A stretch of DNA of 32,000 nucleotides, from NCBI GenBank assembly GCA_030649345.1, contig JAUSKK010000036.1, positions 2,024 to 34,023 on the forward strand. Reading direction: 5' to 3'. Positions 1 through 32,000 of the stretch are shown one piece after another. The translations under genes were made by a program, and so were the position numbers. The notes under the pieces are model-generated. The model saw nothing but the letters and a program-made list of their open reading frames with translations, was not told where the DNA came from and ran no database searches. The stretch comes from Candidatus Iainarchaeum sp. Its GTDB lineage: Archaea > Iainarchaeota > Iainarchaeia > Iainarchaeales > 0-14-0-20-34-12. The stretch's first letter is position 1, and the number at the start of each line of letters is the position of its first letter.

Positions 1-45
1 GAAATTGAAAAAGAAATCGAACAAGAGGTTGTTGTAAATGAGTAG
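1..45 (+). CDS. 3' end of a CDS running off the left edge (position suggests ribosomal protein uS4)
   Basis: Frame 1 is open from base 1 to TAG 43-45 (EIEKEIEQEVVVNE*) and overlaps the uS11 start. In archaeal S13-S4-S11-RpoD operons uS4 precedes uS11. The fragment is too short to identify by sequence. Confidence 0.3.
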   Translation, partial: EIEKEIEQEVVVNE

Positions 46-430
46 TAAATCCAAAGAAGGAATTGTGCATATTTATGCATCCCCCAACAATACATTAATG
101 TTGCTGACAGATATTACTGGAGCTGAAACTATTGGAAAATGCACAGGCGGACAAGTAACCAAAGCACAGCACAAAGAAGGAGAACCTTACACAGCCATGA
201 AAATTGCTGAAAAAATTGCAGACTTAGCTCGAGAAAAAGAAATATTTGAAGTCACAGTTAAAGTCCGAGGACCAGGCGGAATTCGAACCAAGACACCTGG
301 AAAAGGAAGCGAAGCAGCCATTCGAAGTTTAACTCGAAATGGCCTACGCATTAAGTCTATCGAAAACGTAACACCCTCGCCGCACGATGGCTGCAGACGA
401 AAGAAAAAATTTAGAGCAAGAAAAAAATAA
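38..430 (+). CDS. rps11: 30S ribosomal protein uS11
   Basis: 130 aa. GIVHIYASPNNTLMLLTDITGAE...VKVRGPGG is a typical S11 core. It sits directly upstream of RpoD as in archaeal operons. Confidence 0.95.
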   Translation: MSSKSKEGIVHIYASPNNTLMLLTDITGAETIGKCTGGQVTKAQHKEGEPYTAMKIAEKIADLAREKEIFEVTVKVRGPGGIRTKTPGKGSEAAIRSLTRNGLRIKSIENVTPSPHDGCRRKKKFRARKK

Positions 431-438
431 AGAAAGGA

Positions 439-1185
439 ATGATTATGGAAATTAAAAAAATAAGCGAAGAAAATGGAATTCTAAAATTGTTAATCAAAGA
501 TTTGGATTTAGGATATATGAATGCCATTCGAAGAACCGTTATGGAAGAAATACCTGTTTTAGCAATGGAAACCATTCGAATTTACGAAAACAATTCAATC
601 ATATTTGATGAATTTTTAGCCCACCGGTTGGGAATGCTGCCTATTATTTCAGATGTAAAAGAATACAAAAAAGGAGATATTGCCAAATTCATGGTAGACA
701 AAAAAGGGCCTTGCACAGTATACAGTCAAGATATTATTCCAGTGGATCCCAAAACAGAAATTGCTACCAAAAATATTCCATTAACCAAACTCAAAGAAGG
801 TCAAAGCGTAAAAATGGAAATGGATGCTTTAGCTGGAACTGGAAAAATGCATACTAAATTCCAACCCGGAATTGTAGCCTATACACAATTGCCTAAAATT
901 AAACAAATGAAAGGAAAACCAGAAAAAGTAGTTCAGGCTCATTCCACCGGTTTACTGGAAGTCAAATACAATAAAGTTATGGCCAAAAACGCATACGATT
1001 GGACACCCAGTGATTACGAAGAAATTATGAAAGATTCCAATTTAGAAATTGAATTTGAAGAAAACAGTTTTGTGGTCAATGTGGAAACCTCAGGCGCAAT
1101 GGAAAATATTGAAATACTCAATGCAGCCATTGATGTATTAAACGAAAAAGTAGAAGAATTCCGAAAGGAGATTGCAAAAATATAA
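439..1185 (+). CDS. rpoD: DNA-directed RNA polymerase subunit D (Rpo3)
   Basis: 248 aa. The N-terminal YMNAIRRTVMEEIPVLAMETIRIYENNSIIFDEFLAHRLGMLPI matches the Rpo3/RpoD dimerisation domain. Operon position fits (S11-RpoD). Confidence 0.9.
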   Translation: MIMEIKKISEENGILKLLIKDLDLGYMNAIRRTVMEEIPVLAMETIRIYENNSIIFDEFLAHRLGMLPIISDVKEYKKGDIAKFMVDKKGPCTVYSQDIIPVDPKTEIATKNIPLTKLKEGQSVKMEMDALAGTGKMHTKFQPGIVAYTQLPKIKQMKGKPEKVVQAHSTGLLEVKYNKVMAKNAYDWTPSDYEEIMKDSNLEIEFEENSFVVNVETSGAMENIEILNAAIDVLNEKVEEFRKEIAKI

Positions 1186-1193
1186 TTGCTTGC

Positions 1194-1314
1194 GCAGGAG
1201 TACCCAAGCGGCCAACGGGGCAGGACTTAAGTTCAAAGAATATTTACAAAGGAGAGAAGCGATAAGTGATCCTGTGGCTTAGTGCATTCGAAGGTTCGAA
1301 TCCTTCCTCCTGCA
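1194..1314 (+). tRNA. tRNA-Leu (anticodon UAA) with a 37-nt intron at the canonical 37/38 position (intron 1232-1268)
   Basis: Acceptor stem GCAGGAG/CTCCTGC with discriminator A. D arm CCC..GG..GGG. Anticodon stem CAGGA/TCCTG with loop CT-TAA-G[intron]A. Long class II variable arm. T arm GAAGG-TTCGAAT-CCTTC. No encoded CCA. Confidence 0.8.
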
Positions 1315-1368
1315 CAGCCTTTTTTCCTTACGGAAAAAAGCCTGGGGAAAAGTTAAGAACGTGATATT

Positions 1369-1734
1369 ATGGGTAAAATACAATCTGTCAATAAAGAAAC
1401 CATTGAATTGGTTAAAAAATTAAGACAAAAAACCAAAGAAAGTCAGCAAGGATTATGGAAAGACATAGCCAAACGTTTGGATCGAACGCGAAGATATATT
1501 GCTAAAGTCAATTTGGAAAAATTGGAAAAATTAGCTCAAAGCAATCCAGGAAAAATATTATTGGTCCCCGGAAAAGTCTTGGGCAAAGGAATATTGGTTC
1601 AAAAAGTAAAAATTGCAGCCATGGATTACAGTGCAAAAGCCAAAGCAGAAATTAACAAAAATGGAAAAGCAATCAGTTTAGAAGAATTAATGAACGGAAA
1701 AGATAAACCTTCCGATATTATAATTGTAAAATAA
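1369..1734 (+). CDS. rpl18e: 50S ribosomal protein eL18 (L18e)
   Basis: 121 aa. LLVPGKVLGKG motif and the conserved archaeal order RpoD-L18e-L13-S9-RpoN-S2. Confidence 0.85.
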   Translation: MGKIQSVNKETIELVKKLRQKTKESQQGLWKDIAKRLDRTRRYIAKVNLEKLEKLAQSNPGKILLVPGKVLGKGILVQKVKIAAMDYSAKAKAEINKNGKAISLEELMNGKDKPSDIIIVK

Positions 1735-1739
1735 GCGTT

Positions 1740-2234
1740 GTGAACTATATGGCAAACAAAGAAACAAAAAATAAAAAAATTGAAGTTAAAGAAACTGAAA
1801 AACTACAAAACAGAATTTTTATAGATGCTACCGGCCTTGTTTTAGGCCGAATGGCTAGCTTGACAGCACATAAAGCATTGCGAAATATGACGATTGTAAT
1901 TGTAAATGCAGAAAAAGCAGTCTTGAATGGAAATACCGAAAATTTATTTAAAAATTACAAAACAAAATTAGACTTAGAAGCTAAAGGAAATCCAGAAAAA
2001 GGACCTGAAATGAGTAAAATGCCGGATGCATTTGTCCGAAGAAGTATTCGCGGAATGTTACCTTACACGAGTACACGCGGTCAAGCTGCTTTTCGAAGAG
2101 TTCATGTATGCATTGGATTTCCCAAAAAATACCAAGGACAAAAAATGGAAGACTGGGCTCAAGCCAAAGCAAAGTATTCTAGAAAATTTATTGAAATTGG
2201 AGAATTCTGCAAATTATTAGGAGCTAAATGGTGA
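1740..2234 (+). CDS. rpl13: 50S ribosomal protein uL13
   Basis: 164 aa. IDATGLVLGRMAS...VVNAEKAVLNG is the L13 N-terminal signature. Start is GTG 1740 or ATG 1749. Confidence 0.9.
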   Translation: MNYMANKETKNKKIEVKETEKLQNRIFIDATGLVLGRMASLTAHKALRNMTIVIVNAEKAVLNGNTENLFKNYKTKLDLEAKGNPEKGPEMSKMPDAFVRRSIRGMLPYTSTRGQAAFRRVHVCIGFPKKYQGQKMEDWAQAKAKYSRKFIEIGEFCKLLGAKW

Positions 2235-2689
2235 CGATAATGGTTGCTGAACGAAAAAAATTACGAAAACCCAGTCCAAAACAAAAAGAAAAAGGAATGA
2301 CCGTAAAAGCCAAAAAAAAGACTGCACGAGCTAGAGCTTTGGTTAAAACAGGCAAAGGAAGAATTAGCATTAATCAAAAATCTTTAACCATCATAGAGCC
2401 CAGATATGTAAAAATGTTAATTGAAGAACCTTTAATTTTAGCACCCGAAGATTTAGTTTCAAGCATAGACATTCGAGTTAGTGTAATGGGCGGTGGATTT
2501 TCAGGACAAGCTGGAGCTGTACGCAGTGCCATTGCCAAAGCATTGATTTCCTATACAGGAGACGAAAAATTAAGAGATCGATTTTTAGAATACGATCGAA
2601 CATTATTGGTTGATGATGTGCGGCGCAAAGAAGCCAAAAAACCTTTAGGAAAAGGTGCACGAAAAAAGAAACAAAAAAGTAAACGATAA
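2228..2689 (+). CDS. rps9: 30S ribosomal protein uS9
   Basis: 153 aa. VSVMGGGFSGQAGAVRSAIAKAL...DDVRRKEAKKPLGKGARKKKQKSKR is the S9 core and C-terminal KR tail. GGAG lies 4 nt before the ATG. Overlaps rpl13 by 7 nt. Confidence 0.92.
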   Translation: MVTIMVAERKKLRKPSPKQKEKGMTVKAKKKTARARALVKTGKGRISINQKSLTIIEPRYVKMLIEEPLILAPEDLVSSIDIRVSVMGGGFSGQAGAVRSAIAKALISYTGDEKLRDRFLEYDRTLLVDDVRRKEAKKPLGKGARKKKQKSKR

Positions 2690-2713
2690 ACAAAAAAAAG
2701 AAATGGTGAAAAA

Positions 2714-2908
2714 ATGATTATTCCAGTACGTTGTTTTTCTTGCGGAAAAGTAATTGGGGATTTATTTGAAAAATACCAAGAACAATTGAAAAACAATAAA
2801 AGCCCAGACAAAGTATTGGATGAGCTAGGCCTCAAACGATACTGCTGTCGAAGAATGATTGTAAGTCATTCCGATATTATTGATGAATTTTTACGATACA
2901 ATATTTAA
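2714..2908 (+). CDS. rpoN: DNA-directed RNA polymerase subunit N (Rpo10)
   Basis: 64 aa. [15 protein letters not shown]...[11 protein letters not shown] is the Rpo10 zinc-binding signature. Confidence 0.92.
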
Positions 2909-2918
2909 TGGTGATAAA

Positions 2919-3566
2919 TTGAGCGAAACAGAAAACACATTGGTTGAAACAAAATTATACCTGCAAACCGGTTCCCATATTGGAGCCAAATTTAAAACAG
3001 TTGGAATGAAAAAATTTATTTTCAAAAACAGACGAGATAAACTCAAAGTATTGGATGTTGCAACCATAGATGAACGCCTTCGAATTACAGCCAAATTTTT
3101 AGCCAGTTTTAATGCTCAAGAAATTGCAATTGTGTCCAGAAAACAATATGGTCAAAAACCAGTAGAAAAATTTGCTAAACTCACTGGAAGTCATGCGATC
3201 ACAGGAAGATTTGTTCCTGGAACATTTACCAATCCAACAGCCAAAGAATTTGTTCAACCCAAAGTTTTAATGATCACAGACCCAGATGCAGATGCTCAAG
3301 CCATTCAAGAAGCTCGCGGAATTCGTATTCCAATCATTGCATTATGCAGTACAGATAATGAAACCAAAAACTTGGATTTAATCATTCCCATTAACAACAA
3401 AGGAAGACAAAGTTTGGCTTTAGCTTACTGGATTTTAGCTCAAGAATTCCTAAAACACAAAGGAATGCCAGCCATGAAAGAAAGCTTACAAGACTTCGAA
3501 TTTCAGCTTAAAGAAGAGAAAAAAGACCTAAAACCAGCCCTACAACAAGCTACAATCCAAGAATAA
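2919..3566 (+). CDS. rps2: 30S ribosomal protein uS2
   Basis: YLQTGSHIGAKFKT..MKKFIFKNRRDKLKVLDV...ITDPDADAQAIQEA..IPIIALCSTDN is the S2 core. The ORF is open from 2880 (TTG; ATG at 2883), but TTG 2919 follows the rpoN stop and has GGTGA 6 nt upstream, so I prefer it. Confidence 0.88.
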   Translation: MSETENTLVETKLYLQTGSHIGAKFKTVGMKKFIFKNRRDKLKVLDVATIDERLRITAKFLASFNAQEIAIVSRKQYGQKPVEKFAKLTGSHAITGRFVPGTFTNPTAKEFVQPKVLMITDPDADAQAIQEARGIRIPIIALCSTDNETKNLDLIIPINNKGRQSLALAYWILAQEFLKHKGMPAMKESLQDFEFQLKEEKKDLKPALQQATIQE

Positions 3567-3657
3567 GCAAAAAACCTAATTTTCTCACTGTAACCAGTAA
3601 ATTTAAATACTTCGGCTTTCATAATTATAATATACTATTGTCTTTATCGGGTTAAAT

Positions 3658-4410
3658 ATGGCAGAATCTACTTTGTATAGTTTATTGGAAAAACTTGGAT
3701 TAACAGAATATGAATCCAAAACTTTGAACAGTTTATTTGAATTACGAGAAGCCAAGGCTCCTGAAATTAGCAGAAATGCTCAAGTTCCTAAAACGCGGGT
3801 GTATGATGTCTTAGATGGTTTGGTTAAAAAAGGGCTGATTATTGAAATTCAAGGAAGACCTAAAAGATACCGAATTATTGAAGCCAAAAAAACTTTGCAA
3901 AAATTAGTAGAAGAAAAGAAAAAAGAAATTGAAGGATTGCAATTTGAAATTGAAGCCATCCGAGAAGAAACTTTATTAGGTAAAAAAGGCCTGGACTTGG
4001 AAGGCGAAAAAGTAATGAAAGTCAAAGATCGAGAAGACTTTATTCGAATTTTAGCTCAAGAATTAGAAGAAGCCAAAGAAAGTATTTCTGGATTTACAGA
4101 ATTAGATAAAGAACATGGAGCTTTAGCTAAAGCCATTGAAAAAATCAAAAACAACAATGTAAAAATAAAAATGATTCACCATAAATCTCATGACAAAGTC
4201 AAAGAGTATGCCAAACATTCAGTGGAAAACAAACAATTCGATCACGGTTTAAATGCATTTATTGTAGATAATAAAAAAATAATTTTAGCTTTAAGCGACT
4301 TAAAACAAGAACGACCAGAATACTATTTTACAATCTGGAATCACAAACCTATGGCTAATTTGTTAACCAACCACTTTGATTCCTGCTGGCAAAAAGCCAA
4401 AAGTATTTAA
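3658..4410 (+). CDS. TrmB-family winged-helix transcriptional regulator
   Basis: 250 aa. The N-terminal LGLTEYESKTLNSLFELREAKAPEISRNAQVPKTRVYDVLDGLVKKGLI matches the TrmB HTH. It has a coiled linker and a C-terminal domain of TrmB-like length. Confidence 0.7.
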   Translation: MAESTLYSLLEKLGLTEYESKTLNSLFELREAKAPEISRNAQVPKTRVYDVLDGLVKKGLIIEIQGRPKRYRIIEAKKTLQKLVEEKKKEIEGLQFEIEAIREETLLGKKGLDLEGEKVMKVKDREDFIRILAQELEEAKESISGFTELDKEHGALAKAIEKIKNNNVKIKMIHHKSHDKVKEYAKHSVENKQFDHGLNAFIVDNKKIILALSDLKQERPEYYFTIWNHKPMANLLTNHFDSCWQKAKSI

Positions 4411-4491
4411 AGTTCAAATATCTAATTTTTTAAGCACTAACTGAATCTAATTTTCAAACAGATATATATATGAGAAAGCCATATCTTTTAT

Positions 4492-6534
4492 ATGAAATTT
4501 AAAATTGTATTTTTTGCAATTGCTCTAATTTTACTTTTAGGATGTACTCAGCCAAGTTCAGAAAATTCAACTCCCAGCGGACAAGCTGTTACTGGATTTG
4601 GAAATTCGTCCACAGTTCCAGTCATTAAAACCATTGTAATATACAATAACAATATAGGAGAAAGCTTACGCGATTTTACCAGTCCTTTATGGCCAAAAAC
4701 AGAAGACTGCTTAACACAAGCATGCATAGATGGAAGAACTACCAAACCAGACTTTAAATTTTTAGCAGGATTGCCTGCAAGCACGCCAGGATATGGTTAT
4801 GCGAATGTACAATTCAATGGCTGGGCTAACAAAGGAGAAAGATTTACAACATTCACAGCAGGAGATGGAGTTAGTGCAACTTCTGGATCTGCTCAAGGAA
4901 TTGTATACAAAGACGATGCAGGATTTGAACACAAAGTTCCGTTCTATTATACTTTGACTTCAATGTCTCAAGGCGGAAGTACATTCACTTTAGATGGTGC
5001 AACTTTCTATTACAAAGTAAGCACAGCTGATGTAAACTTTATTTTAACAGGAGATTTTGTATTAAACGGTTTTTCCGGGAATCTTACCAGAGATGGAAAT
5101 CAAATTAGATTAAACACAGACAGAGGACCTTTGAATATCCCAAGTTATCCATACACAGTAAATGTAGATATTCGCAAAGTTAATTATACTTGTACAAGAA
5201 TTGGAACTACATTTGCATTAAATTGCAATGCCGATGCAAACATGTCCATTACAACCAATGGAAGAACTTTCAGTCCAACTCCAAGCTATGCAGACCTAAT
5301 CACAGACGGAACCATTTACTTGGATGATGGAAACTTAATAAACAAAACAGGAATCTTTGGTGAAAGAAACAACATTATTTGGATTACTTCAACAGTTGGA
5401 ATGAATAATCAAATTTACGGTTATACACCTTACATTAATGAAACTCAAGGAAGAGTTTACCTGTTATTAGCACATCAAAATTTTATATCAACCGAAAACT
5501 CAAACTCTTACGGTTTTAGATTCTCAGGAACAGATACAGGAGAAGATGGAATCACTGATGTTGGGTTTTACTGGCTGGACAATATAGAATTACCTAAATT
5601 TGAAGGAAGTTCTACCAGTAACCGCCAAGATTACAACACAAATAGATCTCCACCCAGCGGAGATTCTTCCGATAATTATAATTTCATTGCACAATTTGAA
5701 GTAGATACCGACAAAGACAGCATATACGATACAAAAATATACATAGACACAGCTACAGGAAAACCAATACAATTACCCAACACCAACTTAAGCACTTATA
5801 CAGCAGATGTAAATTATAGAAAAGAAACTCAAAACTGGGGACTGTCTGCACGCACAGATATTCCGGTTTTACAAAAAGCATGGACTGATTACGGGAGCAA
5901 ACTAGAAGTTACACCCAATCAATTCAAAGCCACAATTCCAGATAAGCGAAGAAAAATTGAATTCAAAGTATTGGGAAATACAGGCACATCTGAAACTGCT
6001 TGGATTTACGATACCCAAAATTTAGATTCGCGCAATCAAAGAAGAGAATTGGTAAACAAAATTTTAAAGAAAGCACAATTACCTTATTTAGTAGATCTAA
6101 TAAAAACGCAGACTCATAATGGAAGTCCCTATAAAGAAAAAGTTACAGAAAGCATCAAACTAAACGGAGACGCATTATTTGATTATGTTCGAACTATGAT
6201 TGCAAATACAGTTACATCCATGCCTAGAATTAAAGATTTTTCTTACACAATCACATTCCAAAAAGGATTACCTATGGTCAATGATCCAACAACAGGAACA
6301 CGCAGCGGAAGCTTTGTAGATGGAACTGATGATACCATCAGTGTTCCATTATTTGGCAAAAATTATACTTTAAAAGAAAGCAAACTCACACCAATACCAG
6401 AAATTACATTAATCGATGAATCTGGAAATACACTCAAATTAGTTCACGGACAAGCATTCCCTGCAAGCATGGATGTAAACGCAACCAATGATGCCAGCGA
6501 TGACTATTGGAAAGTTGAACTCAATTTTAGATAA
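4492..6534 (+). CDS. Secreted/lipid-anchored cell-surface protein (S-layer or adhesin candidate), function unknown
   Basis: 680 aa. N-terminal signal peptide ending in the lipobox-like LLLGC. T/S/N/G/Y-rich, with at least 10 N-x-S/T sequons and no other hydrophobic segment. I recognise no family. Confidence 0.6.
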   Translation: MKFKIVFFAIALILLLGCTQPSSENSTPSGQAVTGFGNSSTVPVIKTIVIYNNNIGESLRDFTSPLWPKTEDCLTQACIDGRTTKPDFKFLAGLPASTPGYGYANVQFNGWANKGERFTTFTAGDGVSATSGSAQGIVYKDDAGFEHKVPFYYTLTSMSQGGSTFTLDGATFYYKVSTADVNFILTGDFVLNGFSGNLTRDGNQIRLNTDRGPLNIPSYPYTVNVDIRKVNYTCTRIGTTFALNCNADANMSITTNGRTFSPTPSYADLITDGTIYLDDGNLINKTGIFGERNNIIWITSTVGMNNQIYGYTPYINETQGRVYLLLAHQNFISTENSNSYGFRFSGTDTGEDGITDVGFYWLDNIELPKFEGSSTSNRQDYNTNRSPPSGDSSDNYNFIAQFEVDTDKDSIYDTKIYIDTATGKPIQLPNTNLSTYTADVNYRKETQNWGLSARTDIPVLQKAWTDYGSKLEVTPNQFKATIPDKRRKIEFKVLGNTGTSETAWIYDTQNLDSRNQRRELVNKILKKAQLPYLVDLIKTQTHNGSPYKEKVTESIKLNGDALFDYVRTMIANTVTSMPRIKDFSYTITFQKGLPMVNDPTTGTRSGSFVDGTDDTISVPLFGKNYTLKESKLTPIPEITLIDESGNTLKLVHGQAFPASMDVNATNDASDDYWKVELNFR

Positions 6535-6572
6535 TCGATAACCATTAATACTTTATTTCCCTAATTTTAAAT

Positions 6573-8249
6573 ATGCTTGAAAAAGTAAAAGAAATTGCTT
6601 TCAAATACGGAGTCAAAAATGCGTTCATCCATGAAGGCAAAGCAGATGTAGGAGCTGTAGTCGGAAAAGTCAAAGCCATGATTCCAGACATTGACTTAAA
6701 GAAAGCCATGCCAATTATCCAAGAAGCAGTCAAAGAAATTAATGGAATGAGCAAAGAAACTTTGGAAACAGAATACAAAAAGTTTGAAGAACAAGGCTAT
6801 GAATTAAAACCCAAAGACAAACAAGAAGGATTACCAGCAATAGATTGGGCTGAACAAAAAGAAAAACCAATGATTACACGATTTGCACCCAATCCAACTG
6901 CACCTTTTCATTTAGGCAATGCACGCGCAGCTATCATTAGCCACGAATATGCACGCAAATATAATGGAAAATTTATTTTACGATTTGATGACACAGACCC
7001 TAAAGTAAAAAAATCAAGGGCGGACGCGGAAGAAATTTTCTTGCGAGACTTAACTTGGCTGGGAATTACAGTAGATGAAACTTATTTTGCGTCCGATCGA
7101 TTAAGCACATACTATCATTACATGCGCGAACTCATTAAATTGGGAAAAATGTATGCTTGCACTTGTGAAACTGAAAAATGGAAACAACTTATTGACAACA
7201 AACAAGGTTGTCCATGCCGAGATTTAGAACCAGAGAAAGTTGAAAAATTATTTGAACAAATGTTAAGCCATGAACTTAAAGAAGGACAAATTGTTTTACG
7301 AATGAAAACAGATTTACTGCACAATGATCCAAGCATAAGAGATTGGTGGGTTGCCAAAATTGTGGACAATCCAGAACATCCTAGAGTAGGAAGCACATAC
7401 AAAGTTTGGCCTTCGTATAATTTTGCTTCAGCAATTGACGATCATGAATTGGGAATTACATTAATTGCACGAGGACAAGAACATGCACAAAATGGAACCA
7501 AACAAAAATATTTATACGATTATTTAGGCTGGGAATATCCTGCAGAAATTTATTTTGGCCGCGTGAAATTACAAGGAGTTATTTTGTCTAAATCTCAAAT
7601 GGAAAAAGGAATCCAAGAAGGATTGTATACAGGTCATGATGATCCAAGATTGGGAACCATTCAAGCATTTCGAAGAAGAGGATTTAGACCAGAAGCATTG
7701 AAAGATGTGATTATTTTTATTGGAATTAAATCCAGCGATACTACTTTGGAATGGAATTTTATTTCCAGTGAAAACAAAAAATACATAGAAAAAGAAGCTG
7801 TACTGATTACGTTTTTAGAACAACCTGTGAACTTGCATGTTGATTTTTCTCCAGAAAAAACAGTGGAATTGAATGAAGGAATGTATGATTTAAAGCAAGG
7901 ACATCAAAGTTTTTTGGTAGACCGGAAAGAAATTGAAAAATATGGTGTTGGAAAAATTGTACGATTAAAGCAAGCCTACAATGTCCGCATTAAAAGCATG
8001 GATCCATTTGAAGTTCATTCCGAGTATGTGGCAGATATTAAAATCAAAGAAACCATTCCATGGCTATTGGAAGAAAATGCAGTGGACGTACAAATAGTTA
8101 TGCCCGACAATTCAAGGCTAGTGGGCAGTGCAGAAACTAGAATATTAGAACAAAAAGTTGGACAAATTGTACACTTGGAAAGATTGGGTTTCGGAAGGTT
8201 AGATTCATTGGAAGGAAATCAACCCATAGTATGGTTTACGCACAAATAA
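6573..8249 (+). CDS. gltX: Glutamyl-tRNA synthetase (archaeal type)
   Basis: 558 aa. RFAPNPTAPFHLGNARAAIISHEYARKYNGKFILRFDDTDP carries the class I HIGH region, and VILSKSQ is the KMSKS-like region. The N-terminal ~95-aa helical domain is as in archaeal GluRS. Confidence 0.92.
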   Translation: MLEKVKEIAFKYGVKNAFIHEGKADVGAVVGKVKAMIPDIDLKKAMPIIQEAVKEINGMSKETLETEYKKFEEQGYELKPKDKQEGLPAIDWAEQKEKPMITRFAPNPTAPFHLGNARAAIISHEYARKYNGKFILRFDDTDPKVKKSRADAEEIFLRDLTWLGITVDETYFASDRLSTYYHYMRELIKLGKMYACTCETEKWKQLIDNKQGCPCRDLEPEKVEKLFEQMLSHELKEGQIVLRMKTDLLHNDPSIRDWWVAKIVDNPEHPRVGSTYKVWPSYNFASAIDDHELGITLIARGQEHAQNGTKQKYLYDYLGWEYPAEIYFGRVKLQGVILSKSQMEKGIQEGLYTGHDDPRLGTIQAFRRRGFRPEALKDVIIFIGIKSSDTTLEWNFISSENKKYIEKEAVLITFLEQPVNLHVDFSPEKTVELNEGMYDLKQGHQSFLVDRKEIEKYGVGKIVRLKQAYNVRIKSMDPFEVHSEYVADIKIKETIPWLLEENAVDVQIVMPDNSRLVGSAETRILEQKVGQIVHLERLGFGRLDSLEGNQPIVWFTHK

Positions 8250-8403
8250 TAGAAATTTAAGAGGCAAGGCACTATTTTTAAAGCTTTTGAAAGGCTAGTA
8301 TTGTATACTGGTTTTATAGTCTACTTGCCGAAGGCAATTCGGAGGTATCGGAACCGAAGGTTCTGATTTAGACAGTAACCGATGATAATTTGGAGGTTAG
8401 AAT
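8250..8403 (+). promoter_or_regulatory. Long structured leader/spacer upstream of rpl7ae (function unknown)
   Basis: 154 nt, noticeably more GC-rich than other spacers. Hairpins CCGAA-GGCAA-TTCGG (8328-8342) and GGAACC-GAA-GGTTCT (8350-8364). Alternative pairing ATCGG 8347-8351 with CCGAT 8379-8383. CTGA at 8363-8366 and GATGATA at 8381-8387. SD GGAGGT at 8392-8397. Confidence 0.3.
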
Positions 8404-8763
8404 ATGAGTTCATTTGAAGTACCTAAAGAATTAATGGCCAAGCAATTGGAAGTTTTGGAAAAAATAGCTAAAGGCGGCGGAAAATTCAAAGCCGGAGTGA
8501 ATGAAGTAACAAAAGCCATTGAACGCGAAAAAGCCAAACTTGTTTTCATTGCTTTAGACGTTGACCCCAAAGAAATTGTAATGCATTTGCCTTTGATTTG
8601 CAAAGAAAAAAAGATTCCGTATACTTTTGTGGAAAGCAAAAAAGAATTGGGTGAAAAAGCAGGAATTAAAGTTCCCACCAGTGCTTTAGCTGTCATGGAT
8701 GAAGGAAAAGAAAAAAAAGAAGTAACAGATTTAGCTAAAAAATTAGCTGAATTGCAGGTTTAA
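8404..8763 (+). CDS. rpl7ae: 50S ribosomal protein L7Ae (eL8), K-turn binding
   Basis: 119 aa. KAGVNEVTKAIEREKAKLVFIALDVDPKEIVMHLPLICKEKKIPYTFVESKKELGEKAG is the L7Ae signature. Confidence 0.95.
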   Translation: MSSFEVPKELMAKQLEVLEKIAKGGGKFKAGVNEVTKAIEREKAKLVFIALDVDPKEIVMHLPLICKEKKIPYTFVESKKELGEKAGIKVPTSALAVMDEGKEKKEVTDLAKKLAELQV

Positions 8764-8778
8764 AGGAAGTGAAATCGT

Positions 8779-8988
8779 ATGGATGAAAAAGGAACACCAG
8801 CTGAAGTGGTTGAAATCATTAAACGCACAGGCGTCCAAGGCGAAATCACTCAAGTTATGTTAAAAATTTTGGACGGTCCAGAAAAAGGACGTGTAAAGCG
8901 AAGAAATGTAAAAGGCTTAATTCAAAAAGGCGATGTCGTAATTCTGTTAAGCACAGAAAGAGAAGCAGCTGAAATTAAAGCCAGATAA
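8779..8988 (+). CDS. rps28e: 30S ribosomal protein eS28 (S28e)
   Basis: 69 aa. [20 protein letters not shown]...[14 protein letters not shown]...L.TEREA pattern. L7Ae-S28e-L24e order is conserved. Confidence 0.93.
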
Positions 8989-9006
8989 AAAATTGAGGGA
9001 TAAATT

Positions 9007-9273
9007 ATGAATAATTGTTCATTTTGTGGAACTAACATTCAACAAGGTACTGGAATTATTTTTGTAAAAAGAACCGGAAAACGTTTTGATTTCTGTTCAC
9101 GAAAATGTGAAAAAAATTTAATGAAATTAAATCGAAATCCAAGAAATTTCAAATGGACCCAAGAATACTGGAAAGAAAAAGGATTCCAGCAAGAAAAAGC
9201 AGGAAAAACTGAAACAGCTAAAAAAGAAGAAACTACAGAAAAGAAAGCTGTGAAACGAAAAAGAAAAAAGTAA
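9007..9273 (+). CDS. rpl24e: 50S ribosomal protein eL24 (L24e)
   Basis: 88 aa. CSFCGTNIQQGTGIIFVKRTGKRFDFCSRKCEKN is the L24e zinc-ribbon signature, followed by a lysine-rich tail. Confidence 0.93.
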   Translation: MNNCSFCGTNIQQGTGIIFVKRTGKRFDFCSRKCEKNLMKLNRNPRNFKWTQEYWKEKGFQQEKAGKTETAKKEETTEKKAVKRKRKK

Positions 9274-9274
9274 A
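9251..9274 (+). repeat. Direct repeat copy 1: last 6 codons plus TAA of rpl24e
   Basis: TGAAACGAAAAAGAAAAAAGTAAA matches 9375-9398 at 22/24. Patchy similarity (AATT..GTGG..CTG..CAAT) continues about 25 nt further in both copies. Confidence 0.8.
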
Positions 9275-9281
9275 CAATTCT

Positions 9282-9376
9282 GTGGTGCTGCAAGCACAAT
9301 AAAACAAAATGTTTTATGTGCATCAAAATCAGCAGATTTTGATTGCACCACGTTCGACCAACCGGAACCCCGGTTG
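9282..9376 (+). repeat. GC-rich structured intercistronic element, copy I1 (two-stem module)
   Basis: Stem 1 is GTGGTGC 9282-9288 / GCACCAC 9345-9351. It encloses two hairpins, 9294-9321 (12 bp with 1 bulge) and ATCAAAAT/ATTTTGAT 9322-9343. Linker is G-TTCGA. Stem 2 is CAACCGG-AACC-CCGGTTG at 9359-9376. Confidence 0.7.
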
Positions 9377-9398
9377 AAACGAAAGCGAAAAAAGTAAA
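9375..9398 (+). repeat. Direct repeat copy 2 of the rpl24e 3' end
   Basis: TGAAACGAAAGCGAAAAAAGTAAA. The two differences from copy 1 (AAA>AAG, AGA>CGA) are synonymous in the rpl24e frame, so it still reads KRKRKK-stop. Confidence 0.8.
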
Positions 9399-9406
9399 AT
9401 AATTTA

Positions 9407-9455
9407 GTGGCACTGGCGCAGCAATGCAACAGTGTCACATACTATCAATCCGGTG
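9407..9455 (+). repeat. Degenerate copy (I5) of the two-stem element
   Basis: Stem GTGGCACTG 9407-9415 / CAGTGTCAC 9430-9438 (9 bp including one G-U). It is followed by A-TACTA-TCAATCCGG, which resembles the core GCAsCAC-G-TGCTA-CCAACCsG at 13/20 against copy I4. Confidence 0.45.
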
Positions 9456-9925
9456 ATATTTTGGAACGAACGTTAATTATTGTAAAACCAGATGCAGTTC
9501 AACGAGGCTTGGTCGGAGAAATTGTAAAAAGATTTGAAGACAAAGGCTTGAAAATTGTAGCCATGAAATTAGAAGTATTGGCTGAAGAAAAACTCAAAGA
9601 ACATTATGCGCATCATTCCACAAAACCATTTTTTCCTGAATTGGTCAACTTTATGAAAAGTACACCTAGTGTATTAATGGTCTTGGAAGGCACAGAATGT
9701 GTTCGAGTGATTCGACAAATGTTGGGTGCCACCAATGGAAGAGATGCAACTTCTGGAACTTTACGCGGAGATTATTCCATTAGCAATCAAAATAATTTAG
9801 TTCATGCCAGTGAAAGTTTGGAAGCAGCAGAAAAAGAAATTGCTCGCTTTTTCAAAAAAGAAGAAGTCATGAATTACACCAAAACTTTAACTGAATGGTT
9901 TTATGCCAGTAAAGAAAAAAATTAA
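9407..9925 (+). CDS. ndk: Nucleoside diphosphate kinase
   Basis: ERTLIIVKPDAVQRGLVGEI..RFE.KGLKIVAMK...NLVHASES is the NDK signature with the active-site His. The conserved core begins at TTG 9461 (MERTLIIVKPD). GTG 9407 is the first base of a hairpin arm, so the first 18 codons are doubtful. Confidence 0.88.
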   Translation: MALAQQCNSVTYYQSGDILERTLIIVKPDAVQRGLVGEIVKRFEDKGLKIVAMKLEVLAEEKLKEHYAHHSTKPFFPELVNFMKSTPSVLMVLEGTECVRVIRQMLGATNGRDATSGTLRGDYSISNQNNLVHASESLEAAEKEIARFFKKEEVMNYTKTLTEWFYASKEKN

Positions 9926-9934
9926 GGGATTGTT

Positions 9935-10378
9935 TTGAACACTGCAGATTTGAAAGTATTTATTCGAAAAGTAAACGAACAAGCCATCTTGCCGCAGTAT
10001 GCTCATGAAAGCGATGCCGGCATGGATTTGTATGCTTGTGAAGAAACAGTTATTTTACCCGGGCAATGGAAAATGGTCAGTACTGGAATTTCCATTGAAA
10101 TGCCGCATGGCCTAGAAGCTCAAGTGCGGCCTAGATCTGGATTGGCAGCCAAGCATGGTTTAAGTGTATTGAATACTCCGGGAACCATTGATCCAGATTA
10201 TCGCGGAGAAATTAAAGTAATATTAATTAATTTTGGAAGCCAAGAATACAAAGTTGAATTTGGACACAAAATTGCTCAAATGGTTTTCAACAAAATTGAA
10301 AAACCCAAAATTGAAACAGTAGACCAATTAAGCGAAACCCAGCGCGGAGAAAAAGGCTTTGGTTCTACTGGAAAATAA
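9935..10378 (+). CDS. dut: dUTP diphosphatase (trimeric dUTPase)
   Basis: 147 aa. SDAGMDLYA, RPRSGLAAKHG, NTPGTIDPDYRGEIKVILIN, KIAQMVF and RGEKGFGSTG are the five dUTPase motifs. TTG start. Confidence 0.92.
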   Translation: MNTADLKVFIRKVNEQAILPQYAHESDAGMDLYACEETVILPGQWKMVSTGISIEMPHGLEAQVRPRSGLAAKHGLSVLNTPGTIDPDYRGEIKVILINFGSQEYKVEFGHKIAQMVFNKIEKPKIETVDQLSETQRGEKGFGSTGK

Positions 10379-10474
10379 TATTGATTGCATACGGGTCAAG
10401 GCGCTGAGCCAACCAAAAGAAATATCCATTCAAAGTGCAGGATTACAGAATCCTAAAACTTTGAATAACTGTGT

Positions 10475-12229
10475 GTGAAAATTATGATTCGACAACCGAT
10501 TATTGTAGTCATGGGCCATATTGACCATGGAAAAACCAAATTATTGGACAGAATTCGCGGAACCACTATAGCTGAAAGAGAAGCTGGAGCGATTACGCAA
10601 CATATTGGTGCTACTGAATTACCTGAAAATAAAATTCAAGCTATTTCTGGAAACTTATTAAAGCAATTTGGATTTCAATTAGAAATTCCAGGCTTATTGT
10701 TTATTGATACGCCTGGGCATGATGCATTCACGAATTTAAGAAGACGCGGTGGAAGCATTGCCGATTTATCTATTTTAGTTGTAGACTGCATGCAAGGAAT
10801 TCAACCGCAAACTTTGGAAGCCATTCAAATTTTGAAAACATTCAAAGTACCGTTTGTGGTAGCGTTTAATAAAATTGACAAATTACAAAACTGGCAAAGC
10901 AAGACAGGTTCGTTTTTAGAAAATGAAAAAATTCAAACTACCCATGCCCAAGAATTATTGGATAAAAAAATCTATGAATTGGTTGGAAGATTGTTTGAAT
11001 TAGGATTTGAAGCAGAACGCTTTGATCGAATTCAAGATTTCCGAAAACAAATAGCTATTGTTCCTTTGTCGGCTGTGGTGGGAGAAGGAATTCCTGAATT
11101 GTTAATGATGCTGTCTGGTTTAAGTCAAAAGTTTTTGAAAAACAAATTGGAAATCGGAGAACAAGAAAAATGCAAAGGCACTGTCTTGGAAGTCAAAGAA
11201 GACAAAGGCCTAGGAACAACATTGGATGTAATTTTATACGAAGGATCTTTACGCGTAGGAGATATCATTGCTGTTGGAACCAAACAAGGAGTCACTGAAA
11301 CCAAAATTCGTACTTTACTCAAACCCAAACCATTATCGGAAATACGGGATGAAAAAAATGTATTCAAATCAGTAGAATCTGTAAGCGCGGCTTGCGGAGT
11401 AAAAATTTCCGCTCCAAACTTAGAAAATGTTTTAGCGGGTTCTCCAGTATTGGATGCCAGTGTGGAATCACGGCAACAAATATTGGATGAAATTAAATCC
11501 ATTAAAATTTCAACCGAAGATATTGGCTTAGTCATCAAAGCAGATACTTTAGGATCCTTGGAAGCATTGATTGGATTAATGAAAAACAATCAAATTCCAG
11601 TACGATCCGCAGATGTAGGAATGGTTACCAAAAAAGATGTCATGGAAGCTTTGGCTTCAAAAGAAAAAGATGTTTACCATGGCTGTATTGTTGCATTCAA
11701 TGTAGAAATTGATAAAACTGCAGAAGACGAAGCCAAAAAAAGAGAGATTCAATTATTTTCAGGAAAAGTAGTGTACACCATTATTGATGAATATTCAAAT
11801 TGGGTAAAAACTCAAAAAGATCAAATGAAAAAAAACAAGTCTACTTTCTTGATAAGTCCAGCAAAAATTGAAGTATTGCGAGGCTTTGTTTTTAGAAGAT
11901 CCGATCCAGCCGTGGTTGGCGTAAAAGTATTGATTGGAAAAATTAAATCCAAAACAACATTGATTAATGAAAATACAATGGTACGATTGCAGGGATTGCA
12001 GGAAGAAAAAAAGGCTGTTGAATCTGCAGAAAAAGGAAAAGAACTGGCAGCATCCTTAGAGAATGCAGTCATTGGCCGAAACTTGTTTGAAGGAGATATA
12101 TTGTATACGTATATTCCAGAAAGCCAATTTGAAGAAATTCCAAAGTATTTGGAGCTAAATTCTGAAGAATTGGCCTTACTGGAGGAAATAAAAAATGTTC
12201 AAATCAAACATAAAGAGAACGGAGGATAA
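10475..12229 (+). CDS. infB: Translation initiation factor aIF5B (IF-2 homologue)
   Basis: 584 aa. PIIVVMGHIDHGKTKLLDRIRGT (G1), DTPGH (G3) and NKID (G4), with four-domain length. Start is GTG 10475 or ATG 10484. Confidence 0.93.
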   Translation: MKIMIRQPIIVVMGHIDHGKTKLLDRIRGTTIAEREAGAITQHIGATELPENKIQAISGNLLKQFGFQLEIPGLLFIDTPGHDAFTNLRRRGGSIADLSILVVDCMQGIQPQTLEAIQILKTFKVPFVVAFNKIDKLQNWQSKTGSFLENEKIQTTHAQELLDKKIYELVGRLFELGFEAERFDRIQDFRKQIAIVPLSAVVGEGIPELLMMLSGLSQKFLKNKLEIGEQEKCKGTVLEVKEDKGLGTTLDVILYEGSLRVGDIIAVGTKQGVTETKIRTLLKPKPLSEIRDEKNVFKSVESVSAACGVKISAPNLENVLAGSPVLDASVESRQQILDEIKSIKISTEDIGLVIKADTLGSLEALIGLMKNNQIPVRSADVGMVTKKDVMEALASKEKDVYHGCIVAFNVEIDKTAEDEAKKREIQLFSGKVVYTIIDEYSNWVKTQKDQMKKNKSTFLISPAKIEVLRGFVFRRSDPAVVGVKVLIGKIKSKTTLINENTMVRLQGLQEEKKAVESAEKGKELAASLENAVIGRNLFEGDILYTYIPESQFEEIPKYLELNSEELALLEEIKNVQIKHKENGG

Positions 12230-12233
12230 ATAA

Positions 12234-12293
12234 ATGGTTCCAAAATTCGAAAGAATTTTGAAACTTTAAAAAACACGGAGGTTTTTTAATGGC
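12234..12293 (+). promoter_or_regulatory. 60-nt upstream cassette, copy A (hairpin + AAACTTTAAAAAA + GGAGG + T6 + ATGGC), ending in the rps6e start
   Basis: 50/60 identical to 22813-22872. The 8-bp stem CAAAATTC/GAATTTTG (12241-12260) is intact in both copies while all 4 loop bases differ. Confidence 0.7.
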
Positions 12294-12711
12294 CGCGCCA
12301 AAATTAGATCAAAAAGTTGGAATGAATTTAGTAATCTCAGACCCAAAGACTGGAAACAGTTACAAAAAAGATACAGAACAGCCTGTTTTTTTAAATAAAA
12401 AAGTTGGTGAAACTGTAGACTTAAGCACAGTTGGATTGCAAGGCTATAAAGCTTTGATTACCGGCGGAAGTGACAAAGATGGTTTTCCATTAAAGCCTAC
12501 TTTGCCTGGAAGTGCAAGAAAAAAAGTATTGATTTCCCGAGGAGTTGGTTTACGACAAACCATTAAAGGCAGCCGGAGAAGAATTCGAGTCCGAGGAAAT
12601 CTTATTGCAGATGACGTACGACAAGTGAATTTAAAAATCACAGAATATGGAACACCTACATTGGAAACCATTTTCCCAAAAGCACCCAAAGCAGAAGACC
12701 AAGCAAAATAG
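12289..12711 (+). CDS. rps6e: 30S ribosomal protein eS6 (S6e)
   Basis: 140 aa. KLVISDPKTGNSYK...ITGGSDKDGFPL...RRR.RVRG is the S6e signature. GGAGG lies 8 nt upstream. Confidence 0.93.
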   Translation: MAAPKLDQKVGMNLVISDPKTGNSYKKDTEQPVFLNKKVGETVDLSTVGLQGYKALITGGSDKDGFPLKPTLPGSARKKVLISRGVGLRQTIKGSRRRIRVRGNLIADDVRQVNLKITEYGTPTLETIFPKAPKAEDQAK

Positions 12712-12724
12712 TTTTTGCGGGTCA

Positions 12725-12744
12725 CAGAAAACCAAGGTTTTCTG
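12725..12744 (+). other. Perfect inverted repeat just after the rps6e stop
   Basis: CAGAAAACC-AA-GGTTTTCTG, preceded by CGGGTCA (12718-12724). The same 7-mer follows the dut stop at 10392-10398. An alternative GTTTT/GAAAC pairing overlaps its 3' arm. Confidence 0.5.
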
Positions 12745-12790
12745 AAGAAACAAAAAAAGAATAATAAAATAAATGGATGTGAACTAACTC

Positions 12791-14014
12791 ATGGCTGGAA
12801 AAAAAGTAAAAACAGACAGCAGTGCACAATGCGTGCAAGCTGAAGTGAATATTGGTTTAGCCGGCCATGTAGATGCAGGAAAAACAACTTTAACTCAAGC
12901 ATTGAGTGGAAAATGGACAGACACGCATAGTGAAGAATTAAAGCGCGGAATTTCAATACGATTGGGATATGCGGATATTGGAATTTATAAATGCAGTAAA
13001 TGCAAAGAATTTAATTATTCGAATACCAGTGAATGCCCACAGTGTAAATCTCCAGGTATTTTAGACCGCAAAGTTAGTTTTGTGGATGCGCCAGGGCATG
13101 AAACATTAATGACTACTATGTTAAGTGGAGCTGCACTTATGCAAGGCGCTTTGTTGGTAATTGCCGCCAATGAAACTTGCCCGCAAGCACAAACCATTGA
13201 ACACTTGAATGCATTAATTATCAGCGGCATCGAGCAAGTCATTGTAGTGCAAAGCAAAGTAGATTTGGTCACCGAAGAACGAGCATTGGAAAGTCATAAA
13301 GAAATTAAAGAATTTTTGAAAGACACCCAATACAAAAACGCGCCCATTGTACCCATTGCAGCACATTTCAAAATCAATATTGATATATTATTGGAAGAAA
13401 TTCAAAAAAGTATTTCTTCGCCGAAATTTGATTCTACAAAACCATTGAAAATGTTTTGTGCACGATCTTTTGATATTAATAAACCAGGAACGCTTCCTTC
13501 AGAATTACATGGAAGTGTTTTAGGCGGAACCATTATTCAAGGAACCATCAAAAAAGGAGACACCATTGAATTAACTCCTTGGCTGGATGGAAAACAAATT
13601 CAAACCAAAGTTATTGAAATTCGAACCAGCGATGGAGTCTTAGAAGAAGCCAAGCCAGGCGGTTTAATTGCAATAGAAACTTTATTGGATCCAAGTTTAG
13701 CACAAAACGATCAGCTTAAAGGCCAAAACATTGGAGCTGTAGGAATATTCTCTGAACCTACCACAGTCTTGAAAATAGAAATGCATTTTTTGGATCGAGT
13801 TGTTGTCAGCAGTGCTAAACGAGTAGTGCAAGGAGATGACTTGGTTTTAACAGTTGGAACTGCAACTTTGTTGGGAATTGTTTCCAGCGTAAAAGGAAAT
13901 ACTGTAGTTGTTGCTTTGAAGAAACCAGCCGTAGCTGAAAAAGAACAAAAACTTGCAGTCAGCAAACGAGACCAAATGAAATGGAGATTAATTGCTTACG
14001 CAATCAATAAATAA
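12791..14014 (+). CDS. eif2g: Translation initiation factor aIF2 gamma subunit
   Basis: 407 aa. NIGLAGHVDAGKTTLTQALSGKWTDTHSEELKRGISIRLGYA, the zinc knuckle CSKC..CPQC, DAPGH and SKVD. Confidence 0.95.
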   Translation: MAGKKVKTDSSAQCVQAEVNIGLAGHVDAGKTTLTQALSGKWTDTHSEELKRGISIRLGYADIGIYKCSKCKEFNYSNTSECPQCKSPGILDRKVSFVDAPGHETLMTTMLSGAALMQGALLVIAANETCPQAQTIEHLNALIISGIEQVIVVQSKVDLVTEERALESHKEIKEFLKDTQYKNAPIVPIAAHFKINIDILLEEIQKSISSPKFDSTKPLKMFCARSFDINKPGTLPSELHGSVLGGTIIQGTIKKGDTIELTPWLDGKQIQTKVIEIRTSDGVLEEAKPGGLIAIETLLDPSLAQNDQLKGQNIGAVGIFSEPTTVLKIEMHFLDRVVVSSAKRVVQGDDLVLTVGTATLLGIVSSVKGNTVVVALKKPAVAEKEQKLAVSKRDQMKWRLIAYAINK

Positions 14015-14015
14015 T
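13983..14015 (+). repeat. Direct repeat copy 1: last 9 codons plus TAA of aIF2-gamma
   Basis: GGAGATTAATTGCTTACGCAATCAATAAATAAT is identical (33/33) to 14075-14107. Confidence 0.95.
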
Positions 14016-14074
14016 CAAAACTATCGAGGCAAAGCCGAAGATAGTTTAAAGTACCGCCGGCTTTCCGGCGAAAC
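14016..14074 (+). repeat. GC-rich two-hairpin insert, copy I2
   Basis: 29/59 G+C. Hairpin 1 is AAACTATC 14018-14025 / GATAGTTT 14040-14047, with GGC-AAA-GCC in the loop. Linker is AAAGTA. Hairpin 2 is CGCCGG-CTTT-CCGGCG at 14055-14070. Tail is AAAC. The right half aligns with I1 (ACC..CCGG..CCGG..GAAAC). Confidence 0.75.
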
Positions 14075-14107
14075 GGAGATTAATTGCTTACGCAATCAAT
14101 AAATAAT
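14075..14107 (+). repeat. Direct repeat copy 2 of the aIF2-gamma 3' end
   Basis: 33/33 identity to 13983-14015. It ends exactly at ATG 14108. Confidence 0.95.
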
Positions 14108-14587
14108 ATGCAATCAATCAATAAAAAAATGAATATTAAAAATGAAAAAAAATTAAACAGTGCTGCTGAAGTGCAACGAAAGCAGCACGTGCTACCAACC
14201 CGCACGCGGGTTGCAATTGACACAAATATGTTGTTAAGTGTCAGTCAATTAAAATTGGATATTTTTCAAGAAGTAGTCAACGAATTTGGAGAACAAAATT
14301 CTGAAATTGCAATCCCAGATAGGGTATTAAATGAATTAAAAAAATTGGCAGAAATTGAAAAAAACAAAGATGCCATTTTAGCTCAAGCCTGGTTAAACCA
14401 GAAAAAATTTAAAGTTTTGAAAGCCCAAAAGGCCGATAATGCAGATAAAGCCCTTTTAGAGCTTGCAAAACAAGGGTTTATCATAGCTACCAATGATAAA
14501 GTCTTACGAAAAAGTATAAAAAACGTTAATGGCAAGAGTATTTATATTAGAAAACGAAAAGTACTAGACTTTTCAGAAACATTCTAA
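14108..14587 (+). CDS. PIN-domain protein (the Fcf1/Utp23-like PIN gene conserved between aIF2-gamma and rpoE in archaea)
   Basis: The core VAIDTNMLL...IPDRVLNEL...DKALLELAKQGFIIATNDKVLRK carries PIN acidic residues. Gene order aIF2gamma-PIN-Rpo7-Spt4-S24e-S27ae is conserved. The start is uncertain: TTG 14084 lies inside the duplicated repeat, and other candidates are ATG 14108, ATG 14129 and GTG 14189. Confidence 0.72.
   Translation: MQSINKKMNIKNEKKLNSAAEVQRKQHVLPTRTRVAIDTNMLLSVSQLKLDIFQEVVNEFGEQNSEIAIPDRVLNELKKLAEIEKNKDAILAQAWLNQKKFKVLKAQKADNADKALLELAKQGFIIATNDKVLRKSIKNVNGKSIYIRKRKVLDFSETF
14160..14213 (+). repeat. Two-stem element, copy I4, inside the 5' extension of the PIN ORF
   Basis: Stem 1 is GTGCTGC 14160-14166 / GCAGCAC 14182-14188. 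Linker is G-TGCTA. Stem 2 is CAACCCG-CACG-CGGGTTG at 14196-14213. The core 14182-14201 is 16/20 identical to 9345-9364 and 15/20 to 22517-22536. Confidence 0.7.
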
Positions 14588-14617
14588 TTATTTAACAATT
14601 ATTGAGGTGTGAAATTC

Positions 14618-15235
14618 ATGTATGAATTGGTTAAAATTAAAGACAAAGTAAGAGTGCCGCCTGCACAATTTGGAAAAAATTTAACCGAAGCTTTGCTGAC
14701 TTTAACTCAACAACAATACGAAGGATTATTGGATGAAGATTTAGGAGTCATTGTAGCTATCACGCAAGCCGTAAAAAGCGGTGAAGGAAAAGTTGTATTG
14801 GGAGACGGAGCAGCCTACTACGAAACTGAATTAGAAATGGTAGTATACAAGCCGAGAATGCAGGAAGTCATAGAAGGAGTTGTCAGCGAGACCACAGAAT
14901 TTGGTGCATTTGTACGCATTGGCCCAATTGACGGCTTGGTTCATGTCAGTCAAATAATGGATGAATTCATCAATTACGATAGCAAAAATACTTGCTTTGT
15001 TGGAAAAGATTCTGGAAGAAAATTAAAAAAAGAAGATGCAGTCACAGCCAGAATTGTAACCATTAGTTTAAAGGGAGCCATTGCAGATTCCAAATTAGGA
15101 TTAACCATGCGCCAGCCTTTTTTAGGAAAAAAAGAATGGAATACTGGAGCACCTATTGAAAAGAAACCCATGGTTGCAAAAAAAGAAAAAATGGAAAAGC
15201 AGAAACCAGACAATAGACCTGCAGAAAAAAAATAA
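14618..15235 (+). CDS. rpoE: DNA-directed RNA polymerase subunit E' (Rpo7), S1 domain
   Basis: MYELVKIKDKVRVPP..FG, then VIEGVVSETTEFGAFVRIGPIDGLVHVSQI (S1 fold). GAGGTG lies 9 nt before ATG 14618; GTG 14609 abuts the SD. Confidence 0.9.
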   Translation: MYELVKIKDKVRVPPAQFGKNLTEALLTLTQQQYEGLLDEDLGVIVAITQAVKSGEGKVVLGDGAAYYETELEMVVYKPRMQEVIEGVVSETTEFGAFVRIGPIDGLVHVSQIMDEFINYDSKNTCFVGKDSGRKLKKEDAVTARIVTISLKGAIADSKLGLTMRQPFLGKKEWNTGAPIEKKPMVAKKEKMEKQKPDNRPAEKK

Positions 15236-15268
15236 GGTGAATTTTAAATGAATTTAAAATTTAAAAAA

Positions 15269-15306
15269 AATTTTAAAACTTTAAAAAACCGGGGGTTTTT
15301 TAAATG
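15269..15306 (+). promoter_or_regulatory. Partial third copy (C) of the upstream cassette, ending in the spt4 start
   Basis: AATTTTAAAACTTTAAAAAACCGGGGGTTTTTTAAATG aligns with the 3' two-thirds of cassette A (20/21 over AATTTTGAAACTTTAAAAAAC). It is preceded by an AT-only palindrome, AATTTTAAAT/ATTTAAAATT, at 15240-15261. Confidence 0.55.
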
Positions 15307-15501
15307 ACGGTAAAAGGAAAAGCTTGTAGAAATTGTAGAAAAGTAATTGAAGAAGGAAGTAATTGCCCCAACTGCAATAGCACAGCTTTCACAACTTTTT
15401 GGAAAGGATATGTAATCATTGTAAAACCAGAACAATCGGAAATTGCCAAACGCATGGGCATTAAAACAACCGGAATGCATGCTTTGCGATTAAGCAGATA
15501 A
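15304..15501 (+). CDS. spt4: Transcription elongation factor Spt4 (RpoE'')
   Basis: 65 aa. Zinc ribbon CRNC..CPNC followed by WKGYVIIVKPEQSEIAKRMGI, the Spt4 NGN-binding signature. Confidence 0.88.
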   Translation: MTVKGKACRNCRKVIEEGSNCPNCNSTAFTTFWKGYVIIVKPEQSEIAKRMGIKTTGMHALRLSR

Positions 15502-15516
15502 TTTTGAGGTGAAAAT

Positions 15517-15858
15517 TTGAAAGTAAATTTTATTGAAGAAAAAAACAATCTATTATTGGGAAGAAAAGAAATCCAATTTGAAATTGAAGAAATGAACACT
15601 GTCCCCAGCCGAAGCGAGGTATGCAAAAAAATCTCTTCACTCAAAGGAGCTGAAGAAGGATTAACCGTAATTGAAAAAATTGGTCATTATTTTGGACGAA
15701 AAAAAATTACTGGATTTGCTAAAATTTATTCCAGCAAAGAAGCTTTGCAAAAAATAGAACAAGAACATATTTTAGACCGACATTTACCGAAAGCAGAACG
15801 AAAACAAAAACAAGAACAAAAAAAGGCCGCAGCGGCTACAACGAAAAAAAGTAAATAA
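15517..15858 (+). CDS. rps24e: 30S ribosomal protein eS24 (S24e)
   Basis: 113 aa. NLLLGRKEIQFEIEEMNTVPSRSEV..KIS...FG is the S24e pattern. TTG start with GAGGTG upstream. Confidence 0.88.
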   Translation: MKVNFIEEKNNLLLGRKEIQFEIEEMNTVPSRSEVCKKISSLKGAEEGLTVIEKIGHYFGRKKITGFAKIYSSKEALQKIEQEHILDRHLPKAERKQKQEQKKAAAATTKKSK

Positions 15859-15878
15859 AAAAAATTAGGTGAACACGT

Positions 15879-16079
15879 ATGGCAGAACGAGAACGAAAAG
15901 GAAAAAAAGTACACAAACCAAAAAAGAAAATGAAAAAACACACGTACTATAAAATCAGTGAAACTACGATAACACGAAGCAAGAAAGCTTGCCCGAAATG
16001 CGGTGCTGGAGTTTTCTTAGCAGAGCATAAAAATCGCTCAACGTGTGGTACCTGCAAGTACACAGAAATGAAAAACTAA
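15879..16079 (+). CDS. rps27ae: 30S ribosomal protein eS31 (S27ae)
   Basis: 66 aa. CPKCGAGVFLAEHKNRSTCGTCKYT zinc ribbon. AGGTGA upstream. Confidence 0.9.
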   Translation: MAERERKGKKVHKPKKKMKKHTYYKISETTITRSKKACPKCGAGVFLAEHKNRSTCGTCKYTEMKN

Positions 16080-16086
16080 GTTTATT

Positions 16087-16635
16087 ATGACTTTTTATTT
16101 TTTGGATATCTTGTTGTACGGTGTACCGTTTCTTTTTTTATTTTTTCAACAAAAACAAAAATTGGAAATTGAATCATTTAAACAAAATGCAGAAACCCTT
16201 GGATTTAAAAAAATTGAATTCAAAAAACTCGCCCAGCAAACTGGACAGTTAATTGTACTTTTACTAATTGTAAATTTTGCTTTAGCATTTGTATTTTCTT
16301 TATTGAATTTAAATGACTTAGATAAAGTAGTCCAAACCATAAATCAAATTAAAGAAACCAGTCCAATGCTTTTAGTATACTTATTAACCATTCGGGTAAT
16401 TGGAGAAGAAATATTTTTCCGTGGTTTCTTGGTTCCACGCAGTGGAATACTTTTTTCAACCATTTTTTTTGCTTTAGGGCATATAGGATTTGGTTCCATT
16501 ACAGAAGTTGTTGGAGCTTTTATTTTAGGCGGAATTTTAGCGTATTGGTTTCAAAAATACCAAAATTTGTACGTGAATATTTCAGCCCATTTGTTTTACA
16601 ATTTTTTTTTAATCAGTTTATTGAACGGAGTATAA
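16087..16635 (+). CDS. CPBP-family intramembrane metalloprotease (CAAX protease/Abi-like)
   Basis: 182 aa, multi-pass membrane protein. GEEIFFRGFL (EExxxR), FFALGH (FxxxH) and a distal SAHLFYN His motif. Confidence 0.8.
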   Translation: MTFYFLDILLYGVPFLFLFFQQKQKLEIESFKQNAETLGFKKIEFKKLAQQTGQLIVLLLIVNFALAFVFSLLNLNDLDKVVQTINQIKETSPMLLVYLLTIRVIGEEIFFRGFLVPRSGILFSTIFFALGHIGFGSITEVVGAFILGGILAYWFQKYQNLYVNISAHLFYNFFLISLLNGV

Positions 16636-16636
16636 T

Positions 16637-17248
16637 ATGAGAACTAGAATTATTTCACACATAGAACCTGAAGCTTTAGAGCTTGCAGTCAAAATTTTGA
16701 AAAAACAAGGCTTGGTTATTTTTCCTACAGAAAGCAGTTATGGTTTAGGGTGCTTGTTGAATAACCAAAATGGCAGAAGAAAAATTTATAAAATTAAAAA
16801 AAGAAGCCAACACAAAAGTTTGCCGGTGATTACAGGAAATGTCAAAATTATTTCCAAATACGCAGAATTAACTCAAGAAGATAAAAAATTAATCAAAAAA
16901 TTTATGCCTGGCCCTTTAAGTTTGCTGGTGAAAGCAAAACCTAAAGCACCCAAAGAATTTCAAAAAAATGGAATTGTTTTTCGGGTTTCCAGCAATGCAT
17001 TTGCCAGAAATTTAAGTTTGAAAACAAACCAGCCAATCATTAGCACCAGCGCCAATATATCCAGCAAACCTTCGGCATATACTTTGAGTGAAGTAATCCG
17101 ATTGTTTGCAGGACGAGTTGATTTAATTGTAGAAGCAGGAAATTTAAAAAAACGAACAGCCAGCACAATTTATGATACAAAAAACAAAAAGGTTATTCGA
17201 AAAGGACCTGTAACTGAAAAAGAAATTTTGAACGTGATTGAAAAATGA
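16637..17248 (+). CDS. sua5: L-threonylcarbamoyladenylate synthase (Sua5/TsaC/YrdC domain only)
   Basis: 203 aa. VIFPTESSYGLGC, K..KKRSQHKSLPVI, GPLSLLV and ISTSANISS are YrdC-fold motifs. Its stop overlaps the kae1 ATG (ATGA at 17245-17248). Confidence 0.88.
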   Translation: MRTRIISHIEPEALELAVKILKKQGLVIFPTESSYGLGCLLNNQNGRRKIYKIKKRSQHKSLPVITGNVKIISKYAELTQEDKKLIKKFMPGPLSLLVKAKPKAPKEFQKNGIVFRVSSNAFARNLSLKTNQPIISTSANISSKPSAYTLSEVIRLFAGRVDLIVEAGNLKKRTASTIYDTKNKKVIRKGPVTEKEILNVIEK

Positions 17249-18231
17249 TTGCACTTGGAATTGAATCAACGGCTCATACATTCGGAATTGGAATTGTGGA
17301 TTCTAAAGGAAAAGTCTTGGCCAATGAAAAAGATACCTTAAAGCCAAAAGATAAAGGATTGATTCCCAGAGAATTGGCAGAGCATCATTTTCAAGTCAGT
17401 GAACGAATACTAAGACAAGCTTTAGATAAAGCTGAAGTTAAATTAAGTGAAATTGATTTAATTGGTTTTTCTCAAGGCCCAGGAATTGGAAATGCTTTAC
17501 GCATTGGAGCTACTGTAGGACGTGCGCTTTCTTTGAAATTGAACAAGCCTTTGGCTCCAGTCAATCATTGCATTGCCCATATTGAAATTGGAAAAAAGAA
17601 AACCAAAGCAAAAGATCCTGTGGTTGTGTATGCCAGCGGAGCGAATACACAAATTATTACTTTAAGCAATGAAAGATACCGAATTTTTGGAGAAACATTA
17701 GATATTGGAATTGGAAACATGATGGATTCATTTGGCCGAGAGTTAGGTTTAGGATTTCCAGCTGGTCCAATTTTAGATCAATGGTATTTTTTAGGAAAAA
17801 AATATATTCCTTTACCGTATACAGTCAAAGGAAGTGATTTGGTTTTTTCTGGACTGCAAACTGCAGCAGAACGAATGATTGGAAAAGAAACCCAAGAAGA
17901 TTTAGCTTACAGTTTATTACATACTGGTTTTGCTATGTTAACTGAAGTTACTGAAAGAGTATTGGCACATACTGGAAAAAAAGAAGTCTTATTGGTGGGA
18001 GGCGTAGCTGCCAGCAAAGCATTGAATCAAATGATGGACACCATGTGCGAAGAAAGAAATGCAAAAAAATTTGTCCCAGAAGTACAATTTTGCACAGACA
18101 ACGGAGCCATGATTGCTTGGACTACTCATTTGGTTTACAAAAGCCAAGGAAAAATTTCCATAAAAGAATCGGAAATCAAGCCCAAGCAACGTACGGACGA
18201 TGTTGTTCCGAAATGGATTCAAAAAAAATAA
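17245..18231 (+). CDS. kae1: tRNA N6-adenosine threonylcarbamoyltransferase Kae1 (KEOPS catalytic subunit)
   Basis: 328 aa. ALGIESTAHTFGIGIV, NHCIAHIEIG (metal His pair), SGANTQI, VGGVAASKAL and CTDNGAMIAW. Confidence 0.93.
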   Translation: MIALGIESTAHTFGIGIVDSKGKVLANEKDTLKPKDKGLIPRELAEHHFQVSERILRQALDKAEVKLSEIDLIGFSQGPGIGNALRIGATVGRALSLKLNKPLAPVNHCIAHIEIGKKKTKAKDPVVVYASGANTQIITLSNERYRIFGETLDIGIGNMMDSFGRELGLGFPAGPILDQWYFLGKKYIPLPYTVKGSDLVFSGLQTAAERMIGKETQEDLAYSLLHTGFAMLTEVTERVLAHTGKKEVLLVGGVAASKALNQMMDTMCEERNAKKFVPEVQFCTDNGAMIAWTTHLVYKSQGKISIKESEIKPKQRTDDVVPKWIQKK

Positions 18232-18241
18232 ACTCGCCAAA

Positions 18242-18901
18242 TTATGCAGAATCAAAAGAATAAAAAGCACTATCTTTATTTGTAAATTCATCTAAATCTG
18301 AAATTAATTCTGCACTATTTTTGTAATTACTGGCATTAATCAACAAGTGAAAGCCATGCTTTTTTTCTTTCATTTTGAAAAGGTTTTCCAAGTAAACTAT
18401 ATTGTCCTTTTTATCAGAAGATACTGCAACCTTAAAGGAACAATTTAGACTTGTAGCTAGAAAAGAATATTCAATTGCACGAATAATAAAATGTGGCCGC
18501 ATATATGTACCGTTTTCAACACTGGCTTGAATGAATTCATTCGGATTTTTTAAAAGCAAACAATAAGTGTGATTATTCATTTTAGCAATCAACACAATAT
18601 TAATCCGTTTTAGTTCAGTGCTTATACCTTGCGGGTTTGCAAAAACAAGTTTGTCTAAATATACTGTAATAATGGGTGCTATTTGCTGAATGGATTTTCG
18701 AGTTACAAAAAGATAAAAAAACACGAATGAAAATAATACCAACAAAGGCAAAACTGCAAGAAACGGTACTACAGTAGAAGTCTTAGCACTTGGAATAAAA
18801 GCCAAGGCAATGTAAAAAACTATTGCAATAAAACTAAAGACAGTAAAAACATCGCGTACAAAAAAACTTGGATAATAGATCTTGAGATCTTGTGAGTGCA
18901 T
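18242..18901 (-). CDS. Membrane protein (N-terminal TM helices plus ~130-aa soluble C-terminal domain), function unknown
   Basis: 219 aa. Hydrophobic segments at about 15-40 and 45-70. No motif recognised. Last gene of a three-gene minus-strand unit. Confidence 0.55.
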   Translation of the reverse strand: MHSQDLKIYYPSFFVRDVFTVFSFIAIVFYIALAFIPSAKTSTVVPFLAVLPLLVLFSFVFFYLFVTRKSIQQIAPIITVYLDKLVFANPQGISTELKRINIVLIAKMNNHTYCLLLKNPNEFIQASVENGTYMRPHFIIRAIEYSFLATSLNCSFKVAVSSDKKDNIVYLENLFKMKEKKHGFHLLINASNYKNSAELISDLDEFTNKDSAFYSFDSA

Positions 18902-18921
18902 ACAGATCTAAATACTTAGAA

Positions 18922-19449
18922 TTATTTTTCTGAACGAAAGCTAGCAGTATATTGATAGAGTTTTAAAAAAACTGCCAAAATTACAATAAAGATTCCAACA
19001 TTCAAAGCATACGAGTAGGGCTGAACGATTCCATAATTTTCCCAGTTAATAAAAGTTAATTCTGGATCCAAATAAGCTGCAATCGCGTAAGCTATAAAAA
19101 AAGCAAACACAATTTCAATTATAATCAAAGCCAAGACTCGGGGATCGTTTTTTGCATTTTTTAATTTTTGCTGCACAGCATCTTTCAATGTTTTGCCGGC
19201 CAAAACTTGGATATCATAGGCTTGGGTTTGTTTTTTTTTCAAAACAAAATACACGGCAATAAATGTGAACAAAGAAAGGCCGGCTAAAAATAAATATTCT
19301 GGCGAAAAATTAAATGAAACTGTCCGCTCAAAGACATTGATTTGAATAATTTGAATTAAAGAATAAATAAATGAAACCAGCAAAGCAAACTCCATGAGCA
19401 CAATAGCAATAACTTTTTTGTTTGCTTGAATGGTTTCAATTGCTTGCAT
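18922..19449 (-). CDS. Four-TM membrane protein, function unknown
   Basis: 175 aa with four clear hydrophobic helices. A 20-nt gap separates it from the next gene and 32 nt from the wHTH gene. Confidence 0.55.
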   Translation of the reverse strand: MQAIETIQANKKVIAIVLMEFALLVSFIYSLIQIIQINVFERTVSFNFSPEYLFLAGLSLFTFIAVYFVLKKKQTQAYDIQVLAGKTLKDAVQQKLKNAKNDPRVLALIIIEIVFAFFIAYAIAAYLDPELTFINWENYGIVQPYSYALNVGIFIVILAVFLKLYQYTASFRSEK

Positions 19450-19481
19450 TGTTTAAACTTAGGAAACCGGAATATAAAAAA

Positions 19482-19913
19482 CTAGTCTTCGATTTCCAAG
19501 CCAAATTTTTGATCCAATTCTCGTGCAGTTTCTTCCATTCTTCTAAAAATTAAGTTCACTTCTTCTTGAATTTCTTTAATCGTACGAGACATACTTCGCG
19601 AACGCGCTAAATAAAATCTTCCTTCTCGAACAATTAAGCCAGAAAGCAAAAGCTTATTCAAATGATTAATCACAGCACCGCGAGACATATTTACTTTATC
19701 CGCAATTTCTGGACAAGTCAAAAGCTTGCCTTGCTCAGTAGCTTGAACAAGTACTCGAAAAATAGCAAAAGCCAACTTGTCTTTGTCAATGGGTTCAAAT
19801 AAACCAAAACTTTGACAAATCCAACCCAGCTCTTGTTCTACATCATGCTGAAAAGGCTGTTCTATACGTTTAATAACTATTTTAAACGAAGTACGGCGCA
19901 CAGTCATATACAA
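19482..19913 (-). CDS. Winged-helix DNA-binding protein (ArsR/MarR-like), divergent from grpE
   Basis: 143 aa. LTCPEIADKVNMSRGAVINHLNKLLLSGLIVREGRFY is a helix-turn-helix plus wing pattern, followed by a C-terminal helical tail. The alternative start is M3. Confidence 0.6.
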   Translation of the reverse strand: MYMTVRRTSFKIVIKRIEQPFQHDVEQELGWICQSFGLFEPIDKDKLAFAIFRVLVQATEQGKLLTCPEIADKVNMSRGAVINHLNKLLLSGLIVREGRFYLARSRSMSRTIKEIQEEVNLIFRRMEETARELDQKFGLEIED

Positions 19914-19945
19914 GTACTCTTAATGGAATAAATTTAAAAACATTT

Positions 19946-19973
19946 TGATTAAACAGTTTGATAAATGATTAAA
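19946..19973. promoter_or_regulatory. Repeated TGATTAAA half-sites in the divergent wHTH/grpE promoter region
   Basis: TGATTAAA at 19946-19953 and 19966-19973 (20-bp spacing), and TGATAAA at 19959-19965. An ATTTAAAAA TATA-like box at 19932-19940 is shared by both directions. Confidence 0.35.
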
Positions 19974-19999
19974 GAGTTTAGACAAATAAGGTAGTTTTT

Positions 20000-20566
20000 A
20001 TGACTTTTGAAACAAAAAGCAATGAAAAAGAAGGAATGGAAAGCCCAACACCTGAAAATAACCGTCCAAGCGAAAATAATGAAGAATTCAATGCATTAAT
20101 GACTAAAAAACAGGCTGAGATGCAGGATTATATCAATGATTTAAAGCGGTTACAGGCCGATTTTGAGAACTATCGAAAGAGGGTAGAACGCGAGCGAACA
20201 GAATATGTAAAGCATGCCAATTTTGGATTTTTGCGAGAAATATTGGCTTTATTGGATTCAGTTCAATCAGCAGTTCATAAACTGGAAAATGAAAAAGAAT
20301 TCAATCAAGGAAAAGCCGTGCATGGTTTGCAGTTATTGGAAAAACAATTTAAAGAATTTTTAAAAAAACACGGAGTGCATGAAATCCAAGCACAAAATTG
20401 TAAATGTGATCCTGCAGTACATGAAGTTGTATTGCAAGGAACAGATAATTCAAAACCAGATGAAATGATTTTGGAAGAATTGCAAAAAGGATATCTATTG
20501 CATGACAAAGTTTTACGGTCAGCAAAAGTAAAAGTCAACAAATTAGATAGTAAAATTGAAAAATAA
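20000..20566 (+). CDS. grpE: Nucleotide exchange factor GrpE
   Basis: 188 aa. LKRLQADFENYRKRVERE and the C-terminal beta domain GYLLHDKVLRSAKVKV. Confidence 0.92.
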   Translation: MTFETKSNEKEGMESPTPENNRPSENNEEFNALMTKKQAEMQDYINDLKRLQADFENYRKRVERERTEYVKHANFGFLREILALLDSVQSAVHKLENEKEFNQGKAVHGLQLLEKQFKEFLKKHGVHEIQAQNCKCDPAVHEVVLQGTDNSKPDEMILEELQKGYLLHDKVLRSAKVKVNKLDSKIEK

Positions 20567-20613
20567 TTATAAAATTTGAAAAATAAAAGTATGATTTTTG
20601 AAGGTGGTATGAA

Positions 20614-22500
20614 ATGAGTAAAGTAATTGGAATCGATTTAGGAACCAGTAATTCAGCAGCTGCAGTCTTGGAAGCAGGAAAACCAAAAATTATTCCAAGC
20701 GCAGAAGGAACTTCTTTATACGGAAAAGCATTTCCAAGTGTTGTGGCATTCACAAAAGATGACCAAGTTTTGGTGGGTGAACCGGCACGCAGACAAGCTG
20801 TCAGTAATCCAGATAAAACAATTATGGCAGCCAAGCGAAAAATGGGAACTACTTTCAAATACAAGATTGGCTCGAAAGAATTTACGCCTCAACAAATTAG
20901 TGCATTTATTTTACAGAAAATTAAAAAAGACGCAGAAGAATTTTTAGGCGAAAAAGTAGAAAAAGCTGTAATCACTGTGCCAGCTTATTTTGATGACAAT
21001 CAAAGACAAGCAACCAAAGATGCAGGAGAAATTGCAGGCTTGGAAGTTATTCGAATTATTAATGAACCCACAGCTGCTGCTTTAGCCTATGGCTTAGATA
21101 AAAGCAATCAAGACATGAAAATTTTAGTATTCGATTTCGGCGGCGGAACATTGGATGTAACTGTAATGGAATTAGGCCATGGAGTCTTTGAAGTCAAATC
21201 AACCAGCGGAGACACTCAATTGGGCGGCACAGACATGGATAAAATTTTAGTGGATTATTTGGTGGCAGAATTCAAAAAAGAACAAGCTGTTGATTTAAGC
21301 AAAGACAGTGTAGCTATGCAGAGATTACGAGAAGCTGCAGAAAAAGCCAAAATTGAATTAAGTACAGTTTTGGATACACAAATTAATTTACCGTACATTA
21401 CAGCTACTCCGGAAGGCCCGAAACATTTGGCCCTGAGTTTAACAAGATCAAAATTAGAACAATTGGTCGAGCCCTTAATTCATAGATGCGAAAAACCAGT
21501 CCAGCAAGCTTTGGCGGATGCCAAAGTATCCCCGGGAGATGTAGCTAAAATTATTTTAGTCGGCGGACCAACCCGAATGCCTGCAGTACAAAAGTTTGTG
21601 GAAAAAATTACAGGAGCCAAACCAGAACGAGGCATTGACCCAATGGAATGTGTAGCTATGGGTGCAGCCATTCAAGCCGGAGTTTTAGCTGGAGAAGTTA
21701 AAGATGTTTTATTATTGGACGTAACACCCCTAAGTTTAGGAATTGAAACCTTGGGTGGAGTGTTTACTCATTTAATTGAACGCAATACAACCATTCCAAC
21801 CAAAAAAACTCAAATATTTAGCACAGCTGCAGACAACCAAAATGCAGTAGATATTCATATCCTGCAAGGAGAAAGACCTATGGCAGTAGACAACAAAAGT
21901 TTGGGCAGATTTATTTTAGATGGAATTCCTCCAGCACCTCGCGGTGTTCCACAAGTTGAAGTCATGTACGATATTGATGCCAACGGAATTTTGGATGTTA
22001 AAGCCAAAGATTTAGGCACAGGCAAAGAAAAAAGCATCAAAATTGTTTCTCCGCAAAAATTGGATAAAGAAGAAATTGAGCGAATGAAGCAGGAAGCGGA
22101 AAAGTTTGCAGAAGCGGATCAAAAGAAAAAAGAAGAGATTGAAACTTTGAATATGGCAGACAACACAGTTTATGGGACTGAAAAGGTGTTGAAAGAATTG
22201 AGCGGGAAAATTTCTGCAGAACAAGAAACAGAAATTAAAGAAAAAAATGAAACATTAAGAAAATTAGTAAACGAGCCAACCAAAGATGTTGCAAAAATTA
22301 AAACAGCTTTAGATGACTTGAATGCATTCGTGCAAAAAATCAGTACAGAAATGTATCAAAAAGCCGGAGAACAATACCAGCAACAAAATCAAGGAGAACA
22401 AGGAAATCCCGGACAAGAAGAAGAACACAAGCACAAAAAGAAAAACAAAGACGGAAAAGTGGTTGACGCGGAGTTTAAGGAAGACGAAAGCAAACAATAG
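20614..22500 (+). CDS. dnaK: Chaperone DnaK (Hsp70), bacterial type
   Basis: 628 aa. [56 protein letters not shown] and [15 protein letters not shown] lies 7 nt upstream. Confidence 0.97.
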
Positions 22501-22502
22501 TG
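22461..22502 (+). repeat. Direct repeat copy 1: last 12 codons plus TAG of dnaK
   Basis: GGTTGACGCGGAGTTTAAGGAAGACGAAAGCAAACAATAGTG matches 22595-22636 at 41/42. Confidence 0.95.
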
Positions 22503-22594
22503 CTGAACGCAGTGAAGCACTACGACCTACCAACCGCGCGATTAAAACGCAGCGTTTTAATGCGCATTTAAACAAAAGTTTAAATCGCGTCCGC
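22503..22594 (+). repeat. GC-rich structured insert, copy I3 of the two-stem element
   Basis: Short stem AGTG-AAG-CACT at 22511-22521. Core is GCACTACG-ACCTA-CCAACCG at 22517-22536. The outer stem CAACCGCG 22531-22538 / CGCGGTTG 22592-22599 reaches into repeat copy 2. It encloses the hairpins ATTAAAAC/GTTTTAAT (22541-22561) and ATTTAAAC-AAAA-GTTTAAAT (22566-22585). Confidence 0.75.
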
Positions 22595-22636
22595 GGTTGA
22601 CGCGGAGTTTAAGGAAGACGAGAGCAAACAATAGTG
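22595..22636 (+). repeat. Direct repeat copy 2 of the dnaK 3' end
   Basis: The single difference (A 22488 versus G 22622) is GAA>GAG, synonymous in the dnaK frame. Confidence 0.95.
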
Positions 22637-22665
22637 GAAAAGATAGAACAAATGGAGTTGGTCAT

Positions 22666-22794
22666 ATGAATCCTGAAGTGAAAGCAAAAAAAGTTGAACC
22701 TGTTTTGAAGAATCAACCGAAAGCAGAAGATGTAGTTATTCTTGGCCAAGCAAAAAAATCAAGAGATTACTTGAATAACTTTATGGCAGCATAA
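22666..22794 (+). CDS. Small hypothetical ORF (42 aa) between dnaK and dnaJ
   Basis: MNPEVKAKKVEPVLKNQPKAEDVVILGQAKKSRDYLNNFMAA, with GGAG about 8 nt upstream. The longer 22597 start lies inside the duplicated dnaK tail and is unlikely. No recognisable family, so it may be non-coding. Confidence 0.25.
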   Translation: MNPEVKAKKVEPVLKNQPKAEDVVILGQAKKSRDYLNNFMAA

Positions 22795-22812
22795 TTAATC
22801 AGGTAGAAATCA

Positions 22813-22872
22813 ATGGTTCCAAAATTCTTTTGAATTTTGAAACTTTAAAAAATAAAGGAATTTTTTAATGGC
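22813..22872 (+). promoter_or_regulatory. 60-nt upstream cassette, copy B, ending in the dnaJ start
   Basis: 50/60 identical to 12234-12293. Stem CAAAATTC/GAATTTTG at 22820-22839 with a TTTT loop. Followed by AAACTTTAAAAAA, then T6-AATGGC. Confidence 0.7.
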
Positions 22873-23992
22873 TGAAAAAGATTATTATGAAGTTTTAGGA
22901 GTTTCAAGGAATGCATCGCATGAAGAAATTAAAGCAGCATTCAAGAAACTCGCAAAACAATTTCATCCAGACTTAAACAAAGACCATAAAGCTGAAGACA
23001 AATTTAAAGAAATTAATCAAGCGTATTCTGTTTTAGGCAATCCTGAAAAAAAACAAAAATACGATCAGTATGGTTCAAGTGCATTTGAAGGACAAGGATT
23101 CCAAGGCTTTCAAGGAGCAGACTTTGATTTCGGAGACTTTGGATTCGAAGACTTATTTGGAAGCATATTTGGACAACAATTTAGAAACACAAATTCTAGA
23201 AGAACTCCAGCAGGCCCCAGAAAGGGAGCGGATTTACAATACAGTTTAGAAATTGAATTCGAAGAAGCAGTCAATGGAGTCACCAAAGACATTGAATTCG
23301 AACACATGGAACAATGTACAACCTGTAAAGGCATCGGCGGATCTGGAACAACCAAATGTTCTTCATGCAATGGAAAAGGAGTGGTTACCAGACAACAAAG
23401 AACAGCTTTTGGAATATTTCAGAGCAGTACAACTTGTTCCAAGTGCCGCGGCCAAGGAGAATCAGTAAAAGATTCATGCAAGCAATGCAATGGAACAGGT
23501 CATATTGAAAAACTAAAAAATGTAGAAGTCAAAATTCCAGCAGGAATTGACAATGGTTATACTTTACGATTGCAAGGATTGGGAAATGCTGGAACTCAAG
23601 GCGGAAACTCCGGAGACTTATATGTTTCTATTTTTGTAAAAGCCAGCAAAATATTCAAACGCGACCAAAACGATGTATTCATTGAATTACCCATTAGTTT
23701 TACTGAAGCTGCTCTAGGATGCGAAATTGAAGTTCCAACATTAAAAGGAACTGCAGAATTAAAGATACCGCAAGGAACACAAACTGGAACAATTTTCCGA
23801 ATGAAAGGACAAGGCATGAAACATTTAAACAAAAACGAACACGGAGACGAATACGTAAAAGTCAATATTGTGGTTCCAGAAAAACTAAGCACCAAACAGA
23901 AAAAAAGATTGGAAGAATTCAAAAAAGAAGAAGAAAATGTACGCATTCAAAAAGGATTCTTTCACAAAATAAAGGATAAGTTTGTAAGCTAA
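22868..23992 (+). CDS. dnaJ: Co-chaperone DnaJ (type I: J domain, G/F region, 4x CxxCxGxG zinc finger)
   Basis: 374 aa. [33 protein letters not shown] region, and [33 protein letters not shown]. Confidence 0.95.
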
Positions 23993-23995
23993 TTT
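23980..23995 (+). repeat. 16-bp direct repeat copy 1 (dnaJ stop region)
   Basis: GTTTGTAAGCTAATTT is identical to 24720-24735. The two copies bracket the AbrB/PIN pair. Confidence 0.6.
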
Positions 23996-24057
23996 TTAGC
24001 AAATCTTACTTGTAAGAAAAGCTTATTAACCTGTTTTGTTCTAATTAGTAGATTGAT

Positions 24058-24312
24058 ATGAAAGTAATTGTGGAAACCACCAAGATGTCCACCAAAGGAC
24101 AAGTTATTATTCCGAAAGATGCACGCACATTTATGGAACTTGAAAAAAACACGGTTTTTTCAGTTTTAGCTTTGGATCAAAACACGCTTATTTTAAAAAA
24201 ATTAGATAAAGAAAAATTGCTAAGAGAGTTTGAAAATATTCGAGCACGCGTCAAGCATAAACTCTCTGAAAAGGGAGTGGATGCTATTGTTCACAAAGCA
24301 CGCAAAGGTTAG
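24058..24312 (+). CDS. AbrB/SpoVT-family antitoxin (VapB-like)
   Basis: 84 aa. MSTKGQVIIPKDAR is the swapped-hairpin AbrB/MazE signature. Its 3' end overlaps the PIN gene. Confidence 0.75.
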   Translation: MKVIVETTKMSTKGQVIIPKDARTFMELEKNTVFSVLALDQNTLILKKLDKEKLLREFENIRARVKHKLSEKGVDAIVHKARKG

Positions 24313-24727
24313 AGTTGTTCTAGACACCAACATTGTTGTTTCGGCTTTGATCGAAAAACGCGGTTATCCAGCGGAAATTTTTAGAAAACTTATTTCTGAA
24401 GAAATTGAATGTTTTACCAGCCAAGAAATACTGGACGAAATTGAAGATGTATTTAAAAGAACAGAAATTGTCAGCCGAACTTTACAGGCCGATCGGGAAT
24501 CCATATTAACAAATTTCAAGATTTATGCGCAATGGATTTCAATCAAAACCAAAGTAAAAACAGTACTGGAAGATTCAGATGATGATAAATTCATTGAATG
24601 CGCTTTGGACGCCAAAGCAGATTTCATTGTCAGCGGAGATCGACATTTGCTTAAACTAAAGGAATTCAAAGGAATAAAAATTATTAAAGCTAAGGAATTT
24701 ATAGACACAATAAGCGGCTGTTTGTAA
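24281..24727 (+). CDS. PIN-domain toxin (VapC-like)
   Basis: RVVLDTNIVVSAL..., EILDEIEDV, DSDDDKFIECAL and DFIVSGDRHLL carry the PIN acidic residues. ATG 24281 is the most plausible in-frame start (the ORF is open from 24230). Confidence 0.75.
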   Translation: MLLFTKHAKVRVVLDTNIVVSALIEKRGYPAEIFRKLISEEIECFTSQEILDEIEDVFKRTEIVSRTLQADRESILTNFKIYAQWISIKTKVKTVLEDSDDDKFIECALDAKADFIVSGDRHLLKLKEFKGIKIIKAKEFIDTISGCL

Positions 24728-24735
24728 GCTAATTT
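24720..24735 (+). repeat. 16-bp direct repeat copy 2 (PIN toxin stop region)
   Basis: GTTTGTAAGCTAATTT. It contains the PIN stop TAA in a different frame from the dnaJ stop in copy 1. Confidence 0.6.
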
Positions 24736-24775
24736 CGCTGGTTTTTTAATTCCTTTACTTTAATTCTTATTGTAT

Positions 24776-27223
24776 ATGGCTGAACTAGATTTACATTCAT
24801 TGGAAACCAAATGGCAAAAATACTGGGACACAGAACAAATTCATAAATATCATTCAGATTCCAAAAAACCTTTGTACAGCATTGATACTCCGCCGCCTAC
24901 AGTTTCTGGAAAAATGCATTTAGGGCATGCATTGGGTTATAGTCAAGCGGATGTAATTGCACGTTATAAAAAAATGCAAGGCCATGAATTATTTTATCCT
25001 TTTGGATTTGACGACAATGGACTGGCCACAGAACGCTTTGTAGAAAAAGAAACTGGAAAACGTGCCGTGGATATGACGCGAGCAGAATTTGTAAAATTAT
25101 GTTTAGACACAACCAAACAAGCAGAAACTGAATTGGAAAAAGATTTCCGCGCTCTCGGATTAGCCATTGATTGGAATTTAGTATATAGAACCATTGACTC
25201 AAAAGCAGTTAAAATTGCCCAAGAAAGTTTCCTAGACTTATTTGAACAAAAAAGAGTTTATCAAAGCCAAACACCCCACATGTATTGCACGCAATGCAGA
25301 ACAGCCATAGCTCAAGCAGAATTAGAAGACACTGAAAAAGAATCTTTCTTTAATGATTTAGAATTTGAATTAGAAAACAAACAAAAAATAATGATCAGTA
25401 CTACACGGCCTGAATTATTACCAGCCTGTGTTGCAATTTTTATTCACCCAGAAGATAAAAGACACAAAACATTGATTGGACAAACCGCGATTGTTCCATT
25501 GTTTGAACAAAAAGTACAAATTTTAGCCGACAAAAGGGTAGATCCAGAAAAAGGTTCAGGCATTGTCATGTGTTGTACTTTCGGAGACCAAAAAGACATG
25601 GAATGGCAAAAAGCATACCAGTTACCTATTAAAGTTGCGATTGGATTGAATGGAAAAATGCAAGATTGGGTGCCAGAATATGCCGGATTAAATATTAAGC
25701 AAGCGCGTGAAAAAATAATTCAAACACTTAAAGAAAAAGAAATTTTGAAAACACAAAAAAAAATTATGCATATTGTGAATGTACATGAACGCTGTAAAAC
25801 AGATGTAGAATTTTTAGTAACACCCCAATGGTTTATTCAGTATTTGGATCTAAAAAAACAATTCCTGGAAGCCAGCAAATCTTTAGATTGGAATCCAACA
25901 CACATGCAGGTACGTTTAGAAAACTGGGTTCAAGGACTTCAATGGGATTGGTGCATTTCCAGACAAAGATACTTTGGAGTGCCGTTTCCTTTATGGTATT
26001 GCACTCAATGCAAATATCCAAAAATAGCTGAACACACACAATTGCCAGTAGATCCATTGCAAGACCAACCTATCGGAGTTTGTGAAAAATGCAGTGGAAA
26101 AGAATTTACACCAGAAAAAGATGTGTTAGACACTTGGTTTACCAGCAGTTTAACTCCGCAAATTAATTCAAGTTGGACAGTGAATGAAAAACATTTCGAA
26201 AAATTATTTCCCATGAGCTTACGACCTCAAGGACACGACATTATCACTTTATGGGCCTTCAACACATTGGTGAAATCTTTCTTTCACCACAAACAAGTGC
26301 CTTGGCAGACAGTCATGATTAATGGATTTGCTTTAGATGCAAATGGGAAAAAAATGAGTAAAAGTATTGGAAATGTAATTGCACCCCAGCAAATTATTGT
26401 TCAATACAGTGCAGATTGTTTAAGATACTGGACTTGTTCTGTAGGCTTAGGCGAAGACGTGCCTTATAAAGAAAAAGAACTGGTTTCTGGAAAAAGATTG
26501 TTATTCAAATTATGGAATGCCGGAAAACTAATTGAAGGATTAACGGAAAACTTTGATTACGGAAATGCACCCAAGCATACTTTGAATTTACAAATAGAAG
26601 ATAAATGGATTTTGAGTAAATTGAATAACTTAATTGAAAAATGCACTGAACAAATGAATGCATTTAATTTTGCAAGAACGCTAGCAGAAACACGTGATTT
26701 CTTTTGGCTGGAATTTTGTGATTATTATTTGGAAGAAATTAAAGGAAGGATTTACGAACCCAAAACAGTTGAAGACCAACAAGCTGCACAATATACTGCA
26801 GTGCATGTGTTTGAGCAAATTTTGAAATTATTGGCTCCTATTTTACCGCACATCACTGAAGAATTGTATATGGAAAGCAAAATTATTGGATTCAAAAAAG
26901 AAAAAAGCATTCATGAAAGCAATTGGCCGAAAATCGAAAAAGAAAAAATCGATATGCATGCAGAGCAAACTGGAAAAACCATGAATCAAGTTATTGCAGG
27001 AATCCGAAAATACAAAAGCTTGAAAGGATTGCCCATGAATTCAGAAGTCAAAAAAGTCACAATATACTTACAGAACAATGCGTTCAAAGAACAAATCTTG
27101 GAAAGCCAAACTTGCATTCAAAGAACCTGCAAAGTTTTAACTCTAGATGTACGATTGGCTGATCCAGTGAATGTAGTGCAGGTACATGAAGTTAACGAAG
27201 ATATAAAAATAGAAATAGAATAA
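24776..27223 (+). CDS. valS: Valyl-tRNA synthetase
   Basis: PPPTVSGKMHLGHALGYS (HIGH), WCISRQRYFGVPFPLWYC, GKKMSKSIGNVI (KMSKS) and CP1 editing-domain length. About 815 aa fits archaeal ValRS rather than IleRS or LeuRS. ATG 24776 preferred over TTG 24770. Confidence 0.88.
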   Translation: MAELDLHSLETKWQKYWDTEQIHKYHSDSKKPLYSIDTPPPTVSGKMHLGHALGYSQADVIARYKKMQGHELFYPFGFDDNGLATERFVEKETGKRAVDMTRAEFVKLCLDTTKQAETELEKDFRALGLAIDWNLVYRTIDSKAVKIAQESFLDLFEQKRVYQSQTPHMYCTQCRTAIAQAELEDTEKESFFNDLEFELENKQKIMISTTRPELLPACVAIFIHPEDKRHKTLIGQTAIVPLFEQKVQILADKRVDPEKGSGIVMCCTFGDQKDMEWQKAYQLPIKVAIGLNGKMQDWVPEYAGLNIKQAREKIIQTLKEKEILKTQKKIMHIVNVHERCKTDVEFLVTPQWFIQYLDLKKQFLEASKSLDWNPTHMQVRLENWVQGLQWDWCISRQRYFGVPFPLWYCTQCKYPKIAEHTQLPVDPLQDQPIGVCEKCSGKEFTPEKDVLDTWFTSSLTPQINSSWTVNEKHFEKLFPMSLRPQGHDIITLWAFNTLVKSFFHHKQVPWQTVMINGFALDANGKKMSKSIGNVIAPQQIIVQYSADCLRYWTCSVGLGEDVPYKEKELVSGKRLLFKLWNAGKLIEGLTENFDYGNAPKHTLNLQIEDKWILSKLNNLIEKCTEQMNAFNFARTLAETRDFFWLEFCDYYLEEIKGRIYEPKTVEDQQAAQYTAVHVFEQILKLLAPILPHITEELYMESKIIGFKKEKSIHESNWPKIEKEKIDMHAEQTGKTMNQVIAGIRKYKSLKGLPMNSEVKKVTIYLQNNAFKEQILESQTCIQRTCKVLTLDVRLADPVNVVQVHEVNEDIKIEIE

Positions 27224-27268
27224 ATACATCAGATAATAATAGTTGAATAAAATTACAGAGGTTTTCAA

Positions 27269-27751
27269 ATGGGATTGAAAAAAATTGGTTTACTTTTAGT
27301 TGCAGTAGTAGCTATTGTTTATTTTGTAAATCCATCCATGATTGGATCAAATAATCCATTACAGGAATTGGATCAAAAATACTTAAAGGATTCTGTATTA
27401 CCGACTACAGAAAATATACAAGCCTATGAGCAAGCTTTGAAAAACTTTTCTGGATCCACAGAACAAGTGCAAGTGCGATTGACTGGTGTTGAATTGGTTA
27501 AAGCTTTGCAATTGGTTAATCAAAAAACAGTATTAATTGATTTGCAAAGTTCAGAATGTAGAACTCAAGTTGTAAATGCACAGCAAGCTATAGATACAGC
27601 TATTGGAAAAGCCGTGAACTTAAGTTCAGAAACTTCGCGTTTGTTGGCTAAAGAAACAAATGAATTTGTTTCAGAACTAAAAGCTACAACTTTAGGAATT
27701 CAAGGCAGATTGGAAACCCAAAAACAAAGCTTGGAAAATTACTGCGAATAA
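27269..27751 (+). CDS. N-terminally anchored extracytoplasmic helical protein, function unknown
   Basis: 160 aa. One N-terminal TM/signal anchor (IGLLLVAVVAIVYFV), a Q/E/L-rich helical remainder, and two Cys. AGAGGT lies 7 nt upstream. Confidence 0.55.
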   Translation: MGLKKIGLLLVAVVAIVYFVNPSMIGSNNPLQELDQKYLKDSVLPTTENIQAYEQALKNFSGSTEQVQVRLTGVELVKALQLVNQKTVLIDLQSSECRTQVVNAQQAIDTAIGKAVNLSSETSRLLAKETNEFVSELKATTLGIQGRLETQKQSLENYCE

Positions 27752-27759
27752 AGATTTCT

Positions 27760-28371
27760 ATGAAAACACTAGCAGTAACTGCAGAAGCTATATTGTATAA
27801 AACTAATTATTTAGGAAAACCCGCAGTATTGAAAAAAAGAGTTGAAAAAAAATACCGCGAACCTTTATTGGATCAAAGCTTGCGAGAAAAACGAATTGTA
27901 ATTGAAGCAGGAATTATTCAACGAGCCAAAAAAGCTGGCGTTCGAACTCCTATTTTGTATAAAGTGGATAAAAAAAATACAGAACTCTGGATGGAGTTCA
28001 TTGAAGGAAAAAAATTACACGAATTCTTGGAAAAAAGCAGGCAGGAAACTGAATGGTGTAAAAAAGTTGGAACTGAAATTGGAAAACTGCATGCAGGCCA
28101 AATTGTTCACGGAGATTTAACTTCCAGCAATATTTTGGTTCAAGGCAAAGAACTGGCATTCATTGACTTTGGGTTGGGTTCAGCCAGTACTAAATTAGAA
28201 GATTTTGCAGTAGATTTATTAAACTTTAAAAAAACCCTTAAAGCACAGTATAAAAACGCGGAATTATACTGGAAAAGCGTGGAAAAAGGGTATGTAAAAG
28301 GAAATAAAACCAAAGGCTTGCAAGTGCTTAAAGGCTTGAAGGAAGTAGAATTAAGAGTCCGGTATTTGTAG
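27760..28371 (+). CDS. bud32: Bud32 / PRPK atypical kinase (KEOPS subunit)
   Basis: 203 aa. GKPAVLKKR..K.YR...LD..LR..R...EA.....A...GVRTP, IVHGDLTSSNILV and FIDFGL. Confidence 0.88.
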   Translation: MKTLAVTAEAILYKTNYLGKPAVLKKRVEKKYREPLLDQSLREKRIVIEAGIIQRAKKAGVRTPILYKVDKKNTELWMEFIEGKKLHEFLEKSRQETEWCKKVGTEIGKLHAGQIVHGDLTSSNILVQGKELAFIDFGLGSASTKLEDFAVDLLNFKKTLKAQYKNAELYWKSVEKGYVKGNKTKGLQVLKGLKEVELRVRYL

Positions 28372-28482
28372 ATCAATCTTTTTAAACCCTATTGACTAAT
28401 TTATAGTTATAGATCTTGTTTTTGGACTAGCTTCGGTAAGCCTTAGCAGGTTATCGCTGGCAAAAACAATTAAATTTGTAAA

Positions 28483-29025
28483 GTGAATCTTATGCGAAAA
28501 CGTGAAACCACAGAAGCATTTGAACCTACGGCTTTAGATTTGGAAAAAAATGCTGAAAAAGAATTGCTCGAATATGCTCAAGAAAAAGCAGCCAAACCTA
28601 AAGTAAAAGAAAAATTACCTGAAGGATCTTTGCAGGAAGAATTGGCTGACTTTAAACCAGAAGAAGTTACAGATATTCTTGTAAAATTAGCCAATGCCGG
28701 AACCCAAAAAAGTGAAATGGGACTTATTCTGCGGGACCAATATGGAATTGGAAGCGTAAAAGACATTACTGGAAAAACCATTACTCAAATTTTAAAAGAA
28801 CAAAATTTAGAAGATGCAGTCCCAGAAGACATATTGAATTTGATTCGAAAAAGTGTCAAATTATTGGATCACATGAATATTAACAAAAAAGATTTCAGCG
28901 CCAAACACGGTTTTCAATTAACCGTTTCAAAAATTAACCGCTTGGCCAAATATTATAAAAGCAAAAAAATTCTAGCCAAAGATTGGAAATACACAGAAGA
29001 ACGAGCACGCTTAATGGTAAAATAG
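28483..29025 (+). CDS. rps15: 30S ribosomal protein uS15 (S13e type)
   Basis: The C-terminal PEDILNLIRKSVKLLDHMNINKKDFSAKHGFQLTVSKINRLAKYYK is the S15 signature. The N-terminal extension is acidic. Start is GTG 28483 or ATG 28492. Confidence 0.85.
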   Translation: MNLMRKRETTEAFEPTALDLEKNAEKELLEYAQEKAAKPKVKEKLPEGSLQEELADFKPEEVTDILVKLANAGTQKSEMGLILRDQYGIGSVKDITGKTITQILKEQNLEDAVPEDILNLIRKSVKLLDHMNINKKDFSAKHGFQLTVSKINRLAKYYKSKKILAKDWKYTEERARLMVK

Positions 29026-29155
29026 TGAATGCATTATGGAATTTTATATTCAATTAAATAATTTAGGAAAAAAAATTTCAAAAAAAGGAAACAATGAACC
29101 CAAAGAAATTTTAGAAATTGTAGATACATTTATTGTAAATCAGGTGAACTAAAGT

Positions 29156-29869
29156 ATGGCTGAAGTGCAATCCAAAAAATTGAAAGCAACTGTAGATAAG
29201 TGGAAGAAAAAACGCTGGTATACTGTTCTAGCTCCAGCTTCGTTTGACCGGCAATTGTTGGGAGAAACACCTGCAGCCAAGCCCAATTTATTGGAAAATC
29301 GAACCATTGAAATTACTTTAGATAAAGTAACTGGCGATCGAAAACAAAGACATATTACTACAACTTTTCAAGTCGTACGCGTGGAAGGATCCAATGCACA
29401 TACTGAATTGCAAGGACATGAAATCAAACAATCTTATTTAAGTCGATTGATTCGCAGACGAAAAAGCAAAGTAGATACTGTCTGCACTGCATTGACTCGA
29501 GACAAAAAACAAGTCCGAGTTAAAGCTTTATGTTTAGCTAATTTAGTTCCAAAAAAAGAAGAAAGCGAATTGCGAAGAATCATGGACGACGAATTAATGG
29601 GGTCGGCTAAACGAAGAGATGCAGATCAATATATTCAAGAACTCATTTTTGGAACTATTGCTGCAAGAATTTTCAAGCGAGCTAAAAATGTTGCAATTAT
29701 TAAACGAATTGAAATTGTAAAATCCCGAATTTTAAATACCAGCAAAGAAAAAAAGGAATTTGTAATCGAAGGCGCAGCACCGGTTAAACCTGAAACAAAT
29801 ACGCAGCCGGCTAAACCGGAAGCAAAAGTAGAACCTGAGGTCAGCAATGCAGGAAATACAACTCAGTGA
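29156..29869 (+). CDS. rps3ae: 30S ribosomal protein eS1 (S3Ae)
   Basis: 237 aa. KKKRWYTVLAPASFDRQLLGETPAAKP..L..RTIEITL is the S3Ae N-terminal signature. AGGTGA upstream. Confidence 0.92.
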   Translation: MAEVQSKKLKATVDKWKKKRWYTVLAPASFDRQLLGETPAAKPNLLENRTIEITLDKVTGDRKQRHITTTFQVVRVEGSNAHTELQGHEIKQSYLSRLIRRRKSKVDTVCTALTRDKKQVRVKALCLANLVPKKEESELRRIMDDELMGSAKRRDADQYIQELIFGTIAARIFKRAKNVAIIKRIEIVKSRILNTSKEKKEFVIEGAAPVKPETNTQPAKPEAKVEPEVSNAGNTTQ

Positions 29870-30530
29870 AATGATTGTATTATTGATAGCGCTTTTTCTT
29901 TTTTCTATTTTAACCTATAAAAAGAATTCTTTAGATTTAGAAGGCATTCTAATTGGAAACATTTTGGGAATTGTAGTATTCTTATTGGGCGGATTAATTT
30001 CGTTTTCTATTTTAGTTCTTTTTTTTATTATTGCTGAATTGGGAACTCGATTTGGAAGAATCAAAAGAGCTAAACACGAAGTGCGAACTACAGGGAATAT
30101 TTTAGGAAACAGTGCAGCTGCAGTTGCTATGCTGGTAGCAGGATCTACTTTAGGTTTTTATGCAGGAATTTCAGCTGCTTTAGCAGATACTTTATCCAGT
30201 GAAATTGGAATTACTTCAAAACGAAAGCCTGTATTGATTACTTCTTGGAAAGAAGTAGAAACTGGAACCGACGGAGCTGTATCTGTGCGAGGCTTAATAG
30301 CCGCAGTATTGGGGGCCAGTATTGTTGGCTTGGCTTATTTTGTTCAATTTCAATCCAGCACTGCATTTATAGTAATTGTAATAGCCGGATTTGCTGGATC
30401 CATTACGGATTCTTTTTTAGGAGCAATTTTTGAACGTTCTGGAAAATTAAACAATACTTGGGTTAATTTTTTAGGCTCTTTAACAGGTTCATTAATTGGA
30501 TTGATTGCAGGAATTTTTTTAATTATTTAA
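29847..30530 (+). CDS. DUF92/TMEM19-family integral membrane protein
   Basis: 227 aa, multi-pass. The ALADTLSSEIG motif is characteristic of DUF92. ATG 29871, just after the rps3ae stop, is an alternative start. Confidence 0.7.
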   Translation: MQEIQLSEMIVLLIALFLFSILTYKKNSLDLEGILIGNILGIVVFLLGGLISFSILVLFFIIAELGTRFGRIKRAKHEVRTTGNILGNSAAAVAMLVAGSTLGFYAGISAALADTLSSEIGITSKRKPVLITSWKEVETGTDGAVSVRGLIAAVLGASIVGLAYFVQFQSSTAFIVIVIAGFAGSITDSFLGAIFERSGKLNNTWVNFLGSLTGSLIGLIAGIFLII

Positions 30531-30579
30531 AAAATTGGTTTAATTATTTAAAATTCTTAAATGAATTAAAAATTTCGAT

Positions 30580-31488
30580 TTATCTAAAATAAGAACGAGT
30601 TTGCGAAACCATTGAATTGGTTAAACCTGCATTGACTCCTTGTCCAAAACTTTGGCCGGCAGTTGAAAAAATATCTGAAAAAGCAGGAGTTACAGAAAAA
30701 TCTTCGATTATAGGTTCGCCGGAAATATTGCCCAATTCAGCAGCTTTTTGAATGGCTTTTTGTTTTCCGCCTACTTCATCCAATAAACCTAGTTCAAATG
30801 CCTGCCTTCCGGTTAAAATTCGTCCATCGGCAATGGATTCAAATTGTTCTAAATTTAGTTTGTCTCCGCGAAAAGATTTAATGGAATTTTTAAAGTTTTC
30901 AAAAATTTGCTGGGATGCAATCAAAAGCAATTCTTCTTCTTTTTCAGTTAAAGGTTTAAATGGACTGCCCATGTCTTTGAATTTTCCTTGAGTTAAAACA
31001 TTGATTTTGACATTATAGTCTTGCAATAATCCAGAAATATCCGGCAATACTGTAATAACTCCAATGCTTCCAGTTAAAGAATCTTCATCCGCCATGGAAT
31101 AAGTTGTAGAAGCAGAAACATAATAGGCTCCACTGGCACCAATATCTGAAATCCAAGAAACTACAGGTTTGTTCATGGATTGAATTTTTTCCACAATTTG
31201 TTTGGTTGCAACAACACTTCCGCCGGGAGAATTAATTTCCAATAAAATAGCTGAAACCCCTGAATCATTTTCTGCTTGATCCAATAAATCCACAATTTGC
31301 CCTGCAGAAACCAGTTGCTGGAAGACATCGCCTTCTGAAACAATTTCACCCACCAAAGCAATGCGGGCAATTTTGGGACCAAAAGAAAAACTACCGGCTG
31401 TAGAAGAATAAAAAAAACTAGCTACAATCGCCAAGCCCACCAGCATCAGAATTCCTACAGCTGTTAAAAAAATCCATTTATTAACCAT
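30580..31488 (-). CDS. sppA: Signal peptide peptidase SppA (S49 family, 36K type)
   Basis: 302 aa. N-terminal TM anchor, LEINSPGGSVVATKQI, GASGAYYVS (Ser nucleophile region) and the GK..D region. Confidence 0.88.
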   Translation of the reverse strand: MVNKWIFLTAVGILMLVGLAIVASFFYSSTAGSFSFGPKIARIALVGEIVSEGDVFQQLVSAGQIVDLLDQAENDSGVSAILLEINSPGGSVVATKQIVEKIQSMNKPVVSWISDIGASGAYYVSASTTYSMADEDSLTGSIGVITVLPDISGLLQDYNVKINVLTQGKFKDMGSPFKPLTEKEEELLLIASQQIFENFKNSIKSFRGDKLNLEQFESIADGRILTGRQAFELGLLDEVGGKQKAIQKAAELGNISGEPIIEDFSVTPAFSDIFSTAGQSFGQGVNAGLTNSMVSQTRSYFR

Positions 31489-31544
31489 TTAGATCTCAAG
31501 TTAATAGATATTAAATACTTTTAAAGGAATGCCTTTCGATCATT

Positions 31545-32000
31545 ATGGCGTTAGAATTGAATTGGATTAAATTAATTGTTTATCTATTACCGATGTATGT
31601 GACCAATGCCAGTGCAGTTCTTTTTTCTGGAAAAACTCCTTTAGATTTTGGAGTAAAATTTTTAGACGGAAAACCTTTGCTGGGAAAAGGAAAAACATTT
31701 CGCGGAACTTTATTTAGTTTATTCGCTGGATTTTTAACAGCAGGAATTTTATTTTATGGTTTTCCTCAACTCACAGAATTGCTTTCAGTAAATTATTTAA
31801 TACTAGCCGGATTGTTATGCATTGGAACGCATGCCGGAGATTTAACAGCTAGTTTTTTGAAACGAAGGTTAGGTTTAGCCTCTGGAAAAGAAGTTTTGTT
31901 ACTGGATCAGCTGGATTTTTTGGCCGGAGCGTTAATTTTAGGTTCAATATATTATTGGCCTAGTTTGTTGGAAATAAGCGTCATGATTTTTTTGACATTA
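31545..32000 (+). CDS. carS: CDP-archaeol synthase CarS (DUF46), 5' part running off the window
   Basis: Open from ATG 31545 to the window end (152 codons). MYVTNASAV, GKGKTFRGT and SFLKRRLGL..GKEVLLLDQLDF match the CarS signatures. Confidence 0.78.
   Translation, partial: MALELNWIKLIVYLLPMYVTNASAVLFSGKTPLDFGVKFLDGKPLLGKGKTFRGTLFSLFAGFLTAGILFYGFPQLTELLSVNYLILAGLLCIGTHAGDLTASFLKRRLGLASGKEVLLLDQLDFLAGALILGSIYYWPSLLEISVMIFLTL

Follow-up and report, generated by a model that had tools for sequence, protein, structure and literature searches.

The rpl24e–ndk junction lies at 9007–9925 of the window, by which we mean the whole 32 000-nt stretch of DNA that was analysed. The host is a DPANN archaeon, and DPANN archaea have among the most compact cellular genomes, in which neighbouring genes abut or overlap. 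The two genes are separated here by a structured block that carries a second copy of the rpl24e 3′ end, and the features are as follows.

9007–9273, + strand: rpl24e CDS (ribosomal protein L24e; Pfam PF01246 Ribosomal_L24e, E = 2e-19), an ORF ending KAVKRKRKK-stop, with the C-terminus as in the close relative L165
9251–9274, + strand: direct repeat copy 1 (repeat family D12), the functional tail, comprising the last rpl24e codons, the TAA stop and 1 nt, with AAAAGA at the variant positions, as in L165
9276–9451, + strand: lineage-specific inserted block of about 176 nt, absent from L165 and L163 in a three-way alignment
9282–9376, + strand: element E_C1, a GC-rich double hairpin with perfect stems (fold z = −6.9): stem I 9282–9288/9345–9351, linker GTTCGAC 9352–9358, stem II CAACCGG/CCGGTTG 9359–9376
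9294–9345, + strand: nested AT-rich twin-hairpin module (9294–9321 and 9322–9343) in the stem I loop, homologous to 22535–22590
9375–9398, + strand: direct repeat copy 2, which duplicates the rpl24e tail without being coding, identified by repeat comparison with controls and absent from relatives
9399–9451, + strand: element E_C2, lying after tail 2 and before the ribosome-binding site of ndk; a second, degenerate element copy with a predicted 9-bp hairpin (9407–9415/9430–9438, one G-U pair) and the remnant CAATCCGG, absent from relatives
9452–9925, + strand: ndk with its GGTGAT ribosome-binding site and probable true start TTG 9461 (MERTLIIVKP), the other candidate start being GTG 9407; the Pfam NDK match begins at residue 20 of the long ORF, relatives begin MERTL/MEKTL, and a 154-aa product is recorded (P0001)

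The two tail copies, 9251–9274 (TGAAACGAAAAAGAAAAAAGTAAA) and 9375–9398 (TGAAACGAAAGCGAAAAAAGTAAA), are identical at 22 of 24 positions. Their two mismatches lie side by side (AA>GC) and read as AAA>AAG and AGA>CGA in the rpl24e frame; both are silent, and KRKRKK-stop is spelled by both copies. Tail 1 encodes the L165 C-terminus and has the L165 state at both variant positions. An earlier, sequence-only reading had described this match, the two silent changes and a Y-shaped fold followed by CAACCGG/CCGGTTG, all of which we recovered at the same coordinates.

A repeat that is A-rich, only 24 nt long and taken from a metagenome-assembled contig could be a chance low-complexity match or an assembly artefact. 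When the rpl24e tail was held fixed and the next 300 nt were shuffled 5000 times, the best match did not exceed 20/24, and random 300-nt sequences with the A-rich base composition of the tail reached 22/24 in 2 of 5000 trials, which sets aside the concern about A-rich matches raised with the original observation. Only three pairs of 24-mers in the whole window agree at 22 or more positions within 300 nt (the rpl24e, aIF2-gamma and dnaK tails), each spanning a gene's stop codon, and any such pair appeared in just one of 40 dinucleotide shuffles of the window. The assembly was compared with independent Logan contigs (L001 and L164, k = 31) from run SRR13727527, which are 100% identical to the window and match both junctions, tail 1 to element and element–tail 2–ndk, base for base; the copies moreover differ at two positions, hence there is no collapsed or duplicated k-mer path. 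Chance or artefact is thus extremely improbable. The rpl24e tail repeat is a genuine duplication, no A-rich accident, and the second KRKRKK-stop is probably a dead copy of the rpl24e 3′ end that spans its final seven codons. Real and mildly unusual as the repeat is, nothing shows a function for it.

Comparative genomics of the junction, which the sequence-only reading had proposed, found the block absent from both close relatives. The rpl24e–ndk spacer measures 11 nt in L165 (from ERZ28564302; 91% nucleotide identity in both genes) and 15 nt in L163 (from SRR14366766; 91% in rpl24e, 81% in ndk), and in the three-way alignment these two genomes run GTAAA(C/T) straight into (TTA)GGTGA. The genes abut or overlap in six to seven more distant relatives (L002–L004, L083, L084, L088 and L216), of which L216 has overlapping genes at both the rpl24e–ndk and the aIF2-gamma/PIN junctions. 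Taken together, the short spacers of the close relatives and the abutting or overlapping genes of the distant ones indicate that the sequence from about 9276 to 9451 is a lineage-specific insertion. Relatives lacking any structured spacer had earlier been counted against a duplication of this kind; such relatives do exist, but their sequences behave as clean empty sites and so support insertion. The closer relatives came from a protein index only, as scans of GTDB representatives and JGI metagenomes with NDK gave none closer than 59–66%.

Two further loci of the window have a related organization.

13978–14107, + strand: aIF2-gamma event (repeat family D4; fold z = −4.6), with the tail repeat 13978–14015 / 14070–14107 around a double-hairpin insert, 14016–14069
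14107–14213, + strand: third, partial aIF2-gamma tail copy (14107–14129; repeat family D3) with the ancestral PIN start (ATG 14108), an A-rich stretch and a minimal 54-nt element, 14160–14213
22461–22636, + strand: dnaK event (repeat family D2; fold z = −5.0), with the tail repeat 22461–22502 / 22595–22636, stem I 22498–22522, stem II 22531–22599 and a nested module, 22535–22590

The earlier assignment of the rpl24e repeat to the same class of event as those at aIF2-gamma and dnaK agrees with our comparison: at each locus a structured double-hairpin insert is bordered by a direct repeat that runs to 1–2 nt past the stop codon, the repeat length varying (24, 38 and 42 nt). The aIF2-gamma copies match at 37/38, the single T>C giving W>R in the second copy at a position where all relatives keep a conserved W; the tail itself is native, its C-terminus being identical in the relative P0244. 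The dnaK copies match at 41/42 (GAA>GAG). As had been suggested, the rpl24e event looks older: it shows 2/24 mismatches, where the others show 1/38 and 1/42, and it contains an additional nested module as well as a degenerate second element. In L216 the PIN ATG lies inside the aIF2-gamma tail, in a 17-nt overlap, and in the window this ATG is lost from tails 1 and 2 and preserved in the third copy; the overlap and the third copy together imply that tail duplication accompanies the separation of packed genes. The element at 14160–14213 is in frame and stop-free within the 5′ part of the PIN ORF, where it may add 27 residues to the PIN protein, and neither it nor 9399–9451 has a recognisable long flanking repeat. 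A close empty site for the dnaK event was not found among DnaK homologues, all of which are at most 77% identical. The join of an empty dnaK allele, as we envisage it, would run from the dnaK tail into GAAAAGATAG, the rpl24e counterpart being GTAAA into GGTGAT.

The inserts share an architecture of an 8-bp stem with a purine-rich loop, a linker of about 7 nt and a GC-rich stem, often CCAACC..GGTTG. Two adjacent stem-loops, the mark of the double-hairpin class, are present in each of 9282–9376, 14018–14070, 14160–14213 and 22498–22599, and the class is further recognised here by presence or absence between close relatives (L165 and L163 being empty) and by dispersed copies, of which the window holds four to five, G+C-rich in a sequence of 35% GC. 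The window contains just three copies of the motif CAC-N-CCAACC..GGTTG, each on the + strand and after a gene end, and short-loop GC-rich perfect hairpins are confined to these loci. Stems vary among copies yet stay complementary (GTGCTGC/GCAGCAC versus GTGGTGC/GCACCAC), the stem I loops of three copies have GA..GA(A) flanks in common, and all elements stand in gene-sense orientation. The nested module at 9294–9345 is identical to 22535–22590 at 36 of 52 positions (p ~3e-4 versus shuffles), although it sits in stem I of E_C1 and in stem II of the dnaK element. Owing to these nested inserts, the five element copies could not be sensibly aligned with MAFFT.

Searches for the family elsewhere were negative within their scope. 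A regular-expression scan of about 1.4 Mb of relatives' loci gave no CCAACC..GGTTG element as a hairpin, only chance non-hairpin matches; BLASTN of 9240–9470 against plasmids and phages gave no match; and the literature on DPANN hairpin, MITE or palindromic repeats yielded nothing relevant. The pattern GCAC-N-CCAACCSSS..SSSGGTTG matched 50 sequences in IMG/VR, unrelated, mostly of high GC and none with the two-hairpin layout, a number that we estimate, rather than computed, to be about that expected by chance for so short a pattern.

The sequence-only reading took the repeated unit to be the gene tail plus element. At rpl24e this is plausible for about 36 nt past the stop: anchored at the stop codons, the first 36 nt of E_C2 and the start of E_C1 are identical at 20 positions (p ~0.002), and the two elements are closer to each other than to copies elsewhere, both beginning GTGG and both containing GCA.CAAT. 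The patchy post-stop similarity already noted is therefore real but weak, and an unanchored local alignment of the same sequence gave no significance. Against the composite unit, the tail alone is repeated at aIF2-gamma and dnaK, where the element is single, and even at rpl24e the tails agree at 22/24 as opposed to 20/36 for the local elements (Fisher p = 0.004). Tails far more alike than the elements are not what a single simultaneous tandem duplication predicts, and a second step is needed: either another insertion at a later time, or conversion of the element by copies elsewhere, or a quicker decay of GC-rich hairpins.

In the predicted fold, the outer stem of E_C1 encloses the two nested hairpins and is followed by CAACCGG-AACC-CCGGTTG. 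The sequence 9275–9376 has a minimum free energy of −40.8 kcal/mol (z = −6.9), the whole spacer 9268–9465 one of −66.5 kcal/mol (z = −6.4) and E_C2, on its + strand, one of −19.3 kcal/mol (z = −4.5), with tail 2 of rpl24e left unpaired. Folding of this strength, with z of about −6.4 to −6.9, could point to a selected cis-element that stabilises or processes mRNA, uncouples ndk from the ribosomal-protein transcript or binds a protein, tail 2 being kept as part of the element or of the ndk leader. The compensatory differences that preserve stems between copies, the shared GA..GA(A) flanks, the sense orientation of all copies and the silent differences in tail 2 would each suit such an RNA. However, apart from the degenerate E_C2 the two strands are about equal in folding strength, as DNA palindromes should be, so that folding does not discriminate RNA from DNA structure, and tail 2 takes no part in the pairing. 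The element is also absent from relatives with 91% and 81% ndk identity (rpl24e about 91% in both), for which a spacer of 11–15 nt suffices; its type follows unrelated genes, encoding a chaperone, an initiation factor and a ribosomal protein; and the aIF2-gamma second copy has a non-silent change. Rfam 15, applied to all three loci and to the whole window, contained no element family at gathering score, the single match being an unrelated intron-containing tRNA, and its e-value mode, taken up to E of 5–10, gave chance-level matches at 9200–9500 (E ≥ 0.86) and none at the other two loci; ARAGORN found nothing. We consider a selected RNA improbable. The stem I loops with GA..GAA were also considered as K-turns or K-loops, which was rejected on geometry, as they are unlike a 3-nt bulge with tandem GA; a hammerhead-like core, group II intron ends (GUGYG) and T-arm mimicry were considered and dropped.

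The silent changes were examined for coding constraint. The proposal that tail 2 was kept by two synonymous changes, in the sense of selection on that copy, is not supported: the two form one adjacent doublet, changes in the functional copy 1 are in any case filtered for silent ones, and copy 2 at aIF2-gamma carries W>R. Among all differences in the three repeats, three of four are synonymous (p = 0.017 under uniform mutation), an excess that could mean that the second copies were once coding and that, by our own estimate, weakens to p ~0.1 once a constrained first copy is allowed for.

This combination of coding-biased differences and alike tails can also be accounted for by recombination, in which 'tail plus element' was imported from a diverged strain through a crossover inside rpl24e and an illegitimate microhomology join upstream of the resident tail. 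On this view the functional tail 1 would have come from the donor, and tail 2 would be the resident tail that it displaced. Both would have been coding before the event, which would explain why differences are mostly silent, why tails are more alike than elements and why there is microhomology at the element/tail 2 junction. The break of a Logan contig at the dnaK second copy is a hint of allele heterogeneity in the sample and fits as well. Yet the same rare event would be needed three times in 32 kb, an element-bearing donor would still be required and the origin of the element left unexplained, and the aIF2-gamma second copy has R against the W conserved in all relatives. Such an import strikes us as quite improbable.

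We postulate that hairpin-forming repeats were copied in beside stop codons by a microhomology-using, duplication-generating process, which we regard as the probable explanation. The element would arrive by a replicative route, with a template switch to an element copy and a return to the original template 24–42 nt behind the point of departure, leaving a direct repeat. At rpl24e an equivalent route would be a local tandem re-duplication of tail plus element. Copy 1 would remain the functional tail and copy 2 would drift. The second rpl24e tail would have arisen as a by-product and been tolerated, since the gene stays whole through its first copy. The repeats would all end just past the stop because, with neighbours abutting or overlapping, only duplications that contain the stop spare the upstream gene. 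Element ends and targets share microhomologies of 1–5 nt, namely GTG and GGTTG at dnaK (common to the element ends and the repeat ends), TG at rpl24e (the first bases of copy 2, common to the 3′ arm of stem II) and G at aIF2-gamma; these are short and could be coincidental. We assign no function to the element, and any role of the hairpins in mRNA stability or processing would be secondary, though the gene-sense orientation of all elements also fits a role at the RNA level.

Some IS4- and IS30-group elements are reported to make long, variable target duplications. The inserts could be MITE-like or PATE-like non-autonomous elements moved by a transposase or integrase encoded elsewhere in the genome, with wide, variable staggered cuts that would make the 24–42-nt tail repeats true target-site duplications. 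In favour of such transposition are the several copies, within 32 kb, of elements that have a set architecture and set ends, as well as a nested second module, clean empty sites in close relatives and a single orientation of all copies. Terminal inverted repeats are nevertheless absent, repeat length is variable (24, 38 and 42 nt), microhomology makes the ends of the elements overlap the repeats, an uncommon feature among transposases, and the elements at 14160–14213 and 9399–9451 show no recognisable long flanking repeat. The window also lacks an obvious enzyme: its ORFs with a Pfam match all belong to housekeeping families and include no transposase, integrase, reverse transcriptase, Cas1 or Y1, five ORFs having no Pfam match. 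Transposition of this kind therefore seems rather unlikely.

Comparison with bacterial and archaeal MITEs is close in that these too are small, non-autonomous, structured inserts in multiple copies, with flanking direct repeats and empty sites in relatives. They differ in having terminal inverted repeats and fixed flanking repeats of 2–10 bp, where ours are long and variable and no parent IS was identified. The insert ends here (CAATTCTG../..CCCCGGT; CTGAACGC../..CGTCCGC; CAAAACTA../..TTCCGGC) are not inverted copies, and repeats of 24, 38 and 42 nt are not a fixed short target-site duplication. REP/BIME sequences and IS200/IS605-derived PATEs resemble the inserts in that hairpins lie at or near both ends and the termini are not inverted; they too closely follow genes and face one way with respect to transcription. 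These insert without target duplication beside a conserved tetra- or pentanucleotide and need a Y1 transposase (TnpA or RAYT), for which the window has no gene; we rejected a REP/RAYT or PATE origin on the long flanking duplications and on left flanks (TAAA, TAAT, TAGTG) that are alike only as stop codons, with no GTAG-type motif. Rickettsia palindromic elements, reportedly described by Ogata et al. in 2000, are likewise palindromic repeats that housekeeping genes tolerate inside them or at their edges (compare the in-frame 14160–14213 in the PIN ORF), but they are about 100–150 nt, translated and not known to be associated with gene-tail duplications, whereas the rpl24e copy lies outside the CDS.

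Fungal mitochondrial mobile inserts that bring a replacement C-terminus, such as that in Allomyces atp6, have the same tail–insert–tail architecture. Integrative elements whose insertion restores the target gene's 3′ end (att duplication) also place a second tail beyond the insert while the first copy keeps the gene intact. Both types differ in being kilobases long and encoding an integrase or endonuclease; inserts of 54–100 nt without an ORF exclude a site-specific integrative element here. Integron attC sites were excluded, as only the AAC/GTT core of CCAACC..GGTTG fits R''(RYYYAAC)..R'(GTTRRRY) and the locus has syntenic housekeeping genes, no cassettes and no integrase. A diversity-generating retroelement, in which differences fall at adenines of the template copy, was rejected since the repeat is 24 nt rather than at least about 100 nt, the A residues stand in the gene and the G/C in the downstream copy, opposite to what is expected, and the window has no reverse transcriptase. 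Programmed translational bypass (gene 60 or byp-like), in which take-off and landing codons match across a structured gap and the ORF goes on after landing, was rejected since both copies end in a stop, the spacings of 124, 92 and 134 are not multiples of 3 and bypass would leave the product as it is. Cas1-type spacer integration and casposons were considered and dropped. The rpl24e tail (GTGAAACGAA) resembles the ndk start (TTGGAACGAA), but unequal crossover between them was dropped, as it would need 8/18 changes in the copied ribosome-binding region as against 2/24 in the tail.

Yeast GC clusters, one of the organelle hairpin repeats that offer the nearest likeness, have only very short flanking duplications. 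Together with the double-hairpin elements of Allomyces mtDNA and the RHEs of sponges, the yeast mtDNA clusters resemble the present inserts in being non-coding, about 50–100 nt long and G+C-rich in a compact A+T-rich genome, in having two adjacent stem-loops, in their dispersal at gene boundaries with presence or absence between close relatives, and in nesting and merging with no known adaptive function (PMC2800124; PMC4478555). In PMC2800124 the Allomyces elements are noted for lacking flanking duplications. The inserts described here differ in their host, a DPANN archaeon, in the 24–42-nt duplicates of the upstream gene's tail that flank three copies, and in showing no sequence similarity to the organelle elements.

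We tentatively raise the further possibility, which we hold to be doubtful, that nested double hairpins form an active and so far undescribed mobile family in DPANN (Iainarchaeota-like) archaea, one that inserts right after stop codons and into hairpin loops, duplicates 24–42 nt of target, unlike any described transposase, integrase or Cas1 reaction, and pries apart overlapping genes. If this were true, intergenic space would be built in an otherwise streamlined genome, and the long, variable target duplications would make the insertion mechanism worth characterising. An active and widespread family would parallel, in archaea, the hairpin repeats by which mitochondrial genomes are inflated, and would be a marker of strain-level variation and a source of new 5′ and 3′ untranslated regions. 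At the rpl24e–ndk locus itself, copying beside stop codons would provide a route for non-coding DNA into a compact genome, in which a hairpin repeat enters a gene boundary and the boundary is duplicated with both neighbours intact.

Some smaller observations concern the boundaries of these inserts. Logan contig L218 breaks at 22595, precisely where the second dnaK tail copy begins. Complex k-mer branching at 9348–9380 may be a hint of a near-identical donor for E_C1. An active, widespread family would also call for caution with gene callers, and at ndk two of them differ on the start because the element is open in frame.

The 3' end of rpl24e (9251-9274, tail 1) recurs downstream at 9375-9398 (tail 2) with 22 of 24 positions identical, as the sequence-only reading had claimed, and both differences are silent in the rpl24e frame, a single adjacent AA>GC doublet giving AAA>AAG and AGA>CGA. 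That reading also described a Y-shaped structure followed by a CAACCGG/CCGGTTG hairpin between the tails, and the predicted fold places both exactly where they had been read, with a stability far past shuffled controls (z = -6.4 for the spacer and -6.9 for 9275-9376). Its caveat that the repeat is A-rich and of low complexity is set aside by shuffle controls and a window-wide pair scan. The whole window contains exactly three pairs of 24-mers that lie no more than 300 nt apart and agree in at least 22 of 24 positions, all of them spanning a gene's stop codon (those of rpl24e, aIF2-gamma and dnaK), and any such pair appeared in only 1 of 40 dinucleotide shuffles of the window. In the shuffle check that had been proposed, the 300 nt after the tail gave at best 20/24 or less over 5000 trials, and random sequence of rpl24e-tail composition reached 22/24 in 2 of 5000. 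The patchy likeness reported beyond the two stops stood in part: it is weak and extends over about 36 nt (20/36, p ~0.002 when anchored at the stop), and is not significant unanchored. An assembly artefact is ruled out, as contigs of the independent Logan assembly of run SRR13727527 match the window without a difference over both junctions. One of these contigs (L001) ends at 9378 and another (L164) starts at 9350, and this interruption around stem II of the rpl24e element may be due to other near-identical element copies or to low coverage. The locus is laid out as follows:

9007-9273, forward strand: rpl24e, with the tail duplicate and the elements between it and ndk
9282-9376, forward strand: E_C1, a GC-rich double-hairpin element, first in the block (stem I GTGGTGC/GCACCAC, 7-nt linker, stem II CAACCGG-AACC-CCGGTTG)
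9375-9398, forward strand: tail 2, after E_C1, its first two bases being the last two of stem II
9399-9451, forward strand: E_C2, a degenerate second element forming the 3' part of the block and ending at the ndk ribosome-binding site

The loop of E_C1 stem I is occupied by two AT-rich hairpins, and E_C2 comprises a 9-bp hairpin (GTGGCACTG/CAGTGTCAC) plus a remnant (CAATCCGG). The predicted start of ndk is TTG 9461 (MERTLIIVKP), with a GGTGAT ribosome-binding site upstream, and not GTG 9407; the Pfam NDK domain, the N-termini of relatives and the recorded 154-aa product all agree. The E_C2 region is stop-free and in frame with ndk (9407-9925, forward strand), and gene callers differ, with 172 aa from GTG 9407 (P0122) versus 154 aa from TTG 9461 (P0001).

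The window has 35% G+C and carries housekeeping genes, nearly all on the forward strand (ribosomal proteins, RNA polymerase subunits, aIF5B, aIF2-gamma, GrpE-DnaK-DnaJ and tRNA synthetases). The organism is identified as a DPANN archaeon from its NDK and aIF2-gamma, which among named relatives come closest to Candidatus Iainarchaeum/Diapherotrites MAGs (59-66% identity). Two closer relatives came from the protein index. L165, with 91% nucleotide identity to the window in both rpl24e and ndk, runs from the rpl24e end (...KAVKRKRKK-TAA) through 11 nt (ATGGTGACTCA) to the ndk ATG; L163 (rpl24e 91%, ndk 81% identical) has a 15-nt spacer. The comparison of this junction advised in the earlier reading gave a clean gap in the three-way alignment: window ~9276-9451, lying between conserved GTAAA and GGTGA flanks, is without counterpart in either relative. 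In more distant relatives (L002-L004, L083, L084, L088, L216) rpl24e and ndk abut or overlap, the fully syntenic L216 having a stop/start overlap GTGA. This makes the 176-nt block an insertion specific to the lineage, with empty sites in the relatives; the insertion counts as demonstrated and the original observation as solid. In another, more distant relative, L085 (NDK identity 56%, 55% GC), rpl24e and ndk are separated by an 85-nt spacer (~2408-2492) with two GC-rich hairpins, the first resembling the preceding gene tail (GGCGCGGAAAAG versus GGCGCAAAAG); a similar event may have taken place there independently.

The three tail duplications are:

9251-9274 and 9375-9398: rpl24e, 24 nt, 2 mismatches, both silent
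13978-14015 and 14070-14107: aIF2-gamma, 38 nt, 1 mismatch, W>R in copy 2
22461-22502 and 22595-22636: dnaK, 42 nt, 1 mismatch, silent

All three repeats end 1-2 nt past the stop codon, with an element occupying the space between the copies. The 3' end of the element and the second tail copy have bases in common (GGTTG at dnaK, TG at rpl24e, G at aIF2-gamma), and at dnaK the first GTG of the element is the last GTG of the repeat. The aIF2-gamma and DnaK tails are native; the aIF2-gamma C-terminus is identical in a relative (P0244), and DnaK ends with its customary VVDAEF motif. The Logan contig L218 starts precisely at 22595, the first base of dnaK copy 2, where the window has no shared 31-mer, which suggests a second allele in the sample, either an empty site or a first copy with GAG. 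A TTG-started frame within dnaK copy 2 (22597-22794, forward strand) continues in phase and without a stop into a 42-codon ORF (ATG 22666); on L218 (3-200) it was predicted by a gene caller, whereas in the relative L217 no gene separates dnaK from dnaJ.

Related elements recur across the window:

14018-14070, forward strand: aIF2-gamma element between the tail repeats, of the same architecture and divergent in sequence
14160-14213, forward strand: minimal element of 54 nt (GTGCTGCT..AGCAGCAC, GTGCTA, CCAACCCG..CGGGTTG)
22498-22522 (stem I) and 22531-22599 (stem II, CAACCGCG..CGCGGTTG), forward strand: dnaK element between the tail repeats
9294-9345 and 22535-22590, forward strand: AT-rich twin-hairpin module, in E_C1 stem I and dnaK-element stem II

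CAC-N-CCAACC..GGTTG is present in three places in the window, each on the forward strand and after a gene, and was not found as a hairpin in ~1.4 Mb of relatives' loci. Within the window, short-loop GC-rich perfect hairpins occur only at element loci, and the element stems vary between copies yet stay complementary. Since the twin-hairpin copies are homologous (36/52 identical, p ~3e-4) and lie in different stems, a second module has been nested independently in two stems, which would imply a mobile or insertional module landing in hairpin loops. A locus-specific regulatory RNA is unlikely, as dispersed copies, varying complementary stems and nesting are the behaviour of a repeat family. No element copy has an Rfam match, and searches of phage, plasmid and viral collections returned nothing similar. 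As far as literature and database comparison showed, neither the family nor its nesting has a precedent in this archaeal group.

We favour replicative copy-in guided by microhomology, because repeat length varies, junction bases are shared, the elements lack inverted termini and the window contains no gene for a transposase, integrase, reverse transcriptase or Cas1. The nascent strand would depart its template just after the stop codon, copy an element and rejoin the template 24-42 nt behind the departure point. Two routes could have produced the rpl24e block: a new element copy with its tail duplication landed upstream of an older resident element, or tail, spacer and element were duplicated locally in tandem and diverged later. 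E_C1 and E_C2 are closer to each other than to other copies and their likeness begins right past the stop, which favours a local origin. The contrast between the tails (22/24) and the elements (about 20/36; Fisher p = 0.004) favours two steps, or else element conversion from other copies.

In so compact a genome, a gene-boundary insertion would be tolerated only with boundary sequence on both its sides, and such a selective filter would be why every surviving tail repeat includes the stop codon. In L216 the ATG of the downstream PIN gene (9181-9582 of that contig) lies inside the aIF2-gamma tail, a 17-nt overlap. A third, partial aIF2-gamma tail copy in the window (14107-14129) retains this ATG (14108), and thus duplication of the shared segment separated the overlapping genes; tails 1 and 2 have TAC in its place, silent for aIF2-gamma. 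The PIN frame (14084-14587, forward strand) is open from ATG 14108 across an A-rich stretch and then the 54-nt element as far as the catalytic VAIDTN motif, so that the protein has either gained 27 element-derived codons or had its start shifted.

Three of the four differences between the tail copies are silent (p = 0.017 if mutation is uniform). This excess fades to about p = 0.1, a hand estimate and not tool output, because the rpl24e pair is one doublet, changes in copy 1 are filtered to be silent and the ancestral Arg codon is ambiguous (AGA in L165, CGA in L163). The earlier view that synonymous changes had kept KRKRKK-stop thus holds for their silence, but selection on copy 2 is not demonstrated.

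By analogy, the closest counterparts are the hairpin-forming repeats known from compact organelle genomes, among them Allomyces mtDNA double-hairpin elements, yeast mtDNA GC clusters and sponge RHEs (PMC2800124; PMC4478555). Like the window elements, these are short, G+C-rich in an A+T-rich genome and placed at gene boundaries, have one or two hairpins, vary between close relatives and can merge with or nest in one another, and they are not known to serve a function (PMC2800124; PMC4478555). Ours differ in their archaeal host and long gene-tail duplications, flanking duplications being explicitly recorded as absent in Allomyces (PMC2800124). A MITE was rejected for want of inverted termini and a fixed short duplication, and a REP/IS200-type element since these make no duplication. 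The window elements also lack the defining features of integrative elements, DGRs, integron attC sites and bypass elements.

Elsewhere in the window, an intron-bearing tRNA gene (1194-1314, forward strand; intron ~50 nt) matches Rfam RF00005 at 42.1 bits in e-value mode, and was missed by ARAGORN and by Rfam gathering-mode filters. The 5' leader of rpl7ae (8330-8400, forward strand) has a C/D-box-like pair (TCTGATTT ... CGATGATAA) that could fold as a K-turn through which L7Ae regulates its own gene. Repeated intergenic modules of a second family take the form of a promoter-like cassette of ~60 nt (AATGGTTCCAAAATTC..TTTTGAAACTTTAAAAAA..GG..TTTTTTAATG; mean column identity 80%), whose three copies each end at a start codon:

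12228-12291, forward strand: cassette before S6e
15236-15306, forward strand: cassette before a Spt4-like zinc-ribbon ORF
22800-22870, forward strand: cassette before dnaJ

Follow-up and report, generated by a model that had tools for sequence, protein, structure and literature searches.

A lineage-specific family of GC-rich two-hairpin elements 3' of stop codons in housekeeping operons of a Diapherotrites archaeon

One 32-kb stretch of DNA (the window) from a metagenome-assembled genome of a tiny, uncultured Diapherotrites (DPANN) archaeon holds five copies of a GC-rich two-hairpin element (E1, E1', E2a, E2b and E3), each lying 3' of the stop codon of one of three housekeeping genes. Three of the five insertions are bracketed by a 24–42-nt copy of the target gene's end. 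These features are best explained by a lineage-private family of palindromic repeats, with a core of ~40–60 nt, that may have spread by microhomology-mediated templated copy-choice, an explanation in which we place roughly even confidence. A sequence-only reading of this DNA had located the elements within about 200 nt of the stops of rpl24e, aIF2-gamma and dnaK. Pfam backed all three identities, and all five copies were so placed (at most 200 nt from a stop codon), on the sense strand and in the same orientation. The two-stem architecture at three loci was found as described, and the duplication of gene tails was confirmed at each. The host genome has a GC content of ~35%, and A-rich flanks are common in it.

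All features described below are on the + strand. At the rpl24e/ndk locus, tail copy 1 (9251–9274; direct repeat D9) comprises the genuine last codons of rpl24e and TAA. Tail copy 2 (9375–9398) is non-coding and agrees with copy 1 at 22 of 24 positions (92%); it carries two derived changes, and at both positions a close relative matches copy 1. Between the tails lies the 100-nt E1 insert (9275–9374), recognised by its fold (z = −6.5 as RNA), by the motif count and by its absence from relatives. Its stem 1 is GTGGTGC/GCACCAC (9282–9288/9345–9351), its linker GTTCGAC and its stem 2 CAACCGG-AACC-CCGGTTG (9359–9376), the 3' arm of which extends into tail copy 2 by TG. An AT-rich double-hairpin module (9295–9343) is nested in the stem 1 loop, with hairpins at 9299–9317 and 9322–9343. 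E1' (9399–9455), which has no flanking duplication, is a degenerate copy identified by its fold (z = −3.7) and by a covariance-model match (9405–9467; 10.3 bits, E 0.47). Its stem 1, GTGGCACTG/CAGTGTCAC, is followed by CAATCCGG; it lacks the 3' arm of stem 2 and ends at CAATCC|GG, and is thus a truncated copy.

At the aIF2-gamma/PIN locus, tail copy 1 (13978–14015; direct repeat D2) holds the genuine last codons of aIF2-gamma and TAA, and it includes two features of the overlapping PIN gene, the TTG start and an ancestral SD-like GGAG. Tail copy 2 (14070–14107) is identical to it at 37 of 38 positions. The E2a insert between them (14016–14069; 54 nt, or 59 nt with GAAAC) was identified by its fold (z = −4.3) and by a covariance-model match (14016–14074; 9.6 bits, E 0.68); its stem 1 is AT-rich, AAACTATC/GATAGTTT, and its stem 2 is CGCCGG-CTTT-CCGGCG. 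The single difference between the tails (T13982 versus C14074) is non-synonymous, turning TGG into CGG (W to R), and P0002 retains W at this codon. As the full 38-nt repeat therefore holds a fourth difference, the claim that the tail substitutions are all synonymous stands for only three of four. The sequence also contains a plain but incomplete third copy of the tail in tandem, ATGCAATCAATCAATAAAAAA (14108–14128), which adjoins tail copy 2 with no element between.

Farther 3' is E2b (14160–14213), supported by motif count and covariance model, with stem 1 GTGCTGCT/AGCAGCAC, the linker GTGCTAC and stem 2 CAACCCG-CACG-CGGGTTG. The elements had been described as intercistronic, which does not fully hold for E2b, as it lies inside, and in frame with, the PIN ORF annotated by NCBI (ATG 14129). 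Its stem 2 is 3' of GTG 14189, which is contained in the linker and is a start giving a homologue-like PIN length; PIN homologues are 122–134 aa long and therefore lack the extension holding E2b. The 102-nt insert 14108–14209 is in frame and stop-free (chance ~3%), and this open frame by itself suggests that E2b may be translated as an N-terminal extension of PIN. Rickettsia palindromic elements (RPE; bacterial, 100–150 bp) are translated, in-frame palindromic repeats inside genes. E2b resembles them in its in-frame position, but RPE have no long duplication.

At the dnaK/dnaJ locus, tail copy 1 (22461–22502; direct repeat D1) spans the last 12 codons of dnaK, TAG and then TG. Tail copy 2 (22595–22636) matches it at 41 of 42 positions, the one difference being GAA to GAG. 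The 92-nt E3 insert (22503–22594) was recognised by motif count, fold and covariance model. Stem 1, TAGTGCT/AGCACTA, uses the dnaK stop codon in its 5' arm (TAGTG), and stem 2, CAACCGCG/CGCGGTTG (22531–22538/22592–22599), extends its 3' arm into tail copy 2 by GGTTG. The loop of stem 2 holds an AT-rich double-hairpin module (22537–22591), identified by its hairpins (22541–22561 and 22566–22585) and by similarity to the E1 module. The nested hairpins of both elements, already pointed out by the sequence-only reading, are real and perfect.

Repeats around hairpins might reflect an assembly artefact: the sequence comes from a metagenome assembly, the aIF2-gamma tail repeat is exact over 33 nt, and independent Logan contigs from run SRR13727527 stop at several element/tail borders. 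However, when compared with the window, these contigs were 100% identical over tail 1 plus E1, over the E1 end, tail 2 and E1', over tail 2 plus E2b, and over dnaK tail 2 plus downstream sequence, where contig L147 begins exactly at 22595. Apart from the interiors of E2a and E3, the contigs thus cover most of the structure, with E1' and E2b in full and E1 from both sides. In addition, the repeat copies carry point differences, which collapse or expansion does not produce. Judged from this agreement between assemblies, the structure is not an assembly artefact, an explanation we regard as extremely improbable.

Several statistics showed that the copies are related to each other. The stem 2 motif CAACCS..SGGTTG occurred three times in the window against ~0.1 expected, in each case at a claimed site; CAACCS-N(4–34)-SGGTTG accounted for two matches (0.06 expected) and CAACCS-N(35–65)-SGGTTG for one (0.05 expected). 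The best three-way 20-nt window (9344/14181/22516) gave 16, 15 and 16 matches. When the three spacers were dinucleotide-shuffled 300 times, no shuffle reached this similarity, so that the reported core identity of 15–16/20 indeed exceeds shuffles. The order of stem 1, 7-nt linker and CCAACC stem 2 was repeated at three loci, the single-stranded linker plus CCAACC being the best-conserved part, and the AT modules of E1 and E3 were alike (0 of 500 shuffles). A check for compensatory changes had been proposed; in a structural alignment (A3) registered by hand on the stems, favouring pairing counts, 95.6% of stem cells were paired and four pairs had double changes, a result reached by 3 of 500 shuffles, showing that compensatory changes have preserved the stems. 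Fold z-scores of the elements ranged from −2.5 to −6.5, and both strands folded equally well. Applied to both strands of the window, the covariance model returned E1' and E2a as its two best full-length non-training matches, both weak; these are the two degenerate copies suggested earlier (9407–9455 and 14016–14074).

Direct repeats searched within 600 nt formed 32 families in the window, among which the dnaK and aIF2-gamma tail repeats were the two longest and the rpl24e tail repeat the best short one. Identity between the two tail copies reaches 92%, 97% and 98% at the three loci but is only 62–74% among the E cores, which points to insertions of different ages with donors outside the window.

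If the spacers had instead grown locally, by tandem duplication and hairpin-making template switches, the likeness between loci would be chance or convergence. In line with such growth, perfect hairpins with stems of 8 bp or more number ~19 in the window, where 3.3 would be expected, and almost all of them lie in spacers. The window also has the plain tail copy adjoining aIF2-gamma tail copy 2, and parts of E3 are reverse-complementary to the tail beside it (CGCGTC/GACGCG and CAACC/GGTTG). Hairpins are a known product of template switching (PMC8794818). Nevertheless, the core similarity beyond all shuffles, the order of parts common to three loci, the likeness of the AT modules, and the unrelated sequences that follow tail 1 and tail 2 at the aIF2-gamma and dnaK loci all argue against growth without dispersal, which we consider very improbable.

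Comparison with close and distant relatives showed the elements to be insertions. The close relative is represented by three independent groundwater contigs (L084, L142 and L143), with 91–95% nucleotide identity in the flanking genes. It has 11 nt between rpl24e and ndk, compared with 187 nt in the window: its contigs read ...AAAAAAATAA-ATGGTGACTCA-ATG(ndk), their alignment to the window breaks off at 9274 and resumes at 9462, and E1 and E1' are absent from this junction. The search for empty sites that the sequence-only reading had advised was therefore successful, with the close-relative empty site being at the rpl24e locus; the other two loci were compared with distant relatives (aIF2-gamma, at most 64% identity; DnaK, 68–72%). 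The rpl24e and ndk genes are 0–20 nt apart in L082 and about 30 Iainarchaeota loci, and dnaK and dnaJ are spaced by 19 nt in L026. The aIF2-gamma and PIN genes overlap by ~5–30 nt in about 30 related genomes, indicating that the overlap is ancestral.

The covariance-model scan, also advised, recovered E1' and E2a in the window but gave 0 matches in 1.2 Mb from 84 related loci. When the motif was searched for strictly, 55 matches came from JGI metagenomes and one was viral, all lacking stem 1 and on GC-rich contigs; these are only chance matches. Tail duplications numbered three in the 32 kb of the window versus four unrelated cases in the relatives' 1.2 Mb. Rfam gave no match for the elements, even in E-value mode, in agreement with the initial failure to recognise any known RNA family. 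Given their absence from the closest relative, the elements are not a conserved regulatory RNA; they are recent insertions.

These observations also bear on a functional origin. The elements could be RNA modules in operon mRNAs, serving as 3'-exonuclease barriers, processing sites or translational uncouplers, acting like REP hairpins and kept by selection, with the tail duplications as by-products of their origin. We find this reading doubtful. The uniform sense-strand placement near stops, the perfect stems with their compensatory pairs, the fold z-scores and the conserved single-stranded linker plus CCAACC would all suit it. On the other hand, the elements are missing at the closest relative's junction and in all other relatives, and are therefore not needed for these operons; the equal folding of both strands and the lack of an Rfam match also count against it. 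An RNA role would fit alongside copy-choice if the elements had been put to use after they arose, but it would not account for how they arose.

The junctions were then informative about the mode of insertion. Duplication lengths were 0 (E1' and E2b), 24, 38 and 42 nt, and no terminal inverted repeats were found on the inserts. The 3' junctions lie inside the element's GGTTGAAAC-like end, for which the family consensus rests on four sequences, and show short microhomology (2–7 nt) to the target. Tail copy 2 starts within the 3' arm of stem 2, at TG/TGAAAC in E1, GAAA in E2a and GGTTG(A) in E3; at aIF2-gamma, the only mismatch (GAAAT to GAAAC, the T-to-C at 14074) recreates the sequence 3' of E1. 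The E3 5' junction has TAGTG in common with the family's 5' end, but 5'-junction similarity is weak evidence because A-rich flanks are common in a 35% GC genome.

A non-autonomous MITE/REP-like element, moved by an enzyme encoded elsewhere whose widely staggered cuts leave long variable duplications, appears possible but unlikely. Target direct repeats flank the insert at three loci, the relative has an empty site, related copies are dispersed, and the insert ends are loosely similar (5' CAAWWC/CTGAAC, 3' CCGGY/CCGC). However, terminal inverted repeats are lacking, the duplications vary and are missing for two copies, the overlap between element 3' end and duplication start differs each time, and one copy is truncated. 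Moreover, no transposase, integrase or reverse transcriptase was present among the ORFs of the 32-kb window, bearing out the earlier statement on the first two, and no endonuclease was found in the window. To our knowledge, no prokaryotic IS family gives 24–42 bp duplications. The ends of the elements speak against an ordinary transposase. Among the three alternatives in the sequence-only reading, REP/MITE-like insertion with a long target duplication was nonetheless the best supported: insertion is upheld by the empty site, by the tight or overlapping junctions of about 30 relatives and by the related copies, while transposase-defined ends are contradicted by the variable duplications and absent inverted repeats. 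Given these two features, the 3' microhomology and the truncated copy, REP/MITE is an analogy rather than a membership. Tandem duplication of a "tail plus RNA" unit fails as a general explanation, since the sequences 3' of tails 1 and 2 are unrelated at the aIF2-gamma and dnaK loci. It was rejected at rpl24e as well, where the tails are 92% identical yet E1 and E1' are far more diverged. The partial tail copy at 14108–14128 is a single plain case of tandem duplication.

The elements were inserted recently, in more than one event, 3' of stops in housekeeping operons whose genes are closely packed. Copy-choice would have spread them by template switching or end joining with microhomology rather than through a transposase with fixed ends. 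In this scheme, a nascent strand whose end is A-rich post-stop sequence would switch template to another E copy, copy it 5' to 3', and return to the original template where the element's 3' end (..SGGTTGAAAC) meets a few matching bases. Return upstream of the departure point would duplicate the gene tail (24, 38 or 42 nt), return at the departure point would leave no duplication (E1' and E2b), and early return would yield a truncated copy (E1'). Selection would keep only events sparing both neighbouring genes; at aIF2-gamma/PIN, intact genes would require the duplicated overlap with the PIN ribosome-binding site and start codon. Against this scheme, the known templated insertions of end joining usually have nearby DNA rather than a dispersed repeat as their template.

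Variable duplications, an A-rich site, distal microhomology and distal truncation are classic marks of target-primed reverse transcription, and all four occur here. In such a SINE-like, RNA-templated insertion, a nick after the A-rich tail would prime copying, a variably staggered second nick would give variable duplications and incomplete copying would give the truncated E1'. We judge this scheme very improbable, as the window has no reverse transcriptase or endonuclease, the template would need to be antisense to the operons, and DNA copy-choice yields every one of these marks equally. We know of no target-primed system in archaea.

The elements partly resemble several known systems. Like yeast mitochondrial mobile GC clusters, Allomyces double-hairpin elements (DHE; Paquin et al. 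2000, as cited in PMC4478555) and sponge mitochondrial hairpin elements (PMC4478555, PMC2800124), they are short GC-rich (double-)hairpins scattered in spacers of a compact AT-rich genome, and they bring no enzyme with them. In both cases, close relatives differ in the presence or absence of elements, elements merge or nest, and an insertion occasionally falls in frame within a gene. The mitochondrial elements differ in being organellar/eukaryotic and in their putative 2-nt target duplication (AG or TAG, versus 24–42 nt), and they have no sequence similarity to our elements, which are known from five copies only. Bacterial REP/BIME/REPIN sequences are likewise small GC-rich extragenic palindromes, typically right after stops in operons, with sense-strand hairpins that can stabilise upstream mRNA (PMC3184786). 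However, REPs are moved by a RAYT (Y1) transposase whose gene is present, make no target duplication and often form inverted doublets (PMC3184786), whereas the five copies here have one orientation, three have long duplications and the window has no Y1 transposase. IS-derived MITEs of bacteria and archaea (PMC11602168, PMC3184786) are similarly short and non-coding, with target direct repeats and empty sites, but they carry terminal inverted repeats, and their parent transposase fixes the duplication at a short length; our elements have no inverted ends, and their duplications are long and differ in length. Microhomology-mediated templated insertions and fork template switches (PMC8794818, PMC7954356, PMC11790251) share variable duplications with "filler", few-base junction microhomology, and the making and maintenance of perfect hairpins. 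In contrast to the present case, those known insertions copy nearby sequence and build no dispersed repeat family.

Templated insertion of this kind is not known to have been described in archaeal operons. The elements are a new lineage-specific repeat family, not a known RNA, and their hairpins, lying in mRNA 3' of the stop, may act as stabilising or uncoupling structures.

The ends of three genes, rpl24e, aIF2-gamma and dnaK, are present twice, as the sequence-only reading had claimed. The dnaK tail repeat spans 42 nt (41/42 identical) and that of aIF2-gamma 38 nt (37/38); these are the two longest direct repeats at most 600 nt apart in the whole window, and the rpl24e repeat (24 nt, 22/24 identical) is the best among the short ones. 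Between the genuine gene end (tail copy 1) and its duplicate (tail copy 2) lie inserts of 100 nt at rpl24e/ndk (E1), 54 nt at aIF2-gamma/PIN (E2a) and 92 nt at dnaK/dnaJ (E3), E denoting the GC-rich repeats of stem 1, linker and stem 2. The first two spacers each hold another copy, E1' and E2b, respectively. GC content is 46-72% in the E elements and about 35% (31-40%) in the window. All five copies share one orientation, on the sense strand, at three loci within 13 kb; no inverted doublets of the kind expected of REP sequences were found among them. The family rests on these five copies from one MAG (32-kb window). Three particulars of the earlier description needed correction. Three of the four tail differences are synonymous as stated, but the TGG to CGG change in the 38-nt repeat is not; E2b overlaps the PIN ORF, so not every element is purely intercistronic; and E3 draws for its stems on the stop codon of dnaK and on the opening bases of tail copy 2.

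The two-stem architecture itself was borne out. The window has the stem-2 motif CAACCS...SGGTTG at the three claimed sites and nowhere else (about 0.1 expected), and the best three-way 20-nt window coincided exactly with the proposed core (9344, 14181 and 22516; 16, 15 and 16 matches), a level reached by none of 300 dinucleotide-shuffled spacer sets. We aligned the three canonical copies over 53 columns, registering them by hand on the stems and trimming variable loops. In this alignment 95.6% of stem cells are paired (24-47% in slid controls) and 4 of 15 pairs are changed on both sides, as in 3 of 500 shuffles; as the stems guided the alignment, this pairing is supportive but not decisive. 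The four compensatory pairs, a kind of change that had been named as a check, comprise G-C/A-U and G-C/C-G in stem 1 and two G-C/C-G changes in stem 2. A covariance model built from the same copies was run unfiltered on both strands of the window. After the training copies, its top full-length matches were 9405-9467 (10.3 bits) and 14016-14074 (9.6 bits), where degenerate copies had been proposed, and nothing else like them was detected on either strand. Although these scores alone are not significant (E ~0.5), the two are credible as E copies because they sit within the same spacers.

These structures are not an assembly artefact. Contigs from an independent assembly (Logan, SRR13727527) are 100% identical to the window over five stretches (7436-9378, 9350-11871, 11856-14012, 14078-17803 and 22595-24657). 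They cover tail copy 1 with E1, the end of E1 with tail copy 2 and E1', tail copy 2 with E2b, and dnaK tail copy 2 onwards; the E2a and E3 interiors lie outside these stretches. Of the five contig ends internal to the region, four coincide with an element/tail border (9378, 14012, 14078 and 22595), and one Logan contig (L147) begins at the first base of dnaK tail copy 2 (22595). The rpl24e and dnaK tail copies have fewer than 31 exact bases in common, so simple k-mer collapse fails to explain the breaks at 9378 and 22595, which may reflect a second allele or further E copies in the sample. We did not accept the breaks as proof of extra copies, as one lies in ordinary coding DNA; they stay an unexplained hint.

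The window consists of housekeeping operons, nearly all on the forward strand (NCBI annotation of the source MAG: proteins MDO8428434-MDO8428455, locus tags Q7S92_*). A first group comprises rps11, rpoD, a tRNA-Leu-like gene with an intron, rpl18e, rpl13, rps9, rpoN, rps2, TrmB, an orphan secreted protein and GluRS; a second rpl7ae, rps28e, rpl24e, ndk, dut, aIF5B, rps6e, aIF2-gamma and a PIN_9 protein; and a third rpoE', spt4, rps24e, rps27e and others, then grpE, dnaK and dnaJ. The 88-aa L24e (9007-9273, +) has protein-collection entries from Logan and ENA only and none from NCBI, so rpl24e seems unannotated in the deposited MAG. The structured 154-nt rpl7ae leader (8250-8403, +) has CTGA and GATGA motifs beside a GC-rich hairpin (GGTATCGGAACCGAAGGTTCTGATT...CCGATGATAA) and may be an L7Ae K-turn autoregulatory site.

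The closest GTDB species representatives are Iainarchaeota, with an aIF2-gamma identity of just 58%; groundwater metagenomes contribute members to both the NDK and the L24e protein cluster (≥90%). Three independent contigs (L084, L142 and L143; SAMN03202995, SAMN03202999, and run SRR1658466 of PRJNA268031) match the window at 91-95% identity across rps28e, rpl24e and ndk, and they provided the empty site that was sought. Their rpl24e/ndk junction reads ...AAAAAAATAA ATGGTGACTCA ATGGAACGA, with a spacer of 11 nt compared with 187 nt in the window. The BLAST alignment between the window and this close relative ends at 9274 and restarts at 9462; the relative therefore lacks E1, tail copy 2 and E1'. 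It matches copy 1 at both differences between the rpl24e tail copies, indicating that the changes are derived in the non-coding copy 2. The E elements are recent insertions, which is the main new result.

More distant loci are similarly compact. In L082 (64% aIF2-gamma identity), rpl24e/ndk overlap by 4 nt and aIF2-gamma/PIN by 17 nt. Among the fetched Iainarchaeota loci, aIF2-gamma and PIN overlap by about 5-30 nt in about 30 genomes, and rpl24e and ndk are 0-20 nt apart in most; dnaK and dnaJ are 19 nt apart in L026, another relative. PIN homologues are 122-134 aa long and thus lack the N-terminal stretch that here contains E2b. Gene positions in P0002 (84% aIF2-gamma identity) leave a 102-nt gap after aIF2-gamma, which suggests that this junction is also expanded. 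No close relative was found in the PIN homologue search, the best match in a DnaK C-terminal search for a close dnaK/dnaJ junction was only 62% identical, and the close relative's RpoE' contigs end before the aIF2-gamma/PIN junction. The covariance model gave no match at E ≤1 in 1.2 Mb from 84 related loci, and comparable tail duplications number three in the 32-kb window versus four unrelated ones in 1.2 Mb of relatives. Repeats of other kinds were seen: a tandem 30-nt unit, CCTCGGCATGAACGAAGTGAATGACGAGGG, with spacers of about 25-30 nt in a Micrarchaeota locus (L064 3340-3540, -), resembling a CRISPR-like or sRNA array, and a palindrome, GACTACGTAYMTACGTAG, in many copies every ~30-60 nt in a Hadarchaeota locus (L033 12230-12560, -), whose family is unrelated to E.

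The junctions carry a distinctive set of marks. Duplications measure 24 nt at E1, 38 nt at E2a and 42 nt at E3, and 0 at E1' and E2b. No terminal inverted repeats were found at the insert ends (CAATTC...CCCCGGT, CAAAAC...TTCCGGC and CTGAAC...CGTCCGC are not reverse complements); the inverted repeats of E are its internal stems. In every case the 3' junction falls within the common end ..SGGTTGAAAC. It reads CCGGTTGAAAC at E1, within which TGAAACG is also in the native rpl24e tail; CGCGGTTGA at E3, within which GGTTGA is native to the dnaK tail; CCGGCGAAAC at E2a, where the native aIF2-gamma tail is GAAAT; and CGGGTTG at E2b, running into the PIN codons GTT GCA. The sole mismatch, at the start of the aIF2-gamma repeat, recreates the sequence 3' of E1. 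At the 5' junction of E3, native TAGTG equals the start of the family's 5' arm ([CT]AGTG). E1' consists of stem 1, the linker and CAATCC, followed directly by the native ndk Shine-Dalgarno GGTGA, and is a copy cut short in stem 2 without duplication. A partial third tandem copy of the aIF2-gamma tail (14108-14128) lies directly 3' of tail copy 2, with no element. Tail copies are 92%, 97% and 98% identical, compared with 62-74% for the E cores among themselves. It follows that the insertions are not all of one age and that the youngest (E2a and E3) had donors outside this window, which predicts further E copies elsewhere in the genome.

Copy-choice is most likely the cause, as a transposase acting on defined ends would account for these features less well. 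In the A-rich stretch past a stop codon, a growing strand would move its 3' end to another E copy, copy it, and rejoin the original template where the 3' end of the element finds a few bases of microhomology. A return upstream would yield a tail duplication, one at the same point none, and an early one a truncated copy; the same process without the detour would leave a plain tandem copy. Hairpin-forming DNA provokes fork stalling and template switching, and template switching creates and maintains perfect hairpins (PMC8794818, PMC7954356, PMC12708500). A less likely, RNA-templated version, as in SINE-like target-primed reverse transcription, would leave identical marks: the variable duplications (24, 38 and 42 nt) and the distal truncation of E1', which lacks the 3' arm of stem 2, are both observed. 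However, DNA copy-choice predicts the same duplications and truncation, and the window ORFs include no reverse transcriptase, nor, as had been stated before, any transposase or integrase. No RAYT (Y1/TnpA-like) gene was found among these ORFs by Pfam or NCBIfam. The 680-aa orphan ORF (4492-6534, +) was considered as a mobility enzyme, but it is not an obvious one: it starts with a signal of lipoprotein type (LLLGC) and matched nothing in Pfam, NCBIfam or PDB. Relative to L082, this ORF is an insertion between TrmB and GluRS.

Selection must also have shaped the insertions that we observe. The 33-38 nt duplicated at aIF2-gamma/PIN start at the GGAG before the ancestral in-tail PIN start (TTG 14084, copy 2); since the duplicated segment holds this start, only an insertion that duplicated the overlap could leave both genes intact. 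At the rpl24e/ndk and dnaK junctions, taken in this context as free of overlap in relatives, the duplication is therefore better explained by the mechanism itself. The proposal of a REP/MITE-like insertion with a long target duplication was largely right, though its likely mechanism differs, whereas tandem duplication of a tail-plus-RNA unit is rejected as the general cause.

A further hairpin unit is found within the elements. An AT module, a pair of perfect AT-rich hairpins of about 50 nt, occupies the stem-1 loop of E1 and the stem-2 loop of E3. The two modules align globally with a score of 8.5 (shuffles: mean -4.1, maximum 6.5; 0/500), and this likeness argues that a second small palindromic unit is nested inside the first. 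In the window, perfect hairpins with a stem of 8 bp or more outnumber those in shuffled sequence about sixfold (~19 distinct versus 3.3) and are almost confined to intergenic spacers (1319, 9299, 9322, 12241, 12266, 12725, 15240-15304, 22541, 22566, 22820 and 22845). The first, a perfect 9-bp hairpin (CTTTTTTCC-TTAC-GGAAAAAAG, 1319-1340), lies 3' of a tRNA-Leu(UAA)-like gene (1192-1315, +) that is interrupted 3' of the anticodon loop by roughly 38 nt (GCGCAGGAGTACCCAAGCGGCCAACGGGGCAGGACTTAAG ... GGTTCGAATCCTTCCTCCTGCACA) and was missed by ARAGORN and by Rfam at gathering score.

A promoter-like double hairpin, the M cassette, has the form GGTTCCAAAATTC-N4-GAATTTTGAAACTTTAAAAAAY-(loop with GGAG/AGGA)-RTTTTTTAATG. 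Two copies, 89% identical across 38 nt, directly adjoin the start codons (ATG) of rps6e (12236-12291) and dnaJ (22815-22870); one has GAAA and the other TTTT as its first loop, and their second stems differ by a compensatory replacement of C-G by U-A. At spt4, a related copy (15269-15306) likewise abuts the ATG, and this one is conserved in the close relative. As infB and rps6e are 0 nt apart in L082, the rps6e cassette is an insertion relative to that locus. Between dnaK tail copy 2 and the dnaJ cassette lie about 180 nt (22637-22814, +) with a 42-aa ORF (ATG 22666-22794; hypothetical in NCBI, MDO8428454), and the enclosing 65-aa ORF (22597-22794) had no tblastn match among related loci. In an extended scheme, which we consider unlikely, E would be active in this archaeon as a non-autonomous element, spreading through priming or template jumping (RNA-templated or by dedicated DNA copy-choice) from A-rich gene 3' ends, producing long variable target duplications and, with the nested AT module and the M cassette, breaking ancestral overlapping DPANN operons into separate units.

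The ndk gene keeps GGTGAT-N3-TTG (9461). From tail copy 2 to the conserved PIN VAIDTN, 102 nt are made up of the partial tail copy, an A-rich run and E2b; this stretch is in frame and stop-free, as are about 3% of shuffles. The PIN start is ATG 14129 according to NCBI and ATG 14108 according to Logan, and homologue length points to GTG 14189, inside the E2b linker. E2b would be either translated as an N-terminal extension or the supplier of a new PIN start codon, and the predicted peptide tied to this question is ...AAEVQRKQHVLPTRTRV. The E folds greatly exceed shuffles in stability (z scores of -2.5 to -6.5), but the opposite strand folds equally well. By analogy with REP sequences, a role as mRNA stabiliser or uncoupler is plausible. 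E is absent at the orthologous junctions (0-20 nt or overlapping) of the close relative and the 84 related loci; because the close relative lacks it, any such role is not ancestral. E may still act as a cis-acting RNA, as one of the earlier suggestions had it.

Searches for a known identity agreed with the view that no known RNA family is involved: Rfam 15 gave no match in the window at gathering score, and E-value scans of the three junctions were at chance level. BLAST against phages and plasmids gave no matches. A strict scan for core plus stem 2 in JGI metagenome contigs gave 55 matches, about the chance number, all in GC-richer contigs (37-70% GC) and none with stem 1; viral contigs gave one match of chance type, and a simple stem-2 pattern gave five in 81 fetched loci, all by chance within GC-rich coding DNA. 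We rejected a tRNA-like or split-tRNA origin (ARAGORN found none in the elements, the sole likeness being the 6-nt GTTCGA), DGR template/variable repeats (differences not at template A positions, repeats too short), integrase att sites (element too small, three different 'att' sequences), BHB introns (no bulge-helix-bulge structure) and H/ACA or C/D sRNAs (no conserved boxes). In CRISPR spacer integration and casposon insertion, a ruler sets a fixed duplication length; here the length varies, and ectopic events of either kind were also rejected.

Among known systems, bacterial REP/BIME sequences share with E the position after stop codons (PMC3184786). REP/REPIN-RAYT systems, however, comprise many extragenic palindromes, commonly in inverted doublets and without target-site duplication, whereas E has five copies in the same orientation, and E1, E2a and E3 are flanked by 24, 38 and 42 nt. 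IS-derived MITEs resemble E in their dispersed copies and empty sites in relatives, but have terminal inverted repeats, which E lacks, and short duplications of fixed length, compared with 0, 24, 38 and 42 nt here. The closest parallels in behaviour come from mitochondria: the mobile GC clusters and double-hairpin elements of fungi, and the hairpin elements of sponges. All are GC-rich, reside nested or merged in AT-rich compact genomes and lack a dedicated enzyme, and how they spread is unresolved (PMC4478555, PMC2800124). They share two-hairpin folds, GC contrast and presence/absence between relatives with E, but the likeness is one of behaviour only, as they belong to another domain of life, have no sequence similarity and differ in duplication length. 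Lacking what defines REP/RAYT and IS-derived MITEs, E is therefore placed outside both and filed as a new variant of small non-autonomous palindromic repeats.

Bacteria and organelles are well known to carry small hairpin repeats, but in DPANN archaea, with their tiny and densely packed genomes, such repeats have to our knowledge hardly been described. If the family were just these five copies, it would be a local curiosity. The locus nevertheless offers a dated before-and-after view, since the compact junction is still present in a close relative, and overlapping or abutting essential genes have been separated undamaged because the insertion duplicates the shared segment. Duplications that vary between 24 and 42 nt, together with the microhomology, point to a replication- or repair-based spread, which, if confirmed genome-wide, would be an unusual route of repeat proliferation. 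On the same condition, E would be a source of new mRNA hairpins, N-terminal extensions and new start codons, such as GTG 14189 within the linker of E2b.

Follow-up and report, generated by a model that had tools for sequence, protein, structure and literature searches.

MITEs are short, non-coding, structured elements. They exist in several related copies between direct target repeats, usually of 2-10 bp, and have no transposase of their own. REP elements and BIMEs are GC-rich imperfect hairpins that sit just past stop codons and inside operons, where they may influence how stable the mRNA is or how the upstream gene is translated. REPs share a conserved GTAG-type motif, number in the hundreds, are accompanied by a RAYT gene, and do not duplicate their target.

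Fungal mitochondrial GC clusters, or double-hairpin elements, are pairs of GC-rich hairpins at gene ends and in spacers of AT-rich, compact genomes. They are suspected to be mobile without an encoded enzyme, and their target repeats are a few bases long. Integration of CRISPR spacers and of casposons by Cas1 is staggered and duplicates a target of 14-37 bp. Casposons are known to target the ends of translation-factor genes. Small RNAs can also be retroposed, as in the mammalian snoRNA retroposons (PMC1687206) and a retrotransposon-like family of C/D sRNAs in Pyrobaculum (PMC6009581).

The DNA described here comes from a metagenome-assembled genome (MAG) of the Iainarchaeota (Diapherotrites, DPANN). 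"The window" is the whole stretch that was analysed: 32 kb, 41 genes, 35% G+C. It probably holds at least four to five members of one family of inserts, here called E1, A, B, C and hairpin D, counted within these 32 kb of the host genome. They sit where housekeeping genes, tightly packed and highly expressed, adjoin one another. There is roughly an even chance (about 0.5) that they form a non-autonomous insertion-element family whose target duplications are unusually long. Literature searches found such elements nowhere described, and they have the look of miniature mobile elements of a new kind.

The likeness to MITEs is that the inserts are short, non-coding and structured, with direct repeats, and encode no transposase; among them, A, B and C show significant similarity within the 32 kb examined. 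Unlike MITEs, E1, A and C have internal hairpins only and no terminal inverted repeats. Their flanking repeats measure 24, 33-38 and 42 bp (29 bp in the related genome L013), element ends overlap the repeats by microhomology, and no parental insertion sequence is known. REPs and BIMEs are matched by the GC-rich hairpins just past stops within operons, but here there are long duplications and varying 5' flanks, and no Y1 gene lies in the window.

SINE-like retroposons are also small structured units with defined ends, inserted into transcribed regions. They share junction microhomology and target duplications of variable length, which here run from 24 to 42 bp in a small sample. However, these elements have no A-rich tail, the repeats are longer than typical, and neither an Rfam-matching source RNA nor a reverse transcriptase in the window was found. 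GC clusters are organellar whereas these elements are archaeal, and the two are likened by description, not by sequence. With Cas1 systems the locus has in common the long duplication, and casposons prefer the 3' ends of tRNA or translation-factor genes. The units here are nevertheless related hairpin modules of 54-100 nt and not spacers or casposons of 8-20 kb, and the window shows neither terminal inverted repeats, an array nor cas1.

The comparison set consisted of 80 related loci, 1.22 Mb in total. Independent read evidence came from Logan unitigs (k=31) of run SRR13727527, which are identical to the window. Strain variation is visible in that run as frequent unitig breaks.

The junction of aIF2-gamma and PIN

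The features of this junction are as follows.

12791-14014, + strand: aIF2-gamma gene, an open reading frame of 407 aa with stop TAA at 14012-14014
13983-14015, + strand: DR1 of E1, the aIF2-gamma end (2 nt, 9 codons reading RLIAYAINK, TAA and 1 nt)
14016-14074, + strand: element E1, a two-hairpin insert of 59 nt between DR1 and DR2, 29/59 G+C (49%)
14075-14107, + strand: DR2 of E1, a perfect second aIF2-gamma 3' end, now non-coding or PIN 5' leader
14108-14125, + strand: older partial copy of the aIF2-gamma end (ATGCAATCAATCAATAAA), a 14/15 match to the gene tail
14126-14159, + strand: A-rich stretch, in frame, separating the old PIN start from element B
14160-14213, + strand: element B (ACCAACC type), within the 5' part of the PIN open reading frame, recognised by its alignments to C and A and by its fold
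14108-14587, + strand: PIN-domain (PIN_9/Fcf1-like) gene, Pfam PF18477, start uncertain

The identity of aIF2-gamma rests on Pfam GTP_EFTU and eIF2_C matches, obtained on the identical Logan gene. Against aIF2-gamma from Iainarchaeota and other archaeal MAGs, the protein shows 47-58% identity.

A preliminary description of this DNA had reported that the last nine full codons of the gene, its stop and one further nucleotide recur perfectly up to ATG 14108. They do, and the 33/33 match also takes in the 2 nt in front, starting at codon position 2 (13983). Chance identity had been called negligible, which agrees with z = 17.7 against shuffles. With one mismatch allowed, the repeat lengthens to 37/38 (13978-14015 and 14070-14107). 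The insert is 54-59 nt long. DR2 has GGAG at its start and an in-frame TTG at 14084, and its end directly abuts ATG 14108. The aIF2-gamma stop and the upstream context of PIN have both been kept by the duplication, as had been proposed.

The G+C content and both hairpins of E1 were likewise as previously given. Hairpin I (14018-14047) has an 8-bp stem, GA, GGC-AAA-GCC, GAA and the returning stem, with arms at 14018-14025 and 14040-14047. A linker AAAGTAC leads to hairpin II at 14055-14070 (CGCCGG-CTTT-CCGGCG), followed by the tail AAAC. The insert folds at -23.8 kcal/mol, with z = -3.6.

One Logan unitig stops at 14012, and its successor (L171) begins at 14078. Around a 33-nt repeat, this is where the last unique 31-mer ends and the first one after it starts. 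Because the breaks fall where such a repeat predicts them, the two-copy arrangement is present in the reads and does not originate in the MAG assembler.

Seven or more Iainarchaeota relatives have the ATG of PIN within the codons of aIF2-gamma (GCT-TAT-GGx), with the 'DTN' motif of PIN beginning about 10 nt past the stop. The deep ancestor was thus an overlap and not the junction of stop, 4 nt and ATG that had been suggested; the spacing of 4 nt was also off, as copy 2 reads stop, 1 nt, ATG (TAA-T-ATG). That state is an intermediate, made by an older short duplication that left the third copy at 14108-14125. This third copy had been noticed before and is real, since one in 2000 shuffles scores equally well against the tail. 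It retains the ATG that relatives have inside aIF2-gamma, and so is probably where PIN originally began (MQSINK). Relatives, whose PIN starts overlap aIF2-gamma, read M-G/E-Q-x-N-K there.

Downstream of the old start, the A-rich stretch at 14126-14159 has no significant similarity to the aIF2-gamma tail. The 102 nt from 14108 to 14209 are in frame and free of stops. Element B consists of hairpin I (14160-14188), a core (14182-14200) and hairpin II (14196-14213, CAACCCG-CACG-CGGGTTG). It acts as a 51-nt in-frame insertion in the PIN open reading frame and is missing from every relative examined.

Given that most relatives' genes overlap or abut at these junctions, about 195 nt (14016-14209) are derived. 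The derived part is larger than the 59-nt insert of the preliminary description and includes element B. This accounts for a PIN protein of 152-159 aa against 122-134 aa in relatives, some 25-30 aa longer. Its best non-self homologue is 48% identical. Candidate starts are TTG 14084, ATG 14108, ATG 14129 (the NCBI choice) and GTG 14189.

The same architecture at other genes

Two further loci in the window, downstream of L24e and of DnaK, have a comparable layout.

9251-9274, + strand: DR1 of C, the final L24e codons, TAA and 1 nt; 22/24 match, z 7.8
9275-9374, + strand: element C (ACCAACC type), 100 nt, fold z = -6.0
9375-9398, + strand: DR2 of C, two mismatches against DR1
9407-9438, + strand: hairpin D, of hairpin-I shape with a 9-bp stem including one G-T pair, just 5' of the NDK start
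22461-22502, + strand: DR1 of A, the last 12 codons of DnaK, TAG (22498-22500) and 2 nt; 41/42 match, z 36
22503-22594, + strand: element A (ACCAACC type), 92 nt, recognised by its sequence core and fold, between the DnaK-end repeats
22595-22636, + strand: DR2 of A, differing from DR1 by a single A-to-G change that is synonymous in DnaK

The duplication at aIF2-gamma had been taken for a single rearrangement. It is not: the same arrangement occurs at L24e/NDK, after DnaK and in L013, with inserts that are related to each other. Within the window, only 3 of the 41 genes are followed by a second copy of their 3' end, and in all three a structured, GC-enriched insert lies between the copies. The repeats and inserts are 22/24 around 100 nt (L24e), 37/38 around 54-59 nt (aIF2-gamma) and 41/42 around 92 nt (DnaK). 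The upstream copy stops 1-2 nt beyond the stop codon in all three genes, and hairpins begin 0-10 nt past these stops. The structured inserts have fold z-scores of -3.6, -4.7, -2.4 and -6.0.

Mismatches between the repeats are graded (0/33, 1/42 and 2/24, plus the still older partial copy), and this decay adds to a picture of successive events. E1 would be the youngest of the datable insertions in the window. The earlier suggestion of a recent event agrees with this, since the E1 repeat is perfect and older analogous repeats in the window carry one or two mismatches. The rules on stop codons, repeat length and microhomology come from only three to four datable insertions, which are very small numbers.

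L24e is an open reading frame at 9007-9273 with TAA at 9271-9273. In element C, a closing stem GTGGTGC/GCACCAC encloses two AT-rich hairpins, followed by the core and by hairpin II at 9359-9376 (CAACCGG-AACC-CCGGTTG), of which the final 2 nt are common to DR2. Logan unitig L173 (7436-9378) is contiguous through L24e, DR1 and the entire element. Downstream of hairpin D are an old L24e-stop/SD-like GGTGA (9451-9455) and a TTG at 9461. The primary sequence of hairpin D has no significant similarity to the other elements. Both B and D share the frame of the open reading frame that follows, and for neither was a flanking repeat detected.

Hairpin I of element A (22498-22522) is built with TAGTG of DR1 and is followed by the core. 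A stem CAACCGCG…CGCGGTTG (22531-22599) then encloses two AT-rich hairpins, and its final five nucleotides, GGTTG, are the first five of DR2. Logan unitig L172 begins exactly at 22595, which would predict a variant or empty-site allele at this locus.

Of 19 relatives, 17 have 0-41 nt between L24e and NDK, in most cases no more than 20 nt, and the relatives' junctions end in …AGGTGA, 0-20 nt and the start. None of the relatives has a duplication after DnaK. L013 has a perfect 29-nt repeat with an 86-nt insert at L24e/NDK, which is the sole such architecture in the 1.22 Mb of the 80 loci. Other local repeats in the relatives are tandem repeats within coding sequence, or paralogues, and differ in architecture. 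Most relatives have no insert at these junctions. Two Iainarchaeota MAGs, L007 and L013, carry related inserts at the aIF2-gamma/PIN and L24e/NDK junctions. No empty-site allele was directly seen.

The same two junctions are thus filled in three distant genomes. This speaks against mobility, in that the inserts could be old, retained functional structures and not have arrived independently.

The inserts A, B and C are related, and E1 has the same architecture. Local alignments of C with B and of B with A score better than all 1000 shuffles (p<0.001), and C with A gives p = 0.02. Common to the three is a core …ACGNNCKACCAACC followed by a CAACC…GGTTG stem, with consensus GCA[CG][CT]ACG[TA]NC[GT]ACCAACC. 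Pairing in the stem after the core is kept by compensatory changes (CCG/CGG, CGG/CCG, CGCG/CGCG). This was read straight from the sequences, as MAFFT alignments of the elements disregarded structure. E1 is similar to the insert of L013 (p = 0.005) and to the two of L007 (p = 0.007 and 0.014).

The elements E1, A, B and D and that of L013 all have a hairpin I of one shape, built from wholly different stem sequences: stem, GA(A), a mini-stem-loop of 2-3 bp, GA(A), stem. As a search descriptor this shape is unspecific, giving 66 matches against 38 in shuffled DNA, and apart from the copies in the window it picked up L013 alone. A K-turn was considered and rejected; the fully paired basal stem sets the register to a 2x2 to 3x3 GA loop, without a 3-nt bulge.

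Microhomology occurs at several junctions. In element A, the GGTTG that ends the 3' stem, a stem conserved in the family, coincides with the DnaK codons GTG-GTT-GAC, and its 5' GTG with TAG-TG. Element C shares TG and element B shares GTTG. All elements are co-oriented on the coding strand, which is the strand with positive cumulative GC skew. Their 5' flanks differ (TAAT, AGTG, TAAA), and their 3' ends are GAAAC, CCGC and GGT.

Searches for wider relatives gave little. Rfam 15 returned no match at gathering thresholds, and only meaningless sub-threshold ones at E up to 10. A default ARAGORN scan found no tRNA. The GCASYACGWNCKACCAACCSS pattern (ACCAACC core) has no matches in IMG/VR. Its 89 matches in JGI metagenomes are all in GC-rich bacterial coding DNA without the hairpin, and are chance. 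No core-preceded CAACC…GGTTG hairpins were found among the 80 related loci, and no gene for a transposase, reverse transcriptase, integrase, Cas1 or other cas protein, or HUH/Y1 enzyme within the 32-kb window. A homologue search with the S-layer protein found no paralogue in the MAG.

Mobility and the alternatives

The repeats surround inserts that are related and folded alike, in a state that is derived compared with other genomes. We infer that the elements are mobile now or were so recently. The 33-bp repeat would be a target-site type of duplication left by the most recent insertion, that of E1 as a non-coding, GC-rich two-hairpin element. Each datable insertion would place an element 1-2 nt past the upstream stop and duplicate the preceding 24-42 bp. 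The upstream gene would retain its own end (DR1) and the downstream gene its original upstream sequence (DR2). As neighbouring genes in this lineage overlap or share signals, an insertion would probably survive only if it duplicated the segment they have in common.

Since element ends and repeat ends share microhomology, insertion may be replicative and primed by annealing. The junction microhomology hints at copy-choice or primed insertion, and a classical cut-and-paste transposase seems less likely. Templates could be switched at a fork by way of microhomology, or a small structured RNA could be reverse-transcribed by target priming or template switching.

A more specific version is doubtful. 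It holds that these are active miniature elements of structured RNA or DNA that copy themselves to just after stops by an annealing-primed mechanism. Candidate mechanisms would be reverse transcription, by target priming or template switching, or a ruler-type integrase that staggers its cuts by about 30-40 bp, and the CRISPR-repeat-sized duplications would let the split overlapping genes survive. If true, this would mean that archaea have a SINE-like system of retroposition or an integrase of new chemistry.

The hairpins may also be functional cis-acting RNA structures in operon transcripts, old and under selection, with roles as 3' stabilisers, processing sites, protein-binding sites or devices that uncouple translation. 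The repeats would then be by-products of separating overlapping genes, kept identical by gene conversion. We consider this unlikely. In its favour, all copies are in mRNA sense right after stops in conserved operons, and the internal-loop geometry of hairpin I (tandem GA beside a mini-hairpin) is kept while stem sequences differ. The G-T pair in one hairpin I stem pairs in this strand only. The inserts shared with L007 and L013 and the reading frames of B and D point the same way. But most relatives have no insert at these junctions, an Rfam match is absent, and neither the 24-42-nt duplication of gene ends nor the microhomology between element and repeat is explained. Less probable again is movement of single-stranded DNA hairpins by a HUH/Y1 transposase encoded elsewhere (REP/RAYT or IS200/IS605-derived 'PATE' type), with the repeats arising secondarily by replication slippage at hairpins. 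Each element does have two hairpins and a short linker, and is extragenic and shortly past a stop codon; the copies are co-oriented with respect to skew. Such families, however, insert without target duplication beside a fixed tetra- or pentanucleotide, whereas the flanks here vary, and the window has no TnpA/RAYT gene.

Duplicated gene 3' ends are the classic signature of integrase insertion, and the repeats could be attL/attR-like scars of larger elements that integrated site-specifically and were later nearly all deleted. Gene 3' ends are targets of many integrative elements of archaea, and of casposons. This reading is improbable. Only 54-100 nt lie between the repeats, homologous and alike in fold at three loci, with neither an integrase nor Cas1 nearby, and recombination between perfect att copies would delete the whole insert instead of sparing a two-hairpin core. 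Least credible of all is an assembly artefact, or strain variants that were collapsed or concatenated. The source is a MAG and its strain variation is evident from the unitig breaks, but the independent k=31 unitigs match the window, break at 14012 and 14078 as a true repeat predicts, and run unbroken through DR1 and element C. The architecture is also found three times in the window and again in L013, a separate MAG.

Some other candidates were tried and rejected. The GTTT…GAAAC 31-mer of E1 is not a CRISPR repeat, being single-copy in the window and all loci. A CRISPR array or solo repeat does not fit either: the repeat pairs are different gene ends, the 'spacers' would be related hairpin modules, and the window has no cas genes. 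Diversity-generating retroelements have a repeat pair of at least 60 bp at the target 3' end, differing at template adenines, with a reverse transcriptase nearby. The repeats here are 24-42 bp with 0-2 mismatches, the differing adenines are in the gene copy, and no reverse transcriptase is in the window.

If the elements are mobile, they would be a new archaeal type without inverted repeats and with very long target duplications, located behind the stops of core translation and chaperone genes. Their host lineage, the Iainarchaeota within DPANN, has tiny genomes that are regarded as streamlined, with few repeats. Mobile elements of this kind would offer a way to separate overlapping or translationally coupled genes with neither gene lost, and would be a source of N-terminal extensions (PIN, possibly NDK). 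It is speculation that resident hairpins stabilise mRNA 3' ends or uncouple the translation of neighbours. If the elements are regulatory RNA instead, they constitute a new lineage-specific motif within conserved operons, consisting of a tandem-GA hairpin and then a GC hairpin.

Function as RNA and mobility are compatible, and bacterial REP elements are both. On either reading, the repeats mislead the calling of gene starts and break short-k assemblies.

Gene-end repeats and the reads behind them

The duplication at the end of the aIF2-gamma gene is exact: 13983-14015 equals 14075-14107 at 33/33 positions, and it grows to 38 nt if one T/C mismatch is allowed. Its upstream copy forms the 3' end of the 407-aa aIF2-gamma ORF (12791-14014), and has the make-up claimed for it: 2 nt, nine codons, TAA and one further base. 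The 59-nt insert between the copies, here called E1, holds 29/59 G+C, versus 35% across the window. Its two hairpins are recovered on folding (-23.8 kcal/mol, z = -3.6), a fold matched by 1/200 shuffles. The third, partial copy of the gene tail (14108-14125) matches at 14/15 positions, which was equalled in 1/2000 shuffles. The observation at 13978-14131 in the preliminary description is confirmed. Its interpretation is partly supported. The spacing between stop and ATG, given there as 4 nt, is 1 nt in the downstream copy, which reads TAA-T-ATG.

The PIN gene that follows is Q7S92_04480, on a 34-kb contig of the NCBI MAG 'Candidatus Diapherotrites archaeon'. Logan unitigs (k=31, run SRR13727527) match the window at 100% identity. 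The end of one unitig at 14012 and the start of the next at 14078 fall precisely on the last unique 31-mer before the 33-nt repeat and the first one after it. This means that both left and both right contexts of the repeat are present in the reads. These independent breaks exclude an artefact of the MAG assembler as the source of the repeat.

To look for recurrence, the terminal 50 nt (plus 5) of every one of 41 genes were aligned to the following 400 nt, with a shuffle control. Three of the 41 stand out.

Gene-end repeats in the window (upstream copy, downstream copy, identity, z)
L24e: 9251-9274, 9375-9398, 22/24, 7.8
aIF2-gamma: 13978-14015, 14070-14107, 37/38, 17.7
DnaK: 22461-22502, 22595-22636, 41/42, 36

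At each of these genes, the upstream copy terminates 1-2 nt past the stop codon, and the repeats flank a GC-enriched, strongly folded insert of 100 nt (L24e), 54-59 nt (aIF2-gamma) or 92 nt (DnaK). The fold z values of the wider regions are -6.0, -4.7 and -2.4 respectively. When related loci totalling 1.22 Mb were scanned for a gene-end repeat with a folded GC-rich insert, only the window (n=3) and one relative, the Iainarchaeota MAG L013, were returned.

Unitig L173 (7436-9378) contains L24e, its repeat and the entire insert after it, contiguously, and ends 2 nt past the GGTTG end of that insert. Unitig L172 starts at 22595, exactly the first base of the downstream DnaK repeat. No 31-mer repeat within the window explains either break. 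Because unitigs of this run break every 2-3 kb, the start of L172 is no more than suggestive: the population may contain another sequence to the left of this base, such as an empty-site allele. Taken together, the two breaks are a hint of allelic variation (empty sites), or of further, nearly identical copies of the elements in other parts of the genome.

Kinship of the inserts and the same junctions in relatives

Inserts and hairpins compared
9275-9374: C, insert after L24e
9407-9438: D, hairpin
14016-14074: E1, insert after aIF2-gamma
14160-14213: B, within the 5' part of the PIN ORF
22503-22594: A, insert after DnaK

A, B and C have a core in common, GCA[CG][CT]ACG[TA]NC[GT]ACCAACC. Local alignments of C with B and of B with A outscore 1000/1000 shuffles; for C with A, p = 0.02. 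The core continues into a CAACC…GGTTG stem (hairpin II), whose inner pairs vary in a compensatory manner: C-G, G-C in B; G-C, G-C in C; G-C, C-G, G-C in A. The loops of A and C are enlarged by AT-rich hairpins.

A single shape of hairpin I is common to E1, B, A, D and the L013 insert: a 7-9-bp stem, GA or GAA, a 2-3-bp mini-stem with a 3-4-nt loop, GA or GAA again, and the stem. The stem sequences are wholly unlike between copies. One has a single G-T pair, which can form on this strand only.

E1 has no significant primary-sequence similarity to A, B or C. It does have their layout: hairpin I, a linker of 7 nt with TAC at its end, and a GC hairpin with a tetraloop. E1 also resembles the L013 insert (ATCGAG…GAAGAT, p = 0.005) and two inserts of another Iainarchaeota MAG, L007, one between aIF2-gamma and PIN (GCCGGCTTTCCGGCGAAA versus GCAGGCTGCCGGCGAAA, p = 0.014) and one between L24e and NDK (p = 0.007).

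The nearest GTDB genomes are Iainarchaeota with 50-58% aIF2-gamma identity. Nothing closer was found in the protein collection, where the best non-self PIN is 48% identical. In relatives, the PIN 'DTN' motif begins about 10 nt past the aIF2-gamma stop. At least 7 have an in-frame ATG within the aIF2-gamma codons GCT-TAT-GGx, giving a gene overlap of about 17 nt, instead of the ancestral stop-4nt-ATG junction proposed earlier. In the window, GTTGCAATTGACACAAAT (V-A-I-D-T-N) starts only at 14210, which makes 14016-14209 (about 195 nt) derived. PIN is 152 aa long in the NCBI record, versus 122-134 aa in relatives.

The third copy reads ATG-CAA-TCA-ATC-AAT-AAA (MQSINK) and resembles the M-G/E-Q-x-N-K starts of relatives. 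It is probably the original PIN start, parted from aIF2-gamma by an older short duplication. In both 33-mer copies the former ATG is replaced by a synonymous TAC, so the 33-bp event came later than that duplication. The 102 nt of 14108-14209 are stop-free and in frame, and B behaves as an in-frame 51-nt insertion in the PIN ORF. L007 has GC-rich structured inserts at the aIF2-gamma/PIN and L24e/NDK junctions (1805-2030, 6940-7090); the one between aIF2-gamma and PIN is about 80 nt long.

In 17 of 19 relatives, L24e and NDK are separated by 0-41 nt, in most cases by no more than 20 nt. The exceptions are L013 (1985-2150), where an 86-nt GC-rich insert with two hairpins is flanked by perfect 29-nt copies of the L24e end, and L007, with a 174-nt insert of internally repeated GGCAAAGCC-containing units. 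Nothing comparable follows DnaK in L027, L038 or L016.

In the window (9407-9470), the NDK ORF is readable from GTG 9407 through hairpin D. GGTGA (9451-9455), an ancestral-looking SD/stop remnant, and TTG 9461 agree with the NDK starts of relatives (M/L-E-R-T-L-I-I-V-K-P); because of this match, the annotated N-terminal extension may not be translated. A small ORF in the DnaK-DnaJ gap (22597-22794; 65 aa if TTG is the start, 42 aa if it is ATG 22666) begins within the downstream DnaK-end copy and is unrelated to the small membrane ORF there in L016.

Origin of the inserts

Most economically, the inserts can be explained as miniature non-autonomous insertion elements that make up one lineage-restricted family with two subtypes. 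These would enter gene junctions, making long target duplications of variable length. In genomes whose neighbouring genes overlap or have signals in common, an insertion would be tolerated only if it duplicated the shared segment, which would lead to long repeats and a position just past the stop. The graded decay of the repeats, with mismatches of 0/33 (aIF2-gamma), 1/42 (DnaK) and 2/24 (L24e), fits successive events. E1 would be the youngest, at a junction already opened by the short duplication and by B.

Element ends coincide with duplication ends. In A, GGTTG is both the last 5 bases of the family-conserved stem and the first 5 of the repeat, where it falls in the codons V-V-D (GTG-GTT-GAC), conserved in comparison with relatives; GTG is both the first 3 bases of hairpin I and the last 3 of the repeat (TAG-TG). 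TG is common to stem and repeat in C, as GTTG is to stem and PIN codons in B, and the E1 tail GAAAC stands opposite GAAAT of the target. A cut-and-paste transposase gives no reason for such coincidence. Annealing-primed copying would account for it, through polymerase template switching, or reverse transcription primed on a nicked target. With 3 or 4 junctions this is a lead, not a demonstration.

The elements lack both terminal inverted repeats and A-rich tails. Genes for a transposase, a reverse transcriptase, an integrase or Cas1 are absent from the window. Its genes are housekeeping only, including ribosomal proteins, RNA polymerase subunits, aIF5B, aIF2-gamma, GluRS and ValRS; Kae1, Sua5, GrpE-DnaK-DnaJ, an S-layer-like protein, a VapC-like PIN and others also belong to this set. 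An Rfam search of the elements gave no match, IMG/VR no similar sequences, JGI metagenomes chance matches only, and the literature searched no matching description. Most likely, the inserts are a novel form of small non-autonomous element, mobile or structured.

It is plausible, and compatible with mobility, that the hairpins protect mRNA 3' ends, act as processing sites or uncouple translation, roles likewise suggested for the REP elements of bacteria. Three distant genomes have related inserts at the same two junctions, and this keeps alive a reading of the inserts as old functional RNA.

Other features of the window

A conserved intergenic module of about 66 nt lies upstream of S6e (12228-12293), Spt4 (15242-15307) and DnaJ (22807-22872). 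It has a 28-nt palindrome (GTTCCAAAATTC…GAATTTTGAAAC), TTTAAAAAA (TATA-like), GGAGG-like bases and ATG, in that order; identity between the S6e and DnaJ copies is 83%. The module resembles a promoter plus operator used in common.

The L7Ae leader (8250-8403), with small GC hairpins (TTGCCGAAGGCAA, GGAACCGAAGGTTC) and CUGA / GAUGA-like boxes, may be an autoregulatory K-turn for L7Ae. At 24058-24727, an AbrB/SpoVT-like small ORF and a PIN_3 (VapC-like) gene form a probable toxin-antitoxin pair amid housekeeping genes.

A tRNA gene (1194-1315, plus strand) lies between an Rpb3-like gene and the next ribosomal-protein genes. It has a 37-nt intron in the anticodon loop and a long variable arm. Rfam and ARAGORN in its default mode both miss it; once introns are permitted, ARAGORN labels it Ile(tat), but the long arm points to Leu(UAA).

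Follow-up and report, generated by a model that had tools for sequence, protein, structure and literature searches.

MITEs, including those of archaea, are non-coding, multi-copy elements of <150 nt that are flanked by target repeats of a fixed 2-10 bp and are missing from the corresponding sites of relatives. Bacterial REP/BIME hairpins, which go with RAYT or IS200/IS605-type HUH transposases, lie just past stop codons in operons; REPs and PATEs make no target duplication, adjoin a short target motif, being placed 3' of a fixed tetra- or pentanucleotide, and need a Y1 transposase. Casposons leave target-site duplications of 14-15 bp, and CRISPR-type integration gives a repeat-sized duplication around an insert of 30-40 bp. 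The gene 3' end is present twice in integrative elements with att cores and in fungal mitochondrial endonuclease ORFs that bring a replacement C-terminus; the att cores of archaeal integrases are typically direct repeats, 38-44 bp long, which stop shortly beyond the end of the gene they target. FoSTeS/MMBIR events and the TPRT of SINEs, both described mainly in eukaryotes, enclose sequence copied from elsewhere in a tandem duplication. Organelle genomes harbour clusters of GC-rich hairpins, which in yeast are flanked by repeats of 2-3 nt (AG, ACT) (PMC4478555).

The locus considered here lies in a 32,000-nt stretch of DNA (the window), to which all coordinates refer, from Candidatus Iainarchaeum, a tiny archaeon of the DPANN group with an AT-rich genome; all features are on the + strand. 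In the dnaK-dnaJ operon of this stretch, a short hairpin element was inserted immediately after the stop codon of dnaK, with duplication of 42 bp of its target, and two further genes, rpl24e and aIF2-gamma, were struck by the same process. The three target genes lie within 13 kb. Their duplications measure ~24 nt (rpl24e), 38 nt (aIF2-gamma) and 42 nt (dnaK), with inserts of 54-101 nt.

The dnaK locus

The dnaK gene (20614-22500) encodes a protein of 628 aa that shows 100% identity to the DnaK from a Ca. Diapherotrites MAG (MDO8428453.1). Its 3' end, GGTTGACGCGGAGTTTAAGGAAGACGAAAGCAAACAATAGTG, stands at 22461-22502 and recurs at 22595-22636 with a 41/42 match and a spacing of 134; local alignment of the tail with the downstream sequence gives z = 25 against shuffles. 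Copy 1, comprising 1 nt, 12 codons, TAG and 2 nt, is the functional gene end. The sole difference between the copies is A>G at 22488/22622, a synonymous change from GAA to GAG. A non-coding insert of 92 nt (22503-22594), without a match in Rfam, separates them. The repeat, its one synonymous change and the insert were thus located correctly in a preliminary description of this DNA, which also suggested that copy 2 could be the displaced original end; copy 2 (the GAG variant, itself non-coding) is indeed joined to the native downstream flank. This native context, outside the insert, includes a conserved 42-aa ORF (22666-22794) between dnaK and dnaJ.

The insert is rich in predicted secondary structure. 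Hairpin H1 (TAGTGCT-loop-AGCACTA, 22498-22522) builds its 5' arm in part from TAGTG, the final 5 nt of copy 1, and so from the stop codon of dnaK. The H2 unit (22527-22599) consists of CTACCAACC followed by an 8-bp outer stem, in which CAACCGCG (22531-22538) pairs with CGCGGTTG (22592-22599) and the 3' arm shares the first 5 nt of copy 2. Two AT-rich hairpins (22541-22561 and 22566-22585) are nested in the H2 loop. The ends of the insert, CTGAACGC... and ...GCGTCCGC, are not complementary, and it therefore has no terminal inverted repeats.

The outer stem and the AT-rich hairpins had been placed correctly on the sequence, but the three-way junction that they were said to form is not the minimum-free-energy (MFE) fold: imposing the outer stem gives -42.9 kcal/mol, as against -43.8 kcal/mol for the MFE, and the outer stem pairs with a probability of only ~0.18 in the ensemble. 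Its competitors are a local hairpin (TCCGCG/CGCGGA) and a pairing of CAACC with copy 1.

Evidence for insertion

Two contigs from close relatives (L111 and L112), whose flanks are 90.5% and 93% identical to the window, have an empty site. A single dnaK tail ends in TAG and is followed by a spacer of 33 nt and then by the same 42-aa ORF, whose homologue (P0133, 88% identical) occupies the same position in both; beyond 22650, the flank matches that of the relatives at 93% identity. The 92-nt segment is thus a real, derived insertion, as first proposed, and not an ordinary conserved spacer, and the insertion is recent.

Independent data come from Logan, in which run SRR13727527 was assembled separately by a de Bruijn method. 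One of its contigs (L108) matches the window from 22595 onward, starting exactly at the first base of copy 2. This start predicts reads in which AAAGT is joined to GGTTGACG...GACGAGAGC...TAGTG, and this to GAAAAG, without the insert, that is, a co-existing empty-site allele. The 92-nt insert itself is absent from any second contig retrieved.

Comparison with the relatives also polarises the two copies. All 10 coding differences from the tail of the closest relative are common to both; the tail was therefore duplicated in place and not imported. The variable codon of the relative is GAA, as in copy 1; the single change therefore arose in copy 2, where it fell on a third position by chance. Selection filters whatever changes arise in copy 1, and a bias towards synonymous differences would thus be seen even if copy 2 were free of constraint. 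The synonymous difference had been read as a sign that copy 2 is, or derives from, a sequence under coding constraint; after polarisation it was rejected as proof of this, and the case for such constraint is weak.

Divergence from the relatives is ~3 times as high in the duplicated tails as elsewhere in their genes (p = 0.005 and 0.05). A metagenome scan for any sequence encoding the C-terminal 11 residues of dnaK and a stop gave 0 matches, the sequences examined contain no donor copy that is identical to the dnaK insert, and BLAST of the inserts against all gathered sequences returned only self and chance matches.

Events at rpl24e and aIF2-gamma

Tail duplications were found for three of the 36 window genes (z = 25, 15 and 7) and head duplications for none. 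The 1.19 Mb of sequence from relatives contains about seven tail duplications, and the reversed control gave 0. At repeat spacings of 134, 92 and 124 nt, copy 2 is out of frame for read-through. Copy 1 ends just 1-2 nt past the stop codon in two of the three events.

At rpl24e, tail copy 1 (9250-9275; alignment z = 7) and copy 2 (9375-9399) flank an insert at 9276-9376, in which a GTGGTGC/GCACCAC stem closes two AT hairpins and is followed by CGACCAACCGG-aacc-CCGGTTG. A second extra block (9400-9452), which forms the hairpin GTGGCACTG..CAGTGTCAC, lies between copy 2 and the ribosome-binding site of ndk (GGTGA). Both are missing from relatives: in contigs L106 and L107 (94.6% identical), the rpl24e TAA and ndk are 11 nt apart, compared with 187 nt in the window. 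The insert is present in Logan contigs L105 and L116, which between them span both junctions. L105 ends at 9378 and L116 starts at 9350, leaving the single 31-mer CACGTTCGACCAACCGGAACCCCGGTTGAAA as a node of its own, which suggests that this H2 unit also occurs elsewhere, in another context, within the sample.

The aIF2-gamma tail copies (13978-14015, alignment z = 15; 14070-14107, 37/38 match) flank an insert of 54 nt with two hairpins (14016-14069), the last base of the GC hairpin being shared with copy 2. Logan contigs end at 14012 and 14078, exactly as expected for a two-copy exact repeat of 33 nt at k = 31. Copy 2 carries TGG>CGG (W>R) at a Trp kept in 44 of the 45 relatives examined; the second copies are thus not coding-constrained. 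The spacer between aIF2-gamma and the PIN gene is 213 nt here and about 20-40 nt in 25-30 more distant relatives. The contigs of the closer relatives (L113 and L114) stop inside the PIN gene, and empty sites in close relatives are accordingly on record for two of the three loci. The contigs L106, L107 and L111-L114 all stem from Rifle-type groundwater data sets. Gene starts are called at 14129 or 14108 for the PIN gene, in the deposited and Logan annotations, and at 9407 for ndk in Logan.

The hairpin module

The dnaK and rpl24e inserts have a module in common, which bears out the kinship between them noted in the preliminary description. The module consists of a GTGCT..AGCAC hairpin followed by CKACCAACC (K = T/G), a stem and GGTTG, and has three copies in the window, the third at 14160-14215. 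The first hairpin, of the H1 type, is seen at 14160-14188 and 9285-9297 as well as at dnaK. In the ACCAACC..GGTTG hairpins the inner stems covary across the three copies (GCG/CGC, CGC/GCG, GG/CC), and in the dnaK copy two AT hairpins are nested in the second loop, similar to those within the rpl24e element. The copies are GC islands in a window of 35% GC and are all oriented in the sense of the flanking genes.

The copy at 14160-14215 is a minimal one, with H1 and H2 in the form GTGCTGCT..AGCAGCAC gtg CTACCAACCCGC-ac-GCGGGTTG, and no flanking duplication is recognisable beside it. It forms a GGTTG-closed hairpin, as at dnaK, without an adjoining tail repeat. This, together with the several near-isoenergetic folds of the dnaK element, leaves the earlier suggestion that the structure needs the duplicated target without support. 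The aIF2-gamma insert is unlike the H1/H2 module in sequence, and more than one element type or process may therefore be at work.

The module is lineage-specific, being missing from Rfam, from relatives and from metagenome scans. No convincing ACCAACC..GGTTG hairpin occurs in 80 syntenic loci of relatives, a control set that came from the aIF2-gamma contig search and in which the best among the matches listed is 58% identical. The motif CACGTKCKACCAACC-N8-14-GGTTG has one match in viral contigs and 23 in metagenome contigs, none in a hairpin context; the matching sequences are also of high GC (50-71%), which points to chance. Rfam gave no match for the whole window at gathering thresholds and only chance-level matches in permissive scans of the three regions (E of at least 0.46), and a tRNA scan found none. 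Pfam scans of 30 window proteins found no integrase, recombinase, transposase, reverse transcriptase (RT), Cas1 or other cas, or HUH gene in the window.

Mechanism

The locus is best explained by a non-autonomous, lineage-specific hairpin repeat whose insertion gives rise to long target duplications associated with microhomology, a reading to which we give a probability of about 0.6. The module ends overlap the target by 1-6 nt. At the 5' end AGTG(CT) overlaps TAGTG(CT), and at the 3' end the overlap is GGTTG at dnaK, TG at rpl24e and G at aIF2-gamma. These microhomologies and the unfixed length of the duplication suggest that the duplication is a by-product of insertion and not an att site. 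The element may have been copied in by microhomology-guided template switching or repair synthesis, whereby the nascent strand would quit the target past the stop codon, copy the module elsewhere and rejoin the target 24-44 nt behind; a trans-acting enzyme that makes long, variable staggered nicks would fit equally well. Copy 1 keeps dnaK intact and copy 2 is joined to the native spacer, ribosome-binding site and ORF, so that nothing essential is broken. In a genome with spacers of 10-30 nt, the survivors may be only those insertions whose duplication regenerates the gene end; this would account for the repeats being tails of genes. Copy 2 would be a decaying relic, possibly held similar to copy 1 by gene conversion. 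It might also conceivably be retained as a promoter of the downstream ORF; the promoter-like consensus of this genome is itself uncertain. Any role that the hairpins play after insertion is probably limited to that of 3' mRNA stem-loops.

Some observations fit this explanation less well. Survivorship alone would lead one to expect a looser placement of the copy 1 end than the 1-2 nt past the stop codon found at two of the three sites, and microhomologies of 1-6 nt in three cases are statistically not compelling. The ~3-fold faster divergence of the duplicated tails is not predicted by the simple model, and the aIF2-gamma insert is without the H1/H2 module. The family is known from three events and three module copies in one 32-kb window, with no donor identical to the dnaK insert.

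Mobility conferred by a machine acting in trans would be a possibility of rather low likelihood. The element would then be a true non-autonomous transposon or retroposon and the 24-44-bp repeats its target-site duplications, made by a nuclease or integrase with long staggered cuts or by an RT that performs SINE-like TPRT of a hairpin RNA. Such a machine would account for the varying length of the flanking direct repeats, for the overlap of the element's 3' end with the start of the duplication, as at TPRT junctions, and for the empty sites in close relatives. The rpl24e hairpins, which have two G-U pairs and no A-C mismatches on the + strand, and the hint in the read graph of an identical second H2 copy point the same way. 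The sense orientation of all copies is a weak argument, because nearly all window genes are on the + strand. However, no RT, transposase, Cas1 or HUH gene lies within the 32-kb window, and the element has no terminal inverted repeats, A-tail or conserved terminal nucleotides beyond the hairpins. Moreover, we know of no prokaryotic element with such duplications.

It is quite unlikely that selection placed a functional RNA or DNA signal behind highly expressed genes, such as a 3' mRNA stabiliser, a processing site, a terminator or a protein-binding site, with the tail duplication incidental or part of the signal. The dnaK element folds better than shuffles on the + strand (z = -3.3), the stems covary among the three copies, the G-U pairs are confined to the sense strand, and the element always lies behind or between genes of translation and chaperone operons. 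Yet the minus strand folds almost equally well (z = -2.8), no Rfam family matches, and relatives at 90-95% identity do without the element at the same sites. Function and mobility are compatible, as in REP/BIME elements.

The preliminary description had considered an att-type event, in which the element brought its own replacement tail. The 42-bp copies would then be the attL and attR of a tyrosine-recombinase-type element targeting the dnaK 3' end, and the 92 nt the element or a remnant of it. The repeat does correspond to the dnaK 3' end (41/42) and stops 2 nt past TAG. In a more distant relative (L002), a duplication of the Kae1 tail brackets 245 nt with a 42-aa ORF, and the two Kae1 tails are set apart by three synonymous changes, by TGA>TAA and by a one-codon indel that keeps the frame, a pattern that marks two tails each under its own coding constraint. 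For the window, however, this reading is very doubtful, as three genes within 13 kb were targeted with related inserts of just 54-101 nt and no integrase or other recombinase is encoded there. The lineage-specific differences from the relative's tail are all common to both dnaK copies, and aIF2-gamma copy 2 destroys the Trp that almost all relatives keep. Nor is one target used by one family: the rpl24e and dnaK repeats are unrelated, and repeat lengths differ by site.

A mis-join or loop in the metagenome assembly is highly improbable. In its favour, the sequence comes from a contig of a MAG, the contigs of Logan are interrupted at the repeats, and no second contig retrieved contains the dnaK insert; however, the copies are non-identical, the three sites are independent and differ in sequence, Logan spans both rpl24e junctions, the breaks at 14012 and 14078 are those that a genuine repeat gives, and a loop error cannot make 92 nt of new sequence. 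The probability of RNA-level excision of the insert and one repeat, as an archaeal bulge-helix-bulge (BHB) intron or otherwise, with translation of copy 2, is negligible: cutting between equivalent repeat points would restore a normal dnaK mRNA, and DPANN archaea have splicing endonucleases with relaxed specificity, but no BHB-like motif occurs in the MFE, centroid or constrained folds of the dnaK element, a BHB made from direct repeats needs a repeat that is palindromic at the splice point, which the dnaK repeat is not, aIF2-gamma copy 2 could not encode a functional tail, and the repeat spacings put copy 2 out of frame.

Known processes of other kinds were tried as candidates and rejected. 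These are a diversity-generating retroelement (the one A/G difference has its A in the copy that belongs to the gene, housekeeping genes are the targets, and there is no RT in the window), CRISPR-type (Cas1) or casposase integration (the inserts are structured and of 54-101 nt, the duplications vary, and there is no cas gene in the window) and an IS200/IS605-derived PATE or REP-RAYT element (long duplications are present, H1 is unlike H2, and there is no HUH gene in the window).

Significance

The locus shows how selfish or repeat DNA can gain entry to a minimal and densely packed archaeal genome while essential genes survive: owing to the long duplication of the target, the gene upstream keeps a complete end, and the ribosome-binding site or promoter context downstream is also preserved. 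Signs of activity include the empty sites at 90-95% identity, the near-identical repeats and the hints of polymorphism in the read graph. If active, the family would be a tractable case in which to study a mobility or repair pathway whose target duplications are unusually long and variable. The faster divergence of the duplicated tails, should it stem from gene conversion by the unconstrained copy, would be a small-scale example of a duplication that speeds the evolution of a gene segment.

A more far-reaching proposal is put forward only tentatively and is, on balance, improbable. DPANN archaea may harbour an active and seemingly enzyme-less family of hairpin elements that spreads by SINE-like target-primed retroposition or by hairpin-promoted template switching, undescribed in prokaryotes. 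Its 24-44-bp duplications, by regenerating the 3' end of the upstream gene, would allow it to colonise operon spacers of 10-30 nt, and the tails would evolve in concert and faster than the rest of the gene.

There are practical consequences as well. At repeats of this kind de Bruijn assemblies are interrupted precisely where genes end, as the Logan contigs illustrate, and gene calls acquire spurious N-terminal extensions, for example those of the PIN gene and ndk.

Relation to known systems

As in att-core integrative elements and fungal mitochondrial endonuclease ORFs, the dnaK 3' end occurs twice, with the functional copy upstream of the insert and the displaced copy downstream in its native context. 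Those elements carry a recombinase or an endonuclease together with an imported tail, so that their tails differ like alleles, whereas here the insert is only 92 nt long, the 41/42 matching tails both contain the resident substitutions, and three genes are affected. The enclosure of foreign sequence in a tandem duplication is a likeness to FoSTeS/MMBIR events and SINE TPRT, as are the microhomology of 1-6 nt at both junctions and the variable duplication length. In contrast to these, there is no evidence of a donor or an RT here, and SINEs have A-rich tails and internal promoters, whereas this element has no A-tail and the window no RT gene.

The element resembles MITEs in its length, non-coding nature and copy number, and in having flanking target repeats and empty sites in relatives. 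It differs from them in the absence of terminal inverted repeats and in its long and variable duplications. With REP/BIME hairpins it shares the location just past stop codons in operons, the mosaic build and a plausible secondary role as 3' mRNA stem-loops, but its two end hairpins are dissimilar, whereas PATE and REP ends have similar subterminal hairpins.

The organelle clusters, namely yeast mitochondrial GC42, the double-hairpin elements of Allomyces and the hairpin-forming repeats of sponges, differ in that the present repeats are 24-44 nt long and regenerate a gene 3' end, the host is an archaeon, and there is no sequence similarity. They are likewise short, non-coding and GC-rich, with one or two hairpins, and are scattered in the spacers of compact AT-rich genomes and sporadic among close relatives (PMC4478555). 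They also nest and merge into mosaics and encode no enzyme, as is the case here, and their mechanism is not known (PMC4478555). Set beside all these systems, the element appears to be a small mobile repeat of a kind not described before, able to enter an ultra-compact genome while leaving its genes whole.

Duplicated gene tails

The dnaK gene (20614-22500, + strand), whose product is 100% identical to MDO8428453.1 from a Candidatus Diapherotrites DPANN MAG, ends in a 42-nt segment (GGTTGACGCGGAGTTTAAGGAAGACGAAAGCAAACAATAGTG, 22461-22502, + strand) comprising 1 nt, the last 12 codons, TAG and 2 nt. As the preliminary description reported, this tail recurs downstream on the same strand (22595-22636) with one A>G change, which turns a GAA codon into GAG. 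Local alignment of the tail with its own downstream region gives z=25 over shuffles. A whole-window repeat search combined with a dedicated gene-tail scan shows that 3/36 window genes (dnaK, aIF2-gamma and rpl24e) have their 3' end duplicated around a structured insert; the same search detects no duplicated gene starts among the 36. The aIF2-gamma copies (13978-14015 and 14070-14107) agree at 37/38 positions and flank a 54-nt insert. Those of rpl24e (~9250-9275 and 9375-9399) agree at 21/24 over the final 24 nt and flank a 101-nt insert, with weaker similarity running on for ~16 nt beyond the end of the upstream copy (copy 1). Copy 1 ends 2 nt past the stop codon in dnaK, 1 nt in aIF2-gamma and 1-2 nt in rpl24e. 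Applied to relatives, the tail scan returns 7 matches in 1.19 Mb (80 syntenic loci among the matches listed) and 0 in the reversed-sequence control.

Directly 3' of the downstream aIF2-gamma copy (copy 2), a partial and degenerate third copy of approximately the last 16 nt of the tail occupies 14108-14130 (ATGCAATCAATCAATAAAAAAAT; compare GCAATCAATAAATAAT). The neighboring PIN gene begins at 14129 or 14108 in the deposited and Logan gene calls, which read through the hairpin module; a start at 14228 agrees with homologues.

Empty sites and assembly support

A single homologue (88% identity) of the 42-aa ORF 3' of dnaK copy 2 lies on two short ENA contigs from close relatives (L111 and L112), which are 90.5% identical to window positions 22120-22489 and 93% to 22650-22849. 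Both contigs read from a single dnaK tail through TAG, a 33-nt spacer and the ORF into the dnaJ promoter region. The 134 nt that distinguish the window (insert plus one tail copy) are thus a derived insertion, and the comparison of dnaK-dnaJ spacers suggested in the preliminary description comes down on the side of insertion. Two ENA groundwater contigs from the L24e 90% cluster (L106 and L107), 94.6% identical to the window over S28e-L24e, have 11 nt, including the GGTGA ribosome-binding site, between the L24e stop and the ndk start, compared with 187 nt in the window. The spacing from aIF2-gamma to PIN is ~20-40 nt in more distant relatives vs 213 nt here.

In an independent Logan assembly (k=31) of run SRR13727527, contigs were obtained that match the window exactly. 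At aIF2-gamma, one contig (L109) ends at 14012 and another (L115) starts at 14078, the limits expected for a 33-nt exact repeat with two left and two right contexts. At rpl24e, contig L105 covers copy 1 plus the insert and stops at 9378, and L116 begins at 9350 and crosses copy 2 to reach ndk; both junctions were therefore assembled independently. Together, these limits and spanned junctions make an assembly artefact a very unlikely source of the tail repeats. In terms of k-mers, one single 31-mer (CACGTTCGACCAACCGGAACCCCGGTTGAAA) separates the end of L105 from the start of L116, most simply read as a unit with a second context in the sample. Contig L108 begins exactly where dnaK copy 2 does (22595). 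The k-mers at this point are unique owing to the A/G difference, and the break therefore suggests that the G-variant tail has another left-hand context as well, perhaps in an empty-site allele or in a copy 1 that has been converted. No second contig among those retrieved carries the dnaK insert itself.

A hairpin repeat family

The dnaK insert, the rpl24e insert and a site between aIF2-gamma and PIN (14160-14215) share a module consisting of a GTGCT...AGCAC hairpin, a linker, and C[T/G]ACCAACC opening a stem closed by GGTTG. The inner pairs of the second hairpin vary across the three copies with complementarity kept (GCG/CGC, CGC/GCG and GG/CC). In dnaK, the 5' arm of the TAGTGCT/AGCACTA hairpin (22498-22522, + strand) includes the final 5 nt of copy 1, and two AT-rich hairpins lie inside the loop of the second hairpin. 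A similar AT-rich pair in the rpl24e insert is enclosed by another GC stem, which marks the elements as mosaics. The aIF2-gamma insert contains two hairpins of a sequence different from the module.

Folding of the dnaK insert is stronger than that of shuffled sequences, both on the + strand (z=-3.3) and on the - strand (z=-2.8). The stems listed in the preliminary description are present where it placed them, but the three-way junction it drew is not the minimum free energy structure (-42.9 vs -43.8 kcal/mol; outer stem probability ~0.18) and is predicted to be one among several near-isoenergetic folds.

The module has no match in Rfam and no convincing copy in the 80 syntenic loci of relatives (among the matches listed), and scanning viral and metagenome contigs for the conserved motif returned high-GC chance matches only. 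In a Micrarchaeota MAG (L064, 3393-3535), a 32-nt GC-rich unit (GCCCTCGTCATTCACTTCGTTCATGCCGAGGT) occurs three times in tandem immediately 3' of aIF2-gamma, a further lineage-specific repeat in the operon position of the aIF2-gamma event.

Origin and fate of the second copies

It had been proposed that the element could have brought its own replacement tail, and that copy 2 was, or came from, a sequence under coding constraint. Neither part is supported. All 10 differences that set the coding part of the dnaK tail apart from the relative's are present in both copies. Where the copies differ from each other, the relative has GAA, the copy 1 state. Both copies thus stem from one resident sequence, and it was copy 2 that underwent the single change. 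In aIF2-gamma, copy 2 carries TGG>CGG at a Trp kept in 44/45 relatives examined, showing that second copies are not retained as coding sequence. Differences between tail copies are synonymous in 3/4 cases, as expected in any case given that selection filters changes in copy 1.

Compared with the close relatives L111/L112 and L106/L107, the duplicated tails (22461-22500 and 9250-9273) have diverged ~3 times more than the remainder of dnaK and rpl24e, mostly at synonymous sites, and concerted evolution of the two copies may lie behind this. Third positions differ at 7/12 in the dnaK tail vs 21/114 elsewhere (p=0.005), and at 3/7 vs 9/81 in rpl24e (p=0.05). Gene conversion between copy 1 and a neutrally evolving copy 2 could account for both this divergence and the high identity of the copies.

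A more distant relative, a Ca. Iainarchaeum MAG (L002, JAZDFD010000028.1), has a duplicated Kae1/TsaD tail (15969-16010 vs ~16243-16287) around a 245-nt insert that contains a 42-aa ORF, with a VapBC-like pair downstream. Between its two tails there are three synonymous changes, an in-frame GAT insertion, one W>G and TGA>TAA. Both look coding-derived, a sequence pattern consistent with an imported tail, and tail-replacing insertions may thus exist in this clade too. The events in the window do not show this signature.

Proposed mechanism

In these events, a member of the repeat family was inserted and 24-44 nt of target were duplicated alongside, at three different targets, leaving the upstream gene and the downstream context intact. 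We assign a probability of about 60% to a mobile or copy-in hairpin repeat whose insertion generates the target duplication. Microhomology-guided template switching or repair synthesis would copy a dispersed hairpin sequence into the target, a proposal based on the variable duplication length, the junction microhomology, and the insert being a copy of dispersed sequence. On this reading, module ends and target overlap briefly at the junctions: the 5' module end AGTGCT (compare cAGTGCTG at 14160) with TAGTG in the target (TAGTGCT in a relative), and the 3' end GGTTG with the target start (GGTTGACG at dnaK, TG at rpl24e, G at aIF2-gamma). Template switching is favored only slightly over a dedicated enzyme. 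Much the same picture would result from target-primed reverse transcription or from a nuclease that cuts long staggered nicks. Genes for an integrase, transposase, reverse transcriptase, Cas or HUH protein are absent from the window. Where spacers measure 10-30 nt, a duplication would spare both neighbors only if it spanned the stop codon, which would account for the repeats being gene tails. At two sites the left junction lies 1-2 nt past the stop codon, tighter than survivorship alone predicts.

Genomic context

The window (GC 35%) is an archaeal housekeeping core with ribosomal protein genes, rpoD, an intron-containing tRNA, Kae1/Sua5, a VapBC-like pair, a class I tRNA synthetase and the run L7Ae-S28e-L24e-ndk-dut-aIF5B-S6e-aIF2gamma-PIN-rpoE'. 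Most intergenic spacers measure 5-90 nt. Around dnaK the order is grpE-dnaK-(42-aa ORF)-dnaJ. The ORF (22666-22794; hypothetical protein MDO8428454.1), a putative gene, has no Pfam match; its position is kept in close relatives at 88% identity, with five non-synonymous vs three synonymous codon differences.

A conserved 66-nt promoter/operator-like block lies directly 5' of S6e (12228-12293) and dnaJ (22807-22872), with a weaker version at 15242-15307. It consists of a palindrome (GTTCCAAAATTC-N4-GAATTTTGAAAC) and then CTTTAAAAAA, ~15-20 nt from ATG; the dnaJ copy is identical in close relatives (L111 560-599, L112 504-543). The block may bind a shared, possibly heat-shock, regulator. Just 3' of dnaJ, an 84-aa ORF overlapping the start of a PIN-domain (PIN_3/VapC-like) gene (24058-24727) is probably a VapBC-type toxin-antitoxin pair within the housekeeping cluster. 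The tRNA gene at 1194-1315, with a 37-nt intron and a long, Leu-like variable arm, is missed by default ARAGORN and called tRNA-Ile(tat) when introns are allowed; its anticodon hinges on intron placement. The structured 154-nt spacer 5' of the L7Ae gene (8250-8403, -36.6 kcal/mol) carries CTGA and GATGA box-like motifs and has no Rfam match. Candidate roles are a K-turn leader through which L7Ae would regulate itself and a C/D-box sRNA.

Comparison with known systems

By their defining features, DGRs, CRISPR-type integration and BHB introns do not match the dnaK element. An att-type integrative element does not fit a case with no recombinase in the window and several targets, the target duplication rules out an IS200/IS605 derivative, and a MITE is rejected as the insert has neither terminal inverted repeats nor a fixed short duplication. 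The element is instead placed among small non-autonomous hairpin repeats. Mobile GC-rich hairpin clusters and double-hairpin elements occur in AT-rich mitochondrial genomes (PMC4478555); these and bacterial REP/BIME-type repeats are the closest behavioral analogues. What distinguishes the present elements is their long, variable target duplications, which regenerate gene tails, in a DPANN archaeon.
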